Assembly (NCBI RefSeq): GCF_026210795.1
Contig: NC_089434.1
Coordinates: 2,294,001 to 2,358,000 of the forward strand
Reading direction: 5' to 3'
DNA: 64,000 nucleotides
Source: Rhizophagus irregularis
Taxonomy: Eukaryota
Shown here in pieces: positions 1-64,000 of this stretch. How positions within the stretch are numbered: the first letter of the stretch is position 1; the number at the start of each line of letters is the position of its first letter. The notes below the pieces were generated by a model, which was not told where the DNA came from, ran no database searches, and worked only from the letters and a program-made list of their open reading frames with translations. The translations under genes and the position numbers were made by a program.

Positions 1-1500
1 TTTTTTTTTTGTTTTTTTTGCAGAAAATCAGCTCTGGCATGGATACTAATATTTCAGATAAGTTTCGAAACTAAAGTTTGAAACTTTATAAAAAAAACGT
101 TTTTTAATATTAAAAATGTTTTTTTTTTCATTTATGTATAAGAAATCAGCTCCAACATAGACGCTGATATTTTTTGAAACATCTTTAATAAAACGTTTTA
201 ACTAAAACATTTTTTTTTTTATTTTTGTATAGAAAATTAGCTTCAACGTAGACGCTGATATTCCAGGTAAGTTTTAAAACTAAAGGTTTGAAACATCTTT
301 AATAAAATATTTTAACTAAAACATTTTTTTATTTTTGTATAGGAAATCAGCTCTAACGTAGACGCTGATATTTCAGATAAGTTTTAAAACTAGAAGTTTC
401 AAAACTTCTTTAAAAAAAAACGTTTATTTTAACGTTTTTTTATATTTAATTATAGAGATATCAGTTCTGGTGTGGATACCGAATCTTAAAGATAAGTTTC
501 AAAAAAAGAATTTTAAAACTTTCTTTAATAAAACGTTTTTATACTAAAAACGTTTTTTTATTATTATTTTTTATATAGGGATATCGGTTTCAGCGTGAAT
601 ACCAAATCTCAAAGATAAGGTTTAAAAATTTTGAAACTTTAATATAAAAAACGTTAATTTTTAACATTTTTTTTAGGGATATCAGTTCTAGCATGGATAC
701 CATTTCCTTAGATAAAGTTTTGATAGATTTTCAAAACTTACTTAAAAAAATCATTTTTTAGTTAAAAAATGATTTTTTTTATATTTTTTTATAGGAAATC
801 AGTTCCAGCATAAATACTATTTCCCTAGGTGAAGTTTCAAAAAATTTTCGAACCTATTTTAAAAAAACGTTTTCTAACTAAAAAACATTTTTTTTAATAT
901 TTTTTTCACAGAAAATCAGTTCTGATGTAGATACCGTTTTCCCAGGTAAAAAAGTTTCAAAAGAATTTCGAAACTTTATTAAAAAAATGTTTTTTAATAT
1001 AAAAAATATTATTTTTTTTATTTTTTTTTAGGAATTCAGTTTCGGTATGGATATCGATACTCCAGGTAAAGTTTCAAAGATTTTGAAACTTTATTAAAAA
1101 AACATTTTTTTAATATAAAAAACGTTATTTTTTATTTTTTTTTTGTAGAAATTCAGTTCCGGTATGGATGTCGATATTCCAGGTAAAGTTTTAAAAATTT
1201 TTGAAACTTTCTTTTAAAAAAAAAAGTTTTATACTAAAAAACTTTTTTTTATTATATTTATTTGTAAGAAATTAGTTCCAGCGTGAATACCTTTTCCAGG
1301 TAAAGTTTTGAAAAATTTTCAAAACTTTCTTTACAAAAACAAGTTTTTATACCAAAAAGCTTTTTTTTTATTATATTTTTTTATAGGAAATCAGTTCCAA
1401 CATGAATACTGATATTCCAGGTAAAGTTTCAAAAAAAATTTTTGAAACTTATTTTTTTATTAAAGAATCAGTATACTAATCGTTTCTTTATTTTTTATTT
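1..1500 (+). repeat. Tandem array of ~115-125 bp units, each resembling polypyrimidine-AG / ~34-nt core / GT-intron
   Basis: About 13 degenerate units with core GAAATCAGTTCCAGC..GATA(C/T)T..TCCAG, preceded by T-rich...TAG, followed by GTAAGTTT/GTAAAGTTT (or mutated ATAAG) and often ACTAA. Left end lies outside the window. Confidence 0.8.
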
Positions 1501-2199
1501 AGGGTTTCTTTGGATTTTTGTTGAATAGGTGGTAAGTTTATTTTTGAAATTAAATTTTTTTAAAAGATAGTTTACTAATCATTTTTTATTTTTTTTGTTT
1601 TGTAGATTTTTCAGATCTTTGTAAATTAGACTTTTATTGGGTTAGTAAAGATGGTGGTAAATAGTAGATAATATGGCGGGTGTGTGTAGTGAATGGTAGT
1701 GAATGGTGGATGACAAATAGTAGATAGATTTAATATGTAATTTTAATATGTAAAGCAAATTAATAAAATTTAATTAATAAATTGTTATTACAAATTAAAA
1801 TTAGCTAATATACTAAATATACAAAATCGGTAATAATTAGATTGATTATTAACAATCGTCAATTTGGTTTTTACCAATTTATTACTAATTTTACTGATCG
1901 ATTTGTTGACAAGTAGCAGGCATTATGGTGCAAACAGTGTTTATTTTTCACTGTGCGGCATGTGCGCAGCGCACATAATCAGAATTTTACGCACACCTTT
2001 TTTAGAAAGGATGTGCAGCATGCACACAAAAAATTTTGAAATATCTTTATGTGATTGGACGCATATATGTTACAGTACCTATTATAGTAGTATAGCCATA
2101 CCACTTTGCCGCACAGTAAGATTCAATAAATTGTGTAACATCTGCACAGTAACTTTTATCAAAAAATTAACACTGGGTGCAAATCGCCTATAAAATTAG

Positions 2200-2299
2200 T
2201 TGCTGATTTTTTTTGGTACTGATCGGCTAAGGTCAGACTAAATTTCGTCCAACATTCGGCAATTTAAAATTTTGCCGAAATGGACTATTCTGACTAGTG
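2200..2299. mobile_element. Probable right end of a CACTA-type element (may enclose the 1-1500 array)
   Basis: Ends ...TTCTGACTAGTG, whose reverse complement starts CACTAGTCAGAA. Partner end not in the window. Confidence 0.4.
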
Positions 2300-3024
2300 A
2301 AAGAAGCTAAGTTATTCTATGAATTTATTACAAGAAAACCTGATGATACATTTTTATCAGTACAATCAGTAAATCGTTGGCATAAAGAAATTTTTTCTTT
2401 TCATATAAATTTAACTTTTTTATCAGCTTCTATATCTTTACTTTTAGTATCTATATATGAAACCGAAATTGGTTAATTTTGGCCTTCGAAATAGTCAAAA
2501 TGGTCAAAATGGTCAAAATGATTTCGATTTGAGCCTCTCTAAAAGTCGAAATGGTCAAAATTACGTTATAATCATATGATTTTATAGTAAACAATAATCA
2601 TCATGATATTAGTCAAAGTAATTTATTAATATTTATTATTAGCATTTATTAAATATGGTAAAATGCATTTAAGTATTTACTTAAAATACTAATAAAATGC
2701 TTAAAAAATTAAATGGTTAATAAATATTAAAATTTAGTACTTATTTAATATATTAAGCATTTATTGCTTAATAAATATAAAATTTTAATACTTATTAAAT
2801 ATTGCTATTCAATAAACATATGGTTTCAGTTGGTCCAACATCGTGATGATATTAAAATTCAAAGTTAATGATCTTTGCATTCAGTGATTCGATTTTTATG
2901 ATCTTGTGCAGTTGGATTCAGCTCATCGAGAGGATTCCAATGATATGTATTAACTGCAGATAATTGCATATGAAAAATTTAAAAAATAAGTTTGACGGTC
3001 TGGGCAGATATTATCATGTGTATG

Positions 3025-3447
3025 ATCTTTACAGAAATTTAACATTTTTAATCAATATAGAATTGATATTGTTAAGTTTATCTTAATGGTATTGTTTTAA
3101 TATCATTTTAACTAATATCATTTCAATATCGATTTAACATTGATACAATATTGAAATAAAGTATTATTATTTCGATATCATTTCAATATTAAATTAATAT
3201 TAAAATGATATTGAAATGATAATTAAAATGACATTAAAATGATATCTTTAAATTAAACTTAAAAATGTTATTTCAATATCATTTCTATTATCATTTAATA
3301 TCATTTTAATACTATTTTGATATCATTTTAATATTAAAGTGATAATATTTTATTTTGATATCGTATCGATATTAAATCGATATTGAAATGATATCAAAAT
3401 AATATTAAAATAATATTGCTTGAAAACTTAAAGTTTCTGTAAAGATG
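3025..3447. mobile_element. Palindromic AT-rich MITE-like element
   Basis: ATCTTTACAGAAA... at left and ...TTTCTGTAAAGAT at right; interior built of inverted ATATCATTT/AAATGATAT motifs. Confidence 0.5.
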
Positions 3448-4612
3448 ACTGTATATGAAAATTTCATATATAGTCAGAAAATGAATTAAGTGGTTTATTA
3501 TTTTCGCAAATAGCTGTAATCTGTATCAATCAACATATAACTAATTTGATACCTGATTGACAACAATTTGACCAGCTGATTAATGACTTATGGTCAACAA
3601 TATTCAATCGGCAACCAATCAGTTAACGTTCAATATAGATGACAGATAGCTGATTATTTACTGATTGTTAAACTGGCACCAATCAGTCACCAATTAGCAC
3701 TAATCGGTCATATGACTGATGTGTAGTCAATTGAAATAAATGCCTGATTGATGACCAGTTGAGTATCTAAATGAATGAATCAGTAACAGATCAGCTACCA
3801 ATCAGGTACCAATCGGTTATATAACCGATTGATGACTGGTATATTATATTTCAATCTGTATTAGTAGGTTCTACAAATTGCAAATTTTAAATTCAAATTA
3901 GATTTGAGAATATGTAGGATCATGTGAATACAGTCAACTCTCTTTATAGTCACACATTTGGGACAGTCCATATTTGGTGATTATAAAGAGATGTGACTAT
4001 ATAAAAAATTTCTTATATTTGTATATCATAATTTCGGCCAAAAATTAACATAATTTTAGCCAGAATTATACTTAAAACTTTATTGTATCGTAACTTCGCC
4101 AATATTAATCGTAGAGAGATGATCTTACCGCCATTCGATTCGTCTTGATGAGGCGGTTCTAATGGTATAAAATACGTCGAAATCCAATCACTAGATTAAT
4201 TTCCAAAATTAAAAAAATATTAATGGTTTTTGTGTAATAACTCTGCCAATATTGATCCTAGAAAGACGATCTTACTACCATTCGATTCGTCTTGATGAGA
4301 CGAATCTAATGGTATAAGATACATCGAAATCCAATCACTAGATCAATTTCCGAAATTAAAAAATATTAAATGGTTTTTAAGTAATAACTCCGTCAATATT
4401 GATCACAGAGAGATGAGCTTACCACCATTCGATTCGTCTCGATGAGACGATTCCAACGAGCTATAAATCGTCTTTTTACAATCACTAGGTACTGAGAAAT
4501 CTAGCAAAATGTTAAATGGCGCAGTAAACGTAAATCAAGAAATATTATAATGCTGATGTTTAACATTTTGTTGAATAACTCGTCAGCCAGTGATTGGAAA
4601 GGGATAAAACTA

Positions 4613-5598
4613 GGGTTGGTCACCCTATCTTGGTGGTTAGTCACTGAGACCCTCATTAAGCCTGAGTATGGTGAGGTCGCAGGTTCGATTCCCATGACCA
4701 CGGAAATAAAAAGAATTTTACTGCAGACGCTACAACCAATAGCGTGAAGGTACAGGGATTAGTGTAGTTGGACTGCATCATGGTGAATTAGTGTGTACGG
4801 TTAGGCCGCACATTTCAACTAAGGGTCATGGTGTCCTTCTAACGTTCCCTATGGCGCCATTGGCATGTGCGCAGCCCCTGTCCTCGTTAGGTCACTACTA
4901 TACCTGGAGTGGGGACTTCCTGTCCGGGTGGTCACTCTACGATACCGCTTGGGGTCAGTAATGGCTAGATGGTCGTCCTAGATGGTAAAGCTGAGGGTGC
5001 AATGTCTTAGTGGTAGTTAGACCTTCTGTTAGGTCTTAGACCAACCAAGGTGTTCGTGCGCGAACAGGTAGCGTGGCTATGGGGTTCGATTCCCTACTCC
5101 TGGGTGCCTGGTTGGTGATCCCTGGTGGTTGATACCCACCATAAGGGGTGATCCTGGACAGATGCCTGCTACTTCCTGTCTGAGTGGTCACTACAAAGTA
5201 TACCACTTGGGGTAAACAACTGTACTATCGGTGCTAGGTAATCGCGGGCTGTAGTGGCGCTTTGAGTGAGGCTTAGTACCTAAAATGGTAGTATGGAAGG
5301 GTACTAGATGGTTGATGTTACCTGTCGAAAGTCCTCCATGAAAGTAGATGCTCTCTAAAGGTCGTTAAATAAATTGAGTATCAGTATCGTACAATGGGTA
5401 TAGGATGAGTAGGCGGCGTGTATCTAGCTTCAGATCAGCCTAAAATGGCCCGATGGGAGATGTCTTCTATAGTGGTGCTGTTACCTGAGGAATTAAGTAC
5501 TCGGTATAATGGTTGCCCATTGAAGATGATAGGACGCGACCCGACCCAGTTAGTTACGCAAGAGGCAATGGGGGTGGTCTGCCGTAAACACTTTCAAA
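4613..5598 (+). mobile_element. tRNA-headed SINE-like element, copy 1 of tandem dimer
   Basis: GC-rich against the background. A-box-like TATCTTGGTGGTTAG and B-box GGTTCGATTCC. Preceded by GGAAAGGGATAAAACTA (4596-4612), which recurs at 5599 and 6579 and interrupts a repeat unit of the host element. Homologous to 58519-59754. Confidence 0.75.
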
Positions 5599-5615
5599 GG
5601 AAAGGGATAAAAGCA

Positions 5616-6578
5616 GGGTTGGTCACCCTATCTCGGTGGTTAGTCACTGAGGCCCTCATTAAGCCTGAGTATGGTGAGGTCGCAGGTTCGATTCCTATGA
5701 CCACGGAAATAAAAAGAATTTTACTGCGGACGCTACAACCAATAGCGCAACAGTAGCATTAGCAGGCAGGACTGCATCATGGCGAATTCACGCGACGATT
5801 AGGCTGCACATTTCAACTAAGGGTCATGGTGTCCTTCTAACGTTCCCTATGAGGCCATTGGCATGTGCGCAGTCCTGTCCTTGAGGTCACTACTATACTT
5901 TCAGGGGGACTTTCTGTCGGGTCACTCTACGCCACCGCTAGGGTCAGTAATGGCTATGATGGTCGTCCCTAAATGGTAAAGCTGAGGGTGCAATGTCTTA
6001 GTGGTAGTTAGACCTTCTGTTAGGTCTTAGGACGACCAAGGTGTTCGTGCACAGAACAGGTAGCATGGCTAGCTCGATTCCCTACTCCTGGGTCCCCTGT
6101 TGGTGATCCCTGGTGGCGATACCCACCATATGAGCGATCCTGAACAGACGCCTGCTACTCCCGTCTGAGTTGGTCACTACAAAAGATCCACTTGGGGTAA
6201 ACAACTGTACTATCGGTGCTAGGTAATCGCGGGCTGTAGTGGCTTTGAGTGAGACTTGGTACCTAAAATGGTGGTATGGAAGGGTGTTAGATGGTTGATG
6301 TTACCTGTCGAAAGTCCTCCATGAAAGTAGATGCTCTCTAAAGGTCGTTAAATAAATTGAGTATCAGTATCATGCAATGGGTATAGGATGAGTAGGCGGC
6401 GTGTACCTAGGCTTCAGATCAGCCTAAATGGCCTGATGGGGGATGTCTTCTATAGTGGTGCTGTTACCTGAGGAATTAAGTACTCGGTTTAATGGTTGCC
6501 CATTGAAGATGATAGGACACAGACCCGAGATTAGTCTCATAAGAGGCAATGGGTGGTCTGGCCGTAAACACTTGCAAA
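5616..6578 (+). mobile_element. tRNA-headed SINE-like element, copy 2 of tandem dimer
   Basis: Colinear near-copy of 4613-5598 with small indels; followed by the 17-bp TSD at 6579-6595. Confidence 0.7.
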
Positions 6579-6999
6579 GGAAAGGGATAAAACTACCACC
6601 ATTCGATTCGTTTCAGTGAGACGATTCCAACAAGCTATGATACATCTTTGTACGATTATTAGATGCCAAGTTATTTAATATATTCTTTATATAACTGTGA
6701 TTATAAACGGTTCTTTTTAATATAAGATTTTTGAGGATAGGTGTGATAGTGACTATAGATAGATTGTGACTATATAGGATAGATTTTAATAATAAAGTGT
6801 TTTGAACATTCAACTGGTGTGACTATATAGTAGAATGTGACTATAATGGGAGTGACTATAGAGGGAGTTGACTGTAATATCTTTACTAAAATTTGAATTT
6901 ACTTAATAAGATAAGACTAAACTACCTCTGATTTATATATTCAAGAAAAAGAAATTGATATACATGAAAAAAGAAAAAATTTCTTTTGATATGATCATT

Positions 7000-7757
7000 T
7001 GATTTCAAGAAAATAGGTGGATAGACATTAACTTGATTGGAAGCATCAGTTAAAAATAAATTTTATGCAAGTGATATTTATTTAGTAATAATTTCTGGAA
7101 GACTAACAGGTATCTGCCAGCTTTTTAACATTGCAATTAATAAGCCATTCAAGAATTACCTTTAATTTACCAAGAATAGCATCTATAGATAGTAAGTGAT
7201 AATGCTAGAGTAATTGCTAATGGAAACCTTTAGTATGCTAAAATAAGTGATGTTTGTAGTTGGAACAAACAATTATAGAATAAAATTACTGATGAAATTA
7301 TAATTGAATCTTTTAAAGTGTGGCATAATAGATTTGTTGGTTAATGAAAATGTAAAAATTGATAAAGAATCAGAAACTGAAAAATCAGAAATTAAGGTAA
7401 AATTAAAAACTGAAAAAGAATCAGAAACTGAAGTAGAATTGGAAGCTAATAATGGAGAATCAGAAATTGAGGAGTGGGAAAATGGTATTAATGATATAGA
7501 ATCAGAAATTGAAAAATTGGTAATCAATAAAACTGATGATGAAAGTCATTAGAATGGTAATACTTTAATAGCGTATTTTTTTCTTTGATTTTAATGACAA
7601 AATTGCATATTATTATCATTGAACATTATAATTACATTTATTGTATTGTCTGTTAAAATTTTATAAAGAATTTTCAATAAAATTTTACAAGTTGCTTATT
7701 TTTGGGTACTATATAAATACGATGTTGATACTTGCTTATTTTTGGTCAAATATGGTA
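7000..7757 (+). pseudogene. Degenerate pogo-type DDE transposase fragment and right TIR remnant
   Basis: About 7097-7160 reads GRLTGICQLFNIAINKPFKNY (pogo GLT..QPLD..INKPFK motif), then an acidic tail (ORF 7304-7552) and repeated TTGCTTATTTTTGG ending in ...AAATATGGTA. Confidence 0.55.
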
Positions 7758-8132
7758 ATTCTTTAAACTAATAACTAAACTTATATATATTATCTTAATA
7801 AAGATAAATCTATTAAAAATATAAAGTTCTTTTAATTGACACTTTAAAACTTAGTAATTACAAGAATAGTGAGCTTATTAAATTTATACAAAAAATAATC
7901 ATCAAATTATTTGGCTATAATGGTAAATTATACATATATACTTGATAAATTTGCAGGAAAAAAAATTGATTTGCATAATTAAATAATAATCTTTAAACTT
8001 ATAAAAAAAGGATTATAATTATTATAATTCAATATTTTTTTTCAAAAAACTTTTATGCTTTATTAATTTTACTGGCTAATATATAAGAATTACTGTAATT
8101 AAGTATTTTTTACCATTGAAAATCATATAGTA

Positions 8133-10216
8133 TTAACGAATTTGTGTGCGAATGTCAAAAACAGATTCACGTCTCTTTTCTTTTTCGCCGTTATTAAAAA
8201 TGTTCCAAAAACGCAATGTTTCATCTCCAGCACCAGTAACTATATTTTGCCCATCAGGTGAAACGGAAAGATACAGGACACGATATGTATGACCTCTCAA
8301 AACTGCCAATTGTTCCATGGAAGGGTATTGCCAGAGGATTACTTGATTCTGAGAATATCCATGAGTTGAAACAAGTTCGTTTGAATGTCTAGACCATGCA
8401 AGGTTACAAACCTAAAAAATATAATAATATTTAATAAACCAAGCCTATTAATTAATAAATCAATATAATATGTGAGCCTCACCTGTGACTCGGTGTCATA
8501 ACACTCCAACGCTTCGCCAGTTGAGGTACTCCAAAATCTAATGTGTTTATCTTGAGAACCACCACCGCTTGCTAAAAGACCATGTGAATGTGGACTCCAA
8601 GCAATTGCTTTAACAGCTGCTGTATGATGAAGGAATTTATAAATAGGAATGTCACTTGCATTGTCCCAAATTAGGAGTTTGTTATCGTTGCTCCCACTGG
8701 CAAGTTGTGTTCCTTCCGGATTCCATTTGAGGCCACAAACCTAGTTAGAATAAGTTATTAGATATATCAGATATGCTCACTCATAATAAAAACAAAAATA
8801 AAAAAAGGAAAAAATGTTCACACCTCCTGTCTATGTCCTGTTAATTTTGTTGTGAACTCATTTGGTACTCTTACATCTCTATGGTAAATCAGTCTGTCAC
8901 GGCTTCCTGAGCTGACTGTATATTGGTTCCAAGCCAGGGCACCTTTTAAAGTGAAAGAGAATGTGAAAATAATATATATTAATATCAATGTAATAAGTAG
9001 TCAAGATAACTCTCAAATACTAACCAACTCGTTGGGTATGACCTCTCATTTTTCTAACTCTTTTGCTTTTTTGTACATCCCAAATTTCGACGGGACCTAA
9101 AGCTGTACCAACAGCTATGTGCGAACCCTGTAAATAAAAACTATTAGATATATGAATTTAAACATAATCTACAGTGGTCGAGAATTTACCGTTGGCATCC
9201 AACTAACTGATGTAACGTTCTCTGCGCTGTTCCTATGATTTCCTTGGCTTGCCATATCACATAGTTTAATGACCTAATGTTTCAAAAAAAATTAAAAAAA
9301 AATTAGATGATTCCTTCTCCATTTTGTATGATAATGCCCCAATTAAATAGATAATTACCCTTGATGTAGCTGCACTCCAAAGATAAACACAAGTACCCAG
9401 ACCTACTCCTAAAACATTATTTGAGGACCAATCAACTAAGTTCAAATAAAAATCATCCTACACATTTTGTTTAGAGTGAAAACGTATTAATCCTTTTGTA
9501 ACAAAGAATGACACTCTAATTTAAGGTACTACCTGAAGGTCTGGCGCGTCAAGTACTTTATATGGATGTTTACTAATATACCTCAGTGGTTTGCGTGGAC
9601 TAGTTAGAATCATTTGCGCTTCAAATGGAAGAGGACTTGATGAATAAGAATTTCTGAAAGGCGAATCAATAGCGTTTGATCGTCTCTTTGTCGGTGTGCT
9701 GTAGGGTAATACTGTTTTCTGTACTTTGGATGGACTACTATTATTTATACGTCGAATAATTTCATCCGTTGTATCCTTAAGAGGAAACATCGACTTTCCA
9801 AGCACAGCTCTATAGATACGACCGTCCTCTTCTAATAATTATAAAGAACCAAGTTATAACACTATAAGACCAAGAATGTAAAGTGCAATTGTCATTTACC
9901 TTGCTGTGCATCTTCTTCGATCACTGAAATTTTTCGCTTTTTTGTATTATCATCAATACGCAATTGACGATAATCATTGACCGGATCAGGAGTTCTTTGA
10001 GGTATGTGCCTAGAAACAAATCGATCTATTAATGCGTGTTATATTAAGGAACAAATATTTATGTATATTTAGTTACCGGTCATAAGTAGTTCTTTGAGTA
10101 GTTGTGTTTATGATAGTTCTTACAGGCGAAACAGTTGTGGAATTCTGTTCACTTCTCCGCACACCAGGACTGTTTTGATGTGCCTGATCAGAATGGTTTC
10201 CGGTGTGTTGCGACAT
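8133..10216 (-). CDS. CDH1: APC/C activator Cdh1/Fizzy-related WD40 protein (multi-exon; 5' exon structure uncertain)
   Basis: Exons give [67 protein letters not shown] and [27 protein letters not shown], ending in an IR tail. A C-box-like DRFVSR lies near 10025. Introns are GT-AG. Confidence 0.93.
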
Positions 10217-10959
10217 TCTGTATTATGACGGCATTAAGTAAAAGAAAATATATTGTATTTACTACATAAAATAAGTTGGTATAAAGCGAAGGTGAATAAA
10301 TTAAAATTGAAACGTCAAAGCCCGAGAAGATATTTTATTTGTTTATTACGTTTTTCGACGTGTCGTTAAAACAGCTTCTACAAGCTTACCGTTGATACTC
10401 GCTATAACAGTTGCAGTATACTTTTATAGTAACTGATGTCACTAATAGTATTATAGTGCTGGTAAGTTTTAGTAATGAGTGTAAGAGAACGTGTCGAATA
10501 GTTATTAAAGAAGTTGTATTTATAAAAGTTTTGAACGTGTTGGTTGATTATCTATAACAGATGACAGTAGTTTAAATCACAGCGCCAAATCCTGTAAATC
10601 CTGTGATATATGAAATGACTAATAATATTACTAAAGTAAATGTGCTTATAAGGAGGTTAGTGAATGTGATTATAGAGGGGATATGGCTCCGACAAATATC
10701 ACACTAGAAATCATTATTTTAATATTAATATTCGGACACTTTTATTTGTATTGTTGAAAAAAATTTGTCAATTCTTTTTACCTTACAAATGCTATCTATA
10801 TAAGCTTGATATATAATATTTATCGTAGACAAGATATAGAATTTATATTTATATGTGTAATCATTTGGAAACTAAAAAGCCAATTAAGGTAATTAGGTGA
10901 AATTAAATCTTTATTTTGACAGTTTCCTCCTGAAGAACTTCGCTCTCTTGCACTGGTTT

Positions 10960-12467
10960 TCATCTTCGGCCAGTCAAGAAAGACCTTTTTGGGCCCCTAG
11001 ATGAAAGATAGTGATATTAAAGAAAAAAAAATTGACAAATGGAAACGTTTCTTGGTTCAATGTCGTCGATTACGCTTCCTACTGTTCACGCATTTTAGCG
11101 CCGTTTTTGGGAACGAGTATATAAAAAATCATTTCCGAGAAATGATTTGGTATCAAATAAAGCTATTCGTAAAAAATCATGCCCAATTCCCGAATATCAT
11201 ACGGCTTTTGGCCGAAGAAAGCCGAACGACTCCAAATTATCAACCGAGTAAAATTTAGAAATGACAACATACCTCTTTCCAGCTCTACCCCCCTTTGTAT
11301 TCTCATCGTGGTAATCCATGTTAGCGTATTGATCAATCGCGCCTCCTGCCATAATTTCCATATGGTCAACATTTTTTGAATTGGATTTTACTTCTTTGCG
11401 AAGGCGTTCTACTTCCTTTTCATATTCTTCTTTTTGTTTCTTGTTTTCAATAGCAGCATCCCGAACTTGTACGATCTTGGTATCTATGACTTTTAAAATT
11501 TCCTCTGAAGTTTGAGACCTTTATATAAAAAAAATAAAATTAGTGAGATATAGCTAAACATTATATATCAGTTAAAGACAAATTTAAAACACACCAAGCA
11601 CTTAATACTTCCAACATTTGATCGATTTGCCCCGGTCGTAAATCTCTACCCATTGTATACTCGATTTCGAGTTGTTTCCTTTTTTGATCTAATTTACCTT
11701 TAATTACATCTTGGTAGATTGCCTCAATAATTAGATCCTCAAGTTCACGGACATTTGGTATATCAAGGTATTGCAAAAGTATGTCATACGGGATTGTCTA
11801 GCACGGATTTTTTTTTTAAAGAAAAAAGATAAATAATCATTCAATCCGATGACAATAACTCTTGACACTTCATTCAAAAAAATTACAAACTCTTGATTCT
11901 TCGGATAAGGAAACGATGGATAAATGTTTCAATTTATTAAGTTGTGTAGCTTCTAATTGAGGCAATGTTGATGCATTTTCTAAAAAATAGATCATAGTTA
12001 ATCAAACGTCAAATTTGATAAATACAAATCGTAGCAATTTATGAATTACCTTTATAATCTTTATATGTGCCATAAGAAAACAATCTTAATAATGTATGGT
12101 ATGAAACATGTTGCTCATTATTTTGAAGCTAAAAGAATTTAAATATATATTAATTAACCTTTAAATATTACCCTTAGTTCGGTTTAATTTATTATACAGG
12201 ACTAACAAGCAAAAAAGTATAAAAACGTCTTTACAAACTAATCAAAAAGCTCAACGCCATACATGTTAGTCTAAGACAATTCTTATAATTGAAGTATACC
12301 TCAGCAACATTTGGCATTTCTAATAATTCGGCAAACACGTAAACACCTGGTGCAGCCAGTGCGTCTTTAATCAGTTGTACACATGCACCACCTTTAGCAG
12401 ACTTAGAAAGCAGAAGGTAAGGTTCTAGACGTTGACGAGCCGAAGAGCTTAATACGACTTCAGACAT
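10960..12467 (-). CDS. CSN7: COP9 signalosome subunit 7 (PCI domain), multi-exon
   Basis: [63 protein letters not shown] and [31 protein letters not shown] are typical of CSN7. Last exon inferred (10996-10960, or alternative 11081-11057). Confidence 0.88.
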
Positions 12468-13299
12468 AATTACTTGAGGATTAGAGTCTGACTTGATCAC
12501 AGTATTAACTGATGTATATTTATCACCCGATTGGATATATTGCACGTGACAAGAATGAATTGATGGAACTGTTTAGGCACGACGAGACTCATGAGAGATT
12601 GTCTTCGGGCGACGTTACATTGTTTAAAATTTTGTCTGTCTTTAAGATTGTGATAATACAGTAATTCTTTCCGACTCCACGACAATATATGGTTCTCGTT
12701 CAGCTATAAAAATAAAAATAACTACAGCACCGCGATTTACAAATAATATTTACTTTCTAACTTTTTTTATAAACCTATTAATGTAATCCGTCTTGTTAAA
12801 TTATTTTTTTAAATAATGAGATTTGTGAAATTTTTCACGTGTTGTCCGTATTTTATTCATGAAATAACCTTAAATCTTCGTGAAAGAGCAATTTTTCAGC
12901 GGATATTATTCCCATGAAAAAAATCACAAAATAAATTCATTTCCTAAAATCTAGAAAAGTAACACAAAATGCAATATAACGTTACATTAATTTTACAAAA
13001 TTTCCATTTTTAAAATCAGAACGTTACATTTTCCGATCTTGCAGATTTCTTGTAATGAGTTTTTTTATTGAATTTTGTTCGACACATGTTTTTATAGCAA
13101 TATATGTGTTTTTTGACATTCTAATGTGATTCAGATACAGATATGACGATGATGCCACCTTCATACGAGCGCAACTCAAAGGAATTCAATATGTACTCAA
13201 ATAAATAAAAATAATCATATAAATATTTTTTTAAAAAAAAAACTTTTATCTTATCTTATTTTTACCCAATTAGTTTTAAGAAAGTTTTGTGTTTAAACC

Positions 13300-16238
13300 A
13301 TGGAGGTTAAACAAGAAATAAATATAGCAAGACCACCACAATCACTTTCAGAAACACAAATAAATTTCAATTTTCAACACATGCAAACTACACAACCCGT
13401 TTCTAATTTTAATAAGATAGACAGACACTATACACCACAGCTAAAATTTACCAACTTTGCAGCCCAACCATCCATTGTAACAAAATATGTCACCTCCAAA
13501 TTTTTAAGACACGAGATTTCTTACTTCACTCGCGATGAAGCAAAAAAAGATTTGGCTGGTAAACAAAAGGAAAGTGAAGAGGAAGACGTTTATGAAGACG
13601 AAGAGGAAGAGGAAACAACTAGCGAAGAAGAACTCGAGGTATTTTATTTTAATTTTTTTAAAAAAAGATAATTTATTTACCCAAATTAATCTCTCCGTAG
13701 TCAAATGTCGAAGGATCGAAAGTATTGGTGATACATCCAGGATCAAGGTATCTAAGGATCGGTCGCGCTTCTGAAGCATTTCCTAGCGTTGTACCACATT
13801 TAATTGCACGGAGAATGAGAAATAAAAAGGAAGATGAAGCACGGCAAGATGAGAGTAAAAAAGAGATTAAGGTCGAGCGAGAAACTGAAGATATTTATCC
13901 TGTTAATAACAATGAAATCAAAAAGGAAAATGAAAGTGAAGAAATTAAAGAAATGAGGCTAGACGAAGAGGATGCTAAAGAAGCTGAAACTTGTTCAAAT
14001 TCGGCGGGCTCTTCAATCGTGACTGAAGAGGAAGACGAAGATGAGGTTAGAATTTTAACTCTTATTATATATTATGTCAATTATTCTTAATCTTGTACAA
14101 TAAATAGGAATATTTTAAACATGCTGTTGGTGAAATAAAAAAAGAATTAAAAGAAAGGATGAAGGCTTCGAAACGAAGGCCTGTTGCTAATGCACAATCA
14201 CAAGTTCATTCGTTTAATAAATCTGCCCATCCAGAGACGATCGCGGATCATAACGACCCTTATAGAATCGATTGGACTGTAGTAGATGATGATGCTGAGT
14301 ATTATGTAGGAGAAAAGGTAAGTTTAAGATATGAAGATTCTTATCCTTTATATCAATTTATCATTGCCAGGATTTTTATAAAGTCTTTTAACATTACAGG
14401 CACTTCGACTTCCTGATTCAGATTCAGCAGATTCTTTTAAATTGTTTTATCCGATACAGCACGGTGAATTTAATACCAGTGATTATGATTCCATTAAAGC
14501 TATAATCGGAGATCTAGAAACAATTTGGACCGAGTCGATTCGAGAAAAACTTGGAATTTCTCGGAAAAATTTCAGGGTATTTAAATTATTACCAATGAAG
14601 CTCACTTTTTATATTTTTACTTATCACTTCTTTTATTTTTAGAATTATTCCGTAATTCTTGTAATTCCTGATGTGTATAATCGACTATATGTGTTGGAAA
14701 TGATCACAATGTTACTACGATACATGGAATTCCGTCGCGTTTTTATAGCGCAGGAATCAGTATGTGTCAGTTTTGGAGCCGGCATGTCGGTAGCATGCAT
14801 TGTTGATATTGGAGCTCAAACTTCCACTGTTACGTGTGTTGAAGATGGGATGTGTATTCCTGACTCTAGGTTGCAACCTTAATAAATTTCAATTTGAGGA
14901 TGTATTTTTCATTAATTAATTAAATTTGATGATGTTCATGTTTATTTATAGGGTATATCTTCATTATGGAGGCGATGATATCACGTATTTCTTCATTAAA
15001 CTCTTAAGAAGAAGCAAGTTCCCATATTCTGAAATGGATTTAACTCGTGTATATGATTGGTTGTTGGCTGAAGAAATGAAAGAGAAATTTTGTACTTTGG
15101 ATGAAGTATGTTTTTTACTTTTGCATTTCTTAGCATGTATGAACTTATTTAAATATTTAAACATTTTCAAAACGAAGGCCAATCTCACAATTCAATTAAA
15201 CGAGTTTTACGTGAGAGCACCTAATAAACCCACATTGAAGTATCAAATTAAGACGTATGATGATGCGATTATCGCGCCAATGGTGAGAATCGTTTAGCAA
15301 TATATGATTAAATCCTTCTATTATTAAATATAATTATTGACCTAGTTTGATGTTTTATTAGCTGCTATTTTACCCTCACATAATCAATTTTAACAAGAAA
15401 CGAGCCGAATTTCCCCAAAAATTTACATCTTACACGATTGACGATATTACAGAAGGAGCTATTACAAATAACGGAGTAAGGATGACAATAGACTGAAAGT
15501 TTCTTTTTTCTGATCACAAATCGCAAATATGATAATAATATTTTTATAGGTTCAACCAGGATTGGTTATGCAAAAACCAAAACTTTCTGTCGCAACACAA
15601 GCAGCAACGCAAATTCGAACTTCTTTTCCTTCCCCATCACCTCAACCACGAGATAGTCCAGGATCAACTACACCTCTTAGAATAGATAACAACACAGTCC
15701 CTGCACCTTCGCCTATACCTGCATCTGTGTTGCCTACAACCCAGCCCGCATCTCCATCAATATCATCAAATACAGTTGCACGTACTCAAAATGCTCCTCT
15801 TGTAGATTCTCTGTCTACACTACCACTTGATGATGCCATAATCCAGAGCATTAATACTGCGGCAACTGAAGAAAGAGCTAAAAAATTTTATTCAAGTATA
15901 CTTGTGGTTGGCGGAGGTGGACTTATTCCAGGAGTGAATAAAATGTTGGAAGAAAGGTATGATTTTTTTTTCTTTATATAAAATAAGAGGATATATTAAT
16001 ACCTAATAATATACTTTTCATTAATCATTACGTCAGATTGTCATCCCGACAAATACAAAATGCGGATAAACTTGAAGTCCTAACATCATCTAGAGATTTA
16101 GATCCAAGGTTATTAGTATGGAAAGGTGGATCTGTAATGAGCAAATTGGAGATTTTAAATGAATCATGGATTAATTCGAGAGAATGGGAAGAGTTGGGAG
16201 TTAGATGCTTAAGAGAAAAAGCATTTTTTATTTGGTAA
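13300..16238 (+). CDS. ARP8: Actin-related protein 8 (INO80 complex), multi-exon
   Basis: VIHPGSRYLRIGRASEAFP..VPHLIARR, CIVDIGAQTSTVTCVEDG, YGGDDIT..F..LL, SILVVGGG and DPRLLVWKGGSV..W.E.G.R.LREKAFFIW; GT-AG introns between the ORF fragments. Confidence 0.92.
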
Positions 16239-17078
16239 ATCTATTTTTGTAATTATTTATAGAAACTTTGAATTGCTTTTTTATTTTTTATTTTTTTTTT
16301 TAAAAAAAAATATAATATAAATAATATAAATAAAATGAAAATTTTTTGTTGACCTTTTTTAAAATATAAATTTAAGCTATATATATGCAATAATTAAAAT
16401 ATATAAATTCTTTAATTTTGCTGCCGGGAACTACTTGCTGTGTTCATGTGCATACGTACAGGACATCCTACCAGAGTTTAGGAGTTATGCACTTACACGT
16501 GATAGCATTAAACTTAACTCCGGCCGGTGCGTACGTTAATATCGTACACATGCTGCGTAAGTAGAAGATCGTGGTTCTACACCCCAAAAAGACGGACCAG
16601 TCTGTCTCGCGTATAATACAGAACCTCTATACTCAACTACTTATGTATAGTAACAATTGATTGATTATAAATTCCTAAAAAAAAATTTTTCTATATTAAA
16701 GTAAAAAATTTAACCAATAATTTTTATAGATATGACCATTAGCTTTAAAAATTATCGGTTATTTTTTTCTAAATTAAATTTTGGCTGAGTTTTAGCTATT
16801 TAAAAATCTGTAATTTAAATATATTGATTAAATTTAGTCAAAATTGAAACTAGTCTAAATTTTTGTATTAAAGATTTTTTTTAGCCACATTTAATGTAAA
16901 AAGTTCTAATGAATAAAGTTGTTTAAATATAGGTCAATTTAATGTTATACATCCATCTGCCAAAAGTATCCAGACACTTCTAAAAAATAATCATTAAATC
17001 ACATTATTTTGACATCCAGTGATCAGAATTTAATGATTTATGATTCATTGGATTCATCTAATTGTAGCACATCTAACC

Positions 17079-17304
17079 AGGACTTTGCTTACTTATAAGA
17101 TAGATCACCCCCAGGCCTAAGGTAAAAATCATATATAAAATTCTTTGCAAATCCTACTATAAAAGGAAATTTTATGTTACATTGTTATGATTTTTTTCCT
17201 TTTTAGCTAATTAACCAATAGAATTTAAGAAAAAAGTAAGGTAAAAACTATTAGTAAAGGGCTAATTTTCTACAGTGACCTTTATTATAAGTAAGCGGAT
17301 CCTA
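17079..17304. mobile_element. Small MITE
   Basis: Imperfect TIRs CAGGACTTTGCTTACTTATAA / TTATAAGTAAGCGGATCCT; ATCTAAC on both flanks. Confidence 0.55.
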
Positions 17305-17339
17305 TCTAACTGCAGTATTTTCAAGTCTGTAAGTTCAAT

Positions 17340-17900
17340 TAGTGCTCCGAACAGATCAGGTCAGATCAGGTCAACCGATTAACCTGACCTGATTTTTTTT
17401 TCAGGTCGAATCAAGTCAGGTATAATCAGGTAAACGGGTATAAACTAATCTGACCTGTAATCTGAAAATATTCAGGTTTATATTCAAGTATCAAATAGAC
17501 AATTTCGATTTGCAACATTGGCGCAATTCTGCATTCCTGCAAGCCGTTTATGACTAAATAATATAATTATATTATTTAGTCATAAACGACTTAGAATAGG
17601 TTATTTAGTAATAAAATAATCTAGATATGATTAAATAATCTAAATATAACTAAATAATCTAAATATAACTAAATAATCTAAATATAACTAAATAATCTAA
17701 AGTTAATAATCTAATTATGGTTAAATAATCTAATTAAATAACCTAATTGTGATAATTTTTTATATCTACCTATTTTTCTTATTATATTTCTTGCCTTTGA
17801 AATCGAATTTCTTTTTCCATTTCCTATTTATCATTTGTGGTCATGTGATTAAATAATCTAATTATGACCATGATTAAATAACCTGAATACGCCTATTTTT
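17340..17900. mobile_element. Truncated hAT-like MITE end with ACCTGA subterminal repeats and a 17-bp minisatellite
   Basis: Starts TAGTGCTCCGAACAG; many TCAGGT/ACCTGA motifs; CTAAATAATCTAAATATAA tandem at ~17615-17740. No matching right end with TSD found. Confidence 0.45.
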
Positions 17901-18146
17901 ATTAGTGTTTGCGGTATTATAAATACTTTTTGATATAATTTACGTTGATTATGTTCTACAGCCTTTTCATTACCAATTTGATACCTTCCTGTTTATACTT
18001 ATCTCTACCTGATTGGGGGCCGGCTTTTATATTGGAAATGTTAGCCTTCTGTGTCAATTTGGATGCTGGTTCTATGATAAGAATGTAGCCTATTTGGTTT
18101 GCCTCTCTAGATGTCAAAATATGGTAAAAAAATATCGCGTTGGGTG

Positions 18147-19056
18147 TAGGGATGGTAAAGTCCTAGGTCCTGGACCTAAAGACCTGGTCCTAGGACCTGG
18201 TCTGCAGATCTTTAGGTCCAAATTTTGGACCAGAAGCGGACTAGGTCCTAAAAAGTCCTAGCCAATAAGGTTATAAGAGATCTATATGTTTAAATTATAT
18301 ACACACGTCAAATGATCAAAAATAGGCAAAAAAAATGGCGCAAATCGCATAAACTATTCGCAAATTTGTATAAACTATTTACAAATAGTATAGGTTAATT
18401 CGTAAATTGCCAAAAACAGCCAAGAATAGCCAAGAATAGCCACTGCTTTTCGCGCCATTTTTTTTGCCGATTTTTAGCATTTCGACCTGTGATATGTATA
18501 ATTTGCTGTAAATTTGATTTTAAGTAATTATAAATTATAAAAAAGTGCACTGCAATATTGCAATACAATTTTTATATTATTAAAATCATATAAAAAATGA
18601 GTTGCGATATTGCGATTCACATTTTTATATTAAAATCAATATAAAAAAGTGAATCGCGATAACACAACTCACTTTTTTTATATAAAATCAATATAAAAAA
18701 GTGAATCGCGATACCGCAACTCACTTTTTTTATATAAAATCAATATAAAAAAGTGAATCGCGATACCGCAACTCACTTTTTTTATATAAAATCAATATAA
18801 AAAAGTGAATCCCGATACCGCAACTCACTTTTTTTATATAAAATCAATATAAAAAAGTGAATCCCGATATCGCAACTCACTTTTTTTATATTTAATTATT
18901 ACTAAAATTCATAAAATCTATAAATAACTTAGTCAGGACCAGGTCCTGGGACCAGGTCCAGGACTGGTCCTAATAGGACCTGGTCCGCAGGTCCGTTCAA
19001 TAGGACTTATAGGTCCCAGAACCAGGACCGGACCAGGACCGACCTAACCATCCCTA
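18147..19056. mobile_element. hAT (Ac-like) MITE with internal ~52-bp tandem array
   Basis: TIR TAGGGATGGT / ACCATCCCTA; exact 8-bp TSD GTTGGGTG (18139-18146, 19057-19064); GGACC/GGTCC subterminal repeats; tandem AAAATCAATATAAAAAAGTGAATCGCGATACCGCAACTCACTTTTTT at ~18540-18890. Confidence 0.9.
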
Positions 19057-19639
19057 GTTGGGTGGCGCAGTAGATTTGTGATTAATTTCGGCTGACACTA
19101 TGGCATAATTCAGGCTGATCTTTTGGGTACGTGATTTGAGGGTCCAACTCAGTGCCATGGTAGCGACCTGGCAGTGCCTTGGGACTTTCCTGGAACTTTT
19201 ATCGAACTGGCAGGGTACTGGAGTGTTTCTATTAATTTGCCAGTTTCAGTACCAGCTTTGGATGCCGAAATATTATGCCCAAAGATCTGGCCAAAATTGT
19301 GAAATAGTGTTGACTGAATTTATACTGCACCTTACTGCATCATGGTCATATGATCCTATTCTGGCACTGAACACCCTTTGCCATATAATATAGCAAATTC
19401 GGTTAATTCTATTAGTTCACCAGTTCAGAAGTATGATATGCATTATTATGGCCAGCCCATTTGATTACCAAAAAGTGCGCCATCCTACAATCTAACTATT
19501 GACTATTTATTGCTGGTATATGTATGCCAATTTCGTATCCCAATATTTGAATCATTAGAACGCATTTATATTATATTTTACCATATTTTCAGGCATATTA
19601 GGATATAAATGAAAAAATCGAAATTTTTCTGTAGAGTGT

Positions 19640-20140
19640 AGACGCTATGAACATTTTTCTGTGAACACTATGGACGCTTCTATGGACAACCATGGTATTA
19701 TTTTTAGGGTTTTTAAGTTTATTGCTTATTTTCTTTTATATTTGTCCCTAGTGTCTATAGTGTCCCTAGTAAAAGTAAAGTTGTAGGAAAATTTTTGAAA
19801 CTTTTCCTATGCTATATATGTTCCATTATATGCGATTATTTTTTATGCGATATGGGTGGTATATGTGTAATATATGCTATGCTAAAAAATAAAAAAAAAA
19901 GTTAAGAGATCCGATTTTTTCTATGGTCACTATGGTCAATATGGTCACCCATCTGTAAAGCCTTTTAGAGATCTAAAAGCATCAAAAACCCTACTTCCGA
20001 CATCCACAGAAGCGTCCATAGTCTGATTTTTTCTATGGTCGCTATGGTCACCCATCTGGACGGCTTTCCAGGAATCTAAACTGCCCAAAATCTACTTCGA
20101 CGTCCATAAGCGTTTATAGTCCAATTTTTTCTACGACAAC
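19640..20140. repeat. Iteron-like direct and inverted repeats upstream of the primase-helicase gene
   Basis: Many CTATGG(A/T)C / GTCCATAG motifs. Inverted pair at 19668-19687 and 20003-20021, an imperfect ~110-bp direct duplication (19912 vs 20024), and an A-rich tract at ~19883-19900. Confidence 0.65.
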
Positions 20141-20564
20141 TTTCTAAGACCAGTTCTGTATCGTATCAAACCTTTTAATTTTATCGAGATTTCCTCTCAT
20201 CGCCTCTGGAGCTTTGCCCGCTCTGAAACATCTTATTTAACTTTTTCTGGTGATAATATGCATTTGAATGGCACTTATTTACATGCCAATTACAATATCC
20301 ATATTTTGATGCTATCGGTCTTACACACCCATCTTGTTTGCACGGATGTCGCTGACGTCTTTTCCAGTGAATATGACACCCTTGTGGTCAGTCTGCAAGA
20401 TTTCCACAAACCATCCCTTCATTGGAAGGATATTGGCAAATGTATTCACCTCCCATTATTCTCAGATAGCTTTTTGATGACTATAATAAATAATTATTTT
20501 CATTTTAAACTTTTTTACTATAGTAATATACTAAAGGGTATACTTAGATATCATATCCCAAAAA

Positions 20565-23500
20565 ATGACCAAATCTGACTTCTTCGAAGACGCGCCCTCC
20601 GTCCCGTACTATTATGGGTTTAAAGTCTCCAACATAGGACAATACTTTTACAAAATTCGTGATGATAGTATCAGGCCAAAAGAATTTCTTGGTGCAGACA
20701 ATGAGGATGAAATAGAAGCCATACTCTCAGATCGTGAAGGTCATTCTTTACATGAATTCATTGATGGTGATGAGCCACTCCGGCCTATTATAGATTTTGA
20801 TTTGCCAGTAGAAACATTAAATGCTATTACTCCCAAGCTTTCAGGTGGTTAGGCAAAAAATATACTTTGTCGTAGCTTTAGAGATTAGAGATACTTGCCT
20901 AGAAATATTCCCAAAATGGGATAAAAATACTATGTCTATTGCTGATAGTAATGATGAGAAAAAAATATCTCTACATGTCTTAACTTCTGGCATGAGACTC
21001 CCAAATATCGCTCAGGTCACAATGTTCACTGAGCTTGTCTGTAAGAAACTTCCAGAAGGGTTGCAAGGAAAAGGTATTATCGATAATATAGCAAACAAAT
21101 GATCATTCTCCTTACGAATGATTGAAACACCTAAGTTTGATGAAAAGACTGGAAAACACATTTGTGTGAAAAAAACTATTCTCCCAAAGATGGAACAATC
21201 TTCGACTTCATGCTTCGTCCACCCAATGATGAATCAGAAGTCATAGAAAGTCCTCTCTTAGTCATTCCGGAGTCAGAAAGTATAAGTCATAGTAGTATGG
21301 GCATTGATGTAACAGAAGTCGAATTAGAATTAGTTGGGAAATTGCTCCAAGAGACCAGCATAGAAGGATTTAACCTCTCGTTCCCATCTTAACAATCTCC
21401 TGATATCTTTCCTCTTAAATGCATGGCCCAATCATATTGTTCATTATGTGACCAAGAACATACCAACGAAAATGCATATATTATACGAAATAAAAAATCA
21501 TATAGTTTTCATTACTATCGAGTAGACCAGGAAAAGCCACCTGGGTCAAGAAAGCCTTCAATAAAACTTACTCCTAGTGAGACAGCTTTGAGCTGAGAAA
21601 AGAACCTTCCGGCTCCAGTAAAATTAGAACAATCTAGAATTTCAAACCCAAAAGACCATTTTGTATGGTGGAATTTAATACGTATGTGTACTTTAAGTAA
21701 GAAATTCTCCTGCGCTGAAGTTTATGAAGCAATCCAATCAACCATTGCTTATATTCAAAAGAAAATACCAATCTGAATATTAAAACATAAGGATCCAGAA
21801 AATGGGCTTTACTTCAATATGGGAGCTGAGCTAAAGCTTGCCAAGTTTGAGATTAAAATAATCAAATATAGGGGTGAATCGGTAAAGTTAAAATCGTTAA
21901 TAGACCAGGCAGTTATTAAAGGTCTAATCGTTTACGAAGATTATTACTTCCTCCCATATCCCATAAGCATTCTTCAACCAGATTCAGATTTCTTTAACCT
22001 TTTCCTAGAATTTTTAGCTAAGCCGGGGACTCGAGCCGAGCTACAGTCTGGCTTGGCTCGGCTTGAAGATTTGCGCCAAGCCAAGCCTGAAATGAGCCAA
22101 GCCACAAAAAATCTTGGCTCAGCTCAATTCGAGCCAAGCTGAGCCATGAAAATCCTGGTTTGAGCCAAGCTGGGCTCGAGCTGGCTCGAGTTTTATCATA
22201 AAAATGTTTTCGCAACGTTTTTACTTTAAATTATTAAAAAAAGCGTTGCAAAACGTTTTTTACTTTTATATTTATATAAAACGCCGAAACTATTTGTTTC
22301 AGCATTTTTCCTTTTGATTTTACATGTAAAAACGCCGAAACTGATAGTTTCATCGTTTTTTTTCGATTTTACATGTAAAAGCGCCAGAATAATTAGTTCT
22401 GGCGTATTTCCTTTTGATTTTACATGTAAAAACGCTGAAACTGATAGTTTTGGCGGTTTTCTTTTGATTTTACATGTAAAACCGCCGAAACTGATAGTTT
22501 TGGCGGTTTTCTTTTGATTTTACATGTAAAAATGCCGAAACTGATAGTTTTGGCGTATTTCTTTTAATTTTACATGTAAAAATGCCGAAACAGATAGTTT
22601 TGGTATTTTTATTCAATTGTACATGTAAAAACGCCAGAATAATTAGTTCTGGCATTTTTCTTTTTGATTTTACATGTAAAAATGCCAGAATTATCAGTTC
22701 CGGCAGTTTCTTTTTGATTTTACATGTAAAAATGCCAAAACTATTAGTTCCGGTGTTTTTTTTCAATTTTACATGTAAAAACGCCAGAATCATTAGTTCC
22801 AGCATTTTTTTTTCAATTTTACATATAAAAACGCCGAAACTATTAATTCCGGCGTTTTTTTTTCAATTTTACATGTAAAAACGCCAGAATCATTAGTTCC
22901 GGCATTTTTTTTTCAATTTTACATGTAAAAACTTAAATAAACATTTTCGCAACGTTCTTTAATAAACAATGAAAAAAAGTTGCGAAAACGTTTCGTTTAT
23001 GCATGCATTATTATATAAAAACGTTTCGCAATGTTTTTTGTATAATAGCTCGTTTGGCTCGTGAGCCAGCTCAAGCTTTTTGAGCCAAGTCTGTTACAGG
23101 CTCGAGCTTTTTGAGCTGAGCCTAATAACTGGCTCGAGCTCTTCTAAACTGGCTCGTGGGCCACCAAGCCAATTTAATCATGGCTTAGCTTGGCTCAGCT
23201 TGAAAAGCTTGAGCCAGCTCATAAGCCAGCTTGGCTCGTGTAAAGCACTACCAGTGATAAAGGTTAATAAAGAAATTATGGATCTGATTCTCTGACATGT
23301 AAAGAATATAATTTGCAATGGAGATGAAAAACTCAATGAATATATCTGGAACTGGTGGGCATATTTAGTTCAAAAGCCAGAAAAGAAGCCTCGAACAATC
23401 TTAGTACTAAAATCCACTTTACAACAGTATGGGAAAAATATTATCACTGATTTTATTGGTGATAAAGTTCTAGGAGAGCATCTTCACTATGCAGGATCGG

Positions 23501-24969
23501 ATTTGGAAAAAATGCTTAGGCGCTTTAATAGCGTCATCCAAGCTCGAAAACTTATTGTTATGAATGAGACTGGGATGTCTAGTGGAGAATGGCATAGATT
23601 TAATGGGCATCTTAAATCTCTTATAACAGAAGGGAAGGTATCCATAGAACGCAAAGGTCTCGAAACTAAGAGATTAAAAGATTTTGCTGGATATATGATT
23701 ACAAGCAATCAGGATGCACCAATTAAGATAGATATAGGAGATTCTTGCGTAGTCTGTTTTGAAGTCTCAGCATGCTGTAGGAGTAATATACCGTATTTTG
23801 ACCAGCTAGGAGAAATTCTAGATCATCCTGATGCACCAGGTATGGTTATGACATACTTTCTTAATCTTGATTTATCAAAATTTAGTCTGGAAAAAATTCC
23901 TAATACTAAAATGAAAGTAGAAACAATGCGCAATCATCTCCCTAATCCTATTCGGTTTATAATAAATTATATTTCATTATAGGATGTGAATAAAATAGCT
24001 AAGCTAAGCAGTACATCTCTATATCAACATTATCTTGAATGGTGTGAAGAGAATGGAGAAAAGCCATTAACTAACAATATTCTCGGCCAGAAGTTTGCAC
24101 AAATCAGCATTGATAAAGTGCGTTCACGAGATAATGGAGTAAGAGTAAATCAGTATATTCTTGGCCGCTCCAAGATTGTAGCTAAGCTTCGTAAATCTGG
24201 CCTAGGCGATATGGAAGAATTTTCTGATATATCTCAAGATGACTTACCCGAAAATGAGACAGCAGACATACCCATATTCAATGTGCCAGAAATTATTCCC
24301 CCAAAAATAATCCCGACTCTTCTAGAAAAGAATACGCCTCCACTTAATACTAGTAAAGATAAGAAGGCGGATAAGAAGAGCGATGTGACTCAAGACCTTT
24401 TCGACTACGTAACAGAACAAACTGAAGCTCCGGTCGCCTCAACAGATCTTGAAGGGACCACATCTGGCACATCTGAGACTTCTAAAACGCCTGAGTCACC
24501 AATCAATAAGCCCAAAGTCGGTAAGCCTCCTGAATCTAACGAGTCTAGCAACGAAGTGGTGAATTTATCTCCTAAAGAAACAAATGTTAAGCATGATTCT
24601 CCAAAGCCTAATGAAGTATCGTCTGCTATACTCCTGGCTAGACAACAGCGTGAAGAGCGCCTCAGAAAAAAGGCAGTCGAACTCGGTGAGAATCCAGATG
24701 CCTTTGTGACCATCACCGAAAAAGACCGATTCGATTCCATTACATTCCGTGATAGAATGGTAACTGATTCACGAATGTGTGCTTGGGCTATAGAGCTAGA
24801 GGATAATTCCAAAGAACATATGGACATGACAATACGAGAAAGATTAATAGGAGAAGAAATAATCTGTTGTTCTCTCGAGGAAGATGAGATCATATCCTCA
24901 TGGCTCGATACCGATAAGAAATGGAAAAAAACAGTAAGCATACTCCAGAAGAATGGTATGCTTTGGTAA
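20565..24969 (+). pseudogene. AEP primase-Zn ribbon-SF3 (D5-like) helicase fusion, disrupted
   Basis: HEFIDGDEPLRPIIDFD (AEP motif I), KISLHV (motif II), IIDN..SFSLRM (motif III), CSLCDQEHTNEN (Zn ribbon), LVLKSTLQQYGKN (Walker A), KLIVMNE (Walker B), YMITSN (motif C), LYQHYLEWCEENGEKP (D5 C-terminal wHTH-like). No introns seen. Several stops and frameshifts plus the insertion at 22027-23250. Confidence 0.85.
22027..23250. mobile_element. hAT-like MITE inserted in the primase-helicase gene, with ~50-bp tandem array
   Basis: GAGCC/GGCTC subterminal repeats on both sides; right end ...GTAAAGCACTA, left TIR eroded. About 13 units TTTTACATGTAAAA-CGCC(G)AAACT..AGTTT(C)GGCG at 22270-22930. Reading frame FLAKP|VIKVNKE rejoins across it. 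Confidence 0.8.
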
Positions 24970-25315
24970 AGAGCGAATAAAAAGCCGGCCCTCTCGTTCA
25001 AGAACTTCGAGGTGGATATCTTCAAATCTTTTTTCTCATCCCACAGGTCGATAGATCAAGGGGAATTCTAAATTATTATTATTATTTTTTCGCTTATCCT
25101 ATCAACCTGCAATTTTAAAATCGATGTAAATCTATCCCAGGCCAAGCAGGTAGCCTTAAAGAGATCTCTGCGTAAGTTATATATTTTTTTCCCTTTCTCT
25201 AATCCCCGATATCTTTCACCGACTATGAGATAGTGAAATGTCGGAATATTTTTTTCGAATTGAACTTTTTTCTGCATAGTATAACCAAACAATCTACATA
25301 TTACCAAATAGTATC

Positions 25316-26477
25316 ATGGCTGGCATCGCTACTAAGTATGTAACAGAAAATGGGCTTAATAACGAAATAAGTATCGAAGAGCTCATTCAACATGCGCCAG
25401 AATTTAACATCCTTTTGACGGATAAAGTTAAGAGAAATCAGGCACGTCGATGTCTTCAAAAAGGATACAACTTTAGCAAAGAGTAGATATTTGCATTGAT
25501 TCTTAAGCTGATGGCTGGTCGAAAAAAAGGTGAAGCTATATCCCATAATACTCCAGATACTCCCAATGTTCTCCAAGAAGTAGAACCGGTGGAGGGAGGC
25601 ACGGTAAATGTGTGCCAAATTTCGCAAAAAGAGACTATTAGAGATTTGGCCCAGCGTATCATTCGGGATAATCTTGGTGAAGCAGAAGTAAAAGTTATAG
25701 CTAAAGCCTTAGCTGAATCTGCCTCTAATGCTAGCACTGGTTTATCCCGAATTTCTAGGCTTCGAAGAGAGTTGCGAAATCTCAAAGTCTCAGAAAAAAT
25801 TATTTCGGCTACATTGATTCCAGACATAAATCGCTTAGCTAATAAAATTCAAAAGGAAAAAGGTTTGCTATGTGAAAATGAAGGCATTGATTACCCAGAT
25901 TACTTTGCGTTAGAATCAGTTAAGAAAAGATTGGATGTGTATGATGTATCCAAAGTTCCTGGCTTGCAAACCCTTGCCGATATATAAATAATAATGCTCT
26001 GCATCCGTCTTGCTGAAATAAAAACCCTGCGTATATCTAATGGAGGTGTAACTGGATATGCAAAAAACCGGGAACAACAAGACATTTCTCGAGTATTTAG
26101 ATTACTAGAAAAGAACGAGGAGCGGGCTAGTCAATTGCTTATGTGGATTCAGGAAGCAATTTCTTCCAGACACTTACGAGACCCTGGAAATCCTGGAGTG
26201 TTATGGTTTAATACATTTCTGAAAAAAGATGAGTTCCTTCCTGAAACTGGCAAACCACTACTTCCTAGTTCTTTGCGCAAATTAAGGGCGGTATTTGCAG
26301 TCGTTTCGAATTGTGCGAAGAATTTATCAGAGGCTATGACTATTGCCAGTGAAGCACTTCGCTACAGTCCTGACAACCATGCCTCTCCTGCAAAAAACTA
26401 TACTATAGTAAATTATCGCAAAAGAGGACAACCTCACTGATCAGGCAAAGGCAATCAAGATTTTTGATGAAAACTAA
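25316..26477 (+). pseudogene. Tyrosine recombinase / telomere-resolvase (protelomerase)-like protein, disrupted
   Basis: Catalytic-type residues in the right order: MLCIRLAEI (R), GYAKNR (K), PSSLRKL (HxxR position), EALRYSPD (LRH position, here Y), PAKNY (Y). Helical N-terminus SRISRLRRELR. In-frame stops at ~25484 and 25985 and a frameshift near 26438. Family call is by motif only. Confidence 0.6.
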
Positions 26478-26609
26478 TCACATATATGGGTTAGAGGGGA
26501 TCCTAGAGAGATCAGATCAGGAGGCATTACCTCTGGTAACCCTGGTATCATTTATTAATTTTATTTTTTCGCTCGAGACAAGATCTAGCATATAGAATAT
26601 ATTACGAAA

Positions 26610-27026
26610 ATGGTAGCTGATCAAAAGTATTCATCTGATATATCCAGCGAGCAGGAAGTTATCAGATATACAGAGAAATTACCCCAGTCATTAGGACTGG
26701 ATGAGCAGAATACAAGAGCATATAAAGCACTCTCTAGACAGATTTGGGCGTTAGAAAAAAGACTGGAAGATTATTATTTCGAATATGTAAAGCTTAAAAA
26801 GAAGGTCAATTTATTGAAAGCTGAATTGGATGATCTGGACGAATGTGTGGATAGGGAGACTGTGGTCGACTTAATTCATGAAATAGTTCTTTCGCTGATT
26901 GGTAAAGCAGGGCAGAAAGAATGTAAGGGTTCTTCCTATTCGTCTGACTCTTCCAAAGAATCTGATTTAGTTGAGATGGTAAGAGAACGAAAAGCTGTCC
27001 CTCATAAGCAACGAAGGAAGGCGTGA
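26610..27026 (+). CDS. Hypothetical coiled-coil protein
   Basis: ATG-initiated, intronless 138-aa ORF with heptad stretch LEKRLEDYYFEYVKLKKKVNLLKAELDDL. Confidence 0.5.
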   Translation: MVADQKYSSDISSEQEVIRYTEKLPQSLGLDEQNTRAYKALSRQIWALEKRLEDYYFEYVKLKKKVNLLKAELDDLDECVDRETVVDLIHEIVLSLIGKAGQKECKGSSYSSDSSKESDLVEMVRERKAVPHKQRRKA

Positions 27027-27118
27027 CCAAGAAAAGTTAAGCGGGTGGTAGTTTGAAGTGGGCCGAGCCAGAATTTTATTTTTTCGTTTAAAGATACAAC
27101 ATATAAAATGGAATATTT

Positions 27119-28427
27119 ATGACGCAATCAAGCATCTTTTATTTACCAGAAGTATTAGAACATATTTTACATTTCTTATTGATAGATAAATCCATCTACC
27201 CTGCTCTATATGTTTCCCAATTGTGATACAGATGCGGTACCCTATTCTATGGAGATGCATTGAGCTAAAGGGAATGATCCCAAAGCAAAGAAATTCATAA
27301 AATTAGTATGTGGAAAGCAAAAGCCAATTTATAGCTTGAAACTAACCCATCTCGAAATTCCATACTATAATCTACTTTCAAGTAAGAAAATTGAAGGCAT
27401 CGTAAGAACATGCCCAAACATAATTCATTTGAATTTCGAAAATTGTGTGGGTTTTAGTAATAGAGCATTAAATCAGCTTAAAGCATATCCCAATGTGAGA
27501 TATCTCAATTTATGTAGTAGTGGTATTATGGGTGATAAAGCTTTATGTGGAATGGTGGAATCATGTCGTAAAATAGAATATCTAAATATTTCTTTCTGTC
27601 AAGGCATTACTGATAGATCTTTAATCAAAATTGCGGACAGTTGTCAAGCTTTACAAAAGTTTCATTTTGCTTGTGCGCATTTGATTTCTGAAAGATTTAT
27701 AAGTTACATCTTAAACTCATGCCCAAATTTACTAAGATTCAGTATTCCGGGTAGCTGTCGAAGAAAAAATAGATGTGATATATTAGTAGAAAAACTTCTT
27801 ACTATAGAGAAATACCTTAATGTAGAGAAACATCTTAGTGTAGAGTATCTTGATTTTGGTAGGTGTGTTTACATCGCTGAGACTTCAATTTGCAATGCCA
27901 TTCATTCCTGTCCAAATCTCCAACATCTCAACCTTAGTTTTTGTGGAATTACTGATAAAACTATCGAAGAAATTGCTAGATCATGTTATATTTTAAAATA
28001 TCTTAATTTAAGGGGGTGTTATAAAATTAGCAAAGGAGTCGTAAATAAGCTAAATCCAAATATCCACATAGAGAATTTCGAGGAAACTTTATCACATCCC
28101 GATCTCATTAGAGCAGTTAGAAATCATCTTATACAGAATAATGTTTTTAATAGATAAATTTTAGCTCAGGGTCTTCAGCGCCTCTTAGATTTAAGTATGC
28201 GAGATAATTTGCAGTGGTATTCCGATCCAGGGTTGGCTAGATCAACAGTTCAGAGTGGTGGTCGGTTATATAACACCCGGCATAGTGTTGCTAATAATCA
28301 AAATTCAGTTCTATCTCAGATACACTGGCAACCTAACAGACGGTCACTAAGGAATTATTTTGATAGAATACTAGCTAATCAAGCAAAATGCTGGTACTCT
28401 ATTGATCTAACTAATCCGGAGCAGTGA
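27119..28427 (+). pseudogene. F-box / LRR (RNI-like, FBXL type) protein, disrupted
   Basis: F-box-like IFYLPEVLEHILHFL...ILWRCIEL (frameshifted), then Cys-containing LRRs such as [26 protein letters not shown]; in-frame stop at 28155. Confidence 0.8.
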
Positions 28428-28480
28428 TCAGCTCAGAAGATTTTTTGTTGGGTTATAGTCTGTGTGATAAAAAATATAGA

Positions 28481-29107
28481 TTAGCTAACCTGTTCTAGAC
28501 ATGGGCATTGACCGGCACTAGATGGATTTTTGATGAATATTTCGTGCAATTGTTGAGGAGAGAGCTTCAGAAATAATGGAAGCCCCTCTCCAGTAAACAT
28601 AATTTTCTTTACACCTATTTCACCATATTTCGGAAATATCACACCTGGATCATCCTTTAAGGGACCATGAAACTCCTTAAGCTTCCGGAGATATGCTCTC
28701 ATATTTTCATCAACTTCTTCTGCTCTTTCTTGATTAGAATAGCCAACAATGTCGAGTTTATCCTGAATTGCTATTATATCCTCTTTCAAACACATAAACA
28801 AATTAAATATTTCACTAAATGGAATATCTGTAGAAGCTTTATTGCTTCGGAGTGCTTCTTCTAGAATGGGATTACCATCAATATTGAGTTTCTCCTGAAT
28901 CGGTATTAAATCCCCTACCAATTCTAACAACAGCTCGTAAGAATCGGCAAGTGTTTTTCCCATGAGCTCGGAATCTAGAGGCACTACTAATTCATTTGCA
29001 TTGCCAGGGCCAATACCGAGTTTCTCCTAAATAGCTATTATATCCTTCTTCTTATATAAAAACAGTCCATAAAACTGAGCAAGCGTTTCAGGGTTATTAT
29101 TTGCCAT
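28481..29107 (-). pseudogene. Hypothetical protein with internal repeat
   Basis: 167-aa ORF with two I..IQ(E/D)KL(N/D)I.G motifs; upstream ATG at ~29107 separated by a stop. Confidence 0.4.
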
Positions 29108-29687
29108 GCCACTCCTGTGTGACAGAAAAATAAGTGGATCAGCAGTCAGCCTCATGTGCAACATAATTTTCGCATATATATCAAAAAACATATTAACCTT
29201 TATTATTTATTTTTTCCTGAACAATCATGAGAAAAATGGCCTGCTTCACAGGCGCTTCGCTTGAAAGGAAGTCTACATGCAACACAAAACCAACTCTAAA
29301 AGTAAATAGTGCGACAAAAGCATATGTTATGAAAGGCTGAGGACTTTGGAATTTTGAGATCGCTAGGCGTAAAACCAACTGTGTCTTTCTGGTAGATCTA
29401 CATGTGAAAGGGTATAAGAATTACATTTGCATGTGCCTTCATAGAACTCTTGGCATCAGACAACAATACTAATTACGCTTTATATCTCCTTATCTTTGGC
29501 TTGGCGCTCTTTTTCCCAGCAAGATATAAAGCATGTAATGGTATGTGGAAGTTTAGCCAACATTTCTCAAAAAACTTTCCCAGAGAAAATAGTTTCACTA
29601 GCGTAGCTAACGCAAATAAGGTATGTATATGCCAGAAGTTGTGTATTTATGGGGACGAGTTTTCTCACTACGGGCTCTTGTTTTTAG

Positions 29688-30095
29688 ATGTCTGATAAAG
29701 CTAGTATTATTACTCTCAACTGTCTCATCTCCGGCGAGGAAGCAAACGATGTCTTTGGAATAAAAATATCTTGCGAAGGAGTATCAAACTCAAATGATAA
29801 TCGAGTTTCTATTCTTGCAGATAAAATCAGAAACTGTCGTCTAGATCTATTTAAAGATACTGATTCGAGCAAGCTAATTTTATATATGAATAAGGCTGAA
29901 GCTGATAGTGTCGTAATTCTCGGCTTAAAAAATGATAAAGGGGCTATATTGAATGGTACGGAATTGATGAAGCATGAAAACACCATTTTAAGTTATTTTA
30001 ATGGTCAACCCTCTCCTAAATATCAAGGCGAAAAGGGGTCAATATTATCGTATATCCTCCTACAGATGATTAATATTTTCATTCGTATCATGTAA
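29688..30095 (+). CDS. Divergent Crinkler (CRN) N-terminal ubiquitin-like domain protein
   Basis: ITLNCLISGE...FGIKI...VSILADKI...KLILY..., the same pattern as the CRN domain at 30485; probable frameshift near the end. Confidence 0.55.
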   Translation: MSDKASIITLNCLISGEEANDVFGIKISCEGVSNSNDNRVSILADKIRNCRLDLFKDTDSSKLILYMNKAEADSVVILGLKNDKGAILNGTELMKHENTILSYFNGQPSPKYQGEKGSILSYILLQMINIFIRIM

Positions 30096-30484
30096 AGCGG
30101 TCCCGGTCAGACCTCTATTCGTATTTTTTATGTAATGTAGGCCGACTTCTGTCAATAATTTATTTCATAAATAAAGTATTATTATTGTATTGTATATGAG
30201 AAATGGGTCACGTGTAATGGTGCGGTCCAAATCTAACATTTTTATCTGAACTAATCTAGCCTAATAAAAAATGTCAGGTGATAAGTGAGAAGAGTCTTCA
30301 TGGTTAGGGAGGCGCAGTGATTAGGTGATCGTTGCACTTGACCGATTATACGGCAGGCTTGTGAAATAGAATAATTTTTCACATATAGTATTTTTTTGCA
30401 AATAAAATTCTTTTTACTCTTGTCCTCACATACCGCACTTTGAGCCAATAACATTTCGCAAAAAATACTATATAAGCCGAAAAC

Positions 30485-33400
30485 ATGTCTATCACTTTAC
30501 TATGTCTTGTCAAAGGAAATACGACCGCTAGTGCTTTTCCTGTCGATATTAATAAGGACCAGCTTGTAGGCTACCTCAAGAAAGTTATTAAGGCAGAAAA
30601 GCAAAATGACTTCGCTGGAATAGACACAGACAAGCTCAAGCTATGGAATGTGTCGATATCTGACGATCAGAACGATCTCTTAAACAATCTCACACTCAAT
30701 GACGGGGACGAGCTCCTTGCAACAAGAAAGATTTTGAAATACTTTCCAGACTCACCTCTCGAAGAACATATTCATGTTATTGTAAAATTGCCACGTAAGT
30801 GTCTGGAGTGTCTGGTATAGTCTAATTTTTCGTCATTTGCCCTTGTAATATTAACACGCATTCGTTTTCAGTTCTCAGCTTAGAAGAGGCTTTGTTGTGT
30901 ATTCCACCACCCATAACATATTCTCCGGACTGTACTAAATCGAAGACCACTACAAAGGTTAATGGTGGCCCACTGACGAGTGTACAACTATGGGACGACT
31001 TTTTTGATAAAGTGAATCAATTCCGCTTCGACCAACAACCGATATTAGAGAGGCCAAAATTTGTGGTGAAAGAGATAGAAAATGAAGAGGATGTTCGAAG
31101 TGTTTTAGATTTCAATATTTGTCAGACATTGAATTATCTTTTGGGATCTGATCATAAATTTTCAAGATGTTCACCTGATACTCCTGGCATACCGGATTTC
31201 ACCTGTCATCTTGTGGGTTCGTTGATCTTGGTGATTGAGGCAAAAAGAAAGCATGTTTTAGAAGATATGGGCGAAGAAATATTTCCCGAGTTTTATCAGA
31301 CGAGTAAAGGCAAGGATGTACAGTCAACTCTCTATAAATGCACCACCCATAAATGCACACCCTCTCTAAATGCACACATTTGCTTAGTCCCAAGTTTGGG
31401 ACTTAGTGCTAAATACATACCCTTTATATATACACCGTGCAATGATTTTAAAAGTCCCACCTATATCAGTAATAATCTCCCTAAATGCATTCACGTGACT
31501 TTTAGATGATTTTCACGTGATGTACTGCGGTTTTTATAGACACGTTACTGTGGGAATTTCATCTTTTTTTGACGGAAAATAAGTCAACATGCTTCCTAAA
31601 ACTCCCAAAAAAAAGTCACTTTAACAGACTCTCAAAAATATGAACTTTGTCTTTATGCTAGTAATAATAAAAAAACTCGAGTTCAGTATATAGACTGGGT
31701 TGAAGAAAAGTGGGGAGTTAGAGTTGACAAAACTACTATAACACGAATCTTATAAACTAAAGAAAAGCGGCTTATCACTGAAGTCATTTACCCAGAGCAA
31801 AAACGGCACAAACCTGTTACCTTTCCAGAACTTGAGCTTGCTCTCAAGGAGTTTGTGTTAAATTATCAGCACCGAACAATCCTAAGTGATGCGATACTAG
31901 TTGAAAAGGCCAAGTTACTGGCAAATGGGTTGGGAGTTCCTGAAAATATGTTACAATTTTCTTCCGGTTGGCTTCAAGGATTTAAAAAACGTAATGGAAT
32001 CCGTCAAGAAAAGCTTCAAGGAGAAACAGCATCAGCTAATGAAACTGCTATTATGGAAGCCTTACCATTATTACATAATAAGTGTGTCAATTACCCTCTT
32101 GAACGTATCTATAATATGGATGAAACTGGGCTTTTTTACCAGTATATTTAATTTTTTTTATTATCTAAGGTGGTAGGCTTGAACAGAATCCAAATATGAC
32201 TATAATTATTTATTTAATTTTTTTATTGTTTTGCAGATTAGAACCAGATCAAACACTAGCTACAAAACGTCTTTCTGGATGAAAGAAAGCAAAGAACGCC
32301 TTTCTATAGCTTTGTGTTCAAATGCTGATGGATCACATAAATTACCTCCTTTAATAATCGGCAAATATGCAAATCCAAGGTGCTTTAAAAATATCAATAT
32401 TTACAACTTACCCATGACATACCGAAATAATGCTAAAGCTTGGATGCTCATAACAATTTTTCAAGAATGGCTTCATGAATTTGATCATCAAGTTGCATTA
32501 AAACATGGAGGTCAACGCGTTTTGTTGTTACTTGATAATTGTACAAGTCACAAGGTGGAAAATCTTGCCCTTCTGCATGTTGAAATTCAATTTTTACCTC
32601 CAAACACAACATCAAAGATTCAGCCAATGGATGCTAGAATCATCATGTCATTTAAAAAACATTATCGTCATCATCATATCCGGTAAGTAACTAACTATAT
32701 TTATATTTTATTTTACTGAATAATTTATTATTTTATTTAGTTGGTTGTTAGAACAAGTTGAGGCTGGACAAAACATACAGGATCTAAAGATAGATATTTT
32801 GCAAGCCATTCGGTATATCATTCCAAGTTGGAATGAAGTTACAGTTGAAACAATCTGAAACTGCTGGAATCAAACCAGGATTCTTCCTGATAACGAATAT
32901 GATGAAACTGATAATGAAGACGATGATCAGATGATTGATGAACTTTCTAGAACAATTCAAGCCCTTAATCTTCCTAATGTAATGCGAGTAAAGGAATTTC
33001 TTAATATTCCTGAAGAAGATATTACATATGAAATTTTTGAAGATGAACAAATCATTACGGAACTTATAAACATTTTTAAAAATTCTTACGAAAATACTGA
33101 AGATTTGGATGAAATAGATGATAGTGACGAGATAGTAACTATAAGCACTAATATAGCATTAAAAAGCTTAGAAACTGTGAATATGTTCTTACTTCAACAA
33201 GAAAATACTGAAGAATATATCAAATTAATAGGTAAAATTGAAAAATTTATTAGAAAAAAATAGGTACATATGATGCAGCAGACTACAATTGATCAGTATT
33301 TTAATTAATAACTGTATTATTAATTATAATAAATGCTAAATAATTAAATTGAATAATAAATAATGTTAACATATAATATAATGCATTTTTTCTGATTTTT

Positions 33401-34376
33401 AGTGTTTCTGTAATGTAAAATCTAAAAAAAAAATTTTTTTTTATAAATGCACACCCTTTATAAGTGCACGCTTATAGCTGGTCCCAAGGGGTGCATTTAT
33501 AGAGAGTTGACTGTAGTTCAACAAATTTATAATTATATGGGAGAAAACGAACTTAGATACGATATTCTTACTACCTACGATAATCACTGGTTTCTATGCT
33601 GAGAACACACGAAGCTCTGGATCTCAAAAACCCTTTCACTAGAATCCGAATCTCCACCCGTACTCAAGGCATATGCTTATCTAACTCGACAGGCGAAAGA
33701 GAATCCCAACTCTCCTAAACTTCAAGTACTAGTGCCAGCTCAAGGGGACAATGATTCACATACTCTTCAATCAAACTCAAAATTATCATCCAGCTCTTCA
33801 TTAACTAATCAGGCTTCCAGCACCTTTTCGAATCAACAATCATCTTCTAACGTCCCAGTAAATTAGCAAAAGTTTAGCTTTGCAGACTTCAAGTTTAAGA
33901 GCATACTAAGTGGAAAAACGCTCCTATGCGAATTTCATGGTGAAATGATTGCTTTGAAGAGTGTAGACTTATCGAAGGCTCCATCGTATGTCCTGGAAGA
34001 AATGCAAAAAGAAGTCGAGATTTATAAAGATCTAGCTGATATTCAAGGCAAGTATATCCCAAAGCTGATCTGTTATGGATATTATGGAAGAGGTATGAGC
34101 TTCGTTATCGGCATGACCATTGTCAGCACTTCGTTGAGCGAGCAAAAAATAAAGAAACGGCAAAAGACAAGGGCTATTAAGGGATTAGAAGCGATCCACA
34201 AGCATGGCATCCTCCACAATGACATTCGGAAGGAAAACATCTTAATTAATGATGATGGTGGCGTCTATCTGATTGACTTCGGTATGGCAAGTCGGGAGGA
34301 CACAAAAAAGAAGAGAAAGCTTTTCGAGGAGGAACAGCTCAAATACTCTAACTTGCTAGATAGATATAATACGTAA
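30485..34376 (+). pseudogene. Crinkler-type CRN + PD-(D/E)xK REase + protein kinase gene, interrupted by a pogo element
   Basis: CRN header MSITLLCLVKG..AFPVDI..LKLWNV..HIHVIV; intron ~30795-30871; IPDF..LVIEAKRK..GKDV|VQQIYNYM rejoins across 31321-33513; kinase IALK, HNDIRKENILI, LIDFG. Confidence 0.88.
31321..33513 (+). mobile_element. pogo/Tigger DNA transposon with decayed CENP-B-like DDE transposase (~31589-33310)
   Basis: TIRs CAGTCAACTCTCTATAAATGCACC, TA TSD; FSSGWLQGFKKR, YNMDETGL, LLLLDNCTSH, FLPPNTTSKIQPMD; two introns and premature stops. Confidence 0.95.
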
Positions 34377-34719
34377 GATTTATTATTTCACAAATTCCTA
34401 TTTCTTGCAATCTTGCGAAGCGCCTTAACGGCTAATTTCTTATAATTAATAATCATGTATTTTACAGACATTTTGTAAAGAAGGAGGGGCGAATTTCCAA
34501 GTCACGTAAATGTCAGGTGGTTAGTTAGACTGTAGGATTAGCTATAGCATAGACGCCATGTATCTCGGGCAAAGTCCTGAACCTTTGTATTTATTTTTTT
34601 GCATGTAATAATAAAAAAATTTCTTGGCAAAACCGTGAACAATGTTCACGATCAGCCAAAATGGCCTACATATTTTTATTTTAAATGTTTATATACAGTG
34701 TATTAGTTATATATAGATC

Positions 34720-36860
34720 ATGTCATCTGAGCTTGAATTATCGAAACAGCGTATCACTGAACTTGAGGCTGAGAATTCCGGTCTTAGAATCAAGCTCTCA
34801 GTGTCTGATGCTGAAATAGCTGAACTTAAGCACAGTAATATCGAGTTTCTAAGAGCGAATAAGGAATATAACGAGAGGCGTGATGCTGAGAATGCCAAAC
34901 TCAAGGCCAGAATCGAGGAGATGGAATCTGAGTTTGAAGATAGAATCACGAAAGTGGAACAGAAGCAGACTCTGCAAAGCGCCTTAACGGCAAATTATAA
35001 TTCTTCTAACAACAGTTCATCTAATTTCAATTTGGTTGTAGATCAGGTGCTAATGGTAACGCATCACAAGAAACCATTGGTGGATACTTCATTACCTGAA
35101 GACAAGGAAACAGATGCTTTCTTGGGTGAGGTGCATAAGAAAAAGGTTAGTAATGAGATTAGGCAGAGAAATCAGGAAAAAAAACTTTACTTTAGCGCCT
35201 CCGGCCAAACCCAAAAGTCTCTTCCAATAGGGTCCCAAAGGGATCAGAGGCCTCAAGTTCTTGACTCGATTACTCAGCCATGCAATAGCGCATCATCAGA
35301 AGTATCAGCTAATTCAGATGGCGGGGAAGTACCTCCAAAATAGTGTTCCAATCCGTCAATCCCCCATCCGTATCCGTCGTCGAATATTCGTCATTTTCGG
35401 ATATCCGTCATTTCGGATATCCGTACATACGGATAGGACGGATCACGGATATCCGTGATAGATTGACGGATCCCATCCGATCCCATCCGAATTAAACGGA
35501 TCATCTGGATAATCCGATTTTTACTACATAATTCTGGTCAAATCTGTAATGCTGGCCAGAATGATAAAAAAATTTTTTTTTCAACTTTGTGTTACACAAA
35601 TGTTACACAACATAATTCGGGCTAGCACTATGAATTCGGCCCAATTTAAAATTCAACGGATATCCGAGGTTATCGTCACACGGATATCCGTCATGTCGGA
35701 TATCCGTACATACGGATAAGACGGATCACGGATATCCGAAAGTGGCGGATGACGGATGACGGATTATCCGCGGATTGTAACACTACTCCAAAAGAGAAGA
35801 TAGGTAGTGAACTGGATTCAAAGTGCAAGAAGGTGGGAAGAATTGTGAACAGCTTTTAAGCAGAATTTATTTGCTTCGGAGCCGTATTCACGAGAGCTAT
35901 TAATAGAACGAAAATCACGTTGACCGAAATTTCTGAGACATTATGTCCAGAAAAATTACCTCTGATAAATCCAGCATTGATGAGGCCTCACAATATCTAG
36001 CTCAGTTATGCGATAAAGCTTTTGATGCTGAAGATAAAACCAATCGAGCTAATCAGGAAGAAATTTTATGCTGGTGCCTCTATGCGAAAGATTTCATAAT
36101 TCAGCTCAATGAAATTATAGAAAGTAGGGGAGGTAAATTCGGTGAAAAGAAGGCAAGAGGCTTACTGTATGATTCCATTACAAAACAGCTTAATTTGCTT
36201 CGTAAATAGAGATCCCAAGAAACGGGGTTACAACTTCGAGATGTATCATGAGATAGTTTGCGCAAAAAAATCCAGAGAGCCGAGAAAGTCTATAAATTTA
36301 TCGAACAAGTGGGGCTAGATAAAATCAAGTATATTAAATCTTATAGTGCGACTTCTATTTCAGAGCTTACTAATGAGCAAATTCAAAAGGTTATAGATTA
36401 TGGAGTATCTTCAGAAAAAATATCTCTAGTAACTGATCATGTAACTAAAATTTCTGAGACATTATGTCCCAGAAAAAATTTGTCTGAAAATACTCCCGAT
36501 CAGAATAATGTATTGGAAGTCTTGTCTTCAAAGGAATCAACTGCACTTATTTCATTAGCCCATCCCTCTAATTCATCTGATAATTCCAAGGAAAAGGAGG
36601 GTTCGTGATTTGATGAAAATATGTTTTTCAATGAGGCGAATCCCACTAAAGTGAACATCACCACTTCAGACGATGATGACTCTGATCCCAATGATTCTGA
36701 AAAAGAGATGCCAGACGATTCAAATGATGATGGATATAATGATTACGGTGGATATAATGAATATAGTGAACGTGATAGAGGTTATTACTACTGTGGCGGA
36801 AGATATAAAAGAAAAACCTCCCCAACGATGAGCCCTATCATCTCTCTGGTAACCGCCTAA
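34720..36860 (+). pseudogene. Hypothetical coiled-coil protein gene interrupted by a MITE
   Basis: ELSKQRITELEAEN..RRDAENAKLKARIEEME coiled coil; later fragments ANQEEILCWCLY and RAEKVYKFIEQVGLDKIKYIKSYSA; acidic tail; several stops. Confidence 0.6.
35341..35785. mobile_element. hAT-type MITE
   Basis: TIR TAGTGTT(C/A)CAATCCG (14/15 match); exact 8-bp TSD CTCCAAAA (35333-35340, 35786-35793); CGGAT/ATCCG subterminal repeats. Confidence 0.92.
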
Positions 36861-37898
36861 GAGAATTATTGGATGAATTGCATATTCGTATAGGCTAGAT
36901 TGTTTTATAGTTTCTTTCTTTTTTTGAATCACGTGGGTGGCTTATATATCAGCATTGCGCAGTAATACGTCATCTCTATACTTCACTACGCAGACGCTTT
37001 GCAACTGTTTCCGCAGTGATTTTATTTTTAAATCCAGATGTGTTATTTTCGTAATAATAGCCGATCAACAGAGTGCTATTTTTGTAACAATGAAGCCAGG
37101 CCAAGATGCCGTCAGATATTTTGCAAATCTTTGGGGTCAGATCGTGGTGTCAGATCAATAATTAATCTGGTAGTGATATTCACTTTTTTTCCAAAATGTT
37201 CTGGCATAATCTCCATTTGTGGATTGATTTGAATCAGCCATTTGCAGATCTACATTATTTAATTAGCTTATTAATGATGGGATGGATAAACACCACCTTT
37301 CTTCATTAGTATAATTTTTGACAACACCTGAAGCCGTAATTCATAAGATTTCGATTTAACATAATTATTAATCTGCTATTAAGGCGCTTTGCTAGGCGCT
37401 TCACAGATCTCTGGACAAACGGTACATTTTTATTTAACATATTGGGATTAGTACGATGACAAAATAAGGGGTCCAGGTACATAATTACTTGTAAATAGAT
37501 ATTATTGGTTTGAAGTCTGATTGAACTCTGGTTGAAGTCGGGTTGAGACTGCGCTTCAGAAAGTAAACTCTCATTAACCACACTTTTTTCTCATATTTAT
37601 TCGAGAGTAGAAAAGGTACCAGGGCAAACAAGTTTGATATGTTATCTTCCGCAGATTGATAGGTAAAGGAAGCTACAAATAGTGGAACAAAAACGAAAAA
37701 TGTGAAGTCTGGTTGAACTCAGGTTGAACTATAGTTGATGTACAGTTGATGTGCAGTTGATCTCCAGTTATACCAAATGAAAACCCCCTTTTATATAACA
37801 ATGATCTGCTGAAAGCGCTAAAGGCAGACTATATAAACAACCTATGATTCATGCTCACGTCCAACACCCCATCTCAAAAAAAATTCTGTTGTTGAAAA

Positions 37899-38600
37899 AT
37901 GGCTGAATGGACTGATCCACAAATTCGTACTCTTATTGACGAATGTAGAACCAGAAACGATGAGTTTCATAACCTTAGAAGAAATCGGAAAATCTTCTGG
38001 AATAGTATTGCTGATAAAATCAATCAAAAGAATGGGACATCATTCAACGGCCACCAATGTAAAGAAAAATTCTCAAATCTTGTCCAGGATTATAATGTAA
38101 GTTATCACTGTATTGAGAACTATGTGGTGGATAAATCCACCTGTCCCCTCCTGTATGTGGTCACTACGTGTCCAGTTCTAATATTGATCATATTATTGTT
38201 AGGCTATGTGTGATTTTATGTCTGGTCGTAAATCTAGTAGAAGTCGGCTGGGTGTATAATATTTTGATGAATTTCGTACATATTTTTGGGAGAGACCTGA
38301 AGATGAATTCGATAGGGTCCGCAGTATTAATACTTTTAACTGAAGATGAAGTAGAGGAAGTGGAAATATTATGCCTGTACCGTCTACCAGAGAAGTTGAA
38401 CGCGAATTGAAATCCTCTAAAAGACGATTAAGTCGAAGTTCATCTATTAGTCGAAGTCAATCACCATCTATTGGACGAAGAAGTCGAAAATAATCGCCAC
38501 CCGTTAAACGAAGACACTCAGCAATTCCGCCTATTAGCTCATTAACCACCAACGATGAAATGGATATTTCTGATACAGAGCAGTTAGTTGGCCAGAGAAG
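37899..38600 (+). pseudogene. Myb/SANT-like (trihelix-type) DNA-binding protein
   Basis: EWTDPQIRTLIDE..FWNSIADKIN..FNGHQCKEKFSNLVQDY; GT-AG intron ~38097-38202; second exon has stops. Confidence 0.75.
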
Positions 38601-41600
38601 AACTTCCACGCATGAAGAACTGTCCTTATCACTTTATCTACCACCATTTTATGATATTGCCACTGCTCAAGAATCATCAAATGTGAGGGGTAATATACAA
38701 TAACTACATTAGCCAGAGGGGTTCTTTGAACCAGGTGCTTTGCTAGGCTCTTCCGCACACCACTGTTATTGTTTCATTAATCAGTGCATTTTTTCTATAC
38801 TGTGCTATTATACCATGAATGTACTTTGAAAAATATAATAAAGAGCTTTACTTTGATTTTTTAAGAGTGTTATGTGCGTCGTGAGTGTTTCGTGCCTCCT
38901 TGATCTTTGAGATAACATAAATACTCTCGAATAAGACTATATTCATTAAAAGCGCGTTTAATAGTAGCTTAAATCTGATTGGCCAACCAACCATCTCGTG
39001 ATTTATCGAAACCCTAGAACTATTGAGGGAGCTGGTGGAGATGTCATGTGATACGATATACAGTACATCATGCCACAAACTGATTTAGCCGAACACAGGT
39101 CAAAATCGAGGCTATCGGTTGCATATCGAGTACCAGATATATGTAGGATATGTATATGATATGTATACGATATGCAACAATTACACACATATCGGGTACC
39201 TGATATCTGTAATGTTTATGCAGAAGTTCGGTGATATATATTATAGATATTGTGCACATATTACACATATATCGGGTAGTATAATATCGGGCAGCATCTC
39301 TTATACGTGTCGTATAAATATCGTATAGATATTGGTCGGTATAATATCGGACACATGTTATATAGATATCGGGTAAATATAGGATACATATCGTACATTT
39401 ATCTGACAATACGATAGATAATTTTTTCATATAATATTATAATTTAATCTGGGCAAAATTATAATTTCAAATTAATTTTTAATTTTAATTCGGGCTAAAG
39501 TAAAATTTTATTACACAAATTTTATTATTTTCAATTAAACTAATAAAAAAGATTACAAAAAAATATATTATTCTATATAGCTATATAAATAATTAGATAT
39601 CTGTTATCTACAAATAGCGCTTATTTTTATCTGTTTAATATTTAAAAGAAAGAAATAGTATTTTAGTAATAAAGATATTAATATGAATAATGTATTCGTA
39701 AAAGAAAAAGAATAGTATTAAAAAAATGTTAGTAAAAAATGGTTAGTAATAGAAAATGTTATTAGTATGTTTAGTAGTAAAATATATTAGTAAAAACAAA
39801 CGTTAGTAGGTTAGAAAAAAAGAAAAGAAGTGTATAATATAAATAAAAATTAGTAAAAAATATACCTTTGTATTTATTTCACCTCTTTTTTGAAGTTTGC
39901 TGTTTAAAAAGAAAATAGATCTTGTTAATTATTTTTCTTTAATAAATAAAAAAAATAAATATTTAAATTACCTTGATGTGCGTTACTCTCATATTCTTCT
40001 GAAGATATATGATTAGATCTTCTTTTTCTTGAGTTTACTATATATAAACCAAATTAATTTTTGATTAAATTTTTTTAAAAAGAATGCTTAAATTACCTTG
40101 ATATGTGTTGCTTCCAAATTCTTTTGATTTAGAGTTTTTTTTCTTGAATTCGCAGATATAGGATTACCATCTTGACGCACAGTATCAAAAAATGTCTGCC
40201 CTTGATGTGGAAGGTACTTAGGAACCACCTCGTCTCCCGATTAATGAGACCCTAAGTCAGAGGAGGCTAGCCTATCAGGTACAAGTACCCTACAACTTCA
40301 TCTCTAGGTAGTCAAAAATCTCAGGTGGTTCCAAATCACAGCATACTACATGATTAGTCTTTGGACATGTTGGGATTTAATAAGTGAGAGAAAAAATAAC
40401 TCCAGCGCCAGTGTTTTGTAAAGAATAATAAAATAATATTTTTAAGTTAGTTCTTTCTTTATTAAATTTTTGAAAAAGTTTTGTTTCTTAAAATCGTAAA
40501 AAAATGCTGGTTGCTACAACTGACGGACAACGACAAATTGTCAGGCTACTCCCGGACAAAGTAATTGGAAGGCAGAAAATGTCATAAAATATCCAGCCCT
40601 ATTTCATAACATTTTTTTCCAGGCTAAAGCAAATATTACAAAAGAAATTGCAAATATATTTAACAAGCAATAGATACATGGCAGTTGAAAAATATATTCA
40701 CACTTCATATTGTAATACCACAGTCTAACAAAGAAAGCAAATATATTTAACAAACAATAGATACATGGCAGTTGAAAAATATATTCACACTTATACCACA
40801 AAGAAAGACTCAAACCACTATTGTAAAGAAAAATATGAAAAATACGCGTATATCCTATTTTCATACCTTGCTTAACAGTTCCACTATTTATTTAAAAAAG
40901 ACTTTTCTCTTTTTTGTATGTGGGTAGGGGTACATTTTTTCCTTTTTTTTATTCTTTTCTTTTGTATATGGTAGATAAGTACGTCTTACTATATTAAATA
41001 TATAAACTAAAGTGCCAAAGTATTGTTAATATTGTAAAAGATAAGTAAAGTATACTTGGATAAAAGAGAAAAAAAGAGACGAACCGTAAAGCGTTAATAA
41101 AAGATAAGTAAGAAGAGAAAAGTGTATTTTTGAAAATAAACAAAAAAAATCGCGCATTAATTTTAGATATCACATGTATGTAATCAAAGCGATTTTAATT
41201 GGTTATTAATATACATGCATAAATGTCATGTGATTTTAGTGACCTATACAAAAGATAAAAATTATTTTACAAAAAATACGTTTCCAACCTTCCAACCAGT
41301 GTATAAAATCTGGAAAAAAAAATGTGCACATGTGCACATAAGAATTTTTTTTTGTGCACGTCACGAACTCAATTTTTAAAAATTTTTGTACACAAAAATG
41401 TGCACTATATTAATTTATAATATAAAACGTTGTAAACGGTCGAATATCAAGCATGAAAAGATGATAAAATTCAACTACCAAACGTAATTGCCAAATGTTA
41501 AGAATGAACAAATTAATTATGAATTGGCGTAGATGGATAAATAATTAGCCGAAAAGGATAAACATTTAGGAAGAGTAATGATCTACATGATGTAATATTT

Positions 41601-42559
41601 ATTGAATGATTGACAAAGAACCAATAGGATAAATAGAGTCAATCAATTGCGGCTTAGAATCTTTAACAATAAGAACGATTAGAAAGAATAATTATAAGCC
41701 ACAAAAGATAGATTATAAGCAAAACACATAAAGCGGATTGAAAGAACATATAAAATAATGTCAGAAAGATTAAAGAACATAAAATAATATAAAAGATAAT
41801 ATAAAAAGATAATACAAAGATATTATAAAAGATAATATATATATATAAAAGATAGCATATTAAAAGATAGCGTATTTAAAATATAGATAGTATATTAGAA
41901 AGATAGTTCAAAGATAATATGTAAAAAGAATATCAAAGATAGTATATAGATAGAATAGAAAGTAGTGTAAATTTGTATAAATAGAGAACGGAATTCAAAG
42001 TAATTCCACAGTTCTCATTCACAAAACTCAATAAAAATATAAGTTTCATTTAATTATTTGTTAATAAAGTTTAATATTAATTAAAGGTAATAGGTTCGCC
42101 CTAAACTTTAATTAATGTTGCTTAATTAATTTTAATTGAAAAATGGAAATTTTAAGATGAATTAAATATACATTTTTGAAAAGTAATAATTCGTAGCGAG
42201 AGCTATCGAAGTTTGAAATTAAAGGTAAAAGTGGATATAATTTGGGGAAAATTTAGAGAAGTTAAATTTTATTTTATATTGTTCAACGTTTTATATTACT
42301 AACGCTATTTATGTCGTGAACCAAGAATGTTGTTATATATTGTTGTTAATTATTTGTTCGTTTGTTCAATTGTTCGTTCATTCGTTCATTCGTTCGTTCG
42401 ACCACGAGAATGCCCGTTCGATGTGGCAACTCTGTAAATTGATGACAGAGGGAAATGGGGGATCTCAACGTCCTAACTTTTAAATCCTAAATTCCTAATT
42501 ATATTATAGATTTTATTTATAAAATATAATTAATTACACTAAAATGTTCCAAAAAAATG

Positions 42560-44780
42560 AAAAATAAATCACTATAATTATTAAATTGCCCGATCTTTAG
42601 AAGCCCAATGATTGTAAGCTGCTAAATAATTGAAATTTTCAAAATTTTGAGGGCCATTTAAAGAAACATGTAAATGCATATTAAGAGTATCAATATGCAC
42701 TCTGTTTCAAATGTCAGTTTGTTTTGATTAAATTTTGCCTAGAAAATACACGTTCCACCACAGTGTTAGAAAAAGGTATAATTAATGACAAATCAATAAG
42801 AATAATAAGATTAGGGAATTGGTTTCGGAAATAAGTAGTATTAAAGATCTTATACCAACATTCAGTAAATTTACATCCTTTGGCAAATCTATATGACGCA
42901 ATTAGATTTTTAGCCAAATCCCATTCTTTCTTAACTTCTTCGTCATCAATTAATGAATGCTCATCATTATTAATTCTTTTTTTCTTTCCATAAAAATGTA
43001 TAAGATCCGAAAGCTCTTCTTCACATAGTTTTGTAAAGCATTTTTATGCATTTTTATCAAGCGGCATTTCATGAGGATCAAAAATTCGTAAAGAATAATA
43101 TAAATTTTCATTAGGAAATCTTTTTCACAAATTTGTAATAACTTTTTCAGCATAATGTTTAATAAAATCTAATTAACAAACATAATTGAGCAAAAATTTA
43201 TTAGTAATTAATTTAATAAATAAGTTAAAAATAAACTAGCCTGGCAAATCTTCAGGGTGTAATTCTAACTCATCTATTAACTTTCGCAAATGGGTACCAT
43301 ACTTCGGTAAGACATCTGCAGATCCAATAAAATTTGCAGTTATAGATTCATATGCCATTTTGAGTTGTGATCATAAAGAAATATAATCAAATTGAAAAAC
43401 CAATATAATTTTTTTTAAAATAAAAAAAAATATCAGCAAAAAATTTCATAATAATAAGAAATTCGGTATCCACATTGCGTTAAATAAGAATTTAGCCGTA
43501 TTAGATGAATTAACATCACGTTGTAATGCTTTTTGAATGGGTTCAATTATTTGGTGAAAATTGTTAATTACATTAGACCATGATAGCCATCGCGTATCAC
43601 ATACATTAAGAATTGTTAAATCAGAAACTTCCATATCTTCTTTGATTTTTTTTAATTCATACATTTGCTTATATGAATTAGAAAAATAAGAATAAATTCC
43701 TTTAATTATAGTTTTATAATGTGCGAAATATGGTGTTTCATTTGCAGCTTCTTCTGAAGCTAAGTGTAAGCGATGTGCAATACAATGTGTTAATGTAATA
43801 AAATTATTAAGTTTTTTTAGTTGAGTTGCAACACCATTACGAATGCCTAAGTAAAATGATAAAATATATATATATATATATATTATTAAATTATATATTT
43901 TTGATTAATTAATTATTATTTAATAATTACCTGTCATGGTTGCAGCTCCGTCACTACCAAAATGTCTTAATTTCGTTATATCCAGTTCTTTTTGAGTTAT
44001 AAAAAGGTTTATTACATTCATAATTCCATCAGCCGATGCATCTGTTATTTGTGTCAATCCAAGAAAACGAAAATAGGTCCACCATTTACTAAATGTTTCG
44101 AAACTAATGCAATAGTTTTTTCAGATATAACATTTGTATTGCTTTCATCAATAAGTAAACTCTAACATGATGATTCTTTAACCTCAGCAACAACGCTTTC
44201 TTCAACAATAGTAAATATAGAAAAAAGTAATTCTCTTTCTGCAACTGCATTTTTATAAAGTGTATAATTATTAGTTGAAGATGATGAAGTTGTAATTTCA
44301 GAATGATTTTGAAGAAGAGGTGGACGAAGATTTTGGATAAAATTTTCATCCCCAGTTTGATATTGATAATTAATTTGATATGTAATTAAATCACAAAGAG
44401 ATCCATAATTATTAAGTGCTATATTACATTGTGTTAAATAATATACATTACGCATACAACAAATAATTAATGCTTGATTATGGTTCATTTATTGCATAAA
44501 GCCTTCTTTAATTGTCAACTGATCTGAATTTTTTGCATTAATTGCTTTTATATGCCTTTCAATACAATCTTCCTTTAACCACTCCAAACCAGTAGTTGTC
44601 CACACACTAGAACTATTTGCATTTTTGCATATTTTACAAAACATAACTTCTTTTCCATTTCTTTTTTCACAATATAACCATGGATATTTGAAAGGCCAAG
44701 ATGGATTCCATTTAAAGTTATCTTTTTCTAAACGTAAATATTTATTTTTTTTTATTTTTATTTTTCGCCTTAAATAATCT
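42560..44780 (-). pseudogene. hAT-family (ZNF862-like) transposase, nested in the CACTA element
   Basis: YPWLY..VMFCKIC, LLIDES, FRFLGL, HFGSDGAATMTG, THCIAHRLHLA, CDTRWLSW, IIPFSNTVVERVFSRQNLIKT; multiple frameshifts. Flanked by GTGCAC-rich repeats at ~41320-41410 and ~45020-45080. Confidence 0.85.
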
Positions 44781-45499
44781 CATTTAATTCTCCTTCACTA
44801 TTAATTTCATTATCTTTAACATCACTAATTTGAATAACCTCTGTATTTTTATCATTTCGACTTCTTTTTTTGTTGGTTTGTCAGTTTTTTTCTCTTGAGG
44901 AGTATAATTATTTAGATATTTTGTGATATCTTCCATTCTTATTACGCTTAAAAAAAAAGAAAAATTAGATTATCATATCGTTTATCTAATACGAATATAT
45001 ATACGATGCATATCAAATTTTTTTGTGCACGGAATAAAATTTTTTGTGCACGAAAATGTGCACTATTATTTGTGCACTATGGATAAACCACATGTGAAAA
45101 AAAATTGGTGTATGGCAGTCTGCCAGATGATCAGTAATTGAAAGGGACCAATAAATTAATTAGCATAATGAAAACAATTTTTAAGAGCATTGGATATCAT
45201 TTAAGGATCTTATAGAAAAGGCTTTAATTTTTAGCGGCGCTGAAAATTTTGATGATAGTCATGTATTAATTATTAAGTATTATTTGATTCTTGCATCAAA
45301 TCATTAAGTTTAGCATTATTTGAAGACTTTTTTATTTAATATAATAATTACAAACATGCTATTATTTTATGTATTTATTATAATTTTGAAGGATATCGGA
45401 ATGTGAATTATTATTCTGTGAATGAAAATAAAAAACTCATTCATCATTATCGACTAAAAAAGGAAAAGAAATTAATAAATTTTGTATTTACGACTAAAA

Positions 45500-46291
45500 A
45501 AGAAAAAAAAAATTAATAAATTTTGTACTTACCATTTCGATCTTCTGTATTTAGAGTATTCGTATTTTGAGTATTCTGGCTCCTACGTGCTATAAAATAA
45601 TTAAGAAAATCAATAAAAATTTATAATTTGATTAAACTTTTATACTTTACATACCATTCCTTCTGTTTCGTCTGCGTTGAGTTATATTAACACCAATTGA
45701 AGCCTGTACAAACTGATCATCTAGAAACATATTAAATCATATTAAATAAAACAATTTACCTCTTTAATATAATCATTTTGTTGATTATGTAATGTTGTTA
45801 GATTTAAAAGTTCTTACCTGATTTCTCCCAAAACCGTGTATTTATGACTTCAAAAAAAATGGCACCAGCACTGCTTCTTGCCCCTCTCAGATCGTTTGCA
45901 ATCACTAATAATTGATCCTAAAGTATTAAGTGTTAAATAAGTATTAAAATTACTATTACAACAAATTTTTATTAATATTTAACTCACGTGATAACTGGTC
46001 ACTAATCCATTGAATTTTGTTTGGCACTGTTTGCCCGAATAATTGCTCCTACACCTCTCATTTACTTTATTCGCAACAGAATTCCAGAAATTTTTTCTAC
46101 TTCTTCCTGCAATTTGATAATGGTACTCGAAGTTTCTTGACCTCTGCTGCTCAATCAAAGCAGCGATTTGGTCATCCGACCACTCCACCCGGCCGAAAGA
46201 ATAAGTTATAGTGTTGAAAATGGAGGTAGTATTGACATTGATGGTATTGGTATCATTGACGGTGGTTGAATCAGTTGAAGATGAGGACATT
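45500..46291 (-). CDS. Myb/SANT-like DNA-binding protein (multi-exon) carried by the CACTA element
   Basis: EWSDDQIAALIEQQR..FWNSVANKVNE..YSGKQCQTKFNGLVTSY followed by small GT-AG exons; 3' end approximate. Confidence 0.65.
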
Positions 46292-47000
46292 GTTTGAAAT
46301 TTTGTTAAAAAATTGTTTAGAATATTTGGAAACATATTTGATAAAAAAAAATGTATTGATTATAAAAAAAAATATGTATTGATTATTAATTAGTATTGAT
46401 TATCAAAAAAATGCAAGAAAGTTCTTGTAACAATTCTAATTATGCCATTCAATTATCATGATATTACATTATTTCATTTTTTAATTATTAGTACAATTTT
46501 TAATGTAACACCATTTCAAAATGATTTCGTTGATTCATGATATTATATCATAAAATTCACAAAATATAGAATTCGTAAAACTCCGTCTCTTGTCCATTAA
46601 AAGTGATTAAAATGTCAATCTTCCATTGTTTTCCATCGTACAAAAAAAAAATTAGCCATTAAAAGTAATTAAAAATTTTGTAAATTAAGCCCGGTATTAT
46701 TCTTACGTAAAAATTAACATTTATTTATTACGACTTACTAATGCGAAAAAAAATTAATTAATTTTATTAATTTTACATCTCAGATTGATTTAATGTTAAT
46801 TTTCAAATGTTGAATTAATGTTGAGCGCGTTAAACGAATTCGTTGAGCAAAAATTATGCTTATATAATACGCGATTAATAATTTTTCATTTGATGAAAGT
46901 CACGAGACATACTATCTTCTTGCTTATATTATACACGATTATCACTAAGCTTGAAATGGAAATCAAATGTGTCATCATTTTCTTTATTTGGTGTGGCATA

Positions 47001-50000
47001 CTACAAGTTAAATATTCTATTCAAAGGTATAATCGACAAATATTTTTGTTTTCCTACCGTAATATTTCTAAATTTTGTAGCTCGACATAATATCCTATGA
47101 ACCGCTAACAGGGAATCACAACCTTCTTGAAAGTATTCGGCTTTCCATAATTCGGTATTTGATATTTCTGGCTCCATAAAACTAAGTTTAAACCGAATAC
47201 TAGAAGAAGGTGCAGGTTTATACCACTTGACATATGCTAGGAGGTGAGTTTTCGTTCCTTCTGGAAATCTAAGGGCATGCTTGAAATAATATTGGACTTC
47301 ACCCGGATAAGTGTCAACTGAATCATCATTAGCTGCTTTCCATTTTGCAAATATATTCGCATTTTTATCATGGCGACCAGAAATCATAGATCCAAATATT
47401 TCGGCGCCAATTTGTAGTCTTGCATGCTGATTCATATGCAAATCCATAAATCCTAACACATCTTCTTTTTCCCTTTCATATAATATTGCATACCATTCAC
47501 ATAGAAATCCTCGCAACTCCAAAGGCATAACGACATTGATATATGATGGGTTAAGCATTTGGCCAGGTAATGGTTCAGTGCCATATATTTTGGAAATCAT
47601 AGACGTATTATGTCTCATGAATAGAAAATGCTGCAGTTCCTCTCTTTCTGCTGTGATTGCTAAACTTCCTACAGCTTTTTTTAGTACAAGAAGATGGAGA
47701 GATTCATCTAGAAGGCCAGATGTCCATTTACATGATAAGTGATAATCCACCAAAGTGTTTTTAAGAACAATTTTCATTAATTCGGGTTTTATTTGTCGGT
47801 TACTATTAGGATATGATCCTAAATAACAGGAATTTTTTTAATAAAGGTACTAAAGACAATTGAAAAACACTGAAGTAAATTTACCTATATATCCATTAAG
47901 TCTTTCAAACGGGAAAAGCCAAAAACTATATATAGGACCATAATCACAACAGCAATCAGGGATATGAAGTGCGAGATGTATATTGCTTGTTATAAATTCT
48001 AGTCCATATGTATATTCTATAAGGTAGGCCATATCTTTTAACCTCTCTTGCGCCTCCTTCAAATCATCATCTGTAATAAATCTTGCTACTAAAAGATTAC
48101 AAGCTCGAACAAAATGCCCTAAGATCTTTCTATCATTATCATCTAGCATATCCCATAATATAGATGTAGAATAAATCATAATAAAGGTCTTCCATTGATC
48201 GCAGTTTTGTTAGAAAATCCATCATTTCCGATTGCAATCTTTGGAGGAATTCTACCAATGTCAGAAGGTAAATCAATATTATCCATTCTGTTTTGTGCTA
48301 CACGAAGTTGTTCCATAGTTAATTTTTTTGGTTTACAAAAATGGATTTGATTATCCATTTTGCAACACCGAGGAAAAGACAATGCATAGGATCTTACAGG
48401 CAAATCGTATAGGATCCATGTATGGTAGGCAAACTAACTTCAGTATCTTATACCATGTACTTTAAAATGTGCTTCTCTGGAGGACTTTGAGTTACATTGC
48501 AACCATTCATGAGCATATTGCCTATGTAATAAAAGATCTGCAGACTTTGTTACCCATTCATTATAATCTTGCATTCCTTCGTAATGAGTTTTTCTAAATT
48601 CCTTGCTATAAGTGATACGTTTATCACACCTATAGCATTTCATTACTGCAGATCAACGAGGCCAAATAACTTTCGTGTAGCTGGAGTATCAGACGATCCA
48701 ACAATTAACGCAACTTTTATTTCTAAACCATTGGAAAATTGGTGAGTTTTTGGTACTTTCCACCCCTTCCAAAGTTCTAATAACTCATCTACAATAGGAG
48801 CTAGATAATGATTAATGCGTTCCAACCCTGCTCTTTTAATCCGGTAAGAAACCCAAATATATAATATTTTTGGGCTTATTCCTTTCCTGACCTTGGAAGA
48901 TTGCAAATAGACGCATAAATAGCGCCAGTACTATGCTACGTGTAGGAGAATGGTTGGAACCAATCAAGATTAAGGAAGGACCTAGATGGGTTGTGGCAGT
49001 CTCTGTTGTAAAAAAGGTACTACCATCAAATGGAAAATTTTTCCATACCTTACCATTGTAAATATCTGAATAGATATTATTTTCGTTTTTTTGAGTCCCT
49101 GATAATTTTAACATGTTCTCAAAATCTGGTCGTTGATATAAAATGCTCAATTGCTGACGAATGTTTGGCTTAGGATAAAGCATGTGAGTACCGCAATTGT
49201 TGCATTTTTATTTTTTTGAGAATGGAAAGTGGATTATTGCATTGGTGATTACGACTTGATATTGGATTATTTGGATACTCTTTATACGGGCAATTCATTA
49301 TAGCAACTTTTCCTTCTTCCTTATATGCAATAATATCTTTAACATTATGCAATTTATGGCAATCGGTACATGCAGCTAATTGCATTTTCGGTTGAAAAAT
49401 GTTTAACCATATTTTTGCCATATATAATGAGGTAGGAAAATTTTCAAATTGCAACTTATCAAAGCGCATAAGAATTATATGAAAAAAATTTTATTAAGAA
49501 TTCAAGTGCAATATCAGGCAATCGAAATCTTTGTTGAAATTTAAATAGCCATATTATAATCTCAGTATTAATAGAATCACTTAAGCTTTCCACTATAAAT
49601 GCTTCTTCATTGTCATTGTCAATCTTAGGAGATGCGAAAAAATCTTCTACATCATCATTCTCCTCTCCTTTATCCACATCATCATTCTCTTCCTCATCCA
49701 TATTATCTACATCATCATTCTCCTCTCCTTCATTCACATCATCATTCTCTTCCCCATCCATATTATTTACATCATCATTCTCCTCTCCCTCATCCACATC
49801 ATCATTCTCTTCCTCATCCATATTATTTACATCATCATTCTCTTCCCCCTCATTTATATTATCTACATTATAATTCTCACCAAAATAATTGATTTCATCA
49901 TTATTTTCATCAATTGTAGGTGCTGAAATACGAAAACATGAAGGTTTTGATGAAAATAATGTTATATTTTCTTCAATATATTGGAAAGAGGGACCAGGAT

Positions 50001-50376
50001 GGGAAGAGTCCTGATCCGGACTAGATGTACCGGAGTAATTATTTCTTTCTCGCTTTTTTGATATGTTCAATTTTATTTCTGTATTTATATATGTATTATT
50101 AACAGATGATGTTTTTTTCTTTTTTATCATGATGGTATTTTCCTGATTTTTTCTAGAATCTTTTGATCTCGATTCCCACAAACTATCATCATACATATGT
50201 TTCTCTTGAGTATGAGAATCAACTTCTGCACCTTTGCAACGAGCACAATTGCAAATATACAAATACTTTTTTTTGGGCTTTATTAAATCAGCCACAAAGG
50301 TTTCAGAGGTTTCAACTTTACGTTTTTTATTACTCTTTATTAATTCAGATACAGAGTTACATTTTTTATTACTCAT
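47001..50376 (-). pseudogene. En/Spm (CACTA, TnpD-like) transposase
   Basis: YSDIYNGKVW, DWFQPF, ICNLP..ERNKP, INHYLAPIVDELLELW.G, DTPATRK, DPMHCLFLGV, NIHLALHIPD..YGP..FWLFPFERLNG, YPGEVQYYF; many frameshifts. Confidence 0.9.
49640..49865 (-). repeat. Coding minisatellite (alternating ~24/33-bp units, EENDDV) in the transposase N-terminus
   Basis: ACATCATCATTCTC repeated seven times; translates to NDDVNNMDEEENDDVDEGEE. Confidence 0.8.
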
Positions 50377-50689
50377 TTTTATTAAAATGTATAAAATATA
50401 TTTTTTATTCTATCACTTTTAATAGTTAGTAATCAAGACGTTCAGAAACGAGCTTTTAATAATCCTTATCATACAAAAGAATTGCACAAGAATTTTATGA
50501 GCGCGTTACTTTTACCTGGTGAAAATTGTGCAAACGCGTTGCTACCTCTGAGCCTTGATCTGCATCCTGAAATCTCCGAAATTATTATAAATTTGCACAC
50601 AATCAACTTTTCTCGCGTTCTGAAATCTCTACTTTATACGGGATTTTTTTATTTTACAAAATAACAAAAAGATTTTATACTTCGTAACA

Positions 50690-51871
50690 ATGAATAGTGA
50701 TAATGTATCATCTAGTGATGAATCATCATCTTCATCATCCTCCTCCTCCTCCTCCTCTTCTTCTTCTTCCTTTTCTAAAAGTTGTTATAACACGATAAAA
50801 GCAAGTATTTGATTATTTTATATATTATTTCTGCTTTTATCCTATTTACATTTATCTATTATTTTACAGAAAGAAGTGTTTATTTGGAGTGACTCCGAGC
50901 TAAAAGACGTATACAGTATTAACTATGAGCTCACATGGGCTGAGCAAAAAGATAACATAGTCACCAAGTTGCTTTCACCACTTTACAAACTTGTAAATAA
51001 AAAATATAAAGTCTCAAATAGTGATTTATTAAAGATGTTATATGGACGTTAGCGATCTCGCCATCGCGTTAGTAATATTAGAAAGCAAGGGGAAGCCCAA
51101 ATAAAACGTAACAAAAGAAGAGCAATGAAGAATTCAAGGATGCAGGATGTAAATTATTTAATTAACAGAAGCTATTAAATTTAGTTTTTTTTTAAATTAA
51201 TTATATTGTGCTTTATAATTAACATTGTTAGAAAAAAAAAGAATAATAAACGCGGCCAATTACCTAATACAAAATAAAGATAAGTACATTTGCCGATATC
51301 CTGAAAAGGATCTAGTTCAAATTTTAAAAGATTCAGGCTACCATTCCGAAAAATGGGAGGAAACCGACGAAGATGATGAAGTTGATGAAAATGATGAAGA
51401 AAAAGTAGTCACAAAAAAAAATTCGATATATATTTATGAAAGATGGTGGAGATCTCCTGCTGTATGTATATTTTATTATTTTTTATCAAAGTATAAACAC
51501 TAATTTATAGTTTAATTTCTTTATTTAAGTTTCAACGTTTATTACATGATCGTATTGATCCAACGGTAGAGTTATTAAGAAAAAAACCACCAAACTTAAA
51601 ATGTAAAAGAGTTCTAGACAAAACAGAAACAGCTAGTGTGCCACCTGCCAGCGCACCAAGCTGGTGTTTAAATAGAGAAGCACTTGAAAAATTCAACCAT
51701 TTAACCAAAAATATCCCAGTTTATGATTATGATACTGATGAAAGTATTATTCAAGACAACAATGGTGCTGATGATGATGTTGATAATAACGTCGTAAATA
51801 ACAAAAATAACAACAAAAGGAAAAAAAAGAAAAATAAATCTAAATCAAAAAATAGAAAATCAAAAAAATAA
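50690..51871 (+). pseudogene. CACTA accessory ORF (multi-exon), divergent from the transposase
   Basis: Exons with GYHSEKWEE, ERWWRSPA and PPASAPSWC motifs and a basic tail; lies inside the CACTA TIRs. Confidence 0.5.
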
Positions 51872-54358
51872 ATTTTACAATTATTACACTTTTGCCTAAA
51901 TAGGTTTATCGTAAAAAATACTAATCAGACTTTAATAAAAATCAGAATTCAACATTTTCATTTAATTTTTTTAAAAATTGATTGATTAAATTAAAAATAT
52001 CATGGTTTGATAAAGCTATAGATTACAGTTTATTTTTTATTAATAAACAAGTTACGGTACTGATTACTTTATTACAGTAACAATTTAATTACGGATAAGG
52101 TATTTAATAAGATATCAAAAACTGATTAATAAAATTTTCTATATTAACATACGATAAATTAGATTAATGAGCTAAATACGATAATATTATTTTTTCAAAA
52201 AAATTAAAATGAAAATATACACAAATTTTTGTTTTTGGTATGTAAGTCAAATTAAATTACTATATGCTTAAATCATAACTCATAACCCAAAGTTGAGGAT
52301 TAACCAGGTACCTTGCTTTAGATTCAGCGACACTTCCCAAGTCAGATGAGGTGCCACAGGTACGCTTTAAGAAAACTCGCTATGATAATAAGGATAAGTA
52401 TATTCAAAAATACCATTTATGAATGAACATAGGATACGATGAATAATCTCAAATAGAAAAATAAAAAATAAAAAAATAAAATAAAATAAAAATAAAAATA
52501 TAAAAAATAAAATAAAATAAAAAAAATATTTTCAATTAGACAAAGCATCCTCGTTCCTTCCTGGAATTCTCATTTGACTAAATTATTATTGTTTGTAATT
52601 TGATCCATTTGAATCCACCATAAATTGCCAGACAGGACGAACCCTTATTAGACAAGTATAGCTTCATCACCAAATGGCTGCGATGTGTTTAATGATATGG
52701 CAACCTGTTTAATTCATTTTTAAATGAGCAAACGTGGCCATAAAACTCATTAAAAAGGTAGGCTACAGAGTGCAATGCAACCTACCTAACCTAACAAGTA
52801 GGTCTAAGGGTTAGGGAATAAAATATACCCTAAACCCACGCAGTTGGTATGGAAATAAAAGTTTACAAACGGAAGTTTCAGACTGTGCCTGACGACAAAA
52901 TGGGTGAGGTGCAATCAGGACTTTTTCCTCTAATTCAGCCCAGAATTATAGAGGCAACATTGTTATCGTACAAGCACATCGACGAAAACGTCTTTCAAAG
53001 AAATTAATCAATAAAGAGTATACTTGGGCAATAGCCGATCTTCATCGTCATCCTATAAACTCCAAAAGAACAGGGATCAGCGCAGGCATTTTGGCTTACG
53101 TATTTCTTTAAAGATTAATTAAATTGAAAGATAGGATCCAAATTCAATATGACTGAATCGATCGCCTCCGGTTATCAAACTTCCATTAGAAGTGATCGCT
53201 AGAATCAAAGATACCAATAATCACCCTTATCAGTAACGATTGAACTAAAGATGTTGGAGAAATAAAATTCATCATTTATATGGAATTAGTTTGTATTACA
53301 ATTTTATTACGATTTGGGTAAAAAAAATATCTCCCTAAAATTTATTTTTTTTTCAGGTATCCTGGCTATATGGAAAGATTCCTAATATGGTAATAGTACA
53401 ATACACCTTATACGCCATTTTGCAAATTCAGTGTAATAGTTTACAAAGAAAAAAAGGTGAACGTATTTATTTTTTTGCTATGAGAAATTTAATTACAATA
53501 AGTGGATTTCAGAAAATCGCAGTAATTTGAATAATTTGTATATGCTTTTGATAACGGGTTTGAAGTTTAGGTATTCTCTGGCCGCACTCTTGTATTACTA
53601 TGATCACTGAGAGTTGGCTTGCTTATATAATAATCTTATCATTCAATATTTCCTAAAAAAGTAAATAAACATCATCTATTTATAAGTATTCATGATTTGG
53701 AAAAACTCCGTATGAAGTTGAATCAAGCACTCCATAGCAATTATCTTTTTTCGTACACTGTATTACATTTTTACAAAGTACAAAGCGTACAAAGCCAATA
53801 CCAAATAGGCGAAAATCAGTAGCTATTTTCTATACTACGATAATATTAAATAAACACACAAATTTTTTTAAAGATCGTACAAATATCGGTGACCGATATA
53901 TATTAGATAACGGATCGGTGACTAATAGTTTGGATATCGGACACTTGGTAATTTACATTTTTTTAACCATATTTGAAATTTGCGCATTATGTGACAAATC
54001 GGGTACCCGATATGTTGTTAATATGTAAAAATGCCCGATATGTACCTAATTAGTCACCGATATATAGGTACCCGATATGTGTGAGATAGATCGTTTTTTG
54101 ACTTGTGGAAGACGCATGTAAATATAAGATTAGCTTAGCTTGAGAGATGATCCCAATCGAATTTGGGTTTAGTAGTATGTAGTCTCTCTAAATCGGCTAC
54201 AAATCGATAAAACTGCTATAAATCATTAAAACTGCTTAACCGGCAAATTTGAAACATGTTATCCATTAGTATAAGATACTAAAAAGTTGCTAAAAATGCT
54301 ATAAATCAATAAATTGCTATAAATCGTTATAATTCGTTCATTTAAGTGAACAAGAAAT

Positions 54359-55234
54359 ATGTCCGGATTATCTTCTAATATTATTTTAGATGAGTGGTTT
54401 AATAAGATTGTGCCTAAACCTATTAATAATCATCCTGGATACGATATGAAATATGTTAGCGCATATATTGTAAATTACTGTTATGGTACTGACCTCAAAA
54501 AAATAATCGGAATAGAGTGGGAGTATGATACATTATCAGTTGTGAAACCAGGTCAGTCTCTAGTTGCATGGGCTGTAAATGTCAGAATTCGATTACAAAA
54601 ATTATTAGCCAATCAGAGATTTAGTGTATATTACCGACATTGCTTATTTGCAGGATTTGGGAATGGCAAGATGGTTAATTCTGACTATCATCAGCCCAGA
54701 ATCAATAAGAGTAATATGGCTATTTGGTTTGATTGCTGGAAATTGGTAAAGATTACTGATATAAAACCAAAAAAAACATATTTCAGTGGATGGCGCAGAT
54801 ATGGATATGAGATTAAATCTGAGGACTTGATGAAATACCATTGGAATAATGAATGCTCCAAAGCTAAAACCCCAGATGGAAGTGCTCGGCTTATTCAAAA
54901 AGCTTATAGAAATTATAGGAAGAGGCCTGTTTTACTAGCAAAACAAGTTTGGGAGGCAGTTAGAAATGATAACACTCCTAGAGAAAAGAAGTTTCTTAGT
55001 ATGCCTAGTAGAGATACTCGTTGCACTGTAAACTTGGATATATGGTATTCTATTGATGGATTATATAGACCTTTTAATATTCCACTAGATCAATTTTATG
55101 ATTATATAAGTTATTCAAAGCATAAGAGGTGCCAATTATCTGATAGATTGGCCATAGCAAGAAATAAAATACAATGCAACTATATCGTAATAAAATGCTT
55201 TCAAATTTTAGTAATTTATATTTCATTTTCTTAA
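54359..55234 (+). CDS. Hypothetical intronless protein with one IQ-like motif
   Basis: 291-aa ATG ORF containing SARLIQKAYRNYRKR. Confidence 0.55.
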   Translation: MSGLSSNIILDEWFNKIVPKPINNHPGYDMKYVSAYIVNYCYGTDLKKIIGIEWEYDTLSVVKPGQSLVAWAVNVRIRLQKLLANQRFSVYYRHCLFAGFGNGKMVNSDYHQPRINKSNMAIWFDCWKLVKITDIKPKKTYFSGWRRYGYEIKSEDLMKYHWNNECSKAKTPDGSARLIQKAYRNYRKRPVLLAKQVWEAVRNDNTPREKKFLSMPSRDTRCTVNLDIWYSIDGLYRPFNIPLDQFYDYISYSKHKRCQLSDRLAIARNKIQCNYIVIKCFQILVIYISFS

Positions 55235-55539
55235 CTTCGAAATGATTTCACTAACTTCTTATCAGTTATCGAATTGCAAAAGTGATACAGGCGGAATATT
55301 TATCTCGTCTCAGTATGCAAAACAGCCAAAAGGCACTATGTTGAGATTAAGGGATGGGAGAGTAATCACGGTTGTCTAACTGGCTTAAGGCACTTCGCAA
55401 TATCTTTCAACTGATCATTAGCATTATATATCTCTCGACTATGTCAAGGCCAACCATAACTTATACTTTATTTTTTTGCGAAATGAATTGCTATATAATC
55501 TGCCTAGTAAAATTGGCCAAAGGCGCTATGCATGAAATG

Positions 55540-55955
55540 TATATAAAATCAATATAAAAAAGTGAATTCCGATACCGCAATTCACTTTTTATATATAAAA
55601 TCAATATAAAAAAGTGAATTCTGATACCGCAATTCACTTTTTATATATAAAATCAATATAAAAAAGTGAATTCTGATACCGCAATTCACTTTTTATATAC
55701 AAAATCAATATAAAAGTGAATCTCAATATCGCAACTCACTTTTATTATAAAATCAAATTAAAAAGTGAATTATAACTTTATAATACCATAACTCATTCAT
55801 ATTATATAAAATCATAGTTTCAGGTCAACAGGTCATTTAGGTTATAAGATGTTATAACCTGAACTGATGCTGAATTGCAATTGCTAAACCTAACCTGATA
55901 AATTCAGGTCAATCTGTCAGGTTACTTGAATTTGATCAACCTGTTCAGAACTCTA
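55540..55955. mobile_element. Right part of a hAT-like MITE with ~49-bp tandem array
   Basis: Units AAAATCAATATAAAAAAGTGAATT(C/T)..ATACCGCAATTCAC, related to the 18.6-kb array; ACCTGA repeats; ends ...GTTCAGAACTCTA. Confidence 0.55.
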
Positions 55956-58518
55956 ATCTGGTATTTCTCATTAAAAGAAATATAAAAAAATGTTTTTTTA
56001 GTTAAAAATGTTAAACCTGACTAAAGTTCTGAACAGTTCTGGGTTGAACTGGGAACTGATTTGAAACTGACTAAAAATTCAGTTTGGTTTTCAGTTCGGG
56101 TTTAAAACTGGAACCGTTCAGTTCGATTCGATTCTATTTTATTTTAAAAAAAATGTGAAAATTGAAATAATAAAAATGAGCAATAGCTCATTAAAATCAT
56201 CTCATCAAGATGCGTCAAATGGTGGTAAGATCATTTTTCTAGCTTTGATATATCACGAAATAATCGATGCTAAATATATTTTAAGAAATTAGTGCTAGAA
56301 TCGTATCTATCGATCCTAGAGAAATGATCTTGTTATCATTCGATAGGTCTTAATGAGATGAATCTAATGAGTAAGGGTGCAAACTTAATGACGTGACATA
56401 ACATCAAGTTACATCACATCATAGACATATATTAGATGTAACTTAGAGTATATTTGACATAATTTCTAAAATAATGATTTATAACATATGACGTAACTAA
56501 AAAAATTGATGTGATATATGAAAATATAAATTTCATTATAATTGTTTATTATTTATTATTATGATTTATGATTAATACAATATTAGATCAGTGATTATTG
56601 ATCAGTTTCCAAAACTTCAAGTAATAGGATCAAAATTCATATTTCCATTTCTTTTATCTACATTATCATTATTTTCTAAATTTACAGTTTCTATATTATC
56701 AAATGTTTGTGAAAGATCAATAAAATCTTCCAATACTAAATTAGTACATGTCTGTATTTCCATTTCTCTTCTTCCCTCTAATAATATATTATCAGTGATG
56801 TCATCATCTTTATCATTTAAAGAAATAATATTACCAACCGCAGAAATATTAGCAATTTCTCTCAATTCTGCACTACTCAAATCTTTTTCATATATAATAT
56901 GACAGTTTATTTTTAATACTTGCTAGATGATAAGAACGAATTTTTGATATACCTTCTAGTTTTTTAATATCAAGTCTTACACGTCTATCTCCAATTATCC
57001 ATTTAAGCATGGAAAAATTTCGTTCACAGTCTGCTTGTGAAGATACGCCTGAACTTTGGTGAAATTCTATAAGATTAAAAAAATGCTATATATGACATCT
57101 TGCATTTCAATTAAAATTCAATACATAATCCAGATCATAGGGTTTTAATTTTTGGTCAAAATGCCTAAATTGAGTGAGAAGTTACTTGCATTCTTTTTCA
57201 GACTAACCCAAACTTTGCCAAAGAGTTGTAGCAGTAATTGCTGCATCTCTGAATCCATCATCATTAATACCAAAACCTAAAAAAAAATTATTTTAATAAT
57301 TTGTTTTTCAAAAAAAAAACAGTAATTATTAATAAATAAATGCTGTATTTTGATAATAAGGATAAAGATAATAACATAGAAGATATGCAGGATACTAAAA
57401 TTTAAGATAGCAATGATTGAATATTTGAATTGCTGCAGATTTATAAGGATTTGAAGAAGGAAATCAAAATATAGCAACAGCCAATTTAATCATTTAAATA
57501 AAACAATCAGCTAAAGAAGCTGATTTTGCTTCAAGTATATTGATGCATTCCTTAATAGGAGTCCAAACTGAACGAATCTGATAACAGGTTGTGAAAAACT
57601 CTTCATCTTGCATCAAAGAGTAAATATCAGAATTTGAAATTATATTATGATGTTCTAATAATATCTATATATAATTAAATTTTGTTAATATTTAAAAAAT
57701 AAATACTATTTTAATAAAACAAGTAATAATAAATTTTACCCAGTCAAAAACAGGACGAGCACGTAAAATTGAATCTGTTGTTGCATATAATGAGCCCATT
57801 TGGTTTTACACCATGTTTACAATCCTTCAGTATTAATTTTCATATTATTTAGGCTTTAAGATAAAATTGCAGAAGCTTAATGTGAATTATTAAAAAATCT
57901 TGTAATTTTTTCACAATTTGATATCAAATCCTTAATATTGTCAAGCTTTACAAAATCAGCTGCTATTAAATTAATTGCATGAGCTATGCATCATATATCT
58001 CAAATATGATTATATTTTTCTTCTACTTTTTTTCCTAATAACTCGGCAATTTAGAGGCATTATCGGTTATTATAGCAGCAAATTTATCTACACTAAATTT
58101 CTGAAGCAAGAAATTCTCCTGTATATGATTCTATAGAATAGTTGTGTAATGCAACTAAATATTCTTTTCATTCAGGAGTCACTACAATATAATTATAAAG
58201 GGATTCACTGTGTTTGGATGTCCAACCATCTAATGCTAATCAATAAATTGTTAAAGTTAGTTATCAAAATTTTTTTAAATAATAAATAAAAAAAACCTAT
58301 AAATTTTCTTACTTAAAGTTAAACCATCTGTCACCTTTAACTCAGATTCAATTTTCTGATTAACACGTGTAACTTCATCATTTAATAGTCAGTTAGATAA
58401 AGTAATACAAGATGGTAGTACGTAATCTGAATTTAAATCTTTAAATAAATCTTGTCTACCTTTAATTAAAATATTAATTTTACTATATTTTTATTATACA
58501 AAATACTATATAATATAC

Positions 58519-59754
58519 TTTTTTTTTTTTTTTTTATATGTTTTAGGAGACATCAGCATAGCCGGTTCACTGAGCCTACATGAAGGAAGCACTACAACTT
58601 AAAGTTGCGAAAATGCACTCTTACCGTTGAGCGACAGCTAACTAAGCACCTACTCTAATTATTTAGAAGTAACCGGATGTACATCCTCCTTACCCCCTAT
58701 ATATCACACTGCCAAGACGACTCAAGCTTATACCCACACAACGGATAGATCGTAAGCAAAGTAGAGCTTTCTAACACAGTTATACTACCCACTAGCGCCC
58801 GTCAGAAGCAGCAACCACCCACGTACGGCAAATATAACGGAAAGAGGACATCTAGTAAGTCCTTCCACGCATGGTTAGCCAAATTTTTAGAGGTACTGCA
58901 ATACTAAGACTACTAATATGGCCTCACTCAAAGCTCACTACAGGCCGCGATTACCATACCAGCCCACCATAATTGTAAATCCCCCAGTAGTAATAGTAGT
59001 GACTATCAGGACAGTAAGCTGCTAAAGGGTACTGGGATCACCCCTTTATTATAAGTAACCAACCCAGTTACCTAGGGATCACCCACCAGTACGTCAAATT
59101 CACTGAGGAATTGACCTCACCTTGAACCTTATATACCTGAGCCTACGAACGTCTCCAATCAGTCTAAACCTATTAGAAGGTAAACTACTGCTAAGACATT
59201 GCACTTGAGACTTTACCATCTATGAGGACCATCTAGCGTAGTAAACCCCTACAGTAAAGTTTACCACATCCTTAATGGTATCGTAGAGTGACCACCAAGA
59301 CAAGAGGCTCACCCAGATGGTATGCAAGCGGTGACCATCCAGACAGGACAATAGGCTTCCCAATGGCCTCATAGGGAACGCTAGGAGGACACCATGACCC
59401 TTTGTTGAAATATGCCGCCGACTGGTACATACTAATTCACCATGATGCAGTCCAGCCTACACTAATCCCTGTACTTTCTAAAGATGTTAGCCGTAATTCA
59501 AAAAAGTGTCGTAATACAAAATTTTTATATGCTGTAATTAATTAAGGCTATAAAAATCTTATAGCCGTAATTCAAAATTTTTTAAAAATAATTAAGGCTA
59601 ACATCTTTAGTACCTTCACACTATTGGTAGTAGTGTCCGCAGTAAAATTCTTTTAATTTCTGTGATCGGCAGAATCGAACCTACGACCCCATTATACTCA
59701 GGCTTCACGAGGGGACTCACGGACTAACCAATGAGCCAAGGGTGATCAACCCTT
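58519..59754 (-). mobile_element. Full-length tRNA-headed SINE-like retroelement with poly(A) tail
   Basis: Exact 16-bp TSD ATACTATATAATATAC (58503-58518, 59755-59770); A17 tail; A-box TGGCTCATTGGTTAG and B-box GGTTCGATTC; 5' half homologous to 4613-5150. Confidence 0.88.
59474..59610. mobile_element. 137-bp MITE inserted in the SINE
   Basis: 15-bp TIR CTAAAGATGTTAGCC; TA flanks; absent from the homologous position (GAAGGTACAGGG) of the 4613 copy. Confidence 0.85.
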
Positions 59755-61510
59755 ATACTATATAATATACAGTAAATTGGAAATGAGTATTAAAAAATTT
59801 TTTATTTAATGTTATTATACTATATTTTGGTAAATATTTCTTTTAAATTAATATAATTCTTAGCACTTACTATATATATTAAAAATTTGTATCTCAACTT
59901 AAAACGTAAATATCTCCAGATCCAGTAATCCAATTGGCAAGCTCTTTTTTCGTTCATATAGACCAGATCAAAGGCTTTCCAAAGAGCCTAAATTTATAAA
60001 AAATGGATCAGTGGATCCCAAGATATTTGCATTTAAGCATGTTAAAAAATTCGTACCTCAACTTTAAATGTAAATATCTTCGGATCTAATGATTCAATCA
60101 GCGAGCTCTTTTTTCGCCTATAAAGTCCAGAACAAGGGCTTTCCAACGAGCCTAAAATTATAGAAAACAGATCAGTGAATCTTGATATATTTGCGTTTAA
60201 AGATGGTAATACAAACTCTGACATAAAATAATTATTTTTATTGTTTGAAAATATTTATTATGATACCATCTTTTATATGATATTTTTATTATACTTTTAT
60301 AAACATTTATAGCTACTAAGGCTATATAAATTTTTATTTTACTTTATATTTTATTAAAATATACTTACTTTTTAATAATATATGTTAAAAATTCCATATA
60401 TATGAGAAATGGGTTTTTTATTAGTGAAATGGGTTTTTTCACAGCTCTTTCACATTTAATACAGTAATTTAAGTTTCGCAAATATAAATTTTTGTTCAAC
60501 TTATTATTTAGTCAAGTGATCATCAATCAGATGATTTTTTGGTATTACAAAACAATTTTGAGTAACAAAAATTGTGAAAATCAATCAATAACTCTTTTTA
60601 ATGCAGAGTAGACAAATCAGCCCATATGTGGATTTTCAATGACTTTAAAGGGTATTTCTGCCATTACCCATGCTTTTAACAAAGATCAATCAATACGATC
60701 ATTTACTTTAGAAGAAAGTGGAGCATTTGAATTGAAATGTTGTGTAATTTTAGTTTGCATTAGTGGAGTTTGTATAGCTAAGTTTTGTGAAGGATTTCGA
60801 GTATAATTGATTTTATTTTCAATAAGATTGTCACGCTAGTAGTATTCATTAATATCTTCAGAACATGGTAAACACTCATTTGCTAAGTGCGCTTTTAAAA
60901 TTGCTGGCTTTCTTCTTGTCCATTTCTTTTTACAATAGTGGCATGTAGCTTTATAATGTTCTACATTTACTTCTTTTCCTTTAATAAAATAATCCCAAAC
61001 TTCATCAAATTTGGGACCTCCTTTATTATTACTAGTTTTTTTTCTTGGAAAAGGAGTTTCAGCTGGCAATTCAGTATTATCAATAAAAGGATGTTTTTAT
61101 ATACTAGATTCTTCAGTTTTTGTCATTATTTAAGCAAGTTATGACACATAAAACAAAAAAAGAATAATCAACTGCGATTTTAAAAAAAATAAAACAATTA
61201 GATTATTATTGTTTAACAAATTGCACATTTACACTTTGTATTACATTTTGATCTTGTGTCTAAATTTAGACCATTTATCGTTATTGTTATAATAAAAATT
61301 TTAATATTAAATTATTAATAAAATAATTAAATTACAATTATAAATTAATAAAAAAAATTGCTTATTAGTTAATTTAAATCGATCAGAATTATGTTACATC
61401 AAGTAATAAGTTATATCAAACGTCATATGTTACGTCAAATATTATATGTTACGTCAAATGTTATATATTACGTTAAATGTCAAGTATTATGTCAAACGTC
61501 ACCTTGACGC

Positions 61511-62566
61511 TAGTACTCCTAACAAATCAGTTCAGACCAGATTCAGCTTAAATCTGATCTGATCTGATTTTTATTTTAATAGATTTAATCTGATCTGAAT
61601 TTGATCAGATTTGGTTCAATTTGATCCAAATCTAGTTCGGATCCATTTGAATCCGATTTGAATCTGATCCGAATCTGGTTCAGATCTGGTCCTTAATCCT
61701 AAAAAAAGGAAGGGAACGTTAATTAGTACGTTCACCGTAAAAAGTAAAAAAAATAAAAAAAAAGAAAAAAACGAATTTACATGATTCGTTCTTTCTTTAA
61801 ATTCTAGTCGTTCAGTTTTATCTCACGTCCAGGTTTTCTAAAAAAAAAGAAAGGGAACGTTAATTACGTTCCCTTAAGTAAAAAAAAAAATAAAATAAAA
61901 GAAACAAACTTACCATAGTTCATTCTTTTAAATCCTGGTCATTCCTTTATCTCACGTCCAGGTTTCCTAAAAAAAAGGGAACATTAATTACGTTCCCTTA
62001 AGTAAAAATAAAAAAAATAAAAATAAAAAAAATGAACTTACCATAGTTCATTCTTTTAAATCCTGGCCGTTCCTTTATCTCACGTCCAGGTTTCCTAAAA
62101 AAAAAGGGAACATTAATTACGTTCCCTTAAATAAAAAATAAAAAAAAAACTTAAAAAAAAGGAATGAACTTACCATAGTTCGTTCATTTTTTTTAAATCC
62201 TGGTCGTATCATTAGGCTTCGTTCATCCAAGCTTCCTACTAAAAAAGAAGGGAACTGTTAATTACGTTCCCTCAAGTAAAAATAATAACAAAAAAAGAAA
62301 TGAACTTACCTAGTTCGTGCTTTTAAATCTTGGTCGTCCAGCTTCGTCCGTTCGTCCAGAAAAAGGTTTTTTTTAAAAAAATTTGATTCAAATCTGTTCA
62401 AATCGAATCAGATTTTCTTGTGTTATGATCTGATCCAATCTGAAATTGATTGGATCAGATTTTTTTACTGATCTGATTTACGGATTAAAATTTTGAAAAC
62501 CGAACTGAATCTGGCTCAGATCAAATCTGCGGATCCAGATCAAATCAGATTTTTTTTGAAGCACTA
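61511..62566. mobile_element. hAT-type MITE with an internal exon/intron-like tandem array
   Basis: TSD CTT(G/A)ACGC (7/8); termini TAGTACTCC / TAGTGCTTC; GATCTGA repeats; ~120-140 bp units at 61700-62360. Confidence 0.8.
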
Positions 62567-63469
62567 CTTAACGCATCTACTATAACGTATAATGTAATAA
62601 TATAACTCTAAGGAGAGGATAAGTTTGCATCTTACTAATGAGTCTTTTTCATTTTTTTATGATCACTACATAACGAGTTATCTTAATTTTACATTTTTTT
62701 AAAATTTTAAACGTTAAAAAATAAAAATTCTGATCTAAGATATAACCTATCTTTTACTGATTGCATTAGAATAATCTTTAGCTTATTAGAACTGTCTCAA
62801 TGAGACAAGTTGAATGATAGTAAGATCATATCTCTAGCATTGATATATCACGAGATAAATCATGCTAAGCAAATTTAGAAAATCAGCATTAGAAGGTATC
62901 TATTGATACTAGAAATATAATCTTACCATCATTCAACTCGTTTTATTAAGATTTGAGATAGTTCTAATGAGCTAAAAATCGTTTTAATGCAATCAGTAAA
63001 AGATAGGTTATATCTTAGATTAGAATTTTTATTTTTTGACATTCAAAATTTAAAAAAATGTGAAAATTAAGATAACTCGTTATGTAGTAATTATAAAAAA
63101 ATAAAAAGGACTCATTAGATTCGTTTCATTAAGACCTATCAAATAATGCTAAAATCATTTCTCTAGGATCAATAAATACAATTCTAGCATTAATTTCTTA
63201 AAAAATGTTTAGTGTTGATTACTTCGTGATATATCAAGGCTAAAGAAATGATCTTACCACCATTTGACGCATCTTGATGAAATGATTCTAATGAGCTATT
63301 GCTCGTCTTTATATGATTACTAGTTGCTGAGTTATTACAATTTTGCATTTATTTTAAAAATCAGATAGAACTGAATTGAACTGAACAGTTCTGGTTCAGT
63401 TTTCATTTAGTTTCAATTCCTACCTAAACTGAAAAAACCTGCACTAAACTGACCCATTTAGAGCTTTAA

Positions 63470-63900
63470 ACCATTTTTTAGTAAAAAAAACAAAAAAAAA
63501 TTTTTAATGAAAAAACATCGAATCTGACATTTTTTTATTAAAAGAAACAAAAAAAATTTTTTTAATGAAAAAATATCAAATCTGACGTTTTTCATTAAAA
63601 GAAACAAAAAAAATTTTTTTAATGAAAAAATATCAAATCTGACGTTTTTCATTAAAAGAAACAAAAAAAAAAGTTTTTAATAAAAAAATGTTGAACCTAA
63701 TGTTTTTCATTAAAAGAAATAAAAAAAAAAGTTTTTTAATGAAAAAATGCCGAATCTAACATTTTTTATTAAAAACACAATTTAATAAAAAAAATGACAT
63801 TTTTTCATTAAAAGATAATAAAAAAATGTTGAATCTGTGCTGTTTTTTTACATTAAAAGAAACGTAAAATAATATTTTTTTATTAAATAAAATGAAAAAT
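63470..63900. repeat. ~55-bp tandem array, continuing 55956-56021
   Basis: TTTTTAATGAAAAAA..AATCTGAC.TTTTTCATTAAAAGAAACAAAAAAA units with dyad symmetry. Confidence 0.75.
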
Positions 63901-64000
63901 GTTTTTTTTTTAAAACATTAATAGGTTGGCTACGATCTCTACCTGACCTGATATAAAAAACATTTTGGCATAATATATGATATATAAAAAGTACTAAAAC

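Follow-up and report, generated by a model that had tools for sequence, protein, structure and literature searches.

What kind of element places a giant-virus-type primase-helicase beside a tyrosine recombinase and a row of effector-like genes in the genome of Rhizophagus irregularis? In the 64,000-nucleotide stretch analysed here (the window), such a block of about 18 kb is left after subtraction of five nested transposons. Structural modelling and analogy with known replicons lead us to regard it as probably a chromosomal, now decayed member of a mobile DNA family that spans Glomeromycota. The element likely starts at a palindrome at 17542–17591 and would replicate as linear DNA that has no coat and whose ends are covalently closed hairpins. 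No published description of it was found in the literature.

A decayed two-gene core among nested transposons

All parts listed in a preliminary description of this DNA were found in place, with refinements (Table 1), and three features absent from that list were added: a zinc-finger pseudogene, the reverse ORF28481 and the 50-bp palindrome. The span first given, 19600–55500, was approximate; its parts are in place, but the left end should probably be placed 2 kb further left, at the palindrome. The block was also described as mostly intronless, which does not hold for the CRN-kinase and Myb genes, both of which contain GT-AG candidate introns.

Table 1 Features of the block and of the insertions within it (window coordinates)
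Feature	Position	Strand	Remarks
50-bp palindrome, AG...CT, loop-less, 1 mismatch	17542–17591		Likely left end and putative replicated hairpin-telomere (telRL-like) site
Subterminal 19-bp repeat array	17600–17900		Array at 17614–17741; has a 10-nt motif in common with the palindrome arm
Nested hAT-type MITE with 52-bp array, 8-bp TSD	18147–19056		Not part of element; three DNA runs contain the uninterrupted joint 18132>19063
Short dispersed repeats ('iterons') upstream of replicase	19600–20130		Putative origin; 8-mer four times
Small Cys/His zinc-finger pseudogene	20229–20480	−	Common to relatives; tblastn E = 2.5e-6 with L034 ORF
AEP-Zn-SF3 (D5-like) primase-helicase pseudogene	20547–24969	+	tblastn, Pfam, feature clusters
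Tyrosine-recombinase-superfamily pseudogene	25316–26480	+	Internal stops; intact relatives are predicted telomere resolvases
Conserved coiled-coil ORF CC1	26607–27026	+	Directly follows the recombinase in 23 of the 36 soil contigs that extend ≥400 bp past it
F-box/LRR-type pseudogene	27081–28427	+	Stops; Pfam LRR; in 8 of 80 related contigs
Conserved reverse ORF28481	28481–28963	−	In L031, L033, L034, L046
Short CRN N-terminal-domain ORF	29688–30095	+	Candidate cargo; Pfam Crinkler E = 1e-7
CRN-(nuclease-like)-kinase gene	30485–34376	+	Candidate cargo; Pfam Crinkler E = 6e-27, Pkinase E = 1e-14
Second coiled-coil gene	34720–36860	+	Broken by hAT MITE 35341–35785, 8-bp TSD
Myb/SANT-like gene, candidate intron	37899–38800	+	Candidate cargo; Pfam Myb_DNA-bind_4 E = 5e-9
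CACTA-type transposon (nested; 3-bp TSD) carrying additional hAT insertions	39094–54107		Not part of element; 3 of 4 runs contain the uninterrupted joint 39090>54108
ORF54359, 291 aa open, beyond CACTA	54359–55420	+	Contiguous with Myb side in CACTA-free relatives
Apparent right breakpoint	55530–55552		Block meets 52-bp array cut mid-array; loose ends at 55552 in X5 and X8 run on as array

The core consists of an AEP-Zn-SF3 primase-helicase, its primase of the giant-virus C962R type, followed by a gene of the tyrosine-recombinase superfamily; both are broken pseudogenes. The primase-helicase, identified as such in the preliminary description, aligns with the intact relatives P0130 and P0134 over the whole conserved length in four tblastn pieces (53–63% identity). 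It is disrupted by frameshifts, stops and a ~1.2-kb insertion at ~22031–23244, a nested MITE with a 50-bp array. Pfam recognizes DUF5906 (E = 4e-18) and Pox_D5 (E = 1e-7), and the AEP region of an intact relative scores 0.95–0.97 against AEP_C962R/Herpes_UL52 clusters. Contigs matching the core exactly have a depth of 13–17 in run X5, against 15 for single-copy sequence. The window copy is thus not amplified; it appears single and dead.

Searches for capsid, polB, rve, HUH and DUF3435 genes returned no match in 50 ORFs (Pfam) or in 33 read-through frames of the gaps and flanks (E ≤ 0.5), which upholds their reported absence from this copy. For this copy, the statement that the layout differs from established element types also stands: no pPolB or rve of a Polinton was found in the copy, which is truncated, the replicase is AEP plus SF3 rather than the HUH-Pif1 RepHel of a Helitron, and the DUF3435 of Starships is absent among 25 of 37 families listed for 48 recombinase members. 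Neither a double-jelly-roll MCP nor an A32-like ATPase was matched in the element by Pfam, PHROG or PDB searches; divergent MCPs can escape HMMs.

The block has host genes (CDC20, CSN7 and actin-like) within 10 kb, and the rest of the window is mostly transposon sequence. We rejected a continuous NCLDV region with several core genes: the primase-helicase is the only NCLDV-like gene, host genes lie at 8–16 kb and transposons occupy the right side.

The recombinase is predicted to fold as a telomere resolvase

Structure prediction, a check proposed in the preliminary description, was carried out on the core of an intact relative, L034, rather than on the broken window copy (AF2, 275 aa, pLDDT 89.8). 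Among 48,161 chains compared with this model, only four reached Z ≥ 8, every one a telomere resolvase: TelA twice (Z 13.7; rmsd 6.5; 251 and 248 aligned), TelK (Z 11.9; rmsd 4.1; 178 aligned) and ResT (Z 8.7; rmsd 4.0; 139 aligned). The best non-resolvase chains were SroF (Z 7.2) and lambda Int (Z 7.1), with integrases spanning 5.5–7.1, placing the two-domain fold nearer to the resolvases than to integrases. An earlier low-confidence model reached only Z 6.2. Foldseek lists TelA at ranks 1–6 (E = 0.009–0.03, every E-value being above 0.001); against BFVD, a Syn5 phage integrase ranks first and the EhV-86 telomere resolvase second. In the Atlas feature search with the relative P0008, 19 of 30 matches are PF16684 clusters (best 0.95; 155–157 shared features), and a single phage-integrase cluster appears, at rank 20.

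The catalytic residues R, K, R, H and Y are present in all nine intact ORFs and are kept in relatives of ~35% identity. The His-I position, three residues before the second Arg, is occupied by Arg in four, Lys in two and Ser in three of these ORFs, never by His; in the alignment TelN has a Lys there. The recombinase family is under purifying selection, with a median dN/dS of 0.19 over 33 pairs.

Profile comparison, also proposed earlier as a check, gave no significant match to seven protelomerases (best E = 0.11 with hhalign, 174 columns). The comparison scored 20.9, a value that none of 20 shuffles reached (up to 19.2), and single sequences did no better than integrase controls. PDB sequence searches with the recombinase found no match. 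Pfam PF16684, DUF3504 and DUF3435 are absent among 25 of 37 families listed (48 members, E ≤ 1), and ten distant members yielded neither DUF3504 nor DUF3435.

The intact relatives are thus predicted, by fold and features, to be hairpin telomere resolvases, unlike ordinary integrases. The label 'resolvase-like' was therefore apt and can be made more specific, but an integrating role is improbable: because both kinds of search point to a telomere resolvase, the recombinase is probably not the enzyme that integrates the element.

A loop-less palindrome marks the likely left end

The palindrome has a best arm of 26, compared with 9–13 in 30 local shuffles (16–58 kb), far exceeding chance expectation, and occurs once in the window. 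The base that makes it perfect at 17589 is read by all contigs covering that position in three DNA runs; in other copies, then, the palindrome has no mismatch. It lies 3 kb upstream of the replicase, and its arm motif recurs alongside (a 10-mer three times and an 8-mer six times in the next 320 bp). From these sequence features, we consider it the likely left end of the element. One related contig joins 17904 to 18099 and continues to 19063; no contig joins the palindrome itself to the genes, the physical link reaching only ~17870. None of 80 related contigs, most of them short and internal, contains a comparable palindrome.

The right end is missing: the window holds no right-hand palindrome and no testable TSD, and an inverted comparison of 16.3–20.6 kb with 54.1–59 kb returned low-complexity matches only. 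No hairpin or strand-switch joint occurs among the joints listed, which on the DNA side come from assembled contigs only. The iteron region of the preliminary description contains real repeats, but these are modest, the count of its 8-mer being equalled in 1 of 500 shuffles. The zinc-finger ORF of L034, related to the pseudogene downstream of these repeats, also matches L005, L016, L063, L066 and L067.

A dispersed family with two kinds of replicase

In six of ten replicase clusters, a member carries a number adjacent to that of a recombinase, 15 of 471 related proteins are fused replicase–recombinase gene models, and the D5 replicase is the nearest upstream gene of the recombinase in 8 of 22 informative contigs. 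The two core genes also lie side by side at other Rhizophagus loci and in soil contigs, with varying neighbours. Recombinase genes occur on many records of single assemblies and in Glomerales, Diversisporales, Entrophosporales and Archaeosporales. These observations support, as proposed earlier, an element family that is scattered in multiple copies through AM fungi and keeps its core of primase-helicase and recombinase. IMG/VR contains no relative by recombinase or replicase.

The same recombinase family adjoins two kinds of replicase, D5-type and UL9/CyRepA1-type. The latter is found in L034, where an AEP is combined with a UL9/CyRepA1-type helicase (E = 6e-12 and 2.5e-42); its eight non-recombinase ORFs scanned include no capsid, ATPase, polymerase or rve gene. 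Since the resolvase is kept under selection beside two different replicases, a core role is suggested.

Downstream genes and candidate cargo

CC1 is the commonest downstream neighbour of the recombinase, and coiled-coil, LRR and ORF28481 genes recur beside the core in relatives. The C-terminal part of the second coiled-coil gene resembles a RING ORF downstream of the recombinase in L033 and L034 (E = 1e-10). Stops and a nested pogo/Tc5 transposon at 31321–33513 (TA TSD; HTH_Tnp_Tc5, DDE_1) disrupt the CRN-kinase gene, and pogo-free joints occur in DNA and RNA runs. The Crinkler and kinase parts of the gene agree with the preliminary reading as CRN-REase-kinase; the nuclease part has no Pfam match. 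ORF54359 belongs to no recognised family, with no Pfam match above cut-off and none in PHROG, NCBIfam or PDB.

CRN, Myb and ORF54359 are candidate cargo, for which the evidence is indirect. They are linked to the core in none of 80 soil contigs, few of them long enough, and in none of 471 related proteins. The earlier proposal of a family amplifying and shuffling effector-like genes is weakly supported.

A proposed cycle and its alternatives

By analogy with phage N15, the primase-helicase would open an internal origin, perhaps the repeats at 19.6–20.1 kb, and prime synthesis that a host polymerase extends. Copying through a hairpin tip would give a palindromic junction, which the resolvase would cut and reseal as two hairpins. 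A tip that is opened and joined to host DNA would become a chromosomal copy with a palindrome left at its end. With no integrase detected in the window copy, an enzyme supplied in trans, a reversed resolvase reaction or host repair would be required for insertion. Downstream genes would travel along (LRR, RING/coiled-coil, protease-like and probably CRN, Myb and ORF54359).

A truncated Maverick/Polinton-like endogenous virus, its capsid, ATPase, polymerase and rve genes lost or beyond the window, its palindrome a TIR tip and its resolvase accessory, would differ from this explanation mainly in classification. We consider it rather unlikely. The AG...CT ends, the cut right end, the transposon DNA filling most of the remaining window, and the Polintons and Maverick-type ATPases reported in Glomus/Rhizophagus agree with such an origin, but none of the missing genes occurs in the ~18 kb here or among the L034 ORFs scanned, IMG/VR holds no relative, and selection on the resolvase beside two replicases suggests more than an accessory role. 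Alternatively, the recombinase could be an ordinary integrase/excisionase, with a circle excised, copied by the primase-helicase and re-integrated, as in PLV end modules, Cryptons and Starships, and with the palindrome as an att-like inverted repeat. Insertion would then require no second enzyme, R-K-R-H-Y is common to the whole superfamily, integrases come next in the fold comparison and head the BFVD list, and PLVs with a primase-helicase and a YR are known, the helicase having abundant Rhizophagus homologues, according to the parts available of PMC11296320 and PMC7805220. Against this, every fold at Z ≥ 8 and most feature matches are telomere resolvases, His-I is absent, and a loop-less 50-bp palindrome is nearer to N15 telRL than to an att site with a spacer; we judge an integrase unlikely.

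Passive spread of an endogenous giant-virus fragment that is itself immobile, through segmental duplication and nearby transposons, seems highly improbable. The C962R/NCLDV-type primase, the crowding of the region with transposons and a 1.5-Mb asfarvirus-like region in one R. irregularis strain (PMC10640383) could be read in this way. However, that region is strain-specific and lacks D5 (PMC10640383), host genes lie close to the block, the family is spread over many records and four orders, and its dN/dS and changing neighbours agree with a mobile unit under selection.

More tentatively, and at somewhat less than an even chance, the hairpin-ended replicon we favour may represent an ancient class of capsid-less nuclear replicons of AM fungi, defined by hairpin resolution: N15-like linear DNA with hairpin telomeres made by its own resolvase, swapping D5-type and UL9-type primase-helicases, inserting in many copies, and capturing and spreading host genes (Crinkler, LRR, kinase, Myb) as a cargo vehicle for lineages without Starships. 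If so, supposedly asexual AM fungi would have a route to multiply and relocate effector-like genes, fungal transposons would be tied to giant-virus replication genes, and a eukaryote-adapted hairpin-forming enzyme could be useful for DNA technology. One study of AM fungal genomes removed gene models labelled 'highly derived D5-like helicase-primase' as transposon-related and reported 24% unclassified repeats (PMC8647823); the family would then account for the many models of this kind and for part of these repeats.

Relation to known elements

In the literature found, telomere resolvases come from bacteria, phages and brown-algal giant viruses, and none was described as the basis of a nuclear mobile element in a fungus. 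The predicted fold is shared with phages N15, phiKO2 and PY54, Agrobacterium TelA and Borrelia ResT. A replication gene near the resolvase and a loop-less palindrome of ~50 bp are further likenesses: in N15, telRL is a 56-bp inverted repeat with a central cut site, and telN and the replication gene lie within 9 kb. In contrast to N15-type systems, the element resides in a eukaryotic nucleus, has a giant-virus-type primase and is seen as chromosomal copies; it has no detectable sequence similarity to them, and no virion or partition genes were found in it.

Phaeovirus EVEs of Ectocarpus, as described in the available part of PMC13236599, are likewise integrated in a eukaryote, encode a telomere resolvase, linearise at a telRL-like palindrome and are inserted by a separate enzyme. 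They are unlike the element in size (346–407 kb for the two listed, versus ~18 kb), in having virions and their own YR integrase, and in an internal palindrome; the element has no detected capsid and an apparently terminal palindrome.

A primase-helicase adjoining a tyrosine recombinase, as in our family, is a PLV trait seen in the end module of CBEV_PLV1 (PMC11296320) and in oomycete PLVs (PMC7805220). The helicase is reported to have abundant homologues in R. irregularis, and polinton-like elements are predicted in that fungus (PMC11296320). PLVs have an MCP and an ATPase, and the accessible parts of these papers neither define the fungal element nor describe its YR as a telomere resolvase.

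Maverick/Polinton elements, reported in Glomus intraradices, are also large self-synthesising DNA elements. Their ends follow an AG...CT rule, matched by the palindrome. Unlike them, the window copy has no detected pPolB, rve, ATPase or capsid gene, but an RNA-primed replicase and a predicted hairpin resolvase instead.

Glomhopper/CryptonA (PMC13465315) and Starships are fungal tyrosine-recombinase elements too, Starships carrying cargo downstream of the YR; the Glomhopper text, in the part available, does not mention primase, helicase or telomere (PMC13465315). The element differs from both in the absence of DUF3504/DUF3435 among the families listed and in that its replicase precedes the YR.

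The core genes and their neighbours

Our evidence beyond the window comes from protein collections, 80 related soil contigs and contigs from sequencing runs. Intact relatives of the broken replicase (1000-1180 aa) cover 20601-24966 as four aligned pieces. In their alignment, read by eye, an SF3 helicase and a Cys/His zinc finger can be recognised alongside DxD and sxH motifs of the AEP type. The helicase part matches DUF5906 and Pox_D5 in Pfam and the primase chains 6k9c and 6k9e in the PDB (E 1e-14), and the N-terminal 330 residues of one relative, P0132, group with AEP_C962R and Herpes_UL52 clusters (0.95-0.97), mostly of Nucleocytoviricota. Motifs, domain and chain matches and the AEP_C962R grouping together bear out the preliminary description of this gene as an AEP-Zn-SF3 primase-helicase. 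No replicase relatives were found in IMG/VR.

The soil contig L034 (12.8 kb) carries, instead of the D5 type, a fusion of an AEP with a UL9/CyRepA1-type helicase beside the recombinase (843-3647). By this pairing, the resolvase is the constant part of the element and the replicase the exchangeable one. Both replicase types (the D5 type, and AEP plus a UL9/CyRepA1-type SF2 helicase) are reminiscent of ASFV C962R and F1055L.

Conserved adjacency of the two core genes had been proposed as a test; neighbour counts in 22 upstream and 36 downstream contigs show that it is common but not strict. In six of ten replicase clusters, a member and a recombinase carry consecutive numbers (GBC54095/6, GBC12517/8, GBC45496/7, GES83069/70, PKY56850/1, PKC01758/9, PKY30167/8 and RirG_199070/080, where the last strain pairs may represent one insertion). 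Neighbouring parts are fused in 29 of 471 related proteins, in the order replicase>recombinase in 15 of the 29. Where at least 600 bp precede the recombinase (22 contigs), its nearest upstream neighbour is a D5 replicase (8), a small 2C_adapt-like ORF (7), a reverse Zn finger (4) or nothing recognised (3). Where at least 400 bp follow it (36 contigs), the nearest downstream is the coiled-coil ORF CC1 (23), LRR (2), the reverse ORF28481 (2), a protease-like ORF (2) or nothing (7).

Aspartyl-protease-like ORFs often lie 3' of the recombinase (L033, L034, L011, L043, L046, L049 and L078) and occur in proteins P0090, P0182 and P0408 too, with one gag-like tail; the window copy is without them. On L008, an ORF that appears HNH-like by eye lies directly 3' of the recombinase (1272-1685). 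On one 6.9-Mb record, the accessions of three recombinase genes (CAB5301653/664/675) follow each other at intervals of 11, and one 76-kb Entrophospora contig holds three replicases; such clusters are possibly tandem or concatemeric arrays.

Named homologues of the core genes are all from Glomeromycota, which places the window in an arbuscular mycorrhizal fungus near Rhizophagus, the recombinase names spanning Gigaspora, Dentiscutata, Cetraspora, Diversispora, Acaulospora, Entrophospora, Geosiphon and Ambispora. One R. irregularis assembly has eleven OCT59_ gene tags on records of 9 different lengths, where for multi-contig clusters the record length may stem from another assembly. Seven of the 33 soil contigs that span the whole recombinase gene hold it intact. 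Across these seven and two near-complete ORFs, three of the nine being near-identical, the median dN/dS is 0.19 (0.11-0.34; 33 of 36 pairs), and the five catalytic residues are kept in all nine. The family behaves as a mobile element would.

Similarity of the recombinase to telomere resolvases

A search with P0003, a recombinase family member, returned 316 relatives among 5480 candidates, and the recombinase profile yielded 547 representatives at 50% identity. Six of the latter, drawn from Logan, ENA and JGI, are unnamed Ala/Gly-rich proteins of ~35% identity (P0237, P0246, P0273, P0288, P0292 and P0298, on contigs of up to 22 kb), which probably come from non-fungal, GC-rich hosts or viruses. 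The R, K, R, H and Y positions are kept across the relatives, these distant ones included.

The structure model used here is that of the intact core of the L034 recombinase (pLDDT 89.8), the full-length model being too poor for use. Compared with 48,161 chains, it aligned best with TelA over both domains (Z 13.7, rmsd 6.5, 251 aligned), followed by TelK (Z 11.9) and ResT (Z 8.7). Only four chains reached Z>=8, all of them telomere resolvases; SroF (7.2) and lambda Int (7.1) came next. Foldseek placed TelA at ranks 1-6, yet with E>=0.0085, so that its ranking agrees and its significance does not. A BFVD structure search returned the Syn5 integrase first and the EhV-86 telomere resolvase second. 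The 30 hits by language-model features comprised 19 clusters of the telomere resolvase family PF16684, one phage integrase and 10 without a common family, the best of these 10 being a Mucoromycota cluster that is probably the recombinase's own. An hhalign comparison with 7 protelomerases brought the catalytic R, K and R into register over 174 columns, but with an E value of 0.11 and a score barely above those of 20 shuffles.

PF16684 was absent from the Pfam matches listed for recombinase members, and the recombinase profiles had no match by sequence in the PDB. No relatives were found in IMG/VR, none of the distant recombinase in GTDB and none by tblastn against phages and plasmids; one further search gave only chance neck-protein matches (E 3). 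The recombinase is likely, though not proven, to be a telomere resolvase.

Anatomy and ends of the block

The last of the host genes (CDC20, CSN7 and actin-like) ends at 16.2 kb. Five transposons are nested in the block that follows, and other copies, seen in run contigs, have joints free of the hAT MITE (18132>19063), of pogo (31316>33512) and, in three of four runs, of CACTA (39090>54108). Without the nested transposons, 17542-55539 amounts to ~18.2 kb. GC content is 36-38% in the gene-bearing parts versus 33% in host genes. The core is depleted in CpG (observed/expected 0.57-0.71 versus 0.99), which would be compatible with methylation-driven decay.

Principal features of the block and the transposons nested in it
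Feature	Position	Detail
Palindrome	17542-17591	likely left end
hAT MITE	18147-19056	8-bp TSD
Replicase	20547-24969	+ strand, broken
MITE inside replicase	~22031-23244	approximate ends
Recombinase	25316-26480	+ strand, broken
CC1	26607-27026	coiled-coil ORF
ORF28481	28481-28963	reverse strand
CRN ORF	29688-30095	candidate cargo
CRN-kinase gene	30485-34376	candidate cargo
pogo	31321-33513	TA TSD
hAT MITE	35341-35785	8-bp TSD
Myb	37899-38800	candidate cargo
CACTA	39094-54107	3-bp TSD

A palindrome scan gave a single outlier, a loop-less 50-bp AG...CT palindrome with one mismatch and an arm of 26, versus 9-13 in shuffles. It is perfect in other copies, the correcting base being present in three DNA runs. 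A 10-nt motif of its arm recurs in the adjoining 19-bp array, and one related contig links the end of that array to the element body. Mavericks follow an AG...CT end rule. The N15 telRL site is a 56-bp inverted repeat that is cut centrally, against the 50 bp here. The 64-kb window contains no second copy of the palindrome, and its arm has no match in IMG/VR.

The block breaks off on its right side at a 52-bp array that is interrupted part-way; the window copy is therefore either truncated or continues past further insertions. Other candidate ends were rejected. The 52-bp arrays at 18536-18891 and 55540-55771 might mark both termini, but the left one lies within a hAT MITE missing from relatives; hAT-like TIRs at 17340 and 55955 might be the outer ends, but by eye their flanks mismatch as a TSD. 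An 18-nt motif near gene ends was rejected as an integron-like cassette site, having 2 copies in the window and none in the 80 loci.

Arrays of 50-57-bp units occur in hAT-type MITEs at the two 52-bp array positions given above and at 22278-22932 and 63474-63774; the first two are internally palindromic, and one and the same 52-bp unit turns up in two different MITE contexts. A Myb/SANT-like ORF in the block (37899-38213) is accompanied by a second within CACTA (45979-46359). Decayed hAT genes (DUF659, BED finger) lie right of the block at 56100-61700, and 56170-56372 pairs with 63110-63312 as a 203-bp inverted repeat. A long tandem array of ~117 bp opens the window (5-1450).

Proposed life cycle and classification

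We infer that the element family is most likely a linear, hairpin-ended replicon. The AEP-helicase would prime internally, a host or helper would supply the polymerase, and palindromic junctions would be resolved into hairpins. Occasional insertion could leave an opened hairpin behind as a terminal palindrome; ResT has a reverse (fusion) reaction. The presumed working resembles that of N15 and of a phaeovirus EVE, for which PMC13236599 gives a precedent, whereas the element here is coat-less.

Tests for Crypton, Starship, Helitron and GEVE were negative, as was that for Polinton on the window copy. The earlier view that the layout is neither Starship nor Helitron thus stands, and its exclusion of Polinton holds for the window copy only. 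Among published sources, PMC8647823 filters 'helicase-primase' genes as transposon-related, PMC10640383 gives a Rhizophagus GEVE without D5, PMC7017919 lists D5 for fundsalphaviruses, and PMC13465315 is limited to DUF3504 Glomhoppers. PMC11296320 describes homologues of a PLV primase-helicase as abundant in R. irregularis and predicts that polinton-like elements occur there. Polintons, ATPases or PolB of Glomus/Rhizophagus are mentioned in PMC7805220, bioRxiv 2026.06.19.733378 and PMC8502044. These proteins may already be listed in Repbase or in Table S13 of PMC11296320. The element is real, and we found no published description of it in the literature searched. It fits best among the self-synthesising virus-like elements, as a new variant based on a resolvase.

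Copy number and cargo

Exact-match core contigs in sequencing run X5 have depths of 13.4-17.5, near those of host DNA (15.3 and 17.9); therefore, the window copy is single and chromosomal. In run X1, exact-match contigs reach 86-553 versus 21.5, which might suggest extrachromosomal amplification. Because this depth forms a smooth hump and X5 has nothing alike, amplification bias is more likely. As a rough guide only, the summed depth of relatives is 66-267 across MITE-free bins of 19.5-28.8 kb, 57-65 at Myb, 146-172 at ORF54359 (the ORF beyond CACTA), 72 at the joint without the MITE and 84 at the one without CACTA. Such depths would be expected of a handful of copies having both block ends in common; no single contig spans the block.

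CRN bins are deeper (320-620), so CRN genes exist elsewhere too. One RNA run labelled as the same species gave, at 85%, depths of 0-1.8 on the core and 100-620 on the CRN/kinase bins, where reads were mostly <95% alike; these are expressed paralogues with no bearing on the window copy. ORF54359 had nothing above the cut-off in Pfam and nothing in PHROGs, NCBIfam or the PDB. The core was linked to CRN, Myb or ORF54359 in none of the 80 soil contigs, few of which reach 2.5 kb downstream, and in none of the 471 proteins. One contig of run X1 connects 27160 with 29147 and so, in another copy, links the core side to the region upstream of CRN. For the LRR, ORF28481 and the second coiled-coil gene, a place beside the core is established; for the effector-like genes, a role as cargo is probable by a slight balance.

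Follow-up and report, generated by a model that had tools for sequence, protein, structure and literature searches.

Does a decayed, recombinase-like gene of Rhizophagus irregularis descend from the telomere resolvases, and what would such an enzyme do in a fungus? The gene lies in the window (i.e., the whole stretch of 64,000 nucleotides analysed), which is AT-rich, contains many repeats, and holds intron-bearing host genes at about 8-16 kb. A sequence-only reading had placed its product near the telomere resolvases instead of the Crypton/DIRS integrases, and had suggested that it forms covalently closed hairpin ends on a linear replicon. To our knowledge, telomere resolvases have been characterised solely in bacteria and phages; the homologues in algal viruses are unproven.

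The gene was assigned to the frame 25316-26437 on the plus strand (Table 1) and would encode about 385 aa if intact. The motif series that had drawn attention to it is present in full and in order (CIRLAE, GYAKNR, SSLRK, LRY, KNY), as is the SRxRR motif of the N-terminal helical region (SRLRR, aa 147-151). The gene is dead, as had been claimed: it contains two stops (TAG at aa 57, TAA at aa 224), substitutions of His by Tyr at 350, Pro by Leu at 232, and Gly by Arg at 324, and a frameshift caused by one extra base at 26437. Contigs from three studies, one of which is possibly the source of the window, span both stops with 0-1 differences; hence, the stops are not assembly errors. In two polyA RNA runs of one study, 120 and 81 of 11 million reads mapped to 24700-29150, which is near background; these reads were mostly less than 90% alike and fell on both strands, and 25296-25742 received none. 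A T-run followed by CG was seen ahead of several open reading frames (ORFs) of the surrounding element (window positions 25085, 25249, 26564, 27079, and 30826).

Table 1. Features of the window, with positions counted from its first nucleotide (strand "." = not stranded)
Positions	Strand	Feature	Basis or remark
17545..17588	.	Perfect 44-bp palindrome, then direct repeats of its arm motif (17614-17860)	Candidate target site
19648..20133	.	Short direct and inverted repeats ahead of the primase-helicase gene; putatively origin-like	
20229..20480	-	Remnant of a small Cys-rich ORF, common to element L036	tblastn E 2e-6
20566..24969	+	Broken primase-helicase gene; DUF5906/SF3 helicase and Pox_D5	Pfam; PHROG primase matches on the helicase part
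22031..23258	.	Nested MITE-like repeat in the primase-helicase gene	Empty-site joint 22030>23259, 4/4 runs
25245..25268	+	Conserved upstream motif, T-run and CGAATTGAAC; putatively promoter-like	Most of 37 related loci side by side
25316..26477	+	Pseudogene for a DNA cutting-rejoining phosphotyrosine enzyme, protelomerase branch	Homologues; predicted structure of an intact relative, with fold searches
25820..25879 (approximate)	+	Long helix from helical DNA-binding domain to catalytic domain; aligned to the linker helix of protelomerases	hhalign; helix H85-105 of the model
26006..26401	+	Catalytic set R231, K250, R321, (H)Y350, Y362	His replaced by Tyr in the window copy
26006-26008	+	R231 of CIRLAE	
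26063-26065	+	K250 of GYAKNR	
26276-26278	+	R321 of SSLRK	
26363-26365	+	Y350 of LRY	
26399-26401	+	Y362 of KNY	
26610..27026	+	138-aa ORF without family, usual downstream neighbour	25/37 loci that reach 350 bp or more downstream
27108..28427	+	Broken cargo gene with leucine-rich repeats	Pfam LRR; 5/37 loci
28481..29026	-	ORF without family, common to L035/L036	
31317..33511	+	Nested Tc5/pogo-type transposon	Pfam; empty-site joint
35937..36608	+	Broken gene with homology to the L036 RING gene (C-terminal portion of the latter); least right extent of the element	tblastn E 1e-10

The window copy belongs to a large family. A word-based search yielded 316 homologous proteins; among the 120 matches listed, the best full-length one was 80% identical, and all named homologues came from Glomeromycota (Rhizophagus, Glomus, Gigaspora, Dentiscutata, Cetraspora, Diversispora, Entrophospora, Acaulospora, Paraglomus, Ambispora, and Geosiphon), which by itself would point to an arbuscular mycorrhizal fungus as host. 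A profile search against 1.84 billion representatives returned 546 sequences at an E-value of 0.001 or less, and among the 150 matches listed, six distant metagenomic proteins (32-37% identical) retain RPxE, GxxK, LR, LRH, and the Tyr. These six (P0193, P0199, P0227, P0245, P0248, and P0259) are Ala-rich and encoded on contigs of 1-22 kb; the N-terminal domain is absent from five of them.

Across 376 homologues and fragments, the catalytic columns hold R in 245/282, K in 251/251, R in 224/263, H in 205/241, and Y in 216/217 of the rows covering them, and of the 152 rows complete at these five columns (window copy counted), 109 have every one of the residues. The motifs thus exceed chance, and the conservation among paralogues that the sequence-only reading called for is there. 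Departures at the Arg columns of these 376 proteins are mostly Cys or His, which would fit CpG decay of dead copies. The family consensus reads CIRPAE, LRKLG, and LRH. The catalytic set has been kept under purifying selection, with a median dN/dS of 0.17 over the 65 of 136 pairs with a dS of 0.05-1.5 (dS about 0.7). An unbroken catalytic domain, defined by a strict pattern, was found at 17 of 80 metagenome loci, many of which are cut short. The intact copy P0035 sits on a 5.9-Mb contig, so live-looking copies are chromosomal.

None of Pfam (top 25 of 50 families shown in one scan), NCBIfam, PHROGs, and PDB sequences names the family; a few database labels of the homologues read "integrase," and one reads tyrosine recombinase domain. 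Pattern scans of IMG/VR and GTDB genomes, which are of limited sensitivity, gave no relative, and none of the titles and abstracts listed in searches of a largely open-access full-text library described the family or element. The family is real, of the protelomerase branch, and apparently undescribed.

Placement among the phosphotyrosine enzymes was based on predicted structures, language-model features, profiles, and catalytic spacings. The first model (P0003, from 78 close sequences) reached a pLDDT of 65 and was poor in the catalytic half; its fold search ranked Cre first and TelA fourth, with no E-value under 0.001. The second model was that of a natural relative, P0026 (75% identical, without the first ~90 residues, from 106 more diverse sequences), and reached a pLDDT of 89 and a pTM of 0.80. 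With this model, the top six Foldseek rows were TelA (E 3e-4 to 1.2e-3, TM about 0.5) and Cre came next (4.6e-3); among viral models, the EhV-86 protelomerase ranked first (E 1.4e-3) with integrases close behind. VIA-align, run on Foldseek's 870 chains, gave Z scores of 13.1 for TelA (rmsd 5.8, 257 aligned), 12.2 for TelK, and 8.9 for the ResT catalytic domain, as compared to 7.4 for lambda Int (the top integrase), 6.6 for Tre/Cre, and 5.0-5.3 for Top1. In ESM features, PF16684 accounted for 18/30 matches both of P0003 (0.94) and of the distant P0227 (0.98, 200/256 features), whose Atlas model had a TM of 0.66 to a protelomerase cluster versus 0.54 to integrases.

Profile comparisons were performed with 23 resolvases, 40 integrases, and 6 TopIB as controls; a Cre scan tried as a source of control diversity gave only 99-100% copies and was rejected. 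With alignment A4, hhalign returned 81% for protelomerases (195 columns), 12% for integrases (53 columns), and 0.2% for TopIB; the resolvase match extended over the stretch between linker helix and Tyr and kept the five catalytic residues in register. Against this, the scores were lower with A5 (49% vs 2%) and A2 (3% vs 0.3%), and the six distant members by themselves gave 41% vs 40%; six-sequence subsamples overlapped (30.4±4.6 vs 25.0±7.2), the best single draw being an integrase set, and a HMMER comparison with the controls gave no significant scores. Sequence identity is 10-17% to the controls and 12-17% to TelA. The margin of kinship is hence modest in places, namely for the first model, the subsamples, the distant members, and HMMER.

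Tyrosine recombinases carry a His three positions before the second Arg, as described in PMC3558466, and HxxR was present in 39/40 integrase controls. In the family, this position is S in 112, K in 93, R in 33, and H in 1 of 263 sequences; in the protelomerase controls, it is K in 29, R in 2, and Y in 1 of 32. Spacings from R to H are 29/31 in the family, 28/33 in protelomerases, and 23 in integrases, and those from H to Y are 12/11, 11/9, and 9, respectively; the R-K spacing of the main subfamily is short (19). The family thus departs from the HxxR and 23/9 spacing of the canonical tyrosine recombinases (PF00589: Cre, Xer, lambda Int), and topoisomerase IB is its nearest relative neither by profile nor by fold. 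A TelA-like fold is predicted, in which a long linker helix joins the catalytic fold to a helical DNA-binding domain (P0026 model and hhalign).

Taken together, protelomerase ancestry of the family is very probable. The proposed kinship with telomere resolvases rather than Cre/Xer/lambda-type integrases is therefore supported by structure, language-model features, hhalign, the missing His at -3, and spacings; as to Crypton/DIRS integrases, the comparison covered the Pfam domain DUF3504, which gave no match. The resemblance of GYAKNR to GQAKKR, from which kinship had originally been argued, is weak by itself, as Cre carries GxxK too (GRTK).

Kinship does not settle activity, and one hallmark of resolvases is displaced in the family. 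An Asp seven residues before the Tyr (TelA D398/ResT D328) was found, counted in sequence register only, in 1/157 family members versus 31/33 protelomerase controls (one control was mis-captured by the pattern). Subfamilies have an Asp at Tyr-9 (85/157), Tyr-8 (22/157), or Tyr-5 (37/157), and 22/157 members have none between His and Tyr; such a nearby Asp could do the job of D398. According to PMC12270096 and PMC13221069, D398 is conserved among characterised resolvases and not among tyrosine recombinases. In TelA, resolution is impaired by D398A while recombination rises strongly, the double mutant D202R/D398A is fully switched to a recombinase, and hairpin fusion, held down by both D202 and D398, is released by these mutations. 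The GRRxxE, RAxY, and LGH motifs are absent from the family, and its scores stay below the Pfam cut-off for PF16684. The linker helix is predicted to be kept; in TelA, it blocks the DNA path and aids hairpin refolding, and its key residues are poorly conserved even between resolvases (PMC3558466).

The genomic setting was reconstructed from related loci. The primase-helicase gene upstream of the enzyme gene has an N-terminal part that we take to be a primase from its AEP-type motifs and that matched nothing in the domain libraries searched (Pfam and PHROGs among them); it is homologous to the N-terminus of a gene at locus L036. Of the related loci, 21 extend 500 bp or more upstream; nine of these have a helicase tail of the DUF5906/Pox_D5 type, and 11 of the remaining 12 have, judged by eye, a second gene type that is whole in L036, where the homologous N-terminus is followed by a UL9-like SF2 helicase (Herpes_ori_bp, E 5e-12) replacing D5/SF3. 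Five genes are common to L036 and the window, and four of them are co-ordered (primase, enzyme, minus-strand ORF, and RING-type gene); by this common gene order, the element spans at least 20229-36608, which is about 13 kb minus nested inserts. The enzyme gene thus belongs to a conserved element, some 13-17 kb long, that also carries cargo genes and a primase-helicase of either the D5 or the UL9-like type; copies of the element are dispersed, co-linear, and chromosomal across Glomeromycota. Ahead of the primase gene, short repeats are found in the window as well as in L036. Scans of 17 window ORFs and 10 L036 ORFs gave no second integrase, and neither Pfam on these ORFs nor PHROGs on selected ones gave a capsid, packaging ATPase, polymerase (pPolB), or RVE integrase.

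Several smaller observations concern the same loci. The second element type was seen at L036:987-3650 and in the upstream region of L006, also with protease-like and RING ORFs, and two tandem 59-bp imperfect palindromes at L036:93-233, upstream of the primase gene, look origin-like. MITE-like inserts at 18133-19062, 22031-23258, and 35300-35791 of the window have empty sites in public contigs. The element span includes two Crinkler N-terminal-domain genes (29688-30095 and 30488-31509), which may be cargo, as well as a kinase-like ORF (33867-34376) and a coiled-coil ORF (34720-35343); in L065, a truncated enzyme gene is joined to sequence resembling window 30116-30183. The cassette of the 138-aa ORF is doubled in L009, which hints that cargo is gained cassette by cassette.

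Traces of hairpin ends were sought among palindromes and joints. The next-longest palindrome in the window after the 44-bp one measures 22 bp, and 20 shuffles gave 14-22 bp. The long palindrome is found ~3 kb to the left of the primase gene, from which two removable inserts separate it. It may serve the enzyme as a target site or may mark the middle of a MITE; it is treated here as a candidate site unlinked to the element. Two IMG/VR matches to its pattern were one unrelated phage sequence and were discarded. The 80 related loci, which are mostly short, contain no long perfect palindrome, and no strand-change (fold-back) joint was seen among the 15 of 322 and 15 of 34 joints listed, which come from contigs that drop rare forms. 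Candidate hairpin relics were rejected in L032, the fold-back arms of which are only 78% alike (two different copies or a chimera), and in L061 and L075, the inversions of which are without a symmetric centre. The contig data examined gave no whole-element end, empty site, or circular junction.

We tentatively propose, at a probability not far short of even, that the family is a protelomerase-derived enzyme mobilising a self-replicating fungal DNA element. The primase-helicase and a host polymerase would copy the element from its own origin, and the enzyme would link itself to the DNA by 3'-phosphotyrosine bonds at a short symmetric site carried by the element. As the strand-ejecting Asp is not in register, strands would be exchanged, resulting in recombination or hairpin fusion like in TelA D398 mutants, and strand exchange would lead to excision from and integration into fungal chromosomes; a hairpin-ended intermediate could form part of this scheme. 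The dispersed element yielded no other breaking-rejoining enzyme, and this one is without the in-register Asp; excision and integration are therefore favoured over pure hairpin resolution. As resolvases can reverse and recombine, mobilising and resolving roles are not exclusive. In broader terms, and somewhat more doubtfully, the element could represent a new class of eukaryotic self-replicating element widespread in mycorrhizal fungi and a natural resolvase-to-recombinase switch, possibly via a hairpin-ended linear intermediate.

The retained linker helix would speak against a mobilising role, and a replication-gene neighbour would suit a linear phage-plasmid layout too. A working telomere resolvase is a doubtful but substantial possibility: the element would replicate as a linear episome whose ends are covalently closed hairpins, in the manner of N15 or an algal virus with a protelomerase, and the chromosomal copies would be captured relics or by-products of reversal. 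This would explain the protelomerase fold including the linker helix, the adjoining replication gene, a layout known from N15, HAP-1, and a linear Shewanella plasmid, and the palindrome with repeated arm motifs near the primase gene; a nearby Asp could stand in for D398. It sits poorly with the many dispersed co-linear chromosomal copies across Glomeromycota and the loss of the DxxT, RAxY, and LGH motifs, the palindrome may be a MITE centre and has no long perfect counterpart in the mostly short related loci, and the listed joints, a weak argument coming from contigs only, include no strand change. The hairpin ends proposed by the sequence-only reading are similarly doubtful: intact copies lie on chromosome-scale contigs, no fold-back joint is listed, and the resolvase Asp has left its usual register.

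An unusual tyrosine recombinase or TopIB-like enzyme of separate origin, resembling TelA through a shared long helix, is unlikely. The top rank of Cre with the first model, the overlapping subsamples, and the low identity to TelA would agree with it, as would the Lys at -3 (93/263) with a Gly at +3 of the second Arg, a combination we take to be TopIB-like; against this stand the three solved protelomerases, which scored above every integrase even with the ResT catalytic domain alone, the single His at -3 among 263 sequences, the TopIB profile result, and the resolvase-like spacings. Less likely still, the gene is passive cargo or a leftover of endogenous giant-virus DNA, multiplied through other transposons or host duplication and without any role in mobility. 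Most copies are indeed decayed (with few loci passing the strict intact-domain pattern and many cut short), there is little RNA, and giant-virus remnants are known in R. irregularis (reported in PMC10640383), but dN/dS is low at a dS of about 0.7, linkage is fixed to two different primase-helicase types, and giant-virus core genes are absent from the ORFs scanned.

The mobilising enzyme preferred here can be compared to known systems. With PF16684 (TelA of Agrobacterium, TelK/TelN of phiKO2 and N15, and ResT), the family has in common the helical DNA-binding domain, long linker helix, and catalytic domain, the R-K-R-H-Y set without His at -3, similar R-H and H-Y spacing, GxAKxR, and a replication gene nearby; it differs in lacking a Pfam match, in CIRPAE, LRKLG, and LRH instead of the resolvases' GRRxxE, RAxY, and LGH, in an out-of-register DxxT, in the R-K spacing of its main subfamily, in an extra N-terminal helical domain, and in its multi-copy chromosomal state in a eukaryote. 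The putative protelomerases of algal giant viruses (EhV-86 Q4A292; EsV-1, with activity unproven as of PMC2373305) share the eukaryotic setting, and that of EhV-86 is the best viral fold match, whereas the fungal element is small, with no giant-virus core genes detected and no relative in the IMG/VR pattern scans. The engineered TelA D398A and D202R/D398A likewise combine a protelomerase scaffold with the lack of an in-register Asp; the fungal family, in contrast, is natural and conserved family-wide, and its activity is predicted.

Crypton/Glomhopper, DIRS, and Starship elements are also eukaryotic mobile DNA with a phosphotyrosine enzyme, and Glomhoppers, described as DUF3504 Cryptons, occupy the same hosts (PMC13465315). 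The family differs from them in having neither HxxR nor a DUF3504, DUF3435, or PF00589 match (top 25 of 50 families in one Pfam scan), a separation made by domain matches, and the fungal element brings its own primase-helicase. Polinton-like viruses with a primase-helicase and a tyrosine recombinase resemble it in gene pair and size, and many primase-helicase polinton-like elements in R. irregularis were guessed at in PMC11296320, the homologue table of which may include pieces of these elements, as may the repeat library of PMC11075540; unlike polinton-like viruses, the scanned ORFs gave no capsid, packaging ATPase, pPolB, or RVE integrase, and the enzyme is of the protelomerase branch.

Two-thirds of the repeats of arbuscular mycorrhizal fungi are unclassified (as given in PMC11075540), and many "helicase-primase" gene models were filtered from their annotations (as given in PMC8647823). 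A diverged resolvase family with a replication module would, if true, explain part of both. Either outcome would be new, i.e., a hairpin-forming enzyme hosted by a eukaryote or a natural recombinase on a protelomerase scaffold, and either activity bears on the evolutionary interconversion of resolution and recombination; the resolvase-to-recombinase switch has so far been produced by mutation only, and this would be its natural form.

A protelomerase-family gene was also seen on Paracoccus plasmid p2 (L087), which is recorded as circular, so that proteins of this family may not always be tied to linear replicons. Elsewhere in the window, a broken multi-ORF region on the minus strand (47001-50409) presumably resembles a Plavaka/CACTA-type transposase.
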